Positions 1 to 64,000 of a stretch of 64,000 nucleotides of DNA are shown here, piece by piece. Below the pieces are notes generated by a model. The model was not told where the DNA came from, did no database searches, and saw nothing but the letters and a program-made list of their open reading frames with translations. The stretch lies in assembly GCF_030684315.1 (NCBI RefSeq), contig NC_081387.1, forward strand, positions 23,058,647 to 23,122,646, written 5' to 3'. Origin of the DNA: Stegostoma tigrinum. Its lineage: Eukaryota. The position numbers and the translations under genes were made by a program. How positions within the stretch are numbered: the stretch's first letter is position 1; every line of letters begins with the position of its first letter.

Positions 1-12365: not shown

Positions 12366-13168
12366 GGACACCCATGTTTTGTTGTGAAGGAAAAACCAGG
12401 GTGGAACATTCAGTCCCTGGGCATCAGTTGATATCTAATCACGGTTAGAAACCTGTGACCAACAACTCCTCAATTTCGAACCTTACATCCCTAAACAACA
12501 TGGAATGAGTCTCATCTTGACTGGGTTAATTTTCCTTTTATATATATTACTTTTCCATTGCACCATTTTATATAATATTCTCTCATCTGACGCTGCAGAA
12601 CATTTTCCTTCATCTGCTGTCGGTAAAACCCACTTTCTTGATGAACAATGACAGAAAATACTCATTTTGAAACTCAATCATATCTTTTCCTTCATCAACA
12701 GGTCTCCATTTTGACCCCTGATCAGCTCCACCACTCCCCTTTTATAACCTGTCTACTGTTAATACACCGATAAAAACTGTTCAGATCTCCTTTATCTTTA
12801 CCAGACCTTTGGACTCCTCATTATCTTCCAGTTTATCAAAAGCAAAAGCTGTGCTGTGGAACACAGGAGCCCACAAACAGGATGGTGGGCAGGTTCAATC
12901 TTGATTATTGGATTAAGATGTGAAAATGCGTCAATGGTCTTTCAGTAAGCCTGGAAATGGACAGTCAAACTTGAGTCTAAATTCTAATATCGACATGACA
13001 TCTGAACTTGAGGTGGCCTCCCATTTGGTTTTCTGCTCTGGGAAAAAGCAAACTCTCCGTTGTTATTGCAAAATGTTTACACTGTCGTTCTTCTCTCTCT
13101 GCCATGCCTTTACTCAGTTTGGAATGTATAAAGTATGAAATGTAGTGAATAACGTGCCTATGAAGGAT

Positions 13169-15147
13169 AACAAAGTGTGGAGCTGGATGAACACAGCAGG
13201 CCAAGCAGCATCCCAGCAGAACAAAAGCTGACGTTTTGGGCCTAGACCCTTCATCAGAAAGGGGGATTGGGAGAGGGTTCTGGAATAAATAGGGAGAGAG
13301 GGGGAGGCGGACTGAAGATGGAGAGAAAAGAAGATAGGTAGAGAGGGGAGTATGGGCGAGGAGGTAGGGAGGGGATAGGTCAGTCCAGGGAGGACGGACA
13401 GGTCAAGGTGGTGGGATGAGGTTAGTAGGTAGGAAATGGAGGTGCGGCTTGAGGTGGGAGGAGGGGATGGGTGAGAGGAAGAACAGGTTCGGGAGCCGGG
13501 GACGAGCTGGGCTGGTTGTGTGATGCAGTGGGGGGAGGGGACGAGCTGGGCTGGTTGTGTGATGCAGTCGGGGGAAAGGGAGATTTTGAAGCTGGTGAAG
13601 TCCACATTGATACCATTGGGCTGTGGGGTTCCCAAGCGGAATATGATTTGCTGTTCCTGCAACCTGGCGGAAGTGTCGGAGGATGATGCGTTGTAACCGG
13701 AGTTTGGTGGGGTGGTATGTGAGGACAAGGGGAATTCTGTGGTGGTTGTTGCAGGGGTGGGGTGTGAGGGTTGTGTCGCGGGAAATGGGGAAGAGGCGGT
13801 GGAGGGCATTCTCGACCACTGAGGGGGGGAAGTTGCGGTTCTTGAAGAACATGGACATCTGGGATGTGCGGGAGTGGAATGTCTTGTCGTGGGAGCAGAT
13901 GCGGTGGAGGCAAAGGAATTGGGAATAGGGGATGGAATTTTTGCAGGAGGGTGGGTGGGAGGAGGTGTATTCTAGGTAGCTGTGGGAGTTAGTGGGCTTG
14001 AAATGGACATCCATTTCTAGCTGGTTACCTGAGATGGCGACTGAGAGGTCCAGGAAGATGAGGGATGTGTTGGAGATGGCCCAGGTGAACTTGAGGTTGG
14101 GGTGGAAGGTGTTGGTGAAGTGGATGAACTGTTCGAGTGCCTCTTGGGAGCAATTTCCCGCAACACATCCTGCCCCCCCGCAACAACCACCCGAAGAGAT
14201 CCCCCTCATCCTCACATACCACCCCACCAACCTCCGGATTCAATGCATCATCCTCCGACACTTCTGCCATCTACAATCCGACCCCACCACCCAAGACATT
14301 TTTCCATCCCCACCCTTGTCTGCTTTCCGGAGAGACCACTCTCTCCGTGACTCCCTTGTACGCTCCACACTCCCCTCCACCCCCAACACACCCAGCACCT
14401 TCCCCTGCAACCGCAGGAAGTGCTACACTTGCCCCCACACCTCCTCCCTCACCCCCATCCCAGGCCTCAAGATGACTTTCCATGTTAAGCAGATGTTCCC
14501 CTGCACATCTGCCAATGTGGTATACTGTATCCGCTGTACCCGGTGTGGCTTCCTCTACATTGGGGAAACCAAGCAGAGGCTTGGGGACCGCTTTGCAGAA
14601 CACCTCCGCTTGGTTCGCAATAAACAACTGCACCTCCCAGTCGCGAACCATTTTAACTCCCCTCCCGTTCCTTAGACGGCTTGTCCATCATAGGCCTCCT
14701 GCAGTGCCACAATGATGCCACCCGAAGGTTGCAAGAACAGTAACTCATATTCCGCTTGGGAACCCTGCAGCTCAATGGTATCAATGTGGACTTCACAAGC
14801 TTCAAAATCTCCCCTTCCCCTGCTGCATCCCAAAACCAGCTCAGCTCATCCCCTCTCCCCCACTGCATCACAAAACCAGCCCAGCTTGTCCCCGCCTCCC
14901 TAATCCTCTCACCCATCCCTTCCTCCCACCTCAAGCCGCATCTCCATTCCCTACCTACTAACCTCATCCCGCCTCCTTGACCTGTCCGTCCTCCCTGGAA
15001 TCCTCTCCCCATCCCCCTCTCTGATGAAGGGTCTAGGCCCGAAACGTCAGCTTTTGTGCTCCTGAGATGCTGCTTGGCCTGCTGTGTTCATCCAGCCTCA
15101 CACTTTGTTATCCTGGATTCTCCAGCATCTGCAGTTCCCATTATCTC
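13169..15147. mobile_element. Penelope-like retroelement insertion with inverted 5' segment (RT C-terminus on -, GIY-YIG endonuclease on +)
   Basis: Minus ORF: LEQFIHFTNTFHPNLKFTW..S..SLIFLDLSV...FKPTNSHSYLEYTSSHPPSCKNSIPYSQF. Plus ORF: CTSANVVYCIRC.RCGFLYIGETKQRLGDRFAEH. Inverted pLTRs, TSD-like tgcctatgaaggat / tgcctgtgagggat. Confidence 0.92.
15021..15048 (+). ncRNA. Minimal type I hammerhead ribozyme motif in a Penelope pLTR
   Basis: CTGATGA-A-GGGT(CTAG)GCCC-GAAA-CG-TC: intact catalytic core, stem II, palindromic ACGT in place of stem III. Stem I is weak. Confidence 0.65.
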
Positions 15148-15619
15148 TGCCTGTGAGGGATGATCTTTTATTTAACGCACAAACACCTGTTTGATACAAT
15201 CAATTACTCAAATCTGTCCATTCTATTAGATCATTGCTGATCAACATGCCAACTCCTTACTCACCTTTTTTATCTGTATTGATCAATACACGTACCAAGC
15301 CAAAAAAAAACTCAGCCCAGACATTTTATTTTTAACCTTTAGAGGTTTTTGGGGAGAGTTCCGGAATTTCATTGCCCTTTTTGTGAAAGACAAGTCCAGA
15401 GATCAGACCTAAATGGCAACTCTATATTGCTGTCCGATCATGCCTACTTCTGGATTCTGATTTCCCTGTGCTTATGTTTATGAAATCCTGATCATTCTCA
15501 ATATCTCAATCTTTAACCTACTGAAGTCAAGACATTGCAAATCACATTCGTGCAAACTTTTCCTCGGGATGTAATGCTCCACGTGCTGGCTTCATTCCAG
15601 TGAAAAAGCAAAACATATT

Positions 15620-16565
15620 CAAATGAAGGAGGGAGGTAAAAAAGAGTAAATGTACCTGATTAGCCTGACATCAATTGTTGGAAACATGATGGAATCAATG
15701 ATTGAGGAAGTAATCGCAGCAGCGTTGGAAAATCATAATCTAATCAAACAGAGTCAGCGTGGCTTCATGAAATGGAAATTGTGTCTGACTAATTCATGAG
15801 AGATTTTCAACCAGCGTGGATACAGGGGAAACCATTAATGTGTTATATTTGGACTTCCAGAAGTTGTTGTACAAGGTACCATGCGGTTAAGTTCGGTTTA
15901 GCTCAGTTCACTAGACGTTTGGTTTGTAAAACAGTGTGATGCTAACATTGCGGGTGCAATCCCTGCCCTGGCTGAGGTTACCCTGAAGGACTCTCCTTCT
16001 CAACCCTTCCCCTTGCCTGAGGTGTGGGTGCCTGCAGCTTAAATCACCACCAGTAACTCTGTCTCATGAGAAAGCAGCCGTATGGTCTGGTAAGACTGTG
16101 GCAACTGGAGGTAGTATATCGGCATGAGTAGAGAATTGGCCCATGAGCAGGAAGCAGTCAGTGGGGATAAGGGACCCTTTTTCAGGTTGGTGACCTGTGA
16201 CCAGTGGCATTCCACAAGGTTCAGTGCTGGGATCACAGCAGTGTATGATCGATATCAATGACTTGGAGGCAGGAAGCAAGTTTACTGTAGCCAAGTGTGC
16301 AAATGACACGAAGAAAGATGGAAAGGCAATTTGTGAGAGGGATATAAACAGTTTATAGAGAGATGTTGGTAAGTTAAGCAAATGAGCAAAGAGCTGGCAA
16401 ATGCAGTATCATGTGGGAAAATGTGATGTTGTTCATTTTGGAAGGGATAACAAAAGAACACAGTATTGTTTCAACGGAGGAAAAACTGCAGAAAGCTGCA
16501 ACACAAAAGGGACTTGTGCACGAAACACGGAAAGCCAGCATACAGGCACAGCAGGTAATCAGAAA
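15620..16565 (+). mobile_element. Decayed CR1 LINE RT region, interrupted by a tRNA-derived SINE (about 15885-16110)
   Basis: tatatttggacttccagaag (YLDFQK), agtggcattccacaaggttcagtgctggga (SGIPQGSVLG). SINE head ggtttagctcagt...ggtgcaatccc. Confidence 0.75.
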
Positions 16566-17019
16566 GGATCACAGTCCAAAGATGTGCATGTTGAGTGGAT
16601 TTGCTGTATTAAATTGACTATCATGTCCAGGGATCTGCAGGCGAGGTGTATCAGCCATGAGATGTGCAGAGTTAGGAGAATAGGGTAGTGGGTTGTGTTT
16701 GGGTCAGTGCAGACTCAATGGGTGGAACGGCCTCTTTTCACTGCAGGGTTCTGTGATTTTTCCTGTCTATTACTGGCCTTACTGAAGTTGAGGACACTGG
16801 GTTGAGAACAGAGCTGCTGGCTTTCAAACGAAACTTGAAATTTTACCGCATTATGCTCACAAGCTCATATTCATTGATTTCCATTGACACAGTCAATTCA
16901 TCTATCTTGTTTAAAATGCTGCATGCTCTCAGATGAAGAGCTCTGAACATTGACTTTCTACTGTTTCTATGTATTCTGCTTTTGTTTCTGCTACACTATT
17001 AGAGCCAAGAGTAATGATT

Positions 17020-18540
17020 AGGCCCTTCAGCCCATTGAGGCTGCATCAATAAAATAAATCACCGAACTACACTGATCTCACTTTGCAGCACTTGGCCCAA
17101 AGCCGGGAATGTTAGACATTGGAAGTGCTTATCCATGTATTTTTAAAGGTTCTGCCAATCCTCTCAGGCAGCTCATTCCAGATTCCCACATCCTCTGGAT
17201 GAAAAATATTTTCCTCAGATTCCCCCTAAACCTCCTGCTCTTCTTCTTAAAATTATGTCCCTTCAATATTGACCCTTCAACTAAGGGCAACAGTCATTTC
17301 CCATCTACCCTGTCCATGCCCCTCATAATCTTACCCTCCTCAATCAGGCCCCCCTCTTCCCGCCTCAGCCTTCTCTGCTCTAAAGGAAACAACCCGAGCC
17401 TATCCAATCTCTCTTCATAGCTCAACTACTACAACCCAGGCAACATCCTGGTGAGTCTTCAGTCCACCCCTTAAAGTGCAGTCACATTCATTCTCTGATG
17501 TAGTGACCAGAACCGTACACTGTACTGCAGTGGTGGCCGAACTGAAGTCCTGTATAACTCAACATAACACCTCATGTTCTTATAATCTATCCCATGATTC
17601 ATAAAGGCAACTGTCCATGTGCCACGTTAACCATCCAATTAACCTGTCCTGCCGTCTTCAGGGATCAGTGGACAATCTCACCAATATCTCTCTGTTGCTC
17701 TGAGCTTCCTATGATCTGCAATTAAACAGGACACTATTGTTTTGTTCCATCTTCTAAAGAGCATCATGTCACACTTTTCAGGATTAATCTCCATGTACCA
17801 CTGATGTGCCGATCTCACCAACCTATATGCAGGGTCTTGTCACCTAAAGCTCCCTCCTCTCTATTAACCACACAAAAATCTTCGTGTTGCCTGGAAATTT
17901 ACTGAATATTCCTTTCACATTCTCATCCAGATTGTCTATATAAATCTGTGTAAATTACAAACAATATGGGACGAAGCGCGGATCCCTGTGGTATGTCACT
18001 GGACACTGGATTCCAGTCACACAAACAGCATTTCACCCCATCCTCTGTCTCCGACCACTTGGACAATTTTGGATCCATTTTGCCAAATTACCTTAAATCA
18101 AAAGCACTTTTCCGTTCTTTATCAGTCTCCCATGTGAGATCCTGTCAAAGGCTTTGCTGAAATCCATATAAACCACATCACTGCGTTACCCTCACCCAAA
18201 CATTTGGTCATCTCCTCAAAAAATTCAGTCAAATTTGCTCAGCACGGCCTCCCTCTGACAAAACTCTGCTGACTATTCCTGGTCAAATCTTGCCTGTCTG
18301 AATGGAGATGACTTCTCTCCTTCAGAATTATCTCCGATAGTTTCCCAAACACTGATGCATGACTCACTGGTCTGTGATTCCCTGGTTTATTGCGACCAGC
18401 CTTCTTGGAAAGTGGAAACACATCAGGTGTCCTCCAGTCCTCTGGCATCTCCCCTGTAGCCAGAGAGGAATTAAAAATGTGTGTCAGGGCCCCTGTAATT
18501 ATCTCTCTCACTTCACACAGCAGCCTGGGATACAACTTTT
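17020..18540 (-). mobile_element. CR1 LINE, decayed
   Basis: Minus ORF 18239..18556: YPRLLCEVRE...SSLATGEMPEDWR...KPGNHRPVS...SQQSFVRGRPC. Confidence 0.85.
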
Positions 18541-18547
18541 CTTGTAA

Positions 18548-18885
18548 TTCATTCACAGGAAGTGGATGTCACTGGCTGTGCCAGCATTGTTTTATTGCCC
18601 TGGGGGTATTTATGAGTCAATCACATTGCTGTGGGTCTGGACTCACATGTGGGCCAGACCAGGTAATGATGGCAGGTTCCTTCCCTCAAGGACATTGGTG
18701 AATCAGATGGGATTTCTGACAATCAACAATGGCTTTATGGTCATTTTTAAACTTTCAGTTCCAGATTTTCATGTAATTCAAAATCCATCATCTACCAGGA
18801 CAGAATCCGAACCAAGCCCCCAGAACATGACCTGGATCTCTGGAGTAACAGTCCAGAGTTAGTCCCACTGGACCTTCGCCTCAGC
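18548..18885 (-). mobile_element. SINE/LINE-tail repeat family (other copies about 9770-9980, 25820-26030, 41530-41790 and 48450-48790 on +)
   Basis: Shared gagtcacatgt-ggccagacc-ggtaa-gatggcag-ttccttccct-aaggacatt core. The 48450 copy has a tRNA-like head. Confidence 0.65.
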
Positions 18886-19074
18886 CAGACCCGGAATTTT
18901 GTCCACATTTGAACTCACCAAAACCTCCATTGACTCCTCACTCTCTTTGTCAAATAACTGAAGAACATCACAGTCCATGTTCCCAAATTCTATGCACATT
19001 TTTTTGCTCCAAAATGAAGACAGAAGTGAAGTACTCATTTCAAACCCAACCACGACCCTCTGGTTCATTGCACA

Positions 19075-20190
19075 GATTGCCCCTTTGGTCCCTAATGGGC
19101 TCTGAGTAAAGTTAGAGAACATGGTATTCAGGGTGAGCATGCCAACTGGATACAAAGTTGGTTTTACTTTGGAGACAGAGTTTGGTGGTGTTGGGGGATT
19201 GTTTTTTAGACTGTGACCATTGGTGTTCCACAGGTACTGGGTTCACTTTTGCTTGTCATTGATATAAATGATTTGGATGAGAATATGGGAGGTGTGCTGA
19301 GTAAGTTTGAAGATGACATCAGGATGAGTGGGATTGTGGACAGTGAAGAAGGTTATCTAAGACCAGAAAGAAATCTTGACCAGTTGGGTCAATGGGCTGA
19401 GGAGTAGCAGATGGAGTTTAATTTGGACAGATGTGAGGTATTGCCTTTTAGTAAAACAAAAAAGGCCAGGACTTATTACAATTAATGGTACGGCCCAGGG
19501 CGGTGTTGTAGAACAGAGAGAATGAGGGGTTCAGGTACAAAATTCTTTGAAATCTGTGTCACAGGGCAGTTAAGAGCCCATTTTGCACACTTGCCCTCAT
19601 TGCTCAGACCTTTGATGATGGGAGATAGGACGTCATGTTGACATTGTATGAGATGTTGGCCTCTCCTGGACGGCTGTGTCCAGTTCTGGTCAGAGAGTCA
19701 TAGAGTCACAGAGATGTACAGCACGAAAGCAGACCCTTCGCTCCTACGTGTCCATGTTGCCCAGATATCCTACATTAGTCTCGTCCACTTGCCAGCATTT
19801 GGACCATAATTTGTCTGAGCACTCCCTATTCATTTGCCCATCCAGATGCATTTTAAATTTTGTAATTGTACCAGCCTCCACACCTTCCTCTGGCAGCTCA
19901 TTCCATCCATGAGTCACCCACTGCGTGAAAAAATTGCCCCTAAGATCCCTTTTCAATCTTTCCCCTCTCGCCTTAAACCTGTGCCCTCTAGTTTTAAACA
20001 CCCCCACCCTGGGGAAATCCATTTACTCTATCCCAGCTGCTCATGATTTTGTAAACTTTTATAAGGTCACTCTTCAACCTCTGATGCTCCAGGGAAATTC
20101 ATTCCAGCCCATTCAGCCCGACTGTGCAGCTTCAACCCTCCAACCTTGGCAATCCCCTTGTAAACTTTTTCTGAATCCATTCAAGTTTTC
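19075..20190. mobile_element. Two abutting CR1 fragments: + (19075-19690) and - 3' end (19690-20190)
   Basis: GVPQVLGSLLLVIDINDLDEN...SKFEDD on +; RGHRFKARGERLKRDLRGNFFTQWVTHGWNELP on -. Confidence 0.8.
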
Positions 20191-20747
20191 ACAACATCCT
20201 TACAACCAGCAAACCTTAAACAGACCATCGCTTGCAGCAAACTACCCAACCTTCAGGACAACATTGACCACAACACCACACAACCCTGTTATGGTAACCT
20301 CTGTAAAACATGTCAGATCATCAACATGGACACCGCCATCACGCATGGGAACACCACCCACCCACGTGCACAGCAGTTACTCATGTGGCTTGGCCAACGT
20401 TGTCTATCATCCGCTGCAGGTACGGATGGCTCGAGGCATGGTACATGGGCGAAACTGTGCAGACACTATGACAACTGATGAATGGATATTGTGCAACTCT
20501 CGCCAAACCGTGATGGCCTCTCCCATTGGGGAACACTTCAGCGCTCAAGGACATTCAGCCTCGAATCTTTGGGGAAACATCCTCCAAGGCGGACTTTGGG
20601 AAACACAATAATACAGATTTGCGAACAGAGGCTGATAGCCAAGTTCGGTCCCCATGAGGACGGCCTCAACTGGGATCTTGGGTTCATGTCACACGACAGT
20701 GACCCAACCACACTATACACTCCCACACAGATCCTCTCTCATACATA

Positions 20748-21181
20748 NNNNNNNNNNNNNNNNNNNNNNNNNNNNNNNNNNNNNNNNNNNNNNNNNNNNN
20801 NNNNNNNNNNNNNNNNNNNNNNNNNNNNNNNNNNNNNNNNNNNNNNNNNNNNNNNNNNNNNNNNNNNNNNNNNNNNNNNNNNNNNNNNNNNNNNNNNNNN
20901 NNNNNNNNNNNNNNNNNNNNNNNNNNNNNNNNNNNNNNNNNNNNNNNNNNNNNNNNNNNNNNNNNNNNNNNNNNNNNNNNNNNNNNNNNNNNNNNNNNNN
21001 NNNNNNNNNNNNNNNNNNNNNNNNNNNNNNNNNNNNNNNNNNNNNNNNNNNNNNNNNNNNNNNNNNNNNNNNNNNNNNNNNNNNNNNNNNNNNNNNNNNN
21101 NNNNNNNNNNNNNNNNNNNNNNNNNNNNNNNNNNNNNNNNNNNNNNNNNNNNNNNNNNNNNNNNNNNNNNNNNNNNNNNNN
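20748..21181. other. Assembly gap (434 N)
   Basis: Run of N flanked by CA-rich simple repeat. Confidence 1.
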
Positions 21182-21332
21182 ACACACACACTTATTCTCT
21201 CTATCACACACACACTTATTCTCTCTCTATCTCACACACACACACTTATTCTCTCTCTCTCTATCACACACACACTTATTCTCTATCTCTATCACACACA
21301 CACATATTCTCTATCACACACACACACACACA
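21182..21332. repeat. Compound microsatellite (CA)n-CTTATT-(CT)n-AT units
   Basis: Directly visible, units of about 26-30 bp. Confidence 0.9.
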
Positions 21333-22517
21333 TAAATCTATGGAGTGAATTTGTATTTGTAGATACGTTATAGTTTTGGGTCTATTTAACACATCCTCAT
21401 CAGTGCTGTGGCTCTTTGATCTTTTACTATAAATTCTGTGTCTGATTCCTCCTCTCTCACCAACACCTGCGGGAGCGAGGCTTGAAAGCTTCTGTTTTCA
21501 AATAAATCTTTTGGATTAAACACCACACATGATGGTGTGTGATTTCAAACACTATACTCATATAATTTCATTCCATTGAACTCCTTTTGTCAGGAATGCT
21601 GCTTCACATGTTAATTTGTCAAAAGAGTTGTCAGCACTTTGAAACTTAATACATGCTTCTCTCTCAAATGACTTCCCAGCACAGACTGAAAAACAAAGTC
21701 AGAGTCTGGAAAGATCTGCTCTTGTATCGTGAGGCTGTGGGGGAAGGTTAGATAGGAAGAAACTGTCCCACTTGGTGGAAGGATCAATAGGAAGATTGAG
21801 AACAGGTTGAAGGGAAAATGGCATTGGGAACATGATGTTCTGAAATTCAGTGCCTGACAGTGTGGTGGAGGCAGGGACATTTGAAGGATCTGTAGGGATG
21901 ATTAGAATGGGTGGGTGTCACACAATAAACTTCTCCCGTGGAGAGCTGCACATGTGTGATCAGGTCCTGCACTCTAAGCATTTTGTGATCCTGTGCCTTA
22001 CTGCAGATGCGGCTCCCGTGAGTCACACAGGTATTGACCAGCACCCACATACTACAGCTCCAACACATCACCTCCCTGCTGTCTCTATTGAGTTTTATCC
22101 AACTAATCAGGTTGCAAGTTTAGAAGTACCACTCAACAATATTTTGTAATTATTAGGAAGTAGTAATTCTCTAAATTTATTCTGATACTCAGATCCCTTA
22201 CTTACCATCGCAACTGTTGTCACATTAAATTAACACCCTGAGACATGCTCTGGGTCATACTCTTTCTGTTTTATTTGTTACTTACCAAATCAGAATTTTT
22301 AATTTCTCCATTAAAAGTAAAATGTTTCAAGACAGAAAAAAATCTCACTATTTCTCTCTGACACGTCTATAAGTTCTCTTGCTGAGTGTGGTCACCTGGA
22401 GGTGATGCATTAATTTTAATAACATTAATGATTTTCGGTGAGTTACAGTTGAAAGAGCAACTTGCCCGCAGTGACACATTTGTTCGAAGGAGGGAGCAAA
22501 AGCCAAAGAGCGAATTC

Positions 22518-22641
22518 AGTGAAAACGAAAGTAAATATTTTCAGGGAGGGGCTGTCGTTGTGAATGTCTCCATTTTTTACACATTTGTCCGAGAAAAGGC
22601 GGAAAATGTTCGATCAGATTGTGGGAAAGTAAGAGGTGAGT
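22518..22641 (+). promoter_or_regulatory. ISRE promoter-like cassette with first-exon splice donor (copy B), 6.3 kb upstream of the BTN ATG
   Basis: AGTGAAAACGAAAGT (22518-22532) and donor GAG|GTGAGT (22636-22641), both conserved with copy A. Confidence 0.55.
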
Positions 22642-22907
22642 CCCAAATCCTCTTTAATTTCAGGAAGGGCTCATTCCCAGTGGGATCGGGTGGATTTTAG
22701 TCCCGCTGAAAGATCCCAATCAAATCCAAGGAGTTGAACGGGGAGCCGCTGGGGATTGTGCAGTGAAAAGGTGAAACCTTTCTCCAGTGTCTCTGATCAG
22801 CTGCACAGAGCCTGGAGCTGGTTCCTGTCAGTATAAGGGAACAGGAGGGAGAGGCAATGTCTAACATTCACTTCTCAGGGTCAGACACAGCGACTGGAAA
22901 GGGAGAC

Positions 22908-22917
22908 GGAAGTGAAA
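22908..22917 (+). promoter_or_regulatory. ETS-IRF composite element (EICE) GGAAGTGAAA; also at 2021-2030 and 58671-58680
   Basis: Exact GGAANNGAAA match conserved in three module copies. Confidence 0.4.
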
Positions 22918-24254
22918 AGGAGGAACAGAGTGAGGGCCATGAGATGGAACATGACCCATTGGGGTTTCTGTTTAAAGGCAAATAATTCAATCCTGGAGAC
23001 AATTGTGACGCTTCATGTCCTGACATAAACTTTAATTGAAGAGTTTCCCTTGTGTTGAGTCCATTCTCCGATTCCTTCTTTCCCATTTCGGGTTTTCTGC
23101 CTCCACCATCGAGAGCAGCTGCGTGGGCCCTCAGATCCGGAGCGCTCTCCATTCCTCAATCCATCAATTCCTCTCCACTTCCCTCCGCCTCCCTTCAGCT
23201 TGTTCCGAGAACCTCTCTGCAATTCTCTGCTCCTTTCAGCTGGTTCTTCAGATGTCGCTTTGACTGATCTTTTACTGAATTGATTTACATTCTGTTCGCT
23301 GCTTTCACTCTCAGTCTCTCCCTTGTTGAGCCCAGGATCTCCTGTGCTTTGCTGACTGCTCTCTCAGCATGGCCTGTCACCATCAGAGATTGATCCACAC
23401 AAACCCCCTCCCTCAGTTCCTGCTCACTCGACGGAATTGTGTCTGTAAATGGACAGTGTAATTCCTTGCTCCTTTTGTTAAAACACATCACTTCACAATC
23501 TGCTCAGTTAAATTCAATCTGTCAGTTGTCTGCGTATTTCTTTCCCAAGGATGTAAGAAAATCACTTGTGAACATGACTGTTGTTATCCATGTGTTTTTG
23601 TGGATGTTTGAATCAATGCCTGTCCTTGATGGAAACCTGGCCAAGTAGTGATGACAATTTCTCCGGAAATAAATCCTCCCCATCTGGCTGCACTTCCATC
23701 ATGAGACCCATCGAGGCTGTTCTGCTGGCCGTTTGGCCTTTTTCACACCTTTCCCTGACCCTCTGCTCTTTGGGTCCTCTCCTCCTGTTGAGCATCTCAT
23801 CTCATTTAAATTCTCATTCTAACCCATCCTTCCCAGTAATTTTCTCACTGATGGACCTTCACTGTTTTCCTCCCTCATCCTCTGCATTAAACAACTTCTC
23901 ATCTTTCTGATGAAAGGTCATCACCCTGAAACATTAACTTGCCTTCTGTCTCCCTAACAGATGAATAGATTGAGTTAATTCAGACTTTATTTTTTAATTT
24001 CTCATCATTGATAATTGAAGAATCTCCTTCTGAAATAGAATCAGATAGTTTTACAGCACAGAAACAGGCCCTTCGGCCCATTGCGTCCATGCAGATTCTG
24101 ATTCTGTTTTCCAGGCCTTGGCCTGTAGCCTTGTCTGCGATGGATCGTCGAGTGCTGATCAGAATTATTCTGAAATGTCTGAGGTTCGTGCTCTTTTAGG
24201 CAGTGAGTTCCAGATATTCATACATTCTGGGTGAAACAAACTTTCTTTACCTTC

Positions 24255-25040
24255 TAAGAAAATCCGAAAGAACTGCGGATGCTGAAAAACAGGAACAACA
24301 ATGAAGTTGCCAGAAAAGCTTAGCAGGCCTGGCAAGAATAAAGAATAAAAAAAGGCAGAGTTAATGTTTCAGGTCCAGTGATGGTGGCTGTGAAAACGTC
24401 AGTTTGTAACCACATTTTGCTGCTCACAATGTGGTCTCCTCTACATTGGGGAAACGTAGTGTAGACATAGTGACGGCTTTGCAGAACATCTACGTTCTGA
24501 TGGCAAAAAAAGACCCTGAACTACCTGTTGCCTGCCACTTTGATGCACTTGCTGCCTGACCAACATCTCTGTCTTGCTACAGTGTTCCAGCGAAGCCCAA
24601 CGCAAGCTGGAGGAACAACACCTCATTTTCCGCTTGGGGACCCTACAGCACTCTGGACTCAATATTGAGTTCAGTAATTTTAGGGCCTAAAGTCTCCCAT
24701 GTCCCAGCCCCCTAGCCCACACACCAGGCCTTGTTACCACACAGCCTGCCACTACACACTCCCTGTTGTTAGTCACTAACAGCCCCCATTAACAACTACT
24801 CACCCTCCCAGCCTGATCAATGGCAACTCCTTTGTCTGTCCAACTGTCTGTCTCTCTCTTTGGGCTCTATCCTCTCGTTTACTCCCTACCCCACCCACCT
24901 CCGTATTTCCTGCATCTCAATTGACATTTTCCCAGCCACCATCAGTTCTGAGGAAAAGTCACCGCACCCAAAACGTTAACTCTGAATTTTCCTTCACGGA
25001 TGCTGCCAGACATGCTGGGCTTTTCTGGCAACTATATTTT
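24255..25040 (+). mobile_element. Penelope-like fragment with inverted pLTR piece
   Basis: tgtggtctcctctacattggggaaac (CGLLYIGE), aagctggaggaacaacacctcattttccgcttggg (KLEEQHLIFRLG), degenerate hammerhead at 24944-24981. Confidence 0.75.
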
Positions 25041-25459
25041 TTCCCTCTTTACCTCCTCTTTCAGTTAAAGTGACCCCTGGATGAAGCGGGAGAAGAAGCT
25101 TTGCCTTATCTAACAAGTCTATGCCCCTTAAAACTTTTTACACTACAGTCAGATTCCCTGCTCAATTTTCTCTGCTTTGGGAAATCAACCCCAAACTCTC
25201 CAGACTATCTTCATTGCTGAACCACTCTAGTCCAGAAAACATCCTGGTGGATGCACTTTCACCCTCTCTGGTGCAATCATGTCTTTCCAGCACTGCACAC
25301 GTTACTCCAACTAATTAAGTAACATTATACACTGCATACCTACTTATTCATCTTGCTGTCTCTCCATTGAGCTCACTGCCAGCTAATCCTCCCTCAATCC
25401 AAACTCCCCAACCCCTCTATCCCTAAATGTAACCCAGTGTCTTGAATCTCTTCCTGCAG

Positions 25460-25584
25460 CTGGACTCGATAATGATGATTTCACTGCTCGCTATGTTTCT
25501 CGATATACTTCCTGATCAGAGTTCTTCTGCAGTGTTTGTGAAAAATATCTCATTGCGGAATAGTCTGACTTTCTGAAGCTAGAG
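25460..25584 (+). other. Candidate non-coding 5' UTR exon of the BTN-like gene
   Basis: Acceptor tctcttcctgcag (ends 25459) and perfect donor GAG|gtaagt (25585). The ATG exon begins with an acceptor, so an upstream exon is required. Contains only a short uORF ending in TGA. Confidence 0.4.
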
Positions 25585-26113
25585 GTAAGTTTCAGACTGC
25601 ATGATTTTAATGAGAATAGTTAGAAAAAGACAGACTTTCTGAACAACATAAACAGAGACAGGTCAGGAATATCAGCTCTGAGATTATATGATGAGACATT
25701 TTAACACTTGGTTGAAAGTGCATATGCCTTTTATTTCACTGGAATTATTAATTTAAATGGATTACACCCCATTTAAAATAGCAGATTGCTAAAGCAAGTG
25801 AAGATTTTCACATTTATTCTTTAATGTGATGTGGGAGTCATTGGCAAGGTCAGTATTTATTACTAATCCCTAATTGTCCTTGAACTCTGATTTACTTGTT
25901 AGAACATTTGAGACAGTAGTGTTGAGTCATCCACATTGCTGTTGGTCTGGAGTCACATGTCGGCAGGTCTGGGTAGGGACAGCAGATTTCCTTCCCTAAA
26001 GGACATGAATGATCCAGTTGTGTTTTGACCACAATATGAGTTCAGTGCCATCTTATCCTCCCTTCATCTCCCTTTCATCCAAACTCCCCAGCTGCCCACT
26101 CTTAATTGCTTTT

Positions 26114-26622
26114 AACCGCACTTGGAATACGACGTCCAGTTCTGGTCGCCCTATCATAGGAAAGATGTGGATGCTTTGGAGAGGGCTCAGAGGAGGTTTA
26201 CCAGGATGCTGCCTGGACTGGAGGGCTTATCTTATGAAGAGAGGTTGACTGAGCTCGGACTATCTTCATTGGAGAAAAGGAGGAGGAGAGGGGACCTAAT
26301 TGAGGTATACAAGATAATGAGAGGCATAGATAGAGTTGATAGCCAGAGACTATTTCCCAGGGTAGAAACGGCTAACACGAGGGGCCATAGTTTTAAGCTG
26401 GTTGGAGGAAAGTATAGAGGGGATGTCAGAGGCGGGTTCTTTACACAGAGAGTTGTGAGAGCATGGAATGCGTTGCCAGCAGCAAGGTCATTGGGGACAT
26501 TTAAGAGACTGCTGGACATGCATGTGGTCACAGAAATTTGAGGGTGCATACGTGAGGATCAATGATCGGCACAACATCGTGGGCTGAAGGGCCTGTTCTG
26601 TGCTGTACTGTTCTATGTTCTA
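26114..26622 (+). mobile_element. CR1 LINE 3' end, relatively young
   Basis: ORF 26122..26541: EYDVQFWSPYHRKDVDALERAQRRFTRMLPG...FFTQRVVRAWNALP, tail gttctatgttcta. Confidence 0.92.
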
Positions 26623-27155
26623 ACCTTAGTTCTTTGAAGGTGGCAGGATGTCGGGAGAGAGAGGTGAGTAAAGCACATGAGATGTTGGCTTCATAAACAG
26701 AGGAATTGAGTACAAAAGCAGGGAATGTATGCTAAACCTGCAGAAAACTCAGTCGGTTGGTCACAGCGACGTGAAAACTGTCTTCGTTTCTGGCACCACC
26801 TTTATAAAAGGTGTGGGGGCATCTGAGCGGTGGAAGGAAGATTTTTCAGAATGGTTCTAGGGAAGGGATTGTAGTTACAAGTGGAGCACGGGGATTGATA
26901 TAAAGAGTTATGGAGGGGAACATGATGGTTGAGTGATGGTTAAGGTTTCGAGAGCTTTCTAAACAGGAACAGAACCGGACTCCTGTCCCAGCAAATGGAG
27001 GTGAAGCTTCTGACTTGCAAACGTCAATATCAATCCACCTCTGCTGTCAGCAGCCCTCATTCCAGAGTGTACCCATCTTTTAGAGACCAAAATTCCAGGT
27101 GAATGGGCAGCACTTCCCAAATCAGGAAACCAAAAACAGGAAATATCCTGAATTA

Positions 27156-27381
27156 AGATAATAAAGTGTGAAGCTGGATGAACACAGCAGGCTAAGCAGC
27201 ATCTCAGGATCACAAAAGCTGACGTTTCGGACCTAGACCCTTCATGAGAGAGCTGTGGTGAAGGGTCTAGGCCCGAAACGTCAGCTTTTGTGCTCCTGAG
27301 ATGTTGCTTGGCCTGCTGTGTTCATCGAGCTTCACACTTTATTATCTTGGATTCTCCAGCATCTGCAGTTCCCATTAACAC
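27156..27381. mobile_element. Short fold-back Penelope-derived insertion with perfect 15-bp TSD (AAATATCCTGAATTA)
   Basis: TSD at 27141-27155 and 27382-27396. Inverted arms about 27156-27244 and 27259-27348, same family as the pLTR at 15021-15147. Confidence 0.9.
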
Positions 27382-27884
27382 AAATATCCTGAATTACTCT
27401 TCCTGAACCCAGGCTGAAAATTTAACTCATTGAATCTGTAACGGAATGGAAAGAATGGGCCATATATTTCCACTACTGGGAATGGGAATGAATAAATATA
27501 CAATGCTGTGTCTGTTGGAAGTTTGACACATGCTGTGTATTTGTCCAGGAAGTGTCAGTGTCTGATGAGCTGATTTGTGCTGCCTGGAACCCTCCAATGA
27601 TCTCAGTGTCAGAAACTTGGTTGAGATACACACCACATATTCAGATACATATCTGACAATTGTCGTATTGTTCAACTTCCAGTGTAACTGTTTAGTTAAC
27701 AGTTTAACCCAATACCTCATTGTTCAAAGCAACAGAATACCCCTTGACCTATCTACACCCCCGACACTCCAACTTCCCAATCATGAACTTAGCAAAACAA
27801 GGAATCAAAATGGAGAATGGGTTTGTTGCCTGAAGTTGGTGAACTGTTGTGTTGAGCCCAGAAGGCTGTAAGGTACGTAATTGG

Positions 27885-28305
27885 AAGAGGAGTTGGGACG
27901 TGTAGTTGAGGTTGTACAGGACATTGATGACACCTCTTCTGGAGTAATGTGTGCAGTTCTGGTAATGGGAAGGATGTTATTAACTGAGGAGGGTTCAGAA
28001 AAGATTTACCAGGATGTTGCTGGGAATGGAGGGTTTGAGATTTTAAGTTAGACTAGAAAGACTGGGATTTTTTTCACTGGAGCATGGGAGGTTGAGGGGT
28101 ACCTTATTGAGGTTTATAGAATCATGCAAACTGCCAGAGGAAGTGGTGGATGTGGGCCCAGTTACAACGTTTAAAAGACATTTGGAAGTACATGAAGAGG
28201 AAAAATTTGGAGGGATGTGGGCATGGCGCAGACAAGTTTAGGTTGGGACTATGGTCAGCGTAGACTGGTTGGACCAAAGAGTCTATTTCTGTGCTGTATG
28301 ACTCT
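27885..28305 (+). mobile_element. CR1 LINE 3' fragment with internal deletion
   Basis: gtgtgcagttctgg, agatttaccaggatgttg, cttattgaggtttata. Confidence 0.75.
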
Positions 28306-28903
28306 CCAATTACCCTCTTGCACCCTACTCACTCACCATTATTCTCTCTCAAACACTATCCTACAACCCAGTTTGCATCCAACTTTAAAATAAGAAAAAG
28401 TTAGGGTGTAGACTACCTTCTCAAAATATTTTGAGGGCGTCTGGCCTGGTCTATCACAGCAGCGATGGACCCACCCAGTGTTCCTGATGAAATACAGGAC
28501 CTTTACAATCTGACCTGACAACAGGATCTGATGTTGGAAAAGGGGTCGTCCATCTCTGCTGCTCCCCACTGTCAGTTATCTCCTGAATCCCCGAGCTGAG
28601 CATTTGTTAATGCAGCAGAGAAAGAAAACCCATTAGGAAAAACATGGAAAAGTAAGAATATGCTGATCGTTGCTGACATAGAATGATGGAGGCCTTTAGC
28701 ACAGAAAAAGGCACTTCAGCCCATCAAGCCTGTGCATATCACCCAAATCTTCTAATCGCAGCACTTGGCCTATGGTCTGCATACCTTGTTGGCAGCGATA
28801 TGTATAATATCATCATCAGACAATCTGGCTCATTATGTCAGTGTCTCAATCCTGTAGTTGACATTGCTCTTTTAAGAAATATCTTGAGAATTTTTTGTTT
28901 CAG

Positions 28904-28991
28904 ATGAGATCCTTCAATCACTTCTTGCCCATGATGCAAGGAAGACATTTGAGTATTGTGCTGCTCCTTGGTTTTCACACTGTGCTGTCAG
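28904..28991 (+). CDS. BTN-like signal peptide exon (MRSFNHFLPMMQGRHLSIVLLLGFHTVLS)
   Basis: Acceptor ttttttgtttcag directly before ATG, hydrophobic core LSIVLLLGF, donor G|gtaagc in phase 1 matching the IgV exon. The start could instead be the ATG at 28931 or 28934. Confidence 0.8.
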
Positions 28992-31900
28992 GTAAGCAAA
29001 AGAATTGAACTGCAAATTATTACTGACACTTCAGGAGCAGCATCTCTTTACCAGATTAGCTAATTTAACATGAAGTTATTCACAATTAGTAAAGCGTTAA
29101 ATTAGGGTACTTTTCATGGGGAAACTGACAGATCCCTCACCCTGTGTATTCTTCAGTCTGTTCTTTCTCAAAAATCTCATTTAATGGTGTCATACAATCT
29201 GCTCCAATTGCATTCAGCAGCATCTAATTGCACAACTTGATGGAGAGTAAGTTCCCAGGGAAGGCCATGGATGACGGTGTGCCTACACTAAACATGATTG
29301 TATCCTTTCTCTGATTAGATACCGAGCCTCTGCTGTGTCTTTCTAGTATTTTCTCGTTTCAGATTTCTATCAGTTGTGGGTTTTCTTTCTTCTCATTGTT
29401 TCTGCAGCTCAGGGGGTGAAAAAGCTGAAGAAAAATTACACCTGCCTTTTCTTGTGCTCCGAATTCCCTATTTCTGTCCTCTTTTTTTAATCCCATGAAC
29501 ACAACAAAGGCTGTATCAGCATCATCCAGCTTGAAAATTTCCTTCCCTCTTTATTCCATTCAGATGTTTCTCAAAACTTGCTTCCTTGACCAGGCTTTTG
29601 GGTTTCTGCCCGAATCTTGTTTCATGTGGCTCACTGTCACATCTACATTCTGGTAAGTTTTCTCCTCCAGAAAAAGCAAATTTAACAACAAAAGTTAATT
29701 GTACAGACAATTTCATACAAAACTCACCATGATTTAAATAAGCAAATAATCTGTTCATAGCATTTATTGAGTGAGGAGTGTTGCTGCAGCATTGGGAGAT
29801 CTTTTTAAACATTTTTAAATAGTTTCATGGGATCTCTCACTCCCACTGGAACAGACACACTACACTGTGGATTCAATGTCTGAAGAAAAAGATGTCACTT
29901 CCAACGATATAACACTCTCTCAGAACTCATTGAAGTTTCAGCTCATATTGTGTGCTAAATTATAAAAGTGGAATTCAAATGTCATAAAAAGCCAGCGTTC
30001 CATTGATTTTGTACATTCGTTCCGGACTCAACAATACCTTAATTTCAAATTGTCATCCTTGTTTCAAATGCTTTAAATCCTCCCTGTGTCTGTAATCCCC
30101 TCCAACTTCACAACTAATGTTCCTCCTAATTTGTTTTCAGGTGTAGAGCAATTTTTTAAATTGTGTAGTCATGCATAGTTATAAAGTTAAAGGGACCAAT
30201 TTTTGCTGTTTGGACACTTCGGGTTACTGTGCCAGTTAATGGGGGGAGTCGTGCCCACAACTTTCTGGGAGATCTGCACTAATCTGGTTCTGCTGTGTTT
30301 GATATCCCCAAAATGAATCGCGCCATATTGGTGGCTGTACCTTCAGGCACCCAGGTCCTAATCTGTGTGTTACCCAAGACCATTCTCTTGGCCACCTGCC
30401 CTAATCTGTCACATATGGGTCAGTGTCCAAGTTACATCTCGAACATTCGTGTGAAAGTCCGTGGGACATTCTTGCAGGATGTAATGTTATGAGGTGGAGG
30501 TTGATCCCTCCTCCCCCGAGAACTAAAAACGAAATACACAACAGGAGTACCCCGCCTCATCATCTGTCAAAGCAGTGTGAAAAGTGGTGTCACCTGTCTT
30601 TCAGCAGCTTCTAGTGGTTAAATTAAATAAATCCCTAACACTCACTTTACAATCAACAAGTAACAATTTATTTATCTAACTCTTACCAGTGAACAGATGA
30701 ACTAAACTATTAACAAACGGAATAAACGCCTTCTAACTAGTAACTATTCCTGACGAACAAGATTCTATTGACCTGATGTTCTCATAAAACAAATCCCGCT
30801 CATAGAAAATAAAAATGGAATTTAGCCCCTTGAAATTACAGCGAGGTTACGTGTTTTCTGGAATGTTGTGTGCCTTTTCCGATGATTCTTTAGTGGTGAG
30901 TATTAACTAGTTGTGCCTTTGGTACCTTTATTTTTAGTTAGTGCTTTCTCTAAGACATAGAGAAAACTGTGAGAGCCAACAAGTCTCTCTTGAGAGCTGA
31001 GGACTGTTAACTCTGGCAGATGGCAGTCCTTGTTTTGTACCCTTGAAAACATATCAGTTTTTTACAATTGGATTCGTCCTATGTTGTCAAAGCCGTCAGA
31101 TTTAAATTTAATTGTTTCTGGTACATAAGTGCCTCGTTATTGATTGGCTAAATTCAAAAATGTGTTGCTTTAGTAACAAAACTGCTGTTTGGTCTGCTGC
31201 CTGTATGGCCTTTCAGTACAGATAATTCAATTCAGGCGCTCTCTGTATACTTGCAAACTTTCAAGCTGCCACTCACAGACATCCATTTTTCAAAGAAAAT
31301 GCACATCATTTTTTACAGGGACCACACAATGCTCCCCCCCGCCCCGTAGCATTTTACAAACACGAAATTCTAACTTGCTGCCTCCCAATCCACAAGTGCT
31401 CTGCCCAGCTTCGCAACAATAAGCACATGCTGCTTTTGTTTAAAACCATGAACAAACCTGAAGTGTATATGGAGAGCTTGGTTGCTCAGCAATAAAAGGA
31501 TGAACTGCAGAATTCAGATTTCCAGCATCCACTGTAATTTGCCGTCGTGAAGTAAGAACACTGCTTCATTGTTCAGGGAGCTGCATTTCCTGCTTCTGCC
31601 CTCCTGGTGATCACTTACCATGGTGGAGCCAGAGTAGAATATATTAAGGGGGTCTTGAGTTGGGCTTGTGGAGAATGTGGCCCATCACTGTACACTATGA
31701 TTCATTTCTTCTTGTGATTCATAAATTTGCCATTGAAATTTAGAAGACGAATAATCCTTAACTTTTTTTCCCAAAAACCCTCGATAACCTTTGATGGAGA
31801 ATTTAATTAACATCCCACCATTTTTTCACTCCATCCATCTCAGGTTCCTGGTCAGAATTTCCCTTTTGTCACCCAATCTGTTTCTGGAAACTGTTTAATG

Positions 31901-34900
31901 AACTATTCCGTGTGTAAACAAGGGCACAGTTAAAGTTTCTTTTTAAAATCTTTGTCTCTTTTTTGTATTTTTCAAACAAGTAGTTTTTTTTGGTGGAATT
32001 AGTAAGATAAAAAAGCATTTTTTTGTGTGTCCTTTAAAATATCTTCCTGGAGATTAAATCTGTTCATCTGGCGAGAATTCTGACTTTGCTATTTTGTATT
32101 TTGCCAGAGATATTCCATGTGTTTGTACCAGACTATCCCATCACAGTCTCTGTGGGTGAAGATGTTGTACTGGATTGCCAAGTAGTCCCAGATATATCTC
32201 TGGATACTCTGGAGGTTCGATGGTTTATATCAAATTCAGCTTCACAAGTTCATTTATATACCGGTGGGCAGGACCGACCTGATGTACAAGATAAAGGTTA
32301 TCAAGGGAGGACGGAACTGTTTAAAGATGAGCTTCCTCGTGGAAATGCCTCTCTGAAACTGAAGAAGATAGAAGTGTCAGACGAAGGGATTTACACATGT
32401 TTCATTAAGTCCAAAACACACCATGATCAAGCAGTGATAGCTCTGAAAGTTGCAGGTTGGTCTTTCTCATTGTAAAGTGCAAATGATCACTGAGTATAAT
32501 GTAATATTCAGAATATAACATTTTTAAACCATGAATGGGAAATAATCAACTGCATTCCATTGGAAAATGAAAACAACAAATCATTTTCTGGAATATTCGA
32601 GATGTCAGTAAATAATTCAAACCACTAGCTACAGCTCAAGCTGAAAATGATGGAATGCATATAAAATATATGATTAGGAAGCCAAATGCAATGTTATTCC
32701 TTGCGAAGGAAAATGAACTATAAAAGTAGAGGTGATTTCTGTAATTGTACAACGTTGTTGTTGTGATTGTAATGAAGTCAGGCAGTTTGTGAGTGCCCAG
32801 ATTGGGACTGTTAATCTGGTCCAATCAGGGAGCTCTAACTGACAGATAAAAACAGGAGTGCCAGAGGTTCTGTTCATTCTGGGAGCCACCTCTGAGGTAA
32901 CTAGATCAGTGGCACATACTGTGCAATAGAGAGAGACTTGGTGACAGGGTACCAGCCTCTCTGGAGTTATACCAGCAGGAACGAGAGTAAAACATGTCCC
33001 TGAATAGATTTGCTCGCAGTAGTCATCTTTGAGTTGGGCTAAACATTTTTGGCATCATGTGCTATTTGGGAAGCTGAACCTGTTTGATCCTGCTGTTGAA
33101 GACTGAACCCAGCATGTGCAAAATCAGCAGTTTTTATTTCTTGGTAAATGATACTGTGACAGGTGAAAAGCAGTGAGTAATTCTTCTGACAGTTTGTAGA
33201 CCTGCAGCTTTTTCAGTTATTAGGAGCCTATCTTTCCCTGAGGCTTCAGACACTAAAATTTCTCAAGAGTTGATAGATTTATTTAAGGAATATTATGACC
33301 CCATGTCTCCTGTAACTCTGAGACACTATTGGTGTTATTTGACAGTTTGAGACTAGGAGAAACCGTGATGGGATTTTTGATGAGATTAAGGTGAGACTGG
33401 CAGAGACATATGATTTTGGTTTAGCTGTTAATGATGTCCCGAGAGGCTGTTTGATATGTGGGATTAATGATGTAACCATGCAAAGGTGCTGACTAGCTGA
33501 AGCCCAACTAGACTTCAAACAGGAACTACAACTGGCTTGATCATTTGAAAGTGTGACAAGTGGAGCTTTTGAGTTACAGGATGTTCTGATGGAAGTGGAC
33601 CCTCTCACCAGGCTGTCTGACTTTGGGGAACAGCACTTGAGTGAAGACAATTGCACAGCCTCACTCAGTTCAGGGAGCTGACAGAGGGACTGTCGGTCAG
33701 ACCACAGCAAAATCCAAAACAAAAGTGGGCCTTGGCCAAGCAGTTAAAATCCCGTTCAGGATCCAGGCTGGCAAGCCATTGTAGCTGCTGCCTGGTATAC
33801 AGACACAAGACACCAAAAGAGACCCACGAGGCCTAAATTGAGTGAGAGAGTTTATGGAGAGTGCAGACCCTGAAAAGTCCACCTGCATCTAGTTTGGAAC
33901 AGTTAAATTGCTTTGCAACATCCAATTCCGAACCAATCAAAATAAACGTCTGGTGAAATGGTCACCCAGTTCTCATGGAGGTCCATAGCAGTTCGGTTAT
34001 ATCAGTGTGGCTGTATCAATGATTACAGAACCAAACTTCGATAAAATTCACTCCAGACTTTAACCCTTCACTTGGTGTAAGGCCTCAGCTTGACTGAGAA
34101 CCTATACTGGGGAACCTTCACGGATTAAGCTTGCCCCTTCGGTTCTGGTCTCTTTCGATAAGCATCCGGTTCAGTTAGTTACTACTGATTGCAGTAAAAG
34201 GTACTGGCTCGATGGGGAGAAATTGGTTGAGAAAGATTGACCTTGAAAAGTGCAACATGTTTTGATTAGCAAATGGCTGTGAAGTGAAATCTGAATTAAA
34301 TACTGGAAATTTTTCAGGGAGGTCTGGGGACTGTCAGAGGAGCCAAGGCCACCCTTGCATGTTGACCAGGAAGTAATTCCTTGATTCTGCAAGGCTCTCC
34401 CAGTGCCATATGCCTTACATGTAGAGGCAGAAATCTGTAGGCTGGAAAGTGAAGGTATCACTAAACCAGTACAGTTAGTGGAATGGGCAACAGAGGTTGC
34501 ATTGACTGTGAGGCACCAATGGGTCAGTTCGCTTTTGTGAGGATTTCAAACAAATTAGATTTCCTACAGTGTGGAAACAGGCCCTTCGGCTCAATAAATC
34601 CATACTGCCCCTTGCAGCATCCTACCCAGACCCATCCCCCTCTAACCCACACACCCCTGAACACGACGGGCAATTTAGCATGGCCGATCCACCTAGCCTG
34701 CACATCTTTGGACTGTGGGAGGAAACCCACATAGACACGGGGAGAATGTGCAAAGTCCACACAGACAGTTACCCGAGGCTGGAATCGAACCCGGGTCCCT
34801 GGCGTTGTGAGGCTGCAGTGCTAACCACTGAGACACCGTGCTGCCATAAATGGTAAATCACTCCTCGCAGCTGGATAAATACCCAGCCCGTCATGTCGGG

Positions 34901-37900
34901 GACTTACATGTAGAGCTGCTGGGGTGGTGGTACTTCACATAGCTGGACTTGAGCCATATGTACCTGCAATTCAGGTTAGATGAGGATTCGCAGAAGTCAG
35001 CTACATAAGGTTGGTACCAATATACGACGCTGCCGTTTGAGGTACCATCAGCCTGTGTCATATTTCAGTGGAAAACAGAGAACATTTTACAAAGTCTACT
35101 CCACGTTGCTATTTATCTGGATGATGTGTTAATAACCAGGAAGAGCAGTAAAGAACACTTGGAGAACTTGGACATGGTTCTCAGATGTTTCTCCAGGGCA
35201 GGCGTACATCAGAGAGGGGAAAAATCTGTGTTGCAGATGCGCCCAAGTGATCTACTTGGGAGACAGGGTCGACAAGACTGGGTTATATCCGGTTGGAAGA
35301 TAAAGCAAGGGCGATCAAAGGTGCCCCAACTCCCAGTGTATGTCGGAGCTTTGGTCTTTCCTTGGGTTGGTGAATTATTACGGGAAGTTCAGACATAACC
35401 TGGCCTCCATCTTGTCACCCTTACGTCAGCTCTTGTAGAAGGATCACCTGAGGGAATGGTTGCACAGACAAGCTGTAGCCTTTAGGGAAGTGAAGAAGCA
35501 GTGAAGATTTTGGCTCACTACAATCCCAAGCGAGATCTTGTATTGACATGGAATGCCTTCATACACAGCACTGGGGTCGTGTGGGCCCACCAGTGGCCTG
35601 ATGGATAGTGCCTGCTTCCTGGACCTTGGCAGATGCCGAATGCAATTATGTCCAGATAGAGAAGAGGAGGTTTGGTGATCATTATCAGAGTGAGAAAGTT
35701 CCAACTGATGTAAATTTGTGACAGGAACGGACCACAAACCCCTGCGCAGTCCACCTAAGTAGGACCAGACTGAGTCGCCAATAGCTTCTGGTCAAATTCA
35801 GCAGTGGGCCCTTTTCTCAGTGCATACTATTTCAAATTGCAACACTGTCCAAGAGGCCAAGTGGCAAATCTGGATACTGTGAGCTGTCTCCTACTGGCAA
35901 ATACACCACCAGTGGTGCTGTTACTGGAAGAGTCCATACTGGTTTTGAACTTCCTGGGCACCTTTCTGGCCAACACTGACAACGTGACATTATGGATGCA
36001 AAAGGATTCTGTCTGGGCGAAACTAGAACCAGCCAGTAGTGATGGGGGAAACGAAAGGGCCATCACAACCAGAATCGAAACCTTTCTGTACCTGGCAAGA
36101 CCAAATCACCATAGAAGGCGGTGCATTTTTATGAGGAGCCAGAGTGATTGTCCCGAGTAAAGGTCACCCCCAGATACTGGCTGACCTCCACGAGGGTCAT
36201 CAAGGGGTTTCAAAAAACAAGATGGTTGGCAAGAAGTTATGATTGGTGGCCAGGATTGGATGCAGACAAAGCCGCATTCCTGGGACAATGCCCTCAGTGC
36301 TAACAAGGACAGAAGTTACCACCAGCAGCTTCCCCATGTTTTTGGGAATGGCTGGGTAAATGCTGACTTTGGTTACACATTGATTATGCTGCTCGTTTCA
36401 TGGGCCCCATGCTCCTTGTCATTGTGGATGCCTATTCAAAGTGGTTGACGTGCAGAGAGTTCATTTGTCAAACGTGGGATAACAGATAGAGGTAGAGAAG
36501 CTGTAAGCATCTTTTGCAGTGCATAGACTCCCAGAAGTGTTGGTCACAGACAAAGGGCCATCATTTACCAGCTTGGAATTCAGGTATTTCTGAAAGGCAA
36601 ATGACATTTCACTCCATACCATCCATTGTCCATGGTCTGTCAGAAAGAGAAGCCCAAACTTTGAAGGGCAGCTCAAAGAAGCAACCTACAGTATCATTCG
36701 AGACCAAACTGTTGTGGTTCCTATTTGATGATAGGACTGCCCCTTATGCAACTGCAGGGGTAGCTCTGGTTAAGTTGCTAATGCGAAGAAAACACCACAT
36801 CAGGTTAAATCTGATTTTTCCCAGAGCCTGAGATGGACATGCTGGGTATTGAAGCCTCAATGCCGTTATTGCCTGAAGAACAGAATGAATTTCTTCTGAG
36901 ATGTTCCGGGCACCAGAGGTGGGCTGTTTTCTGTCACGCACTACCTGCGTCCGAGGCAGAGTCCGGGGAAGCAGACCTGGAGGAAAAATGCCCCAGGAGA
37001 AGCTACAAGAAAGAGAACAGGTCTACATCCCTGGACTTAGAGGGGGAGGGATAGAGTGATTGTAACAAGGTCAGCCAGGTGACCCTCATAGAAAGGCTGA
37101 CACTTTGGGCCTAGACCCCTCCAGGCCCGAAACGTCAGCCTTCCTGCTCCTCTGATGCTGCTTGGCCTGCTGTGTTCATCCAGCCCTACACCTTGTTATC
37201 TCAGATTCTGCAGCATCTGCAGTTCCTACTATCTCTGAACCTCACAGAATGAGTTCCCTGAGTGGAGCTGTTAATCTGGCCCAATCAGGATCCCTCATTG
37301 ACAGATCGAAACTGGAGTGTCAGAGGTTCTGCTCACTCTGGGAGCCGACACTGAGGAAGTGCCAAATACTATGCATGTGTAAATGAAGGGTGACTGGTGA
37401 CTGAGTTATTTCAGTTGTGAGACCACATCTGCGTAATGTATACACTTCGGCCCACTGCTGAATTTGACCAGAAGCTATTGGCAACTCAGTCTGGTCCTAC
37501 TTAGGTAGACCATGCAGGGGCTTGTGGTCAGTTACTGTCACAAATTTACATCAGTTGGAACTTTCTCACTCTGATAATGATCACCAAACCTTTCCTAATT
37601 GAGTTAGATGCAGCTCAGAGAAGAGATTATCTTCTGAGGAAAGGGTGGACAAGTTGGACCTGTCAGAGTTTGAACGAGCGGTAGGTGATCCTATTAAATT
37701 AAAAGATCTTGTGGGGACAACAGGGTTGGTCCTGAAACTCTGTTTTCTCTTTATGAGTGGGATTAGAACTGGGGGGCACCACAGAGTGTCATTAGTCTGT
37801 GGAATTATCTTCCTCGGAATGTCATGTAGATAGGTTCAGTGCATATTTGTACACTGAGTTAGTTCTTAATTAATAAAACAGTCAAAATATCAAGGACAGT

Positions 37901-40900
37901 ACATCAGAAAGTGGGCTTCAGACTTACGATCCTCACCAAGTACATTGATATCATGGAGAACAAGAAGGAGAACAAGCACTGCTTCAGGATTTGAACCAGT
38001 AAATAATGCGACAAGGTGATATTGAAGATTCATTGTTGAAATTTATTGCGGAAGGAGTCCATTCAGTCCCTTGAGTCCACTCCATCCCTGTAACCCTGCA
38101 TTTCCCATGGCTAAAGCACCTATCCTGCACAGAACACCTGGAGGAAACCCTTGCAGACATAGGGAGAATGTGTAAACTCCATACACAGTCACCTGAGGAT
38201 GGAATTGAACTTAGGTCTCTGGCACTGTAAGCTAGCAGTGTTGACTATTGTGCCACCGTGCTGACCAAACTGCTTGATAAGGAAGCAACCCTTCGCTGTC
38301 CCTGCTGTATTGCTGTTTGGGGAAGCTGGGCTCGCTGGGGTTGCCATACCTATACTGGGCAGCTGAAACATTGTTGTGTCTGTGATAAATCCAGTCATGG
38401 TGCAGCTAACTACTGCATCACATGGACGTTCTGCAGGTCAGAAGGCCATCAACCAAAGGACTGCAGCCTGTATATTGGCCACTTCTCCAAGACCTGCCTA
38501 AAACACTGCGTCTGTTTTGCACAAGTCGCAAGAGAAAAGGAATATAGATACAAGGGCTCCTAGAGGCTGACAGCAGGGAATCTCTGTGTGCATCAGTCAT
38601 CTCTCAGTAAAGCCCAGCTCCAGGAGCAGGGAATCCCTCAGTAAAGCCCATCTCCGGGAGCAGGGAATCCCTCAGTAAATCCCAGCTGCAGGATCAGGGA
38701 ATCCTTCAGTAAACCCCAGCTCTGGGATGAGGGTATTTCTCAGTAAACCCAGCTCTGGGATTAGGGAATCTCTCAGTAAACCCCAGCGCCGGGAGCCGGG
38801 AATCTCTCAATAAACCCAGCTCCAGGATTAGGGAATCTCTCAGTAAACCTCAGCTCCAGGAACAGGGACTCTCTCAGTAAATCCCAGCTCCGGGATTAGA
38901 GAATCTCTCAGTAAACCCCAGCTCTGGGAGCAGGGAATCTCTTGATACATAATAATCCATCCAGCAGAACAGTGCTATCTGTGTATCCTAGGAGGAATTA
39001 GAGACGGGTTGTGGAAAAATACAAGAGGAAGCTGTCGAAAGATGGTCAGTGGTGAGGAGAGTTTCCGGAAAGAGCTTAGCAATACTGGGGGATGATGTTT
39101 TTGGCGTTTGGCTGTGTGATCATGGATTGTAGCTGAATGGCACATCCTCTGCCTATCGGAGGCGATTCCACTACACACCCTTTGGGCTGTGTTTCTGGAT
39201 GTGTTTGATATTATCAGAAATGGAACTGAAAACAATAACATCACAGCGGCAGATGTTGATGAAGGGATTCAGTGAAGTTGAGATGAAGGAGTCGAGAAAG
39301 ATTGAGAATAGGATAAAGGATCTGATTCAGATTCATTGTTATCCTTCTGGCTGAGAAACAGGGGACAGGCCTGGTGGTGTTGACATTGGCCATTTTAACA
39401 TTATCACCAACAGTTAAATTATTCACACAGGCAAGGCAAGGATAGTTCTATATTAATGCACAGAACAGTACAGTGCAGGAACAGACCCTTCGGCCCACTA
39501 TGTCTGTGCTGACCATAATGCCACTCTAAACTAATCGTATCTGCCTGCACGTGGTCCATTTCCCTCTACTCCCTGCTTGTCCATGTGTCTGTCTGAACCC
39601 CTCCAAAAAGTTGCTATTTTGTCTAAGCATCTGCTTCTATCACCTCCCCTGGCAGCACAGTAACCTCCCACCCTCTTTGTAACAAATATGCCTCACACAT
39701 CTCCTTTAAACTTTCCCCCTTCACCCTGAAGCTATGTCCCCTAGCATTTGACATTTCCAACCTGGGAAAATGACTCCAACTACCCACTTTATCCATGCCT
39801 CTCATAGTTTATCTACTTCTATCAGGTCTCCCGTCAGTTCTGATGCTCTACTGAAAATATTCCAAGTTTGTCCAACGTCTGTTTATTGCTAATACACACC
39901 AATCCAAGCAAAATGCTGGAAAACATTTTTTGCATCCTGTTCAAAAACACATCCTTCCTAACGTAGGACAACCAGAACTGCCCATTATACAACTGAGTTT
40001 CATGAGTGTTAGGACATTGTTGTTCTGTGTAGAAATCTAGGCTGTAAACTCATCTGCCTTACCTGTTAAACTGCTTGCATTAACATTAATACTATTAAGA
40101 TCACCAGTCCCGCTGTGTTCATTAACCTGATCCTGCCTGCTCTTCCAATGAGACTGATGACTTAACCTCTACCTCTTCCGCAATCACTCCACATGGTGAC
40201 CTACTGCCCACCCTCTGCCCCTCACCCCGCCACACTGGACTGAAATGACTACGTACTGTTGAAATTAAACATTTAATAATTTAAAATGAATATAAGTTTG
40301 AATAAGTGACTTTATGCTAATTGCAGAGTTTGGACAGCGGCCTTGGGTTGATGTGGAGGAGAACAACAAAGGACTTTGTGTTGTGTGTCGATCAGACGGA
40401 TGGTATCCTGAGCCACTGATACAGTGGGTAGATGGGAAAGGAGATGCGACAGTACAGTCTGAAACAGAATTCATTCAGGACCCCACAGGCCTCATCACTG
40501 TCCAGAGTCGTATTAATGTCCAAAGTGATTCTGTGAACAAGTTTTCATGTTTCATAGAAAACCAGTTATTGAGCAAAAGACGAGAGGCCCATCTCCAGAT
40601 ATCAGGTAGGTGTGTGTTTGGTAATCATTTGATGGGCGATATTTCTCCCCCCCCCCCCCCCTCCCCACCCCTGAAGACACTAACTCAGACTGGGTGTGAA
40701 TCCACGAGCACTGATTTGTCTCTGGACAATACCAAGAGGCAGCTTTTCATATTTGAAGCTGAAACATTGAGAAGTGAGTAGACTATCCACAGCACAGCTT
40801 CAGCTGGGCCTGATGTGTACTTACCCAATGTCCACATTTCATATTCCAGCTGTGGTCACTGGATAGAGATTAGGACCAAGGACACTAAGTACTGTGCTTT

Positions 40901-43900
40901 TGGCTGACTGTTATTAAGAGAGACAAATGTTTATTCATAACAGCACCTGAAATCCAAATGAATCTCAAGTTCTTTCAACAAAAATTCTTAATAGCAATGG
41001 TATTATTTACTTGTATGTCTTGGGAAGGAATCAGTAGCTGAGATTATTCCTGAAGGTTGATGAAATTATGATACTTTGAAGAAAATCCCAAATATTTGTT
41101 TCATAGGTTTGTGTCTTGCAGATCAAATACTGATTCTGTTCTTTTTAATCTTAGATGAGTTCTTCCCCAGAGTCAATGCTTGGCTTGTATGTTTCTTGGT
41201 GTTTCTTGGCCTTGTGATTGCGGCTATTACTATTGATGTAATAGTCCACAGAAAAGAAGATGAAAAGATTAAAGGTAGGAGCAAAATAGACATTTAAAGC
41301 TTGACATTTGTGGACGTACATTAAGGTTGAAATGAATTATAATTGTAACAGTTTCTGAATTATCTGAAAATTATTCTGAAATGGAAAGAATGTAATATGA
41401 ATGTGAAATTTTAATTTTTTTTAGCTTTCAGGATAATCCCTTGCTTAGCATGCTGCTTCTCTGCAAAGGAAGAAAAGTTATGTTAACTATCTCTGAGACA
41501 GAATAAGCCCTTTATTAAAGTTTCATTTTGGGACATGAGACTAAATGGTTAGACCAGCATTTATTGCCCATCTCTAGTTGCAGTTGAGAAGGTGGTGTTG
41601 AGATGTTTTCATGGTCCGCTGCACTCTGTGTAATATGGGTACATTCACAGTGTTTTATTTCTGTCACAGTGTGATATAACTGAGTGGCTTCCCAGGCCAT
41701 CTCAGAAGGCAGTTCAAAGTCAAACACTTTATTATGGGCCTGTCTGACCAATTTCCTTTCCTGAAGGATATTAGTGGAACAGTCAGTAACTTCATTCCCT
41801 CCACTATCTAAACTCAAATTGTGATTCAATCAGTGGTTGACCCCTTCAAACAAATTCGCTCTGAGGATGGAGTCAGTCAGGGATGGAGTGAGAAATCTGC
41901 AGGATGTGTGTGTGTGAACTTGCTGAGCAGTGAATTGGGGAGCAAGGCATGTAGGATTGTGCGATGTACTCTGTAAATAAATGTTATTGGTTGTAATAAA
42001 TTGGGACAGCAACTCAAAATTGTCAGAAAAGTCAGATAGGTACAGCCTCCAAAGAACATGATACTTTTTGGAAAATTAATGCCGTTCAGTACAGCTACAG
42101 AAGATAGATAGGGTACGATATGTAGAAAGGTTAAGACTGTTTTACCATGTGAATGAAATGGCGCAGTAGGTGAAAGAAAGTGATTTTGTTAACTGCATAT
42201 TGGGCACAGATTCCAGTCCGATTCGAAACTTAACATCCCTGAAAGTCCCTGATATCGAAATATTTTCAAAGATTGTAGGCCTTACTCAAAGGACACTGTC
42301 ACCCTAAGCCCCCAATGTGAATTTAGAACATTACCACTTTAATTCATGGGAGAGCCCCTCATGGTAAGAATCAAGGAGATTATGGAGCATTGTGATTTTG
42401 GACCAACTTTAAATAGGAGATTGCCATGCAATCATCCAAAAGAAGCTTAGTAAAAATTGTAAATGGATTTTAGAAGGTTGCTGGAGATTAGTTTAGGCAT
42501 GGAGAGTGTGGAGAAGGGCGAGCAGGAGATACAAAGTGCTTTGAGAAGCACAGCCCACCAGTTCGGATGGGAAACTGCAAGCAACAGTGGTGGTGTCCGG
42601 AGTGAAGGTGCTGGTGAAAGCAGGGAATGGATCCAGGAACCGGAATAGCCAGAGTGTACAGAAGGTTAAACCAACAGCCTTGGACAGGCCCTGAGGGTGC
42701 AGAGTGTTTCCAGTGTGGGGGAGGCCAACCTCCATAGCAGTGTTTTCAAGAAGGAGCTCACCTTCTGATGTTGAAGAGCACTGGGACCAGGCTGACGACA
42801 TGTGTAGGTTGGGGGTGAGCAGTGGCTGGTGGGCATTTACATGAATAGGCTCAACAGTGGCTCCAGTGAGGTACTGTCAGCAATGCCCTCAGCCCAGTGT
42901 CTGGTCAGGGCCCATGTTTAATGTGGTGTGATTAGCTCCAAGAGATCAAATTAAATTAACCAGAGACTTTTAGCATCAGAGAGGGTGAAGGGGGTCACAC
43001 AATCCAGAAGCTATCCCTAGGTTTTTCAGAGTTAGGCCTGTGCTCTGTGTGTTATTGGAGAAGTTGGAGATGGAGTTGGAGAGAATGAAAAGACCTTGGC
43101 ATCATTCACCCTGTGTGATTTTCTGAATGGGCAGCACCCATTGTGCCAGGAGTGTAACTGGATAAGTTCATTCCCATCTGTGGGGATCACAAGCTGGTGG
43201 CTATGATGTGGCTGGATAAGCATCTCGTTTCCAACAGGAAGATCGATATGGGAACGCAGCTGGGGCGGGGGGTGGGGGTGGTCAGACATTCTCAGAGTTG
43301 GACATGACTCATGCCGAGCAGCAGCTGGAGCTGTCAGAGCCTCACGGGAATATGTGACTATTAACACCCACAAGGAGTTGTATCAATTTACTCACTTGTA
43401 CTGTCTTCCAAAGAACCACGGAGAGCTTACTGCAAGACTTGCCAGTTATTGTTGTGTCTTGGATAATGTATCAACTAACCTCTTGTAAAAGAGCATTTGT
43501 TGATTTTGGGAGAAATATGAAGGAGTTCCCAGGAAGCAGGAGTGGACCTTAATAGAGAAGCACCTTCCAGGTTAATGAGGTGGTTTGCTTGGGTTATCAG
43601 GTGGATGCACAGGGTTTGCACCCCCATGGAGGACAAGGTGAGAACAATCAGGGAGACACTGGCCCCTCGGAATATCTCTGAACTCAAAACCTTTCTAGGA
43701 ATGGTTAAGTCCTGTGGGTGATTCCTCCCAAGCCTTTCCACAATGTTAGCGCCACGACAAAAATAACGAAAGAAACAACAGGGCCTGGGTCGGACCACAA
43801 ACTGAGGCTTTTAAACAGGTCCAGAAGGTGCTTCAATTATTGTGTTTCCTGGTTTGCTTCAACCAGCAAGATATTACTGACATCCTCATATGGTGTTGGG

Positions 43901-46900
43901 GCAGTTTTATCCCACACAATGGATAATGGGGCAGATAGACCTGTGGGAAATGCAGCAAAAATACTGTCGGACGCAGAGAAGAGCTATTTGTGAATAAGAG
44001 AGACGACAGAGCAGTTATTTGTGGCAACAAAATGTTCCACCAATATCGAGACTGGAGACATTTCATCATGTGGTGACAGACCACAAGCCACTGTTGGGAA
44101 TATAAGGTGATTTGACCAATAGCTTTGGCCTTTGAACATTGTCCTGAGACCTCAATAGCCAATGCTGATGCCCTCATCATGTTCCCTGACCAGAGATAGG
44201 CACAGGCCCCACAGTGTCGGAAGAGATGGGAATGGCCATGAATTTTCAAACTACTTCATCTGTTTTAGCTCAACAAAGTAAGTACTGGGCTAACAGAGAC
44301 CCACAATTCTCAAAGGAGAAGCAGATAATAGTGTGTGGCTGGCAAAACAAAAGATTTTTTAAAAGAAATTAAACCTTACAAGTTGGGGAAAAGTGAGCTT
44401 CGTTGTGAGCATGGTATTGTCCTTTGGGGATTGAAGGCTTTTATTCTTGGGTCGGAAGAAATTTGTTCCTGAAATATTTACAAAAGACGTATCCGGGTGT
44501 ATTTAAAATGAATAAAATGGTTTCAGGAAGCTCTGTTGGCAGTCTAGCATTGAAGCAGCAGTTAAAGATGCGGTAAAGTGCTGTGATCAGTGCTAATTTC
44601 AGCAGACGTTACCCGTCCCAAGCCCACAATTGTGAGGTGAGTGACAGTCCTTGATATCAAGGCTGCATTCGACCAAGTGTGGCATCGGGCTGCTGTCACA
44701 AAATTGGAATCAATGGGCAAACTGACTGCTGATTGGAGTCATACCTGACGCATAGGAAGATGGTCATGGTTTGTGGAGGTCAGTCAGTTCCAGAACATTT
44801 CTGCAGGATTTCCTGAAGGTAGTGTCCTTGACCCAACCATTTTCAACTGCTGCATCAATGATCAAGCAATTGACCAGAGGAGATCCAATCAGTGATGAAT
44901 ATTGTTGAAATAGCAAGGCCTTATGAATTGGAAAGATTAAAATCCATATGTCCAAGTGATAAAGCATGGATAAAGAGGACAGCTAAACAACTGAAGATCA
45001 TGAATATGTACCAGAAATATAATCCCATCACTGCCTATGTTTCACCCCAATGTGCATTAAGTGATGTATTTAACTGAACAGTTTTGTTGAAATTATATCA
45101 TGATGAGAACGTCTAGTGAAAGATGAAAAACATCATTTGTAAATTCTGACAGATCTTCAGATTGAGATTTAGAATGTTAAAATGTTGTTCTGATCCCAGC
45201 TGATGGTTTTCTGGACAAGTCTGAACTGTGTTCTGTTTGTGTCCCGATGTTGCTGCTATCGGGTGCGGCGGTAGCTGCAGAATCTCACTCACTAACACGT
45301 TCCTGTGTTCTTGTCTTTCAGAACTACAGGAATTCCTCACTTTGGAAGGTAAGTTATTTCAGAACCATGTCAGGATTCTGATTTACAGACACTGAGTAAG
45401 AAAATTCCAGTTTCACTTCATGGGAATCCAGGAATTCTGAACAAAGAGGATGGAATTTTATAAGGGTCTGAGCGCTGTGGTCTGTGGTGAGAAATTGATG
45501 GAATTGTGTGAGGTGTCCATTGAGACCCATTTCAATGTCACTGCCTGGCATTGAGGTGGGATTCTCACAAAGCTGCAATGTGTGTTGCCTATGAAAGGGG
45601 AATATTGCGAATGAACGACCATATTAACTGCATACCTCACCTCATTAATATACAGCCTTCTATCGCACCAAACCTGTCAGACAGGCAGGATACTGAGAAT
45701 TCTCGACATGGAGATCCAAACATGTACCTGCTGACTTCAGCTCACTGCTCACTCCAAAGGGATCTCAATGTTGGAAATTAGACACCAACCTCTCAGGGCA
45801 TGCCGCATGTAACCCATGTCCATGGACATTGGCATCCAACATGTGCCAGCCTTGAAATACCCTCATGGCACATCTCCAAACATTGTAAAACTGCTGCTTG
45901 GACACTGTCCACTCAGAGGCACACACCCAGCTCATGGACTGGGCGAAACTGCATCGCTGGGATGTTTACTTGTTCTTTTAACCCTCACTCACTCTCAGCT
46001 TATCTGGATATTAGCAGCATTCCTGCTTTTTCATTAACATTTACTCCTTGTCCCTCAGCCAGAGATACAATGCTCACAGTTCTGCTGTTTAACCGTTTAG
46101 TGGAGACACGGAGCCAAGAAGCTGGTCAGATTGTCAGCAGAACACAGTCAAGCCAAGGGAGGTAGCCTTCAGCCAGAGGATATGGTCAGTCAGTAGCATT
46201 ACCCCTCATTAGCTGTGAGGGATCAACTATCAGCTAGTACCCCACCCAGCCATATGGACACTTACTGACTAGTGGGGACTGTTTTCCTCCTGAATGGGAG
46301 AGAGGTAGTTGTTAATGGAGACGAAAGTGCTCTTACTGTTGGTGTAGGTGTGAAGGTGTCCTGAGGAAATGTGTTGGCAGCACAGAGAACAAACAGGGTT
46401 TGTGGTGTCAGGTGTTGGTGTGGGTGATGGAGAGTGAGTGAAGATGTTCCAGTCCGTGGTAAGTGTGGTAAAGCATGAGCCTTGGTGGGAGGTGGGTGCA
46501 GCAGCAGAGACAGAGTGAGTGTGTGGTCATGGAGAGAAGATGGTGGATCACATGGTGGTGGAGAGGAGAATGTCGCTGATGTGCTGGCAGTCCTCCAGAC
46601 GCTGAGACTGTACTCACCCATGTGCCACCCTCTGACCAGGCAGGGACTGGCATCATGACCATCTCGGCTGGTTCTGGGGGAAGAGGGTATCTACACCACC
46701 CCGTCCAGCGGGACCGTCCGGTTCCTCTCTGCTCCATCTGGGGAAGATGGCAGGAACTGTATGGGGCAGCTGCAGGCTGACAGACCTGTCTGGCTGCACA
46801 ACAGCTTTGCAGAGATGGCACCGCTGCCAGGGATCAGGTCAGTTCTGAGATGTCCCAGCAGTGGCGAGTTGCTTCAGAAATGGTGGGTGGTAGGATGGGG

Positions 46901-49900
46901 CTAGAACTGAATGTGAGGCTCGTAGTGACATGGTCTGTTGTTAATGGGGTGAACGACATGGAGAGAAATAGTCCATGAAACTTGATGAAACTGATTGTTA
47001 ACCAAAAAAGGTTAGATTCAGCCCAATGTTCGACAATCCGATTTGCTTTTCCCTGATTAATCTCCGTCAATGGCCGAGATGATTTCACATGCCTGTGAAC
47101 TTCACACCCTGTTATAGTTAAACAACATCCCTCAGCAGTCCTGACTGGGTGTGCAGTGAGTGAGATGTTGCTCCTTCATCTTTGGGACTGGGTGGCTTAA
47201 TGGGGCCAATCCTGTCTTTTTGCGTTTTGAAACATTTTTGTACATTGGATACAAATATGTTGTATCGCAGAACCATCAAGTTTTTTTTTGTTTATCATTC
47301 TCCAATATTATGAAATGCTCTTTCACTGTTAGCTGTTGATTATCACGTGATTAGATATGGTCCTTTTCTGGTGCAGATAGTTTGATACAGTGCTTCTTTA
47401 ATTAAAATTTTTGTTATCTTTATGTCATTATTCTTTACTATTTCTTGAAAGATATGCTTCGAGTGAGAGGACAGAATACAGAATGAAAGAGCGCAATGTC
47501 CTGGATCAGTGAAAACAACAAACTAATTTCATCATTATTCTGTAATCTTTAATCTCTTGTATCATTTTATTTACTTTGCATGTTTTCTCTTTTTTTAAAA
47601 CCTCTGATTTTTGTTTCTTTGGAGAATGAGTTTAGAGAGGTTTTGCTGATTGGTTACTCTGTCCAAGGTAACAACTGAGCAGAATGCTACTTGATCTCAC
47701 TTCCTCCCCAGTTAGCCAATGAAAAGCAGGAAGAATCTCCACACGACAATCAGAATCTGACTGTCTGTCCAAGGGACATGTGACCACAAAGAGCCCCTTT
47801 CAAACATGCACGAAACAGGTGGAAGTAGCTTGATGGATAGGTTCGGCTGTCAGAGTTTTCAGCTCCCGATGTGTCACTGGGACAGAGTTGGAATGTAATA
47901 ATCATGGGCCGATCATGAGATAGAAATACTGTCAACACTTCCCAATATTCCAGTCCCAGTTTCCGATCAATGTCAGTCTTTACATCAATGGGATAATTAT
48001 TCTGAAATGAACAGAGCATTTGAACAAAAAGAGAACCTAAACTGCTTAGGCAGCATGTTTGGAGAGAGAAACCAAGATAATGTTTCAGGTCAGTGACCTT
48101 CGGGAAAAAGAGACGTATCAGGTCTTGAGCAAATGCTGGCCTGAGGTCAGGGGAAGGGACAGTGGGGAAGGGGGAAGTGCGAAAGGAATGAAAGGTTCAT
48201 GACAGGGTGGAAAGCAAAAGTGATTCAGTAATGAAATGGACAATGATGTAAAGCATCATTGGGATTGTGCACTGGAAAACAAGTCCCTTTATTCCTGGAG
48301 TCATCACAAATGTTCAAGATGTTTAAAAGTATGCCAAGTTCCCCAGTTTACCAATCTTTCAGACCAAGATTGATAAAAAGCACAGAACAGGTTTCTGTAC
48401 ATAAGTAAATAGACTGTAGCTGCTGGTCAAACATTCTGAACCATTGGCATGGGGGAGATGATGGCTTAGTGGCAGTATTAGTGCACTGTTAATCCAGAGA
48501 CCCAGGAAATGTTCTGGGGACCCAGGTTTGAATCCCACCAGACTGTGGATGGTGGCAGATGGTGGGGCTTGAATGCAATAAAAAAAATCTGAAACTAAGA
48601 GTCTAATGATGTCCATGAATCCATAGTCAGAAAAACCTAGTGGGGTTTTCAGTGGGGAACATCCTAAAGGAAACTGCTTTCCTTATCCGGTCAGACCTAC
48701 AGTAACGTATTGACTCTTAACGGCTCGCTGGGCAATTAGCAATGGGCAATAAATCAGCTACACCCTCATCCCATGAATGAATAAAAAACATGAATAGCTC
48801 AAATCGCATAATAAACTGCCTTGTATACCTTTCCTCTCTCTCCAAAAACACACAGAAAAAGAAAACATGGGTGTTCATGTTCACAGAGAGCTGCTGACTC
48901 TTGTGCTATCTGAACACTGCTCTTGATCGTCCTTCTCCAGATGCTTTCACTGGTTTGCAGGAGACCCAGATTGTACAGGTCACACTTATAAAAGATCCCT
49001 GACTTGTTTGTTAAAGCCGTAACTTACAGAAAGTGCTGAAGGAAAAATAAACAAATACTCTTCAGGCTGGAAATGAGTTTTGTTGCAGGAAACGGAGAGA
49101 ACTTCTGAGCTGATGAAGATCCGTTGATGTCTCTGTATCTTATTCAAAGTCCCAAGCTACATCTGGTTCTGCATCTTTTCCTGCTGCTTGAACCAGTGAC
49201 TGTGTAAACAGTGCTTACAGTCAGATGGTTGATCGGTGCTGCAAGAACAGTAAATGTTGGAGATCTGAAATAAAAACAGAAAGTGCTGGAGGAACTCAGC
49301 AGGTCTGGAAAAGTCTGTGGAGAGAGTGGAAAACAAAATGAATGTCACATTCATGATGACTCTTCTTCAGAATGTGTGTGTTCCATAGAATGGCAATATC
49401 AAACTCGAATGGTGCGCTTTGTCCCTCTCGACACAAACGATGCCAAACGTGCTGAATTTCGCTTATAGTTCCTGTTTTTGTATGAGATGAGACTAAAGGG
49501 AAATAGTAGGATCATCGCCAACTGCGACTGTCTAAAAAAAGTGATTTTCAATATTCTTGTTCCACACAGGTTTCAACAAACTGGAAATAAATCGTGGTAA
49601 GTACAGAACTAACATACAATTCAATAAAACTAACCTGAACTGACAATAGATATTGAAGAATACTTCTCATTGGAAATCTTATTTAACTCGGCTTTTCATT
49701 TCTGCTGAAAAATTTTATTTCATATGAACGTAGAAGTTACCAATATGTCAATATTTTGTCTTCATATCGTGCATTTCTAAATAGATTTCATGAAGCTATG
49801 TGTATTTAACCATATATTCACATTTATAATTCCATGGTACTGCAGGAATGTTTTATTTGCACAGTGTTTGTGGATTGAATTCACTGATACATTCAGGCTT

Positions 49901-52900
49901 CAGGACATGGTGAGGTCAAGACGCTGTGACATATTGGCCTTGGTTCCTGATGATGAGCTGAGTGGGTGTGGGGCAGAGGGTTCCGTCTTACCACCTCATG
50001 TTATTTGGGGTCATTGTTGTTTCTGGTTATTGTGTGGGTTGAAGTGCTCAGAGGGACAGTGCTGATCGGTTCTGTAGAATCAGACCCTTGACTGCTTGAT
50101 AGTTCCCCAGTTCATTAAATCTCCCACATACAGTCATTGCAGGTTTGCAGAGTGAGGGATGTTGTGAGGGGGCAGTATTTCACAGAGGGGAATGTATTAG
50201 TTGCAGCCAATAATAAAAGTTGTCTAAATTGTTCATTGGACAGTCCGTGTCAGCACTGAGCTGCACCCTGGAAAATTGCAGGAGGATCCCAGCTCTGCGT
50301 GATCTGCTGCTGTTCACACAGTTCAGTTCAAGGGCAGGGGATCAAATGGGCAAATGTGATAGAGGACAGTCTGAATGGAAACTTTTCCTTTTGATGTTCT
50401 GCAACTGAGTGTCAGCTTCCTCTGAATCACTGTCAGATTTTATTGCATGACTGTCAATTTCACTGGGTCAGTGTCAGTGACTCCATTTCAGTACAGTCAC
50501 ACTGCAGTCACAGTGAAAACCATGGGTTACAGTCAGTGAGGTCAGTGTAAAATACAATCAGAGGTCAAACACCAGCAGGAACTCACTCTGGGATCTCAGA
50601 TGGAGAATCTGTTCAGGACCAAACTGTCAGGAGAGTTGGTCACTGTGTAGAAATGGAAAGAAACCCTTGAATTTCTACCATTTCAGGATCTCAGAATATT
50701 CCCAAGTGTTTGCCAGGCGAGGGAGTGTTTCTGAAATGTAGACCCAGGTTTTCCATTTGTCGTGCAGGCATTATTCCAGTGTAGATGGGAGCTTGACATG
50801 AGGATTCTGCAGAATTCCCATTATAACATACTCCAAGTGAATGGCCTGGGATATTGAATTTTCCGGCCAGCAATTCATTTACCCCTGGACCCCTCCGAAA
50901 ATATCCGTTTAAATGGGGGAACTTGGTGAGTTGCACCATAATCAAGCAACTAGCTACTCAGGAAAACTTTGGACCTGGTCGATCTCCTGAGCATCTACTA
51001 ACCTGATCTCCCACCTCTCTCAGACCCTGACATGACATCACCCTGTATCGCTGTGATCTGACTGCCCCAGCCCTGGACCTGACCTCCCACCTTCACCCAC
51101 CCCACCGTGTGTCTCCTCCCCCACCCCCCGTCCCCCTCATTCCCTGCTCATTCTGGACTCGATCTGTCCTGCCCACCACAACCTACTGCAAACACTCCAC
51201 TTTCCTGGTCCCCACTACCTTGCGCTGCAGCACCCGACTTAACTGGCTCCATCACCCGATTCAGCTGGCACCCTCCCCTCACAGCACCCAAATCTTACCC
51301 CCTCAGGCAACGCTGGAGAAACTCAGCAGGTCTGGCAGCATCTGTGGGGAGAGAAACAGAATTAATGTTTCAAGTCCATTGACACTTCTTCAGAACTGAA
51401 TGATGATGGAACATGGATTCATTTTTATGCTTTTGAGAGACAGACGATGAGACAGAGGACAGATGGAATAGACACCCAGTGCAAAAGATAAGGGGGTTGT
51501 GAGACAGAAAAAAGGACGTACGAAGGATCTAAAGATATGGAGTAGGCCATTTAGCGCTGAGATGTGGAGACTGTCTTCACTCTGAGTGGACATGGTCAGA
51601 AGTCACATGACACCAAGTTATAGCCCAACAGGTTTATTTGAAATCACAAGCTTTTTGAGCACTGCCCCTTTGTCAAGGGACTTCATCTGGTGTCATGTGA
51701 TTCTGATGCTGTCCGCCCCAGTCCACCCTCCACTTCACTCCGAGTGGTGAGCCTGTGGAATTCTCTGCCACAGAAAATGGCTGAAGCCAAAACAAGTTAC
51801 TGTTTTCAAGAAGGATTTCAGTATAATTCTTAGAATTGCAGGCTCGAAGGGTATGGAGGCGGGAAGAGCAGGAGCAGGATACTCAGCAGGATGTGAGCCA
51901 TGTAAAGTGACAGACCATTCATGAATGTAAGTGGGAAGAGATTTAACAAGGATGGAGAAATAGAGTCAAGGGAAGGAAGAGATAAGTTCCATGGGGCAGG
52001 ATCAGGCTGCAATGATGGGTCTGCCAGTGCAGACCTGTTTGTGAATTTTGGGGAGGAGGTAGAAGGGAGCTGTGTGGGTTTGAGGCACAATGATTTGGGA
52101 AGCTGTGGGGGGGGCGAGGGGTTAGATTTCCAGAGGAGATGAAGTCTGTGACAATCTTAGAAACAACAGCGTGATGTTCAAAGGTGCAGGCATGATCCAG
52201 GAGAGATAGAAGAAAGTGCTGATGTCCCCCTTTCATTGATAAGATCAAATGGAGACTGACTGATTGGTTTGAGGAATATCTCCATCCTGACAGTAGGAAT
52301 GAACACAACATTTCAGTTATGACCATTTTAAAACGCACCTTGCTCTTAATGGAGCATTTCTGTCCTGGGCCTGTAGGCACAAAAACACACTCGAGAAAGA
52401 ACGCCTCATTTTCTGCTCAGGCACTATGCAGCCTCGAGACTTCAACATTGAATTCAATAACTTCATAAACTGACGTAAAACAGAGAATTGCAGATGCTGG
52501 CGATTTAAAACAAAGAGAAATTGCTGGAGAAACTGGTTTGGCAGCATCTGTGGGCAGGATCGCAGCCTGATGTTAAAAATCTACTGACTTTCGCGGCTCG
52601 CCCTGCCACTGCTCTTTCCTCGCCTTTTTATATAGCACTGCTGTCAGACAGCAGACAAACTGAGTTAGTTTTTGTCCCACACTCAGCTCCATCCTGTACA
52701 GTTTTAGTCACCTCAATCAACATCTCATTTTGTTGCTCTGGCTGAGCCAAAGCAACCTTTCACTGTTTATTCTCCTGCTCACACTCCATTCGAGCAGTAT
52801 GCCTACCTCTCACAGCAGGTAATAATCTCCATCCCATTCAGGGTGGCACTCCTCCTGCCTGGGGAAGCCTGCTTCCACCATACAGTGCCTGACTGCCCCA

Positions 52901-55900
52901 GGCAGGTTAGCACCTACTGCAAAACCCTCCTTTCAGAGGCTTTCCCATCATTGCGGAGACTCCCATTGTGCCAGCAAATTTCCAGATGATCCAAACCCCT
53001 CAATATCCCGGAATATGGAATGCCGGATACTTCTTGGGTTGTTCTTTCTTTTTGAATATTTTGAACATCACGCTGAACGCTGCTCCCAGCGGCAAAATGT
53101 TACGGTTCAATCATGGATTTAGTGGGATGTAATAAAATTAAGTGATTCAAATGAAAAAACTTATTGGTGGTAATATATATGTATGAAGTGATGATGAAAT
53201 AAATAGTAAGATCTATTAAACAGTAAATATATGTAATGTAGTAGATAAATATGTTTGTTTCTATAACAGTAAATATACATTAAGCAGTAAAGGTGAAGGG
53301 GAAGTACAACGAGATCTGGGTGTTCTTGTACATCAGTCAATGAAAGCAAGCATGCAGGTACAGCAGGCAGTGAAGAAAGCTAATGGCATTCTGGCCTTCA
53401 TAACAAGAGGAGTTGAGTATAGGAGCAAAGAGGTCCTTCTGCAGCTGGACAGGGCCCTGGTGAGAGCGCACCTGGAGTATTGTGTGCAGTTTTGGTCTCC
53501 AAATTTGAGGAAGGACATTCTTGCTATTGAGGGAGTGCAGTGTAGGTTCACGAGGTCAATTCCTGGAATGGCGGGACTATCATATGTTGAAAGATTGGAG
53601 CGACTGGGCTTGTATATACTTGAGTTTAGGAGGATGAGAGGGGATCTGATTAAGATAATTAAAGGATTGGACACTCTGGAGGCAGGAAGCACGTTTCCAC
53701 TGATGGGTGAGTCCAGAACCAGAGGACACAGTTTAAAAATAAGGGGTAGGCCATTTAGAACAGAGTTGAGGAAAAACTTCTTCACCCAGAGAGTGGTGGA
53801 TATATGGAATGCTCTGCCCCAGAAGGCAGTCGAGGCCAAGTCTCTGGATACTTTCAAGAAAGAGATAGATAGAGCTCTTAAAGATAGTGGAATCAAGGGT
53901 TATGGGGATAAGGCAGGAACAGGATACTGATTGTGGATGATCAGCCATGATCATAATGAATGGTGGTGCAGCTTGAAGGGCCGAATGGCCTACTCCAGCA
54001 CCTATTGTGTATTGTCTATAATCTAGATACGTTAGAAACACATGTAGGTTAATGCGTTATTTAAGTTAATGAGTGGATCTGTTAGCCTAAATTACTTTAG
54101 ACAAGTTTAACAATGGCTCTCACTGCCCTCCTGCCTGTCAGGGACCACATTTTACAGCGGCTGGTCTGGAGAGCCCGGGGTTCCTGGCCCCATTTGAAAT
54201 CCCAGTCCAAGCAACATTCCCTGAATAGGGCAAAGTGCCTGATGTGATGCCTGTGCTGAATCGAAGATTATGTGCCGCATCATTATTCCCTGGAACTTTC
54301 AGTACTTTCCCAGCCATTTCACTGGACAGAAAAACATCCAGGTGGCTCTGTGTGACAGCCAAGCAGGACAGTACGCACAGTCAGGGTCACATCGTCTGCT
54401 CATTCCTCAGTCAAAACAAGCTGCTTTCACATGAAGCCTGTTTCCCACATATGTTCCACTTTATTTCAATTGCTCATTGTCACGTGCACTTAACCCTTAA
54501 TGAGCTGGTTTGAAGATATTTTTAATCCTGCTACTACATTTGGTAAGTCAGGACCAGAGGGAACCCATTGCTTTGTGGGAGCAAAAAGTAGGGGGTGAGG
54601 GTAGAAATGTGGGAGATGGCCCTGTTGAATATAGTAATGGGGAATCCTCGGCTGCGGAAGAAGATGGATGTTTCTGAGGCCTCCCTGAGGAAGGTGGCAT
54701 TTTCAGACCATTGTGATGGAAGCGGAAAAACTGGGAAAATGGGAAGGAGTTCTTACAGGAAGCAGGCTGTGAGAATGTATAGACCAGGTAACTGTGGGAG
54801 TCGGTGGGTTGTTAGTGGATATTGGTGGCCAGTCTGTCCCCAGAAATGGTAACAGAGATGTCAAGGAAGGGATTGGAGAAGTCAGAGATGGATCAGATGA
54901 AGGTGAGGGCAGGATAGAAATTGGAAATGAAACTGATAAATTTTTCCAATTCAGATTAATTCCAGGGATGAAAGGGCTAACCAACAGCGAGCAGTTGAAT
55001 AACTGGGATCGTACTCACTGGAATTCGGAAGAATGGGTGGGGGGTATCTGATTGAGGGATATAAAATATTAAAGGGAGTTGATAAAGTAGACATTGAACA
55101 GACAATTCCACTTGTGGGACAGTCTCAAACACGAGGTCACAGATATAGAGTCGGGGAGGAGAAACTATATGTGAATCTGTGGAAATCACTGCCCCAGAGT
55201 ACAGTGGAGGCAGAATCAATCAACAGACTGACAAAAGAAATAGATATGTTTCTGAGGAAAAGCAGGTTAAAGGGCTGTGGGAAGCAGGTAAGGAAAGTGG
55301 AGGTGAGACCAGGATAGGATCAGCCATGACCTTGTTAAATAGGCAGCACTGCCTACTTCTGCTCCTAATTCTGATGCTCCTCTGTTGAGAATGATACCAG
55401 ACTTGAAACATGAACTCTGTTTCTCTCTCTCCACGCACTGCCAGAGCTGCTGAGTTTCTCCAGTTTTCTCTATGTTTGTTTGAGATTACCAGCATGAGTA
55501 GCATTTTGTCTTTCCCCAAATATTACATTTACCTCAGGGATTTACCCGTTCACACGAGCTGTTAAAGTAATTGTGATCCTGGACCTTTATATCACAGAAT
55601 ACAGAAACTGACTGCTGTGAGAAAGGGAGCACAATTTACCTTCCCCCGACTCTCCTGCACTTACAAGGGACTTATCAGATTTGAAATCTGACTTCACATT
55701 TAGAAAACAGAATATTGAACAGTCCAGCACAGGAACAGGCCCTTCGGCCCTCCATATCTATTGCTGACCATGGTGCCATTCTGAACTAATCCCATCTGCC
55801 TGCACATGGTTGGTATCCCCCATTTCCTGAAGGGGACCTGATCCGAATCTCCTGTCAGAATTGCACAGCTTGATCTTCAGGTAAGTAAAGGGGACAGTGT

Positions 55901-57334
55901 GTTAATCTGAGTGTGAGTGTAACTCCTCAGAAAATCCAGACCAGTGACATGATTTAGTGTTGGAAAGATGGCAATCAAACTGCACAACTCTCCCCCTCCC
56001 CTGTCCTGAACCCCCTCATCCCAGTCACATTCCTCACTGCCCCCTCAATTTCCCAATGGATCCCTGCACCACCCTCAACCCCAATATGTTCTCTCACTGT
56101 TCTAATACCCCACTGACTCCTGTCCATCTCCCCTCAGCCAGTCCCCTGTCCTGCCCTCCCCTTCACCAATACGAGAGATTACCCCCTTCCCAGTTTCCCC
56201 CACAAGATCCCTCCCACGCTTCAGATACGAAACAAGACCACTCCAATCCCAGGGAGACTCCAATCCCAGTCTTCCCATGAACCCCTCTGCTCTCCATCAG
56301 CCTGGACACCAATCCCACAGCAAACCTGCTCCCCCTTCACTTTCCCCAATCCCACACGTGACTTGCTAAGTCCTGCCCGAACCCATGACAACTTCCCAAT
56401 CCCCCAGTGAATCCCATTCCCTTACACCCCATGAGTGCCCTGCCCATTGCCCCCTGCATTACCCCTCACACTCCACCTGATGCCCCCATAAGACAACATC
56501 CCCTCCTTAGGACCTTCAGTGAGTCCCCTCACAATCCTTGATCCTCAAATAACACCCAAGCCCCTGACATCCTCACCCTCTCCCCAACAGACACACACAC
56601 ATTTCCCCCCAACTCAAACATTCCTACCAACCCCCCCCTCCTCACACATACACACAGACATGCACACGCACGCACGCACACACATATCCCCCCAACGTGA
56701 ACATTCCCACCATCCCCCTCCCTCCTATACACACAGACACTGACACATACCCACAGAGTGTCCCTAATTCCCTGTATTTTCTCTCCCAGTCTCTGTGACC
56801 CTGGATGTGGAAACAGCGTATCCTGAGCTCGAGGTGTCTGAGGATCTGAAGAGTTTGAGATGGACCGGGACCCGAAGGGATCTCCCTGACACCGGGAAGA
56901 GGTTTACACACTGGGAGTGTGCCCTGGGATCAGAGGGATTCACATCGGGGAGACATTACTGGGAGGTGGAGGTGGTGGGGAATCGGGTCTGGAGACTGGG
57001 AGTAGCCTCAGAGTCTGTGGAGAGGAAGGACTGGGTCAGACTGATCCCTGAGAATGGATTCTGGACCATTGGGCGGAAATGGGATCAGTTTTATATAAAC
57101 AACACTCAATCCCCTCTCCCTGTCGGTCAGGTCCCCGGGAAAGTGGGAGTTTATCTCAGTTATGAGTCTGGGACAGTTTCATTTTACAACGTGGACACCA
57201 AGTCCCATCTCCACACCTTCACTGGGAATAAATTCACTGGGAAACTTTATCCTTTCTTTGGGAGTTGGCATTTAAACCAGTTTCTGAGAATCTGCTCTAA
57301 GGGGCGGGGGCTCCCTGACGTCACAGTGACCTGA
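28904..57334 (+). CDS. Butyrophilin (BTN/BTNL)-like type I membrane protein, 7 coding exons: join(28904..28991,32108..32455,40327..40605,41155..41274,45322..45348,49570..49596,56790..57334), 477 aa
   Basis: Manually spliced. Domain order SP-IgV-IgC-TM-linker-B30.2 is diagnostic of butyrophilins. All junctions are GT-AG and phase 1. Exon lengths 88+348+279+120+27+27+545=1434 nt, open to TGA at 57332-57334. Further micro-exons could have been missed. Confidence 0.9.
32108..32455 (+). CDS. BTN-like IgV (B7/MOG-type) exon
   Basis: Within ORF 32086..32475: VGEDVVLDC...LEVRWF...VHLY.GGQD...YQGRTELF...GNASLKL...SDEGIYTC. Acceptor ttgccag, donor G|gttggt, 348 nt. Confidence 0.95.
34555..34846 (-). 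mobile_element. tRNA-derived SINE (HE1/V-SINE-like) nested in the Gypsy pol
   Basis: Minus: ggcagcacggtgtctcagtggttagcactgc...cccgggttcgattcc...tgtgtggactttgcac. Further copy about 38050-38262. Confidence 0.88.
37094..37239. mobile_element. Short Penelope-derived insertion inside the 3' LTR
   Basis: pLTR sequence ggcccgaaacgtcagc...gcagcatctgcagttcc flanked by cctcatagaa / cctcacagaa. Confidence 0.8.
38601..38942. repeat. Minisatellite, 10 copies of a 33-34 bp unit (CTCTCAGTAAACCCCAGCTCCGGGAGCAGGGAAT)
   Basis: Direct count of tandem units. Confidence 0.95.
39460..39990 (-). mobile_element. CR1 LINE 3' end
   Basis: Minus ORF MRGMDKV...FPRLEMSNARGHSFRVKG. Confidence 0.8.
40327..40605 (+). 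CDS. BTN-like IgC (CD80-like C2-set) exon
   Basis: Within ORF 40314..40781: G.RPWV...VCRSDGWYPEPLIQWVD...GLITVQS...FSCFIENQLL...HLQIS. Acceptor ttgcag, donor G|gtaggt, 279 nt. Confidence 0.95.
41155..41274 (+). CDS. BTN-like transmembrane exon (DEFFPRVNAWLVCFLVFLGLVIAAITIDVIVHRKEDEKIK)
   Basis: BTN-typical D.FFPR..W stalk, hydrophobic helix and charged stop-transfer segment. Acceptor ctttttaatcttag, donor G|gtagga, 120 nt. Confidence 0.92.
41850..44630 (+). mobile_element. Heavily decayed Ty3/Gypsy element in the TM-to-linker intron
   Basis: gag start atgatactttttggaaaatta; RT remnants gtgactattaacacccacaaggagttgtatcaattt (TINTHK.LYQF); RNase H remnants (SSYGVGAVLSH..DNG.DRPV, TDHKPLL). Boundaries approximate. 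Confidence 0.75.
45322..45348 (+). CDS. BTN-like juxtamembrane micro-exon 1 (ELQEFLTLE)
   Basis: Polypyrimidine acceptor ttcttgtctttcag, 27 nt, perfect donor AG|gtaagt, phase 1/1, amphipathic. Confidence 0.8.
49570..49596 (+). CDS. BTN-like juxtamembrane micro-exon 2 (GFNKLEINR)
   Basis: Acceptor ttcttgttccacacag, 27 nt, donor G|gtaagt, phase 1/1. Same size and position as the pre-B30.2 exon of BTN genes. Confidence 0.8.
53290..54020 (+). mobile_element. CR1 LINE 3' part, relatively intact
   Basis: ORF 53340..53930: KKANGILAFI.RG.EYRSKEV...HLEYCVQFWSP...FFTQRVVDIWNALP. Confidence 0.93.
54530..54955 (-). mobile_element. Decayed Penelope-like RT fragment
   Basis: Degenerate similarity to 13700-14140. 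Confidence 0.55.
54965..55375 (+). mobile_element. CR1 LINE 3' fragment
   Basis: LIEGYKILKGVDKVD...TRGHRYR...NLWKSLPQSTVEAES. Confidence 0.8.
55985..56755. repeat. C-rich/CA-rich low-complexity intron segment preceding the B30.2 exon
   Basis: Strong C/A skew with (CA)n runs at about 56590-56750. Confidence 0.7.
56790..57334 (+). CDS. B30.2 (PRY-SPRY) terminal exon
   Basis: VSVTLDVETA...VSED...DLPD..KRF...LGSEGFTSGRHYWEVEV...W.LGVA...PENGFW...KVGVYL.YESG.VSFYN...HLHTF...LYPFF. Acceptor ttttctctcccag, stop TGA. Confidence 0.95.
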
Positions 57335-57569
57335 CCCTGGGGTCAGGGGTCAGAAACATACTTTGAGAACATATTGGTATAAAATATTCTTTAAAATTTA
57401 CAATTTATACTTTGTACAATCAGACTGTAAATAACTTCAATATAAATAGAAATGTCAGATGGACCTGACCTCAGGGTGAGGGACTGGGTCAGAGGTGAGG
57501 GGTCAGGGTGTTACTCAATGTGTCATTCAATTTCAAGATTATATTGTTGAAAATCACAACCAAAGTGTA

Positions 57570-57635
57570 AATAAATCAGACAGAAATGTAAATGTCAGGA
57601 TTAAAATAAAAAATAAATAAATGAATTGTGTCTCT
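57570..57635 (+). terminator. Candidate polyadenylation signals of the BTN-like gene
   Basis: AATAAA at 57570, 57605, 57612 and 57616, followed by GT/T-rich sequence, about 240-290 nt after the stop codon. Confidence 0.55.
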
Positions 57636-58376
57636 CATTCCTTCATTTACCCCCAGCTTCAGTCCCACCCTCCATCCCTTCACCTCTTTCCCAGTCTGGA
57701 TCTGGGATTTCTCTGTGTTTCCATTTCTCACTCTGCACCCAGAACATGAAAATCCTGAGGGAGAAATCCAACACTGACAGGGTGACAGAGCTGCATTTAC
57801 ATAGCGCTCTATTAAGCTGCCTGTGTCATTGGGGAAGGGAGTTACACAAGATCCACTCTCTCCCAGGATTTCCAGCATTCCCAGGATTTCACTCCAGTTC
57901 TCTCAACACAGATGCTGCCTGACCTGCTGAGAAATTGCAGCATTTTCTGTTTCTGGTGCGGACACTTCCCACCTTTTCTCCAAAATATATGTAGAGAGTA
58001 AACACATTCCCAAACAGCTCATCCCTGAAAGCTTTTTCTTTCAATTTTCAGTCAATTCACAAATTGATCGATGATCAGCGAATCTTTTTTAAAACACGGT
58101 ACAGGACCGCCACCGCCTGGCGGGACATGGTACTGCGGCTGTCAGTGGTTCAGTGACAATTACATCCAGCAGGTGGCGGTATTACACAGTGAAATCCTGG
58201 GGTTGGTGTCAAACAGAAATAACATCAGAAAATGCTGCCAATCCCCAGCAGGTCAGTCAGCATCTGTGTACAGAGAACCAGAAGGAACAGGGTTCAATAC
58301 TGGGCATGGTAGGAATCAGAAATTTAAAAAAAAAACAAGAGTCCAGTGACCCTTCTTCAGGACTGAAAGTCTTTGG

Positions 58377-59894
58377 TCAGATTGTGGGAAAGTTAGAGAT
58401 GAGTCTGAAACCCTCTTTAATTTCAGGAAGGGCTCATTCCCAGTGGGATCAGGTGGAGTTTATTCCCGCTGAAAGATCCCAATCAAATCCAAGGAGTTGA
58501 ACGGGGAGCGGCTGGGGATTGTGCAGTGAAAAGGTGAAACCTTTCTCCAGTGTCTCTGATCAGCTGCACAGAGCCTGGAGCTGGTTCCTGTCAGTATAAG
58601 GGAACAGGAGGGAGAGGCAATGTGTAACATTCACTTCTCAGGGTCAGACACAGCGACTGGAAAGGGAGGCGGAAGTGAAAAGGAGGAACAGAGTGAGGGC
58701 CATGAGATGGAACATGACCCACTGGGGTTTCTGTTTAAAGGCAAATAATTCAATCCCGGAGACAGTTGTGTGTTTTCATCCCCGGGAACAGACCTTTAAA
58801 GCAGAAAGTTAATGTTCAGCCATTCCTCCATCCACATTGATTGCAGTTTGCTGCTTTGTTTAAGTCGGGGCTTTAAAGAGAATTGATGCGCTAACTTTCC
58901 CTTCCCCTGTGTAAATATTTAATTTGTACATTTTAGAGAGATGGACAAGGGAAGCGAGGATACTGTGAGGAAAAACACTTTCACACAGCGAGTAGTTCGA
59001 GCCTGGAATGTGCTCCTGGAAATGTGGTGGAGGCAGACTCAGTTGGGGAGTTGGAAAGAGCATGGGATGGTGTTTTGGATGATAATGGTGTACAGGGATA
59101 TGGGGAAAAGGCAGGAGATTGGCCCTAGATCATAGACCCAGACACAATGTTGGAGATGGTGCAGGCACGATGGGCAGAATGGCCTCCCTCTGCATCAGCA
59201 TCATTCTGTGACTGTGTGAAATTTGAGCCGATCTATTCACACAGACCTGTGCTGTATCCAACAAGACCATCTCCGACAGCCTCGCCTTCCTCAGGGATAG
59301 CATTGCCCATGTGATGGTCAGGGGCTGTGGGCACTTGCCTCATCTGCCTGGTCCAGGAGAAAGGCCTTTGACAGAATCTCCCACAACTGACAGAGTGGAC
59401 ACACTCTGTAACATGGGGTTTGGGGGGTGGGGGGGGAAGCACTTGGATAGAACTGTCCCACACAAACAGCAGTGACCCAGTTGCCATCAGTGGGTGGGAA
59501 TCAGAAAGCTGTCCCAGCCAGGCAGGGCTGCCCTCTCTCCCCTGTCCTCCAGGTGTGTTGTGTAGGACCTTTTCCTGAATCCCATCACCCCCAGGATGGG
59601 GGGAATGTGAGGGGGGAAGGTCTCAGGTTGTGGAGGCACTGAGATGAATATCTCCTGCACGTCGACCCCATCGCTGTCTCCAGCTTGGATTCACTGTTAG
59701 TGTAAAGACTGGGTTAATATCTCTGACCAGTTCAAACTGCCCTCAGGAACCAACATGAATCAGATTAAGAACGAGGGCCATGTTCTTTGAAAACTGGCCT
59801 GATAGATCCTTGTTCTCTTCACTGACAGGACGGATGACTTGACAGTGCAGGGAATTTTGTTCTGAGGGCCTGGGGTGTGTGCTAAAACTGGGAA
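58377..59894 (+). repeat. Local segmental duplication, copy C (matches A 1727-3208; no ISRE, donor mutated GT>AT)
   Basis: Colinear match from tcagattgtgggaa to gctaaaactgggaa. Reads agagATGAGT where A and B read agagGTGAGT. Confidence 0.95.
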
Positions 59895-60185
59895 GGAACG
59901 AAGCGCTCTTAAGTTTTGCTGACATTAAGCGAGATATTGTTATCTTTGCACCATACCACAAATCACTCTATCTCTTTTCTGTATTCTGTCTCACATTGTT
60001 TGTTATCTGGCCCACAACAGTGGTGCCGCTTGTGAACGTGGACGTGGCATTTGCACGGAATTTGGCCACACAGTCACGTATGTACACGGAGTACCAGAGG
60101 GGGCAAAGCGTGCAGCCTTGCAGGGCACCAATGTTGAGGATTATTATGGAGAAGGTGCTGTTGTCCATCTTCACCAACTGCGGGG
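59895..60185 (-). mobile_element. Rex1/Babar-type LINE RT fragment
   Basis: IILNIGALQGCTLCPLWYSVYIRDCVAKF...TTVVGQITNN. Confidence 0.75.
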
Positions 60186-60859
60186 GCTCAGAGGCAACTT
60201 GCAGCAGTTGCTTATGGAGTGTTGCTGGAGCTGAACACACGCAGCCAATTGAGGAGTATTCCATTACAATCCTGACTTGTCCTTGGAGGTGGTGGACAGG
60301 TTTTGGGGCGTCAAGAGTACCCACAGCATCTGACCAACTCTTGTGTCTTCTTGTTTATGTGGCAAGTCCAGTTGAGTTTCTGGTTAATGCTAAGCCCCTG
60401 GATGTTGGTCATGGGGAATTCAGCGATGGTGTGCAATTCTGGTGAATGAAGCCAGCCGGGGGTTCTGGATCACAGCTGGGGATCATTTTAGTGATAGCGA
60501 TCGTAACACTGTATATTTTAAATTTTTTATGGAAAAGGAGAAAGAGAGCCTACAAAAAAATGGTTTTGAATTGGGGTCAGGCTGATTTTATAAAAATAAG
60601 GCAGGATCTGGTGAAATTAGACCGGGAACAGCTACTTGAGGGTAAATCAACAGGAGAGCAGTGGGAGGCATTCAGAAAGGTGCTGGGGCAATACATTCCC
60701 TTTCAGGGTGAAATGTAGGAGCAACAAACCTGGCGAATCCTGGATGTTTATGAATATTCAGGACTGGATCAAAAGTAAGAGAGAGACATGTAGCAGAACC
60801 TGCTTACAGAGGTGTGCTACAGGGACCAGAGCTAGATTCCGTAACGTTTCTGATATTCG

Positions 60860-62094
60860 TAAATGATTGAGTTCTTTGAGAAGGTGACCAAACAGGTAGA
60901 TGAGAGTAAACCGGTTGATGTGGTGTATATGGATTTCAGCAAGGCGTCCAATAAGGTTCCCCACAATAGGCTGTTGTACAAAATGCGGAGGAATGGAATT
61001 GTGGGAGATATAGCAGTTTGGATCGGAAATTGGCTTGCTGAAGGAAGACAGAGGGTGGTAGTTGATGGGAAATGTTCATCCTGGAGACCAGTTCCTAGTG
61101 GTGTATCGCAAGGGTCGGTGTTGGGTCCACTGCTGTTTGTCATTTTTAGAAATGACCTGGATGAGGGCGTAGAAGGATGCGTTAGTAAATTTGCAGACGA
61201 CACTAAGGTCGGTGGAGTTGTGGATAGTGACGAAGGATGCCGTAGGTTGCAGAGAGACATAGATAAGCTGCAGAGTTGGACTGAGAGGTGGCAAATGGAG
61301 TTTAATGCAGACAAGTGTGAGGTGATGCACTTTGGTAGGAGTAACCAGAAGGCAAAGTACAGGGCTAATGGTAAGATTCTTAGTAGTGTAGATGAGCAGA
61401 GAGATCTCGGTGTCCATGTACACAGATCCTTGAAAGTTGCCACCCAGGCTGACAGGGCTGTTAAGAAGGCATACAGTGTTTTAGCTTTTATTAATAGAAG
61501 GATCGAGTTCCGGAACCAAGAGGTTATGGTGAAGCTGTACAAAACTCTGGTGCGGCCGCACTTGGGGTATTGTGTACAGTTCTGGTCACCGCATTATAAG
61601 AAGGATGTGGAAGCTTTGGAAAGGGTGCAGAGGAGATTTACGAGGATGTTGCCTGGTATGGAGGGAAGGTCTTTCGAGGAAAGGCTGAGGGACTTGAGGC
61701 TGTTTTCATTAGAGAGAAGAAGGTTGAGAGGTGACTTAATTGAAACATATAAAATAATCAGAGGGTTAGATGGTGTGGATAGGGAGAGCCTTTTTCCTAG
61801 GATGGTGACGGCGAGCATGAGGGGGCATAGCTTTAAATTGAGGGATGAAAGATCTAGGACAGATGTTAGAGGTAGTTTCTTTACTCAGAGAGTAGTAAGG
61901 GAATGGAACGCTTTGCCTGCAACAGTAGTAGATTCGCCAACTTTAGGTACATTTAAGTCGTCAATGGACAAGCATATGGACGTACATGGAATAGTGTAGG
62001 TTAGATGGGCTTGAGATTGGTATGACGGGTCGGCACAACATTGAGGGCCAAAGGGCCTGTACTGTGCTGTAATGTTCTATGTTCTATGTTCTAT
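60860..62094 (+). mobile_element. Young 5'-truncated CR1 LINE (378-aa open RT ORF 60863..61999) inserted into an older CR1 (about 60480-62500)
   Basis: VVYMDFSKA.NKVPH, SGVSQGSVLGPLLF, SKFADDTKVGG, FFTQRVVREWNALP, (TTCTATG)n tail. Confidence 0.95.
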
Positions 62095-63658
62095 GGAGAT
62101 GGGAATGTGGGCGGTTGATAAGCAAGTTTACAGAATACACAAAAATTGTGCAGGTGATTGACAACAAGGAAGTGTTAAGTTATGGGAGGGAAGATGGGCA
62201 GATCAGTGGTAGATGTTAATCCTGACAAATGTGAGGTGATGCACTTTGGCAAGAAAATGAGGTGAAGGAGTACTCAATAAATGGCAAGACACTGGAAGCT
62301 CAGAGGAACAGAGTGATCTTCGGATACTTGTCCGCAGACCTCTGACTGTGGCAGGACAGTGTAATCAGGTCATTAAGAAGGGGTCCAGGACTCTTGTCTT
62401 TATGATTGTGATAAAAATTAAAAGAACAGGGAGGTGGTGCTGGATCTGTGTGGGAATTTGGTTCGACCACAGCTGGATTACTGTGGGATCATGAGGGAAA
62501 GTGGGACTTGTCTGGAGAGCAGTATATTTTTGGCAGGATAGACTTGTTAGGCCCAGGAACCTATTCTGCACTGTCTGATTTTACGATCTTTGCTGTCCAT
62601 TTGATGTTACTTACAAGTTTACCCTCAAAGTTAATATTCCCCTCTTTATTCTTTAGTTAGCCATGTTTTGTTGGATTTTAAGGTTTTCCCAGTCCTCTGG
62701 CCTACAAATCATGTTTGATACATTATATGTATGTTTTCTTTCAATTTGATGTTACCCTTCACATTGCCTTCCCAGAATCCTCCTTTCTCAATTTGAGGAT
62801 GAATCTCAGCCATCAGGCTGAGCATTAGTTTTTGCTGCTTTGTATATCTTCATTTTTAATTGGATCCCCTCATTGGTAATATTTGTTAGCCAACGGCAGT
62901 TTATCTTTCTCATTATTTTTGCTTAAATATCTTTCACTACTTATCTCCAGACCTTTGTCATGATCCATTTTCTTTGCCCATTTTAGGCAACTTTCTCCAT
63001 CCTTCTGTGACTGTCCTTGTTAAATTGAGGACGCTGGTTTGAAAATTAGTAGCAGACTTTCTTCTTGGATTTGAAATTCTACCTCATTGTGATCACTACT
63101 TCATATTCATCTATTTCTATTGATCTATCTTGTTCAAAAGTCATGCATTCAGACAGACAGCATTAAGCTTCAACTTTCGACCATTATTTTGTATTCTGTT
63201 TCTAATTTCTGCTCAGTCATGCAATACAGAAGAGGCTTATCGAGTCACTACCAGCAAAGAAAATCTTCTGCCTACAATAATCCCATTTTCCACCACTCGG
63301 CCCATAGTGTGAATGTTATTGCCATTTCAATAAATTTTAAAATGTTATGAGGCTTCCTGCATCGACTGCTACCCTCCAAGGCAGTGCATCCCAGATTCCC
63401 TCCTGACTTGTAAATACTTTGATGGGCTTCATTAATTAAAATATTAACTCATCTGTTGGAACAATAGATAGTTCTTTTCTAAGTATTATTCTTATTCTAC
63501 TCCTAACTTCATTTTCATCCAGCGTTATTCAATCCTTGACACAGCATCAATTCCTTCTCTTTAAGCTTTGAAAACATTACCTTCCCGTCTTTTCTATTGA
63601 CTGTATCCCAACACTCCAGTCTGGGATCAATAGTAACTTCATAACTTCTTATTCTAAA

Positions 63659-64000
63659 ATAATTTCATTCTATTGAGCCCCTTTTGTCAAAAACACTGCT
63701 TCGCATGTTACTTTGTCAAAAGAGTTGTCAGCACTTTGAAACTTAATACATGCTTCTCTCTCACATGACTTCCCAGCACAGACTGAAAAACAAAGTCAGT
63801 CTGGAAAGGTCTACTCCTGTATCATGAGGGTTTTGGGGAAGGTTAGATAGGAAGAAACTGTCCCAGTTGGTGGAAGGATCAACATCAAAATTGAGAATCA
63901 GTCGTAGGCAAAAAAAAATGGGGAACTTGAGGGAAAATGCTTAGACACAGTGTGGGTGGTTAAGTTCTGAAATTCAGTGCCTGACGGTGTGGTGGAGGCA
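63659..64000 (+). repeat. Local segmental duplication, copy D (start only, runs off window)
   Basis: Matches A ~415-730 and B ~21563-21875 (ctttgtcaaaagagttgtcagcactttgaaacttaatacatgc...). Confidence 0.85.

What the first reader, a model, noticed from the sequence alone, without database searches (positions are those of the whole stretch)
22518..28903. Duplicated ISRE + first-exon cassette may serve as an interferon-inducible promoter for the BTN gene
Seen: the ATG exon starts directly after a splice acceptor, so a non-coding upstream exon is needed. Copy B, in the same orientation 6.3 kb upstream, has a consensus ISRE (AGTGAAAACGAAAGT, 22518-22532), a strong donor GAG|GTGAGT about 100 nt later (22636) and an EICE at 22908. 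Known: GAAANNGAAA binds ISGF3/IRF1, and GGAANNGAAA binds PU.1-IRF4/8. Inference: a portable promoter/exon-1 module spread by segmental duplication drives this gene, possibly through the candidate UTR exon 25460-25584.
Basis: partly seen in the sequence, partly recalled or inferred. Interest (0 to 1): 0.7.

Follow-up and report, generated by a model that had tools for sequence, protein, structure and literature searches.

The report
Shark butyrophilin first exon with ISRE
A zebra-shark immune gene (a butyrophilin) is spliced through a non-coding exon to what is very likely a first exon carrying an interferon-type switch (an IRF site), a start that other shark butyrophilins share, so these genes are likely switched up by interferon much as human BTN3A genes are, though that response is untested.

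Summary
The gene is the zebra-shark BTN1A1-like (P0003, 100%). Spliced contigs from one study join 25460-25584 to the ATG exon and IgV exon without a difference in 2 of 3 runs, and carry 28-30 further letters at their 5' end. A paralog's contig shows the joint 22635>25467, and another BTN contig starts with the end of exon 1 in 4 of 4 runs, one from a second species. So the ISRE block is very likely exon 1. It looks like the shark BTN family's own promoter, copied with the tandem cluster, not a portable module this gene borrowed. Copies A, C and a newly found inverted 72% copy (57959-58058) look like cluster relics. Left open: whether copy B or an A-type copy feeds this gene, where transcription starts, and whether interferon induces it. 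IRF-driven BTN promoters are known in humans (BTN3A); I found none reported for sharks. Verdict: real and largely as predicted; a new member of a known kind; interest 0.3.

The parts
21376..22394 (+). upstream flank of copy B, shared with copy A (91.7%) and in part with the block at 63650-64000 (86%)
22452..22463 (+). decayed upstream IRF-like site; copy A has an AAANNGAAAST match at the same place (1565-1575), B differs at 22456 and 22458
22521..22532 (+). IRF-E/ISRE-type site (GAAA-N2-GAAA-GT), overlapped on its 5' side by a TTC-N3-GAA (GAS-like) string at 22515; binding untested
22520..22635 (+). non-coding exon 1 (3' end fixed by the donor; 5' end not mapped); holds upstream ATGs at 22564 and 22606 closed by a stop at 22630-22632
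   Evidence: (joints 22635>25467 and 22636>32304; contigs over 22530-22635)
22636..23007 (+). start of intron 1: duplicated core shared with copies A and C, with a TATAA at 22832 and the EICE-like site at 22908-22917; function untested
25460..25584 (+). 5'UTR exon 2 (stops in frame with the BTN ATG; three upstream ATGs)
   Evidence: records 20 and 29, 0 other letters
28904..28991 (+). ATG and signal-peptide exon
32108..32455 (+). IgV exon
40327..40605 (+). IgC exon
41155..41274 (+). transmembrane exon
45322..45348 (+). 27-base juxtamembrane exon
49570..49596 (+). 27-base juxtamembrane exon
56790..57334 (+). B30.2 (PRY-SPRY) exon to the stop; the seven coding exons sum to 477 codons, the length of P0003
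236..3211 (+). copy A: B-type flank, two IRF-type sites (1565, 1634), intact donor (1748|1749), C-type downstream; no BTN exon found behind it
57959..58058 (-). inverted, diverged (72.5%) copy of the ISRE and 5' part of exon 1, keeping both GAAA boxes with a 3-base spacer; lies between inverted repeat arms 57888-57949 and 58226-58287
58365..59897 (+). copy C: end of exon 1 with a dead donor (G>A at the GT) plus core and A-type downstream; no ISRE in front

Best explanation
The block at 22520-22635 is very likely the non-coding first exon of this zebra-shark butyrophilin, spliced through 25460-25584 to the ATG exon, and the IRF-type site at its 5' side likely lets IRF1/IRF2 or ISGF3 drive basal transcription and raise it under interferon. 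It is most likely the shark BTN family's own promoter and exon 1, copied whenever the tandem BTN cluster duplicated. Copies A, C and the inverted piece would be relics of neighbouring units (A possibly a unit that lost its gene by recombination in the shared core; C a promoter broken by a repeat insertion and inversion). Shown: motifs, exon 2, the splices exon 2 > ATG exon > IgV, and use of the 22635 donor by paralogous BTN transcripts. Inferred: that this gene's 28-30 extra letters are exon 1, that copy B supplies them, and the history of the copies. Untested: start site, IRF binding, induction.
For:: record 20 (X7) and record 29 (X8) lie on 25458-25582 and 32105-32455 with 0 other letters, with 87 letters between (the ATG exon), and carry 30 and 28 letters 5' of 25460. 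In X8 a paralog's contig joins 22635>25467, and 28 of its letters are left for exon 1. Its exon 2 begins with the same two letters as ours, so 28+2 = 30 is the overlap expected if both branch from one shared 30-mer in a graph of 31-letter words (inference). A further BTN contig lies with 30 letters up to 22636 and again from 32304 in 4 of 4 runs, including organism A from a second study. A contig over about 22530-22635 is listed in 3 of 3 organism-B runs, and in X7 a second one reads B's letters at all 6 listed sites. The horn-shark models P0011/P0014 begin with 14 residues that align to the last 14 codons of exon 1 in register with the donor (26 of 2000 shuffles and 34 of 1500 random segment pairs score as high): a weak hint of great age. 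The GAAA boxes persist in the 72% inverted copy, whose likeness to B begins at 22512. The site differs by one base from the AIM2 probe that bound IRF1 in PMC2938208, where the BTN3A3 promoter site also bound IRF1 (passages), and fits the GAAA-N2-GAAA definition used for salmon promoters in PMC11695323 (passages).
Against: The joint 22635>25460 itself is not among the 15 joints shown (260 hidden), and the 28-30 letters were not printed. The last 30 bases of exon 1 are identical in A and B, so contigs cannot tell the copies apart. In X8 only the A-like exon-1 contig is listed over 22560-22591. B has lost the second IRF site that A has. One strict motif in 64 kb is within chance. The three organism-B runs are one study and are not on record as RNA. 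PMC11695323 notes salmon genes with consensus ISRE and GAS sites that show no marked induction (passage). The horn-shark match is not significant as a blind scan (score 26; shuffled best-in-window median 29) and its 14-residue length was chosen after looking.
Confidence: 0.6

Rival explanations
1. The exon structure is as above, but the IRF-type site gives no interferon induction: it serves basal or blood-cell expression (IRF1/2, or PU.1-IRF8 through the intron-1 EICE), or is inert in copy B.
For: B has only one strict site and has lost the upstream one present in A. Consensus sites without induction are reported in salmon (PMC11695323, passage). The main text of a zebrafish ISG survey never names a butyrophilin (10.1101/693333: 0 occurrences; its supplements were not seen).
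Against: Human BTN3A3 is both constitutive and raised by type I or II IFN (PMC7619554, passage), so basal expression does not exclude induction. ISRE-bearing zebrafish IFIT promoters responded and the one without did not (PMC3688568, passages). The GAAA boxes are kept in the diverged copy.
Confidence: 0.2
2. This gene takes its first exon from copy A (donor 1748|1749, 23.7 kb upstream of exon 2), alone or as an alternative to copy B.
For: An A-like exon-1 contig is listed in 3 of 3 organism-B runs; 5 of its 6 listed differences from B are copy A's letters. A has two IRF sites and an intact donor, and no BTN exon of its own follows it.
Against: The contig has a letter at 22578 that copy A lacks, so it may belong to a paralog outside the window; at least two other BTN transcripts need an exon 1. 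In X7 a contig with B's letters at all 6 sites is present. B lies 2.8 kb from exon 2.
Confidence: 0.12
3. One reading: a portable promoter and exon-1 cassette spreads by segmental duplication, stands in front of several kinds of immune gene, and was acquired by this BTN.
For: Four copies or pieces lie in 64 kb, three without BTN exons behind them. In organism A a 2458-letter contig holds 22616-22934 at 15 differences in 319 and goes on for about 2 kb unlike the stretch laid (record 2); what follows is unknown.
Against: Every listed joint from the 22635 donor leads to BTN exons, in two species. Copies A, B and C differ about as much (92-96%) as five organism-A contigs that look like orthologous introns differ from the window (92-94% in records 3-5 and 8; 91% in record 6), so the copies are not recent. 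The horn-shark N-terminus hints at an older link. No protein was found that begins with a translation of the block (weak).
Confidence: 0.08

Closest known systems
Human BTN3A1-3 promoters (IRF1 site plus NLRC5/RFX SXY module)
   Same: A butyrophilin (IgV-IgC-TM-B30.2) in a tandem cluster with an IRF-type site at its 5' end. IRF1 binds the BTN3A3 site (PMC2938208, passages); a putative ISRE and IRF1 dependence are described for BTN3A1-3 (PMC11257985, passages); BTN3A3 is raised by IFN (PMC7619554, passage).
   Different: BTN3A1-3 are described as primate paralogs, while this gene groups with shark and ray BTNs (no human BTN was in the tree), so shared ancestry of the site is not shown. No perfect CCAAT/ATTGG lies in 22200-22700. 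Binding and induction are untested here.
ISRE promoters of fish interferon-stimulated genes (zebrafish IFIT; salmon MHC class I L lineage)
   Same: GAAA-N2-GAAA core near the 5' end, kept through lineage-specific tandem duplication (PMC3688568; PMC11695323; passages).
   Different: IFIT promoters usually have two or three sites upstream of the start; B has one strict site, at the 5' side of exon 1, and a decayed second one.
PU.1-IRF4/8 composite element (EICE); consensus as given in the finding
   Same: Exact GGAANNGAAA match at 22908.
   Different: It lies in intron 1; 11 such matches occur in the window; nothing here ties it to function.

Membership tests
Butyrophilin (BTN) gene | Signal peptide, IgV, IgC, transmembrane, B30.2 in one frame | tested here: met
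   Pfam V-set, C2-set_3, PRY and SPRY; seven exons give the 477 residues of P0003
ISRE/IRF-driven interferon-stimulated gene | GAAA-N2-GAAA core | tested here: met
   22521-22532
ISRE/IRF-driven interferon-stimulated gene | Site in the proximal promoter of the transcript | tested here: inconclusive
   It adjoins a block spliced to BTN exons, but contigs cannot show a start and the copy used is not resolved
ISRE/IRF-driven interferon-stimulated gene | Site conserved in related promoters | tested here: inconclusive
   Kept in A (95% copy) and, with a 3-base spacer, in the 72% inverted copy; no promoter DNA of another shark could be read
ISRE/IRF-driven interferon-stimulated gene | IRF or ISGF3 binds the site | not testable with these tools
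   One base from the IRF1-bound AIM2 probe in PMC2938208; a likeness only
ISRE/IRF-driven interferon-stimulated gene | mRNA rises on interferon, dependent on the site | not testable with these tools
   No stimulated and control runs; contigs give no level
BTN3A/MHC-I type NLRC5 promoter | S-X-Y module at fixed spacing downstream of the ISRE | tested here: inconclusive
   No perfect Y box in 22200-22700 (nearest CCAAT at 22716, in intron 1); S and X consensus stand in figures of PMC4374748 that are not held
EICE (PU.1-IRF4/8) enhancer | GGAANNGAAA match | tested here: met
   22908-22917; one independent site, 11 matches in the window
EICE (PU.1-IRF4/8) enhancer | Bound by PU.1-IRF and active | not testable with these tools
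   none
Portable or co-opted promoter cassette | Stands in front of unrelated genes and is younger than the gene it drives | tested here: inconclusive
   Listed joints lead only to BTN exons, in two species; no genome held; protein searches blank

The most novel reading that the evidence does not exclude
Shark butyrophilins are interferon-stimulated genes run from one family-wide IRF promoter and first exon that is older than the split of carpet sharks and horn sharks, so IRF control of butyrophilins either dates back to the first jawed vertebrates or arose separately in sharks and primates, and duplicated promoters (A with two sites, B with one) tune the cluster through alternative first exons.
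Probability: 0.4. Interest if true: 0.5.

Novelty: new member of a known kind. Interest (0 to 1): 0.3.

Why it matters
In humans, IRF1 and interferon set the level of BTN3A, which gamma-delta T cells sense and which blocks avian influenza (PMC11257985; PMC7619554; passages). A shared IRF-site first exon in shark BTNs would make the link between interferon and butyrophilins testable in the oldest lineage with interferons (10.1101/693333, passage). It also gives the 5' structure of a shark BTN cluster and a ready reporter fragment. The mechanism itself is a textbook one.

Tried and rejected
No whole genome is held, so the genome-wide search for the block could not be run. The cluster look-up for annotated members could not be made. 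The look-up of sequencing runs: no RNA holder listed; no conclusion drawn from that. The runs laid give spliced contigs only. Start site: the bin 22148-22521 has almost no cover in the three organism-B runs (mean depth 0.08, 0, 0.23), the bin 22896-23269 likewise (0, 0.68, 0), and record 2 of X1 would begin at 22520 if collinear; contigs cannot show a start and a hole proves nothing, so none of this is counted. Depths were not used to assign exon 1 to copy A or B. Four of the ten listed runs were laid (X7, X8, X10, X1); X2-X6 and X9 were not. Looking for other genes behind copies A and C: 102 of the 205 stop-free frames of 75 residues or more were scanned with Pfam and gave only RVT_1 (3) and GIY-YIG (1); tblastn of 42 BTN homologs found one hit outside the known exons (E 0.029, taken as chance); exon 2 and the ATG exon have no second copy in the window. 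Translations of the block found no protein (0 of 42 candidates; 0 hits). A 19-base metagenome scan gave one locus, L001, that matches only over the pattern and is taken as chance. N-terminal extensions of other shark BTN models (P0015, P0016, P0021, P0029) gave no clear match to exons 1-2. Three look-ups of earlier findings were empty. A as a B/C recombinant: in the core A sides with B at 8 of 11 variable sites 5' of 22800 and at 2 of 9 beyond; suggestive only.
Full report
What the window is. The IgV frame at 32110-32454 is 100% identical to a protein named butyrophilin subfamily 1 member A1-like of Stegostoma tigrinum (P0003, 477 residues). tblastn and two short-exon searches place seven coding exons, 28904-28991 to 56790-57334, which add up to 477 codons. 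Pfam gives V-set, C2-set_3, PRY and SPRY. At least two more BTN-like genes of this species are listed with a contig of the same length (P0017/P0018, P0048). In a tree of 47 of the 48 proteins fetched (one had no long enough IgV match), P0003 sits with P0017 among carpet-shark BTNs inside a shark-and-ray clade (no human BTN included). No whole genome is held.

The observation. All stated features are at the stated places. The block is duplicated: B 22395-23007 matches A 1508-2120 (95.3%) and, from 22602, C 58365-58770 (95.6%). A and B share about 1 kb of upstream flank (91.7%), and A and C share 1.1 kb of downstream flank (90.6%). The motifs alone are weak. The strict IRF motif occurs only in A and B (2 matches, 0.62 expected, 13 of 100 shuffles reach 2). 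The loose motif occurs 10 times, GGAANNGAAA 11 times, and the exact EICE three times, all in the duplicated core. Position is what counts: 0 of 6096 overlapping 120-base windows outside the copies hold the strict motif.

Transcript evidence. Four of ten listed runs were laid on 21400-32600 at 86% likeness: three of organism B (one study, kind not on record) and one of organism A (another study, RNA guessed). All are contigs, which show what is joined but not starts, strands or levels. (a) Records 20 (X7) and 29 (X8) lie on 25458-25582 and 32105-32455 with no other letters and 87 letters between, the size of the ATG exon once the shared splice letters are counted. So 25460-25584 is a real 5'UTR exon of this gene in 2 of 3 organism-B runs; for X10 only the IgV piece of its contig is shown. 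(b) These contigs carry 30 (X7) and 28 (X8) letters before 25460; the letters are not printed. (c) In X8 a paralog's contig (48 other letters in the IgV; one listed change gives the proline found in P0017) joins 22635>25467, and bookkeeping leaves 28 letters for exon 1. Its exon 2 starts with the same two letters as ours. Two contigs that each begin with 28 letters plus the same two are what a graph of 31-letter words gives when both transcripts share the end of exon 1; in X7, where the paralog is barely laid, the overhang is the full 30. This is inference, but it fits both runs. (d) A further contig lies with 30 letters up to 22636 and again from 32304 in the IgV, in 4 of 4 runs, including organism A. 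(e) A contig over about 22530-22635 with 6 listed differences from B, 5 of them copy A's letters, is in 3 of 3 organism-B runs. A second contig has B's letters at all 6 sites in X7 and at 5 of 6 in X10, and none is listed in X8. Organism A has its own exon-1 contig ending at the donor. Against: the joint 22635>25460 is not among the 15 joints shown (260 hidden), and A and B are identical over the last 30 bases of exon 1, so the copy used by this gene is not resolved.

Age and family range. Organism-A contigs that look like orthologous introns are 91-94% alike to the window (records 3-6 and 8), about the divergence among copies A, B and C, so the duplications are not recent. Two horn-shark models (P0011, P0014) start with 22 extra residues; the first 14 align to the last 14 codons of exon 1, ending at the donor. 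As a blind scan this is not significant (5 of 127,918 positions score as high, two of them the ends of A and B, but the shuffled best is higher). As a directed test against exons 1-2, 26 of 2000 shuffles and 34 of 1500 random segment pairs reach the score. I count it as a weak hint.

The other copies. A sensitive search found a fourth piece that the finding does not mention: 57959-58058 on the minus strand, 72.5% alike to 22512-22612, with both GAAA boxes kept and the spacer longer by one base. It lies between inverted repeat arms, and copy C holds the rest of the exon from about the same point, with a dead donor. The simplest reading is one promoter broken by a repeat and partly inverted (inference; the two halves differ in likeness to B, which would need later homogenising of the core). 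Copy A has B's upstream flank and C's downstream flank, as expected of a unit that lost its gene by recombination in the core (inference; one search is only suggestive). A keeps a second IRF-type site at 1565-1575, where B has two changes. No exon 2, ATG exon or IgV copy follows A or C. The flank begins again at 63650, as a next tandem unit would.

Mechanism. Most likely, transcription starts near the IRF site, exon 1 splices to 25460, then to the ATG exon, and IRF1/IRF2 or ISGF3 bound at 22521-22532 gives basal output and raises it under interferon. The splices from exon 2 onward and the use of the donor by BTN paralogs are shown. The link of exon 1 to this gene and the use of copy B are inferred. 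Binding and induction rest on likeness: the site is one base from the AIM2 probe that bound IRF1, and the BTN3A3 promoter site bound IRF1 too (PMC2938208, passages); it fits the GAAA-N2-GAAA definition used for salmon promoters, where some genes with consensus sites are not induced (PMC11695323, passages). The EICE lies in intron 1 and has no support beyond its match.

What is known. IRF1 and NLRC5 control of human BTN3A1-3 is reviewed in PMC11257985 (passages); IFN raises BTN3A3 (PMC7619554, passages); ISRE promoters kept through tandem duplication are described for fish IFIT genes (PMC3688568, passages). The SXY consensus of PMC4374748 is in figures I could not see (passages only). Searches (listings and abstract starts) showed no paper on shark BTN promoters or their interferon response; the library lacks most subscription journals. 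In 10.1101/693333 (passages) the main text does not name a butyrophilin, but its supplementary ISG tables were not seen and may. PMC11372145 (one passage) names btnl2 as a marker of a shark T-cell subset.

Verdict. The 'portable cassette' framing is better replaced by 'the family's own promoter, duplicated with the cluster'. Interferon induction is likely but untested. It is a new member of a known kind; interest 0.3.

Noticed in passing
window 57959-58058 (-) with 57888-57949, 58226-58287 and 58365 onward: An inverted, 72% copy of the ISRE and 5' exon 1 lies between inverted repeat arms, next to copy C, which holds the rest of the exon with a dead donor; it points back at the BTN 3' end and could start antisense RNA.
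   Followed up: partly
window 236-4363 against 21376-23007 and 58771-62781: Copy A joins B's upstream flank to C's downstream flank (also 4184-4363 with 62589-62781, 71%), as if a tandem BTN unit had lost its gene.
   Followed up: partly
window 63650-64000: The upstream flank of the module starts again (86%), so another copy, probably another BTN, may follow just beyond the window.
   Followed up: no
window 22564-22632 and 25472-25493: The 5'UTR holds five upstream ATGs; the two in exon 1 close at a stop just before the donor, in the frame that seems to be open and coding in two horn-shark BTN models.
   Followed up: partly
window 22515-22523: A TTC-N3-GAA (GAS-like) string overlaps the 5' side of the ISRE in A and B; such strings are common by chance.
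   Followed up: no
window 22616-22934 (X1 record 2): A 2458-letter contig of organism A holds the intron-1 core at 95%, with 96 unlike letters before and about 2 kb unlike letters after; a possible donor lies at 22929|22930. What it joins is unknown.
   Followed up: no
window 23008-23600 (-): B leaves the A/C sequence at 23008; the following frames look to me like a LINE ORF1 fragment (recalled likeness; Pfam gave no hit).
   Followed up: no
window 38599-38942: Tandem array of about five 68-base units in the IgV-IgC intron.
   Followed up: no
window 20748-21181: Assembly gap (N run) followed by a microsatellite, just upstream of copy B's flank; the A-to-B distance is therefore uncertain.
   Followed up: no

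What the first reader, a model, noticed from the sequence alone, without database searches (positions are those of the whole stretch)
28904..57334. Complete, apparently intact butyrophilin-like receptor with a B30.2 domain in a probable shark genome
Seen: seven phase-1 exons join into a stop-free 477-aa SP-IgV-IgC-TM-linker-B30.2 protein spread over 28 kb of repeats. The SP exon and both micro-exons are not in the ORF track. Known: mammalian BTN/BTNL proteins select and activate gamma-delta T cells, and cartilaginous fish are the earliest-diverging lineage with gamma-delta TCRs. Inference: a candidate for an ancient BTN/gamma-delta axis. Whether this locus is already annotated cannot be judged here.
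Basis: partly seen in the sequence, partly recalled or inferred. Interest (0 to 1): 0.7.

Follow-up and report, generated by a model that had tools for sequence, protein, structure and literature searches.

The report
Shark butyrophilin sharing TRIM sensor exon
This is an intact, already catalogued zebra-shark butyrophilin gene whose inside-the-cell binding domain resembles that of one of the shark's own TRIM ubiquitin ligases more than the same domain in related sharks' butyrophilins, which likely means the two immune gene families keep exchanging this part, while a role in gamma-delta T cell control remains untested.

Summary
In detail: seven canonical phase-1 exons give a stop-free 477-aa SP-IgV-IgC-TM-B30.2 protein. 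[quoted passage not shown] The BTN3A1 phosphoantigen pocket is absent (0 of 6 residues). What I did not find in print: IgV domains define two old elasmobranch BTN lineages (40-46% alike), but B30.2 domains group by species, mixing both lineages with TRIM ligases. This gene's B30.2 is 87% identical to a zebra-shark TRIM versus 79-80% to its IgV-orthologues; a TRIM-versus-BTN split is rejected (AU p 1e-36), and the pocket-equivalent columns are hypervariable. Likely ongoing gene conversion or exon replacement, as known for zebrafish NLR-B30.2 genes. Splicing was not tested with transcripts; ligands are unknown.

The parts
28904..28991 (+). First coding exon, signal peptide (aa 1-29); ATG directly after a splice acceptor, second in-frame ATG at 28934
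   Evidence: hydrophobic window aa 16-37, GT donor; matches residues 1-29 of P0003
32108..32455 (+). IgV exon (aa 30-145), Cys53-Cys127, one N-glycan sequon at 109; elasmobranch BTN lineage A
   Evidence: Pfam V-set E 1.7e-14; best single-domain PDB matches BTNL8, MOG, BTN3; tree
40327..40605 (+). IgC exon (aa 146-238), Cys166-Cys220 plus an extra Cys163 seen only in carpet-shark lineage-A proteins
   Evidence: Pfam C2-set_3 E 7.7e-20; alignment
41155..41274 (+). Transmembrane exon (aa 239-278)
   Evidence: Kyte-Doolittle 19-mer peak 2.8 at aa 247-269; 72% identical to bamboo/epaulette shark homologues
45322..45348 (+). 27-nt juxtamembrane micro-exon 1
   Evidence: best of 53 candidates; present in P0003
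49570..49596 (+). 27-nt juxtamembrane micro-exon 2
   Evidence: best of 53 candidates; present in P0003
56790..57334 (+). Terminal exon, B30.2 (PRY-SPRY) domain and stop; member of a B30.2 pool shared with TRIM genes and lineage-B BTNs of the same species
   Evidence: Pfam PRY/SPRY; 87% to TRIM P0080, 88-91% to lineage-B BTNs; clade 100/98
57570..57617 (+). Candidate polyadenylation hexamers (57570, 57600, 57612)
   Evidence: motif scan; not tested by reads
22602..23007 (.). Candidate upstream regulatory block, one of three 95%-identical copies in the window, each with an ETS-IRF-type motif; link to this gene is inferred only from position (6 kb upstream)
   Evidence: self-BLAST, alignment, motif positions; the motif name is recalled

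Best explanation
This is an intact single-pass butyrophilin-family receptor gene of the zebra shark whose intracellular B30.2 exon is likely kept nearly identical to those of neighbouring TRIM ligase and other butyrophilin genes by repeated gene conversion or exon replacement, so that it would couple recognition of a variable cytoplasmic ligand to an immune-cell contact made by its outer Ig domains. Shown: exon structure, domains, identity with the NCBI model, two old Ig lineages, species-wise mixing of BTN and TRIM B30.2 domains, hypervariable pocket columns, loss of the phosphoantigen pocket. Inferred: DNA exchange as the cause (no paralogue DNA was available); position on the MHC chromosome (shown for sawfish homologues, inferred for zebra shark); dimerisation through IgC/TM, possibly lineage A with lineage B as in BTN2A1/3A1 or BTNL3/8; inside-out signalling when the B30.2 pocket is occupied; the pocket binding pathogen- or stress-derived ligands of the kind TRIM B30.2 domains bind; the outer partner being a lymphocyte receptor (gamma-delta TCR about one chance in three).
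For: Intact gene = P0003. IgV tree of 77 rows: lineage A (34 rows, 100/99) and lineage B (17 rows, 100/98), each with sharks and rays; this gene sits with bamboo and epaulette shark BTNs (98/88). B30.2 tree of 42 rows (25 BTN, 17 TRIM): this gene sits with three zebra-shark lineage-B BTNs and zebra-shark TRIM P0080 (100/98); horn-shark, lamniform and white-shark clades likewise mix BTN and TRIM (95/96, 99/98, 98/93). Identities to this gene, IgV then B30.2: P0078 45/91, P0081 40/88, P0084 41/88, TRIM P0080 -/87, IgV-orthologues P0006 87/80 and P0008 85/79. AU test: TRIM versus BTN split p 1e-36; trio of IgV-orthologues p 0.003; label changes BTN/TRIM 17 (shuffled mean 13.5, no signal), taxonomic order 5 (shuffled mean 25.8, 0 of 500 as low). 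22 of 26 BTN B30.2 domains are closer to an own-genus TRIM than to any other-genus BTN. Species-specific C-terminal tails after the domain are shared across families. No TRIM N-terminal exon anywhere in the window (6 TRIM queries), so the exon has no other owner here. Pocket-equivalent columns 2.2 bits versus 0.77 overall (2 of 20000 permutations; 105-138 of 20000 among variable columns only). Sawfish MHC chromosome 34 carries 11 butyrophilin-like genes, several interleaved with A33-like/NF7-like TRIM genes in the class III region (supplement of PMC10751288). Same mechanism described for zebrafish NLR-B30.2 genes (10.1101/027151).
Against: All comparisons are of automated protein models; no paralogue DNA, so no conversion tracts, dS or dN/dS. 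TRIMs were the best 120 of 1370 hits to this very domain, so they are enriched for close ones; other shark TRIMs form a separate clade at about 50%. Not every BTN takes part: 10 of 40 elasmobranch BTN B30.2 rows are divergent and were left out of the pool counts, 4 of 26 compared rows are exceptions or ties, and the closest IgC paralogue P0017 (92%) has only 75% in B30.2. AU tests used the non-mixture model and groups fixed after a first tree was seen. Pocket columns are surface loops, which vary in any B30.2 family; no structure-based surface control. Exchange may be neutral. No ligand, dimer or expression data.
Confidence: 0.6

Rival explanations
1. It is an ancient gamma-delta TCR ligand working like BTN2A1/BTNL3: the IgV CFG face binds germline V-gamma and selects or activates shark gamma-delta T cells, whatever the B30.2 binds.
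For: BTN-type IgV; the arginine equal to BTN2A1 R65 is invariant in 22 of 22 lineage-A rows and the E135 position is E or Q in all 22; two old lineages could pair like mammalian heteromers; BTNs and gamma-delta TCRs share a gnathostome distribution and MHC linkage. Compatible with the best explanation.
Against: R124, Y126 and E135 of BTN2A1 are T, F and Q here, though BTNL3/8 also differ at two of these; R65 is kept in non-TCR-binding BTN1A1 too; squamates keep BTNs without gamma-delta TCR; no orthology with BTN2/3 or BTNL3/8; phosphoantigen pocket absent.
Confidence: 0.33
2. The B30.2 sharing is a neutral by-product of ectopic recombination among dozens of B30.2 exons packed on one chromosome; the receptor's function rests on the Ig domains and the B30.2 is a generic scaffold.
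For: Dense interleaving of TRIM and BTN genes in sawfish chr34; near-identical duplicated blocks in this window; B30.2-less elasmobranch BTN models exist (P0009, P0010, P0015, P0035-37).
Against: Variation in the pool is concentrated at pocket-equivalent columns, also among BTN rows alone (2.1 vs 0.8 bits), while framework columns are nearly invariant; the frame is intact.
Confidence: 0.27
3. The join to the terminal exon is a prediction artefact: the exon belongs to a different (TRIM) gene, and the true transcript ends after the micro-exons.
For: Such mis-joins are documented for zebrafish B30.2 genes; several elasmobranch models are obvious multi-gene fusions; a 434-N gap lies upstream in the window.
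Against: No RING/B-box/coiled-coil exon in the 64 kb; phase-1 junction and spacing conserved in homologues of many species; BTN and TRIM domains of one species are alike but not identical, so they are separate exons; NCBI's model makes the same join.
Confidence: 0.06

Closest known systems
[quoted passage not shown]
   Same: Identical, 477 of 477 residues.
   Different: Nothing in sequence; the name 1A1 is a best-hit label, not orthology.
Mammalian BTN/BTNL family (BTN1A1, BTN2A1, BTN3A1, BTNL3/8/9)
   Same: SP-IgV-IgC-TM-micro-exons-B30.2 layout; IgV 31-42% and B30.2 36-49% identical; short juxtamembrane part as in BTNL8 and BTN1A1.
   Different: Elasmobranch IgVs form their own group (97/88); no phosphoantigen pocket; mammalian BTN B30.2 domains group by gene across species whereas shark ones group by species with TRIMs (no mammalian TRIMs were sampled).
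Chondrichthyan butyrophilins of Marenco, Olive and Pontarotti 2026 (PMC12841164)
   Same: Same family; reported in epaulette shark, white shark, stingray and elephant shark, MHC-linked in the first three, class-specific expansions.
   Different: Zebra shark not sampled; main text has no domain-wise trees, no two-lineage split and no TRIM comparison (supplementary Figure S2 not seen).
Zebrafish NLR-B30.2 and finTRIM families (10.1101/027151; PMC2657112)
   Same: Old N-terminal lineages with a B30.2 exon homogenised across them by gene conversion, variable surface loops, exon shuffling between TRIM and another family.
   Different: There the partners are cytosolic NLRs and the NLR-finTRIM exchange is old (55-65% similar); here a surface receptor and E3 ligases share 80-92% identical domains within each shark or ray genus.
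Elasmobranch A33-like / NF7-like (TRIM39/bloodthirsty-type) TRIM ligases
   Same: B30.2 exon 87% identical, shared tail, same chromosome-length contig.
   Different: RING-B-box-coiled coil instead of Ig-Ig-TM; no such exons in the window.

Membership tests
Butyrophilin (BTN/BTNL) family | Signal peptide, IgV, IgC, one TM helix, each on its own phase-1 exon | tested here: met
Butyrophilin (BTN/BTNL) family | BTN/MOG-type rather than plain B7-type Ig domains | tested here: met
   IgV best single-domain scores BTNL8 85, MOG 85, BTN3 76 bits versus CD276 64; Pfam BTN IgC model E 7.7e-20. No B7 outgroup in the tree.
Butyrophilin (BTN/BTNL) family | Short juxtamembrane exons followed by a single B30.2 exon in frame | tested here: met
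   (genomic); transcript not tested
Butyrophilin (BTN/BTNL) family | MHC linkage | tested here: inconclusive
   No MHC marker in the window; the sawfish lineage-A homologue P0023 lies on a contig of the same length as the LOC entries listed on MHC chr34; zebra-shark chromosome not checked (no genome held)
Orthologue of a mammalian BTN subfamily (1A1, 2A, 3A, L3/8, L9) | Groups with that subfamily in the IgV tree | tested here: not met
BTN3A1-type phosphoantigen sensor | His351, His378, Lys393, Arg412, Arg418, Arg469 (PMC5829056) | tested here: not met
   W, R, R, Y (or I), Q, G: 0 of 6; none of 61 pool rows keeps more than 2
BTN2A1/BTNL3-type V-gamma ligand | CFG-face residues R65, R124, Y126, E135 (PMC7083227) | tested here: inconclusive
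   R, T, F, Q: 1 of 4 identical; BTNL3/8 also differ at two, so not diagnostic
BTN2A1/BTNL3-type V-gamma ligand | Direct binding to and activation of gamma-delta TCR | not testable with these tools
   needs shark TCRs and binding assays
BTN heteromers (2A1/3A1, L3/L8) | Obligate pairing of two paralogues | not tested
   two old lineages exist; no complex prediction run, since a pass would follow from likeness to solved BTN pairs
TRIM E3 ligases | RING-B-box-coiled coil upstream of B30.2 | tested here: not met
B30.2 concerted evolution as in zebrafish NLR-B30.2 | Discordant trees of N-terminal domain and B30.2 | tested here: met
B30.2 concerted evolution as in zebrafish NLR-B30.2 | Low synonymous divergence and conversion tracts at DNA level; dN/dS above 1 in loops | not testable with these tools
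   no paralogue DNA held

The most novel reading that the evidence does not exclude
In sharks and rays the MHC chromosome holds a common, continually re-shuffled repertoire of B30.2 recognition exons used by both cytosolic TRIM ligases and cell-surface butyrophilins, so that a specificity won by a restriction factor is handed to a surface receptor that reports the same intracellular pathogen ligand to lymphocytes; mammalian phosphoantigen sensing by BTN3A1 would be one frozen outcome of this older plug-in sensor system.
Probability: 0.2. Interest if true: 0.75.

Novelty: new variant of a known kind. Interest (0 to 1): 0.4.

Why it matters
The gene as such adds little: it is annotated and shark butyrophilins are in print. 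The domain history matters more. It says that B30.2-based trees and best-hit names cannot give BTN orthology in cartilaginous fish, that ancestral butyrophilins probably did not sense phosphoantigens, and it gives a concrete handle on the open question of what non-mammalian butyrophilins detect: pairs of a TRIM and a BTN with near-identical B30.2 frames and differing pocket residues can be assayed side by side. The two old Ig lineages also name a specific candidate heteromer.

Tried and rejected
Whole genome not held, so no synteny or paralogue DNA. Accession numbers of the cluster could not be looked up. Sequencing runs: no RNA holder listed, and no reads were laid, so the six junctions, the 5' exon and tissue expression stay untested; neither result is evidence either way. 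Alternative micro-exons: 11 other short AG..GT candidates and 51 rejected by homologue score. A second BTN or a TRIM gene in the window: none. Rfam on 56,000 of 64,000 bases: 0 matches. Of 18 long ORFs outside the gene, 5 match reverse transcriptase, RNase H or GIY-YIG fragments and 13 nothing. Orthology to BTN1A1 (the database name) rejected. Phosphoantigen sensing of BTN3A1 type rejected. Structure and complex predictions not run: folds are clear from solved relatives. Two Greenland shark preprints mention butyrophilin only for rockfish; a chondrichthyan TLR preprint has no mention; the zebra-shark genome paper has no MHC mention. A 2022 Immunogenetics review on B30.2 receptor expansions in fish, recalled, is not held and may bear on novelty.

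Full report
Observation. The seven exons named under parts join with GT..AG introns, all in phase 1, into 1434 nt and 477 aa with one terminal stop. Pfam finds V-set, the butyrophilin IgC model C2-set_3, PRY and SPRY on the single exons. The two 27-nt exons are the best of 53 stop-free candidates when scored against 8 homologues from other species. The ATG follows an acceptor AG directly, so a non-coding exon lies upstream. The rest of the window is mostly retroelement debris: 5 of 18 long ORFs tested match RT, RNase H or GIY-YIG models; Rfam finds nothing in 56,000 of 64,000 bases; no second BTN exon and no TRIM N-terminal exon is present.

Identity. The IgV exon finds 42 proteins among 260 candidates, 37 of them named proteins of 18 shark and ray species. 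[quoted passage not shown] So the species is very probably the zebra shark and the locus is annotated; what evidence underlies NCBI's model I could not see. At least five more BTN-like models and one TRIM of that species lie on a contig of the same length, 31.9 Mb.

What is in print. PMC12841164 (whole text read, supplements not) reports butyrophilins in all jawed vertebrates tested, including epaulette shark, white shark, a stingray and elephant shark, on the MHC class I chromosome in the first three, proposes an ancestral BTN-MHC complex, and notes that squamates keep BTNs without gamma-delta TCRs. PMC11788884 (passages and section 4.1) dates the Ig-SPRY fusion to the gnathostome ancestor; PMC13262535 (passages) lists the family as gnathostome-wide. 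In the supplement of PMC10751288 (search rows and part 16 of 98) sawfish MHC chromosome 34 carries 11 butyrophilin-like genes, six of them among TAPBP, C2/BF, ATF6B, CYP21A2, TNXB and many A33-like/NF7-like TRIM genes; the main text does not mention them.

Orthology. In a careful IgV tree of 77 rows the 51 elasmobranch rows and 26 bony-vertebrate rows separate (97/88; midpoint root, no B7 outgroup, few columns). There is no orthology to BTN1A1, BTN2, BTN3 or BTNL3/8/9. Elasmobranch IgVs fall into two lineages, A (34 rows, 100/99, includes this gene) and B (17 rows, 100/98), each holding sharks and rays, so the split predates their divergence. This gene's nearest IgVs are from bamboo and epaulette sharks (98/88).

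The terminal exon tells another story. It finds 1370 proteins, of which the best 120 were listed; most are elasmobranch TRIM ligases. From these I cut 195 domains, built a quick tree of 101 (86 of them plus 15 bony-vertebrate BTNs) and a careful tree of 42. This gene's B30.2 groups with three zebra-shark lineage-B BTNs and the zebra-shark TRIM P0080 (100/98). Identities: 88-91% to proteins whose IgV is only 40-45% alike, 87% to the TRIM, 79-80% to its IgV-orthologues. Horn shark, lamniform, white shark, sawshark and skate rows mix BTN and TRIM in the same way, and a gar TRIM and BTN pair up too (98). Holding TRIMs apart from BTNs costs 347 log units (AU p 1e-36); holding the IgV-orthologue trio together is rejected at p 0.003; the BTN/TRIM label has no phylogenetic signal (17 changes, shuffled mean 13.5) while taxonomic order has (5 versus 25.8, 0 of 500). 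In a pool of 61 of the 101 rows (dropped: 23 bony-vertebrate rows, 2 elephant-shark TRIMs, 5 divergent TRIMs, 10 divergent BTNs), 22 of 26 BTN domains with an own-genus TRIM are closer to it than to any other-genus BTN; same-species BTN-TRIM pairs average 82.8%, cross-species BTN-BTN pairs 71.7%. Tails beyond the domain are species-specific and shared across families. Against: TRIMs were sampled by likeness to this domain, all rows are automated models, AU groups were set after the first tree and used the simpler model, 10 of 40 elasmobranch BTN domains stand outside the pool, and paralogue P0017 is an exception.

Binding surfaces. The six BTN3A1 pocket residues listed in PMC5829056 (passages) correspond to W338, R365, R380, Y398 or I399, Q403 and G454 here: none identical; no pool row keeps more than two. 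These same columns are among the most variable in the pool (2.2 versus 0.77 bits; 2 of 20000 permutations, 105-138 of 20000 among variable columns only) while the framework is almost fixed; there is no control for surface exposure. Of four BTN2A1 residues essential for V-gamma-9 binding (PMC7083227, passages) only the R65 equivalent is kept; it is invariant in 22 lineage-A rows but also present in BTN1A1, and BTNL3/8 differ at two of the others, so this test is inconclusive. PMC7348870 (passages and section 5.2) was used for the mammalian mechanism.

How it likely works. By family knowledge: a type I membrane glycoprotein that dimerises through IgC and the membrane-proximal part and presents the IgV CFG face to a partner cell. 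Inferred: the B30.2 pocket binds a cytoplasmic ligand, not a phosphoantigen, of the kind the sister TRIM domains bind, and occupancy changes the outer conformation or clustering; recurrent conversion or replacement of the terminal exon among dozens of neighbours on the MHC chromosome spreads and recombines pocket variants across receptors and ligases. I give 0.95 to an intact BTN gene, about 0.85 to DNA exchange between families, about 0.33 to a gamma-delta TCR partner, and 0.6 to the statement as a whole. Rivals: a pure gamma-delta ligand, neutral homogenisation, and a mis-joined model.

Closest mechanism known. Zebrafish NLR-B30.2 genes show conversion of B30.2 across old groups with diversifying loops (10.1101/027151, passages), and finTRIM and NLR B30.2 exons were shuffled (PMC2657112, passages). 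I found no report of BTN-TRIM sharing in cartilaginous fish in searches (open-licence PMC and bioRxiv only); a recalled 2022 review on B30.2 receptor expansions is not held, and Figure S2 of PMC12841164 was not seen. Earlier scan notes: none for this genome; one on another shark gene ending in B30.2, unchecked.

Verdict. Real, intact, already annotated; the gamma-delta idea is published and unproven. The added point, a B30.2 exon pool shared between butyrophilins and TRIM ligases, is well supported at protein level and makes this a variant of a known kind. Transcripts were not tested. Interest 0.4.

Noticed in passing
window 1715-2120, 22602-23007, 58365-58770 (longer matches 1508-2120~22395-23007, 1715-3211~58365-59897, 236-1246~21376-22394, 416-725~63661-64000): A non-coding block in three copies at about 95% identity, each with one GGAAGTGAAA motif (2021, 22908, 58671; ETS-IRF type, name recalled). 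Looks like a duplicated promoter or a small mobile unit; two copies have no detected gene behind them.
   Followed up: partly
window 40327-40605 (aa 163): An extra cysteine three residues before the canonical IgC cysteine occurs only in carpet-shark lineage-A BTNs (and one sevengill protein nearby); other sharks mostly have arginine. It could allow an inter-chain disulphide.
   Followed up: partly
P0003 versus P0017: The two zebra-shark lineage-A paralogues are 92% identical in IgC but 76% in IgV and 75% in B30.2, so exon-wise mosaicism also affects the Ig exons.
   Followed up: partly
P0108 (gar model), residues 424 and 924 onward: A gar TRIM B30.2 and a gar BTN B30.2 from one fused model are sisters (98), hinting that the sharing is not limited to cartilaginous fish.
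   Followed up: no
window 20750-21180: Assembly gap of 434 N beside a 28-30-bp CA/TC-rich tandem array, upstream of the gene.
   Followed up: no
window 38599-38942: 34-bp minisatellite, 10 copies, in the IgV-IgC intron.
   Followed up: no
window 5976-7211, 13980-14675, 35009-36160, 43709-43993, 53220-53930, 60863-61999: Fragments of LINE-type, Penelope-type (GIY-YIG) and LTR-type retroelements; class names inferred from Pfam domains, all partial.
   Followed up: partly
P0001, P0002, P0005, P0020, P0024: Several elasmobranch BTN models carry tandem repeated IgV or IgC domains, and some lack B30.2 altogether (P0009, P0010, P0015, P0035-37).
   Followed up: no

What the first reader, a model, noticed from the sequence alone, without database searches (positions are those of the whole stretch)
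55881..59894. The B30.2 exon looks TRIM-derived: possible chimeric BTN assembled by exon shuffling from a TRIM array
Seen: the B30.2 exon is preceded by an orphan perfect donor (CAG|GTAAGT, 55881) and a C-rich 0.9-kb intron-like segment compositionally unlike the other introns. About 1 kb after the stop lies a copy of the promoter-like duplication module. From recollection, not a search, the style VSVTLDVETA.P.LEVSEDLKS.RWT.T.R.LPDTGKRF and VGVYLSYESGTVSFYN is that of the expanded shark TRIM PRY-SPRY family. Inference: the cytoplasmic sensor exon, with its intron and 3' flank, was captured from or homogenised with a TRIM locus, coupling a B7-type ectodomain to a fast-evolving TRIM sensor domain.
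Basis: inference. Interest (0 to 1): 0.75.

Follow-up and report, generated by a model that had tools for sequence, protein, structure and literature searches.

The report
Shark butyrophilins and TRIMs swap sensors
This zebra-shark butyrophilin, a cell-surface immune protein, has an inner sensor domain closer to those of a zebra-shark TRIM gene and of distantly related zebra-shark butyrophilins than to the same gene in other sharks, likely because the two gene families keep trading that one exon.

Summary
The window holds a complete, spliced zebra-shark butyrophilin (P0032, IgV-IgC-TM-B30.2). The 55881 donor has an in-frame stop just upstream and lies inside a 7.2-kb last intron that spliced contigs skip (3 of 4 runs). 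The downstream module is a truncated copy of the gene's own 5' region.

The core idea holds in another form. Ectodomains follow orthology across sharks and rays, but B30.2 domains sort by lineage with butyrophilins and TRIMs mixed (BTN monophyly rejected, p-AU 4e-41). The window domain is 88% identical to a same-contig TRIM and at most 81% to orthologues. A zebra-shark duplicate is identical over the first 297 residues but differs at 16 of 168 B30.2 positions. In Chiloscyllium punctatum the orthologue's last exon product is identical to a TRIM's.

This points to recurrent exchange, not one capture. The original direction was probably butyrophilin to TRIM. Precedents exist (zebrafish NLR-B30.2, squamate harbiTRIM locus). 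I found no shark report in nine library searches, and the scan had not noted it elsewhere. There is no DNA-level test, because no genome is held.

The parts
22380..23007 (+). 5' module copy 2: putative promoter and first exon (donor GT at 22636), with an ISRE-like GAAANNGAAAGT motif (motif recalled)
   Evidence: a paralogue's isoform P0341 begins with this exon's translation, one residue different
28904..28991 (+). signal-peptide exon
   Evidence: 7-exon model equals P0032
32108..32455 (+). IgV exon
   Evidence: PF07686 E 1.8e-14; joined to IgC in contig loose ends
40327..40605 (+). IgC exon
   Evidence: PF22705 E 8e-20; joint to TM exon in 4 of 4 runs
41155..41274 (+). transmembrane exon
   Evidence: joints in 4 of 4 runs
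45322..45348 (+). 27-nt juxtamembrane mini-exon 1
   Evidence: conserved in orthologues
49570..49596 (+). 27-nt juxtamembrane mini-exon 2, the true penultimate exon
   Evidence: joint to the B30.2 exon in 3 of 4 runs; conserved in orthologues
49597..56789 (+). true last intron, 7193 nt, phase 1; the inferred upstream limit of the exchanged tract lies within it
   Evidence: limit inferred
55878..55886 (+). unused donor-like CAG|GTAAGT; in-frame TGA at 55871-55873; a possible 22-nt pseudo-exon 55859-55880 would shift the frame
55990..56789 (+). C-rich 3' part of the last intron, origin not established
   Evidence: no other copy in the window; no Rfam match
56790..57334 (+). B30.2/PRY-SPRY exon of the type shared by elasmobranch BTNs and one class of TRIMs; the tail read in another frame gives GAGAP*, the end of paralogues P0041 and P0342
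57959..58058 (-). inverted, 72%-identical piece of the module's promoter part, between an inverted repeat pair 57897-57949 / 58226-58278
58365..59897 (+). module copy 3: 5'-truncated, donor mutated, lacking the ISRE-like part

Best explanation
This is an ordinary seven-exon shark butyrophilin whose last exon, the B30.2 sensor, is likely exchanged again and again, by gene conversion or unequal crossing-over, with neighbouring butyrophilins and TRIM genes, while its ectodomain, membrane and linker exons are inherited by descent. Shown: the gene model and its splicing; domain trees that disagree; lineage-specific C-terminal tails shared by BTNs and TRIMs; a zebra-shark duplicate that differs only in B30.2. 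Inferred: the exon is swappable because both gene types enter it in phase 1 (shown for this gene; V|SVTLD at the junction in the others); tandem position on one chromosome supplies the templates; this B30.2 type began in elasmobranch BTNs, was taken up by part of one TRIM family before sharks and rays split, and has since moved both ways. Function (inferred, untested): an old B7-type ectodomain keeps its receptor while the cytoplasmic domain is given new ligand surfaces from a pool shared with E3 ligases; it is unlikely to be a BTN3A1-type phosphoantigen sensor.
For: Ectodomain tree: the window gene lies in a 23-row orthology clade (100/97*) running from sevengill shark to skates, with its carpet-shark orthologues at 100/100*. 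B30.2 tree, 33 ingroup rows: lineage labels need 6 changes for 7 lineages (the minimum; shuffled 22.6; 0 of 500 as low), architecture needs 17 (shuffled 15.5; 456 of 500 as low). AU tests reject BTN monophyly (p 3.7e-41), the orthologue clade (5e-6) and zebra+bamboo orthologues (2e-43). Repeated on 26 rows found only by ectodomain or RING queries: lineage 4 changes (minimum 3; 0 of 500), architecture 7 (206 of 500), p-AU 3e-63. In 27 of 34 BTNs of ectodomain clades 1 and 2 the best same-lineage TRIM beats the best orthologue; 0 of 9 testable in clade 4, an internal control. P0032 and P0342 share 297 of 297 N-terminal residues but 152 of 168 B30.2 positions. Tails: TEGAG in 5 zebra-shark BTNs and the TRIM, RISC* in bamboo sharks, SGSAPGV in skates. 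C. punctatum BTN P0123 and TRIM P0344 are identical over 184 residues, and their unusual long tail also occurs in a Hemiscyllium TRIM but not in the Hemiscyllium BTN orthologue. Direction: this B30.2 type forms a clade with all four BTN ectodomain clades (100/99*); the other TRIM type groups with chimaera TRIMs (100/97*); one TRIM clade is rejected (p 9e-35); one RBCC family carries both types; PDB best hits are BTN3A for the window domain (151 bits against 123 for TRIM21) but TRIM21 for the other type (181 against 170).
Against: All comparisons are at protein level on NCBI gene models; there is no synonymous-site, intron or flank test. Only one intact-looking zebra-shark TRIM of this type (P0040, itself an irregular model) was retrieved, and the window domain is nearer to two BTNs (92%, 90%) than to it (88%). 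A PHI-like test on 8 zebra-shark copies found 176 of 351 site pairs incompatible but no fall-off with distance (p 0.07-0.54), so tracts inside the exon are not shown. 7 of 34 clade 1 and 2 BTNs do not follow the pattern. In catsharks and Heterodontus the BTN tails differ from the TRIM tails. The deep root rests on few bony-vertebrate rows with weak support (89/65), and no mammalian TRIM was in the trees. The 101-row careful tree did not finish; the quick tree was used.
Confidence: 0.7

Rival explanations
1. Splice capture: the BTN's upstream exons splice onto the last exon of the TRIM lying downstream; later deletion of the TRIM's own exons and of the old BTN exon leaves a BTN with a TRIM last exon, TRIM last intron and an orphan donor.
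For: C. punctatum XP_072406079-82 (BTN isoforms X1 488 aa, X2 483 aa) and XP_072406083 (TRIM 'isoform X3' 481 aa) have consecutive accessions and an identical last-exon product, including a residue that the four other TRIMs of that cluster lack; I read this as one NCBI gene with a shared exon. The donor-like site sits about 100 nt before the C-rich stretch.
Against: No TRIM remnant in the window's last intron; the 50 nt before the donor do not resemble TRIM penultimate exons; only 1 species gave a BTN-TRIM pair above 92%; it does not explain BTN-to-BTN sharing; the shared exon may be a Gnomon read-through model.
Confidence: 0.15
2. One-off exon shuffling that built a chimeric BTN from a TRIM B30.2 with its intron and 3' flank.
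For: 88% identity to same-contig TRIM P0040 and a shared read-through tail ending LPD-T-T.
Against: All clade-1 orthologues have the same layout; the pattern recurs in at least 7 lineages and 2 ectodomain clades; the domain type is nested among BTNs; the donor is unused.
Confidence: 0.05
3. Protein-level convergence: shared ligands drive BTN and TRIM B30.2 domains of one species to look alike without DNA exchange.
For: Variation is concentrated at a few loop positions, with heavy homoplasy and no distance effect.
Against: Shared tails and frame-shifted stops beyond the domain are lineage-specific; about 120 of 168 columns are invariant across 8 zebra-shark copies whose ectodomains share only 41-53%.
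Confidence: 0.04
4. Assembly or annotation artefact: collapsed repeats or mis-joined exons attach look-alike B30.2 exons to the wrong genes.
For: Many retrieved models are fused tandem genes; P0032 and P0342 could be falsely duplicated haplotypes.
Against: For this gene the mini-exon-to-B30.2 joint is in independent contigs (3 of 4 runs, one study; 28 letters on the short side); the copies differ by 8-18% and so are not collapsed; the pattern holds across many separate assemblies.
Confidence: 0.06

Closest known systems
Squamate harbiTRIM locus (PMC12262214 / bioRxiv 10.1101/2025.06.23.661133; section 6 and passages read; fig. S3 not seen)
   Same: TRIMs, butyrophilins and orphan PRY-SPRY genes in one unstable array, with extensive recombination reported among all PRY-SPRY domains of the locus.
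   Different: In the text I read, the focus is on TRIM clades; BTN orthology against B30.2 ancestry is not traced. It contrasts this with limited recombination among MHC-linked TRIMs. Here whole-exon homogenisation crosses BTN and TRIM in many elasmobranch lineages.
Zebrafish NLR-B30.2 family (PMC4852459, passages) and finTRIM-NLR exon shuffling (PMC2657112, passages)
   Same: Old N-terminal groups with B30.2 homogenised across groups by gene conversion; B30.2 passed between TRIM and another family.
   Different: Conversion there is within NLRs, and the TRIM-NLR transfer is an old event (55-65% similar). Here the partner is a membrane B7-family protein and identity reaches 88-100%.
Butyrophilin family, e.g. 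human BTN3A1/BTN2A1 (PMC12841164 parts 1-2 of 4; PMC7348870 passages)
   Same: IgV-IgC-TM-short heptad linker-B30.2; best solved relatives are BTN3A B30.2 domains; shark BTNs and their MHC linkage are already reported.
   Different: BTN3A concerted evolution is described for the ectodomain, the opposite end. The W350-H351-Y352 stretch aligns to H-W-E here, so the key H351 is absent.

Membership tests
Butyrophilin | IgV + IgC ectodomain | tested here: met
   PF07686 and PF22705 above cut-off
Butyrophilin | single TM and short mini-exon linker | tested here: met
   TM exon and two 27-nt phase-1 exons, spliced
Butyrophilin | C-terminal B30.2 in the same transcript | tested here: met
   PF13765 + PF00622; joint in 3 of 4 runs
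Butyrophilin | MHC linkage | not testable with these tools
   no genome held; reported for three other elasmobranchs in PMC12841164
BTN3A1-type phosphoantigen sensor | H351 and basic pocket in B30.2 | tested here: not met
   H351 aligns to W; by recalled numbering R412, R418 and R469 are also replaced, while 378 and 393 are Arg here but vary among paralogues
TRIM (class IV) | RING-B-box-coiled coil upstream of B30.2 | tested here: not met
   no such exons in the window
TRIM-derived last exon (recent donor) | B30.2 groups with same-species TRIM rather than orthologues | tested here: met
   it groups equally with same-species BTNs, so the immediate donor is unresolved
TRIM-derived last exon (recent donor) | last intron and 3' flank match a TRIM locus | not testable with these tools
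   no genome; no look-alike window
Gene-conversion array | domain trees discordant, sorted by lineage | tested here: met
Gene-conversion array | recombination tracts / low dS at DNA level | tested here: inconclusive
   protein-level PHI-like test p 0.07-0.54; DNA of paralogues not available

The most novel reading that the evidence does not exclude
Elasmobranch butyrophilins and TRIM E3 ligases draw on one shared, constantly reshuffled pool of B30.2 sensor exons, at times one physical exon spliced to either front end (C. punctatum), so the same cytoplasmic ligand, for instance a viral protein, would be both ubiquitinated by a TRIM and signalled to gamma-delta T cells through a butyrophilin.
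Probability: 0.2. Interest if true: 0.8.

Novelty: new variant of a known kind. Interest (0 to 1): 0.52.

Why it matters
What butyrophilin B30.2 domains sense outside placental mammals is open (PMC12841164). If shark BTNs keep receiving the same sensor exon as TRIM ligases, their ligands should be the TRIMs' ligands, which can be tested directly, and phosphoantigen sensing would be a later specialisation. It also means BTN or TRIM trees built on full-length or B30.2 sequences misassign orthology in cartilaginous fish.

Tried and rejected
The scan's notes gave no look-alike for the intron or protein and one note on a different gene family. Run search: no RNA holder listed; four unlabelled runs nonetheless gave GT..AG joints. 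Contig cover of the C-rich stretch in X5 and X7 was seen but not used, as contigs cannot rank parts. TRIM remnants: none; a weak E 0.46 match at 55833-55886 was rejected as chance among 5771 hits. The 22-nt pseudo-exon has no counterpart in the BTN linkers listed. Rfam 49000-60500: 0 matches. PHI-like test not significant. 66 B30.2 domains from unnamed representatives (45 TRIM-type, 21 BTN-type) added four rows, at 47-74% identity, to the shark clade, and their species are unknown. Rows dropped before counts: B30.2 pieces under 148 aa, identical rows, and for hand-picked subsets (101, 36, 26 and 31 of about 317 domains). My first exon coordinates for IgV were off by one, corrected. No structure or complex was predicted.
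Full report
Identity and gene model. The exon at 56790-57334 encodes PRY+SPRY and matches at 100% P0032, NCBI's butyrophilin 1A1-like of Stegostoma tigrinum. Seven exons (28904-28991, 32108-32455, 40327-40605, 41155-41274, 45322-45348, 49570-49596, 56790-57334), all with AG/GT ends, translate exactly to P0032. Contigs of four unlabelled runs from one study show the joints IgC-TM and TM-mini1 in 4 of 4 runs, and mini1-mini2 and mini2-B30.2 in 3 of 4. The last intron is therefore 7193 nt.

The CAG|GTAAGT is at 55878-55886, but one per window is chance-level (38 of 100 shuffles). An in-frame TGA lies 9 nt upstream, and no listed joint uses it (15 shown, 9 not). Its place just before the C-rich stretch is mildly suggestive but post hoc. 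The C-rich stretch is real (45.6% C) and unlike the gene's other introns (18-22%), though equally skewed stretches occur at 13-15 kb. It has no other copy in the window. The module at 58365-59897 is a copy of the gene's own 5' region, cut at its 5' end and with the first-exon donor mutated. No TRIM exon remnant was found. Whether intron and flank match TRIM loci could not be tested.

Domain trees. Three searches (B30.2; ectodomain; RING-B-box; best 120 rows each) gave 340 proteins. The IgV+IgC tree resolves four old elasmobranch BTN clades that broadly follow the species; the window gene is in clade 1 (23 rows, 100/97*) beside bamboo-shark orthologues. Linker mini-exons are also clade-specific. 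The B30.2 tree is different. The window domain falls in a zebra-shark cluster of 2 clade-1 BTNs, 5 clade-2 BTNs and the TRIM P0040 (SH-aLRT 99, quick tree). Comparable mixed clusters appear for Heterodontus, lamniforms, sawshark, skates, catsharks and bamboo sharks. On 33 rows lineage needs the minimum 6 changes while architecture is no better than shuffled, and AU tests reject BTN or orthologue monophyly. The result holds on 26 rows chosen without the B30.2 query. 27 of 34 clade 1 and 2 BTNs are closer to a same-lineage TRIM than to any orthologue; clade 4 (0 of 9) keeps its own B30.2, so the effect is not a method artefact.

Recent events. A second zebra-shark gene, P0342, equals P0032 over all 297 N-terminal residues and differs at 16 of 168 B30.2 positions. 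Tails past the domain are lineage-specific and shared across gene types. The window's tail read in another frame is GAGAP*, the end of P0041 and P0342, and its read-through resembles the TRIM P0040 tail. That favours DNA exchange over convergence. In C. punctatum the orthologue P0123 and the TRIM P0344 have an identical 184-residue last-exon product and accession numbers that suggest one NCBI gene. Their odd long tail is in Hemiscyllium TRIM P0282 but not in the Hemiscyllium BTN, so this event ran TRIM to BTN. It is the only species with a BTN-TRIM pair above 92%. Heterodontus BTN P0142 carries a B30.2 from the other, TRIM-like group.

Original direction. One shark RBCC family carries two B30.2 types about 50% identical, with at least 3 switches forced. 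The window's type forms a clade with all four BTN clades (100/99*), the other groups with chimaera TRIMs (100/97*), and a single TRIM clade is rejected. PDB scores agree. The root is weakly supported, so this is likely, not shown.

Function. Variable columns among the 8 zebra-shark copies cluster at positions 40-42, 64-70, 81-85, 94-99 and 160-165. Several align to the BTN3A1 ligand face (W350, H351, Y352 and W391 from PMC7348870, the other numbers recalled). H351 is W here. I infer a fast-changing protein-binding surface under an old ectodomain. No ligand was tested.

Against. Everything rests on predicted proteins; only one zebra-shark TRIM of this type was retrieved; the nearest neighbours of the window domain are BTNs (92%, 90%) ahead of the TRIM (88%); the recombination test was not significant; 7 of 34 BTNs are exceptions.

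Literature. Ig+SPRY is listed as a gnathostome domain-shuffling product (PMC11788884, passages). Shark BTNs and their MHC linkage are reported (PMC12841164, parts 1-2 of 4; its tree is a supplement I did not see). B30.2 shuffling and conversion are known for finTRIM/NLR (PMC2657112, PMC4852459, PMC3137616; passages) and for the squamate harbiTRIM locus, which includes BTNs (PMC12262214 section 6 and passages, and its later version). PMC10445537 (passages) notes BTN-TRIM C-terminal likeness. PMC8813856 (passages) gave background only. Nine searches listed no paper on BTN-TRIM B30.2 exchange in cartilaginous fish. The library lacks most subscription papers. A 2022 Immunogenetics paper on B30.2-associated families in fish (recalled, not read; one search listed only other papers holding the phrase) may touch on it.

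Verdict. The gene is a normal butyrophilin and the cited intron evidence does not stand, but ongoing last-exon exchange between BTNs and TRIMs across elasmobranchs is well supported at protein level. New variant of a known kind; interest 0.52.

Noticed in passing
P0123/P0343/P0344 (C. punctatum XP_072406079-83): BTN and TRIM isoforms apparently annotated as one gene with one shared last exon.
   Followed up: partly
window 236-3211, 21376-23007, 58365-59897, 63650-64000: Four partial copies of one 5' module; copies 1 and 2 keep a first-exon donor and an ISRE-like motif (recalled), and may be alternative promoters (P0032 has at least 4 transcripts). The copy at 63.6 kb may begin the next gene.
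   Followed up: partly
window 57897-58278: Inverted repeat pair enclosing an inverted, 72%-identical piece of the module's promoter part, which abuts in module coordinates the start of copy 3; possibly an old inversion.
   Followed up: no
window 25532-25584: Likely non-coding 5' exon ending at an AG|GTAAGT donor (25583-25590).
   Followed up: no
P0032 vs P0341/P0342: A duplicate with identical ectodomain, TM and linker but a different B30.2; could also be a divergent haplotype.
   Followed up: partly
P0072.1/.2 (gar), P0169 with P0446: BTN and TRIM B30.2 domains are also sisters in some bony-vertebrate rows, so the exchange may be wider than sharks.
   Followed up: no
P0256, P0311, P0086, P0117: TRIMs whose B30.2 type disagrees with their RBCC neighbours, i.e. 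switches between the two types.
   Followed up: no
window 13100-15150: Strongly G-rich then C-rich inverted segments with retroelement-like reading frames.
   Followed up: no
window 38599-38942: 34-bp minisatellite, 10.2 copies, in the IgV-IgC intron.
   Followed up: no
window 20748-21181: Assembly gap of 434 N next to module copy 2.
   Followed up: no
window 40447 and 40521: Two IgC-exon differences at high share in all four contig sets: alleles or the duplicate gene.
   Followed up: no
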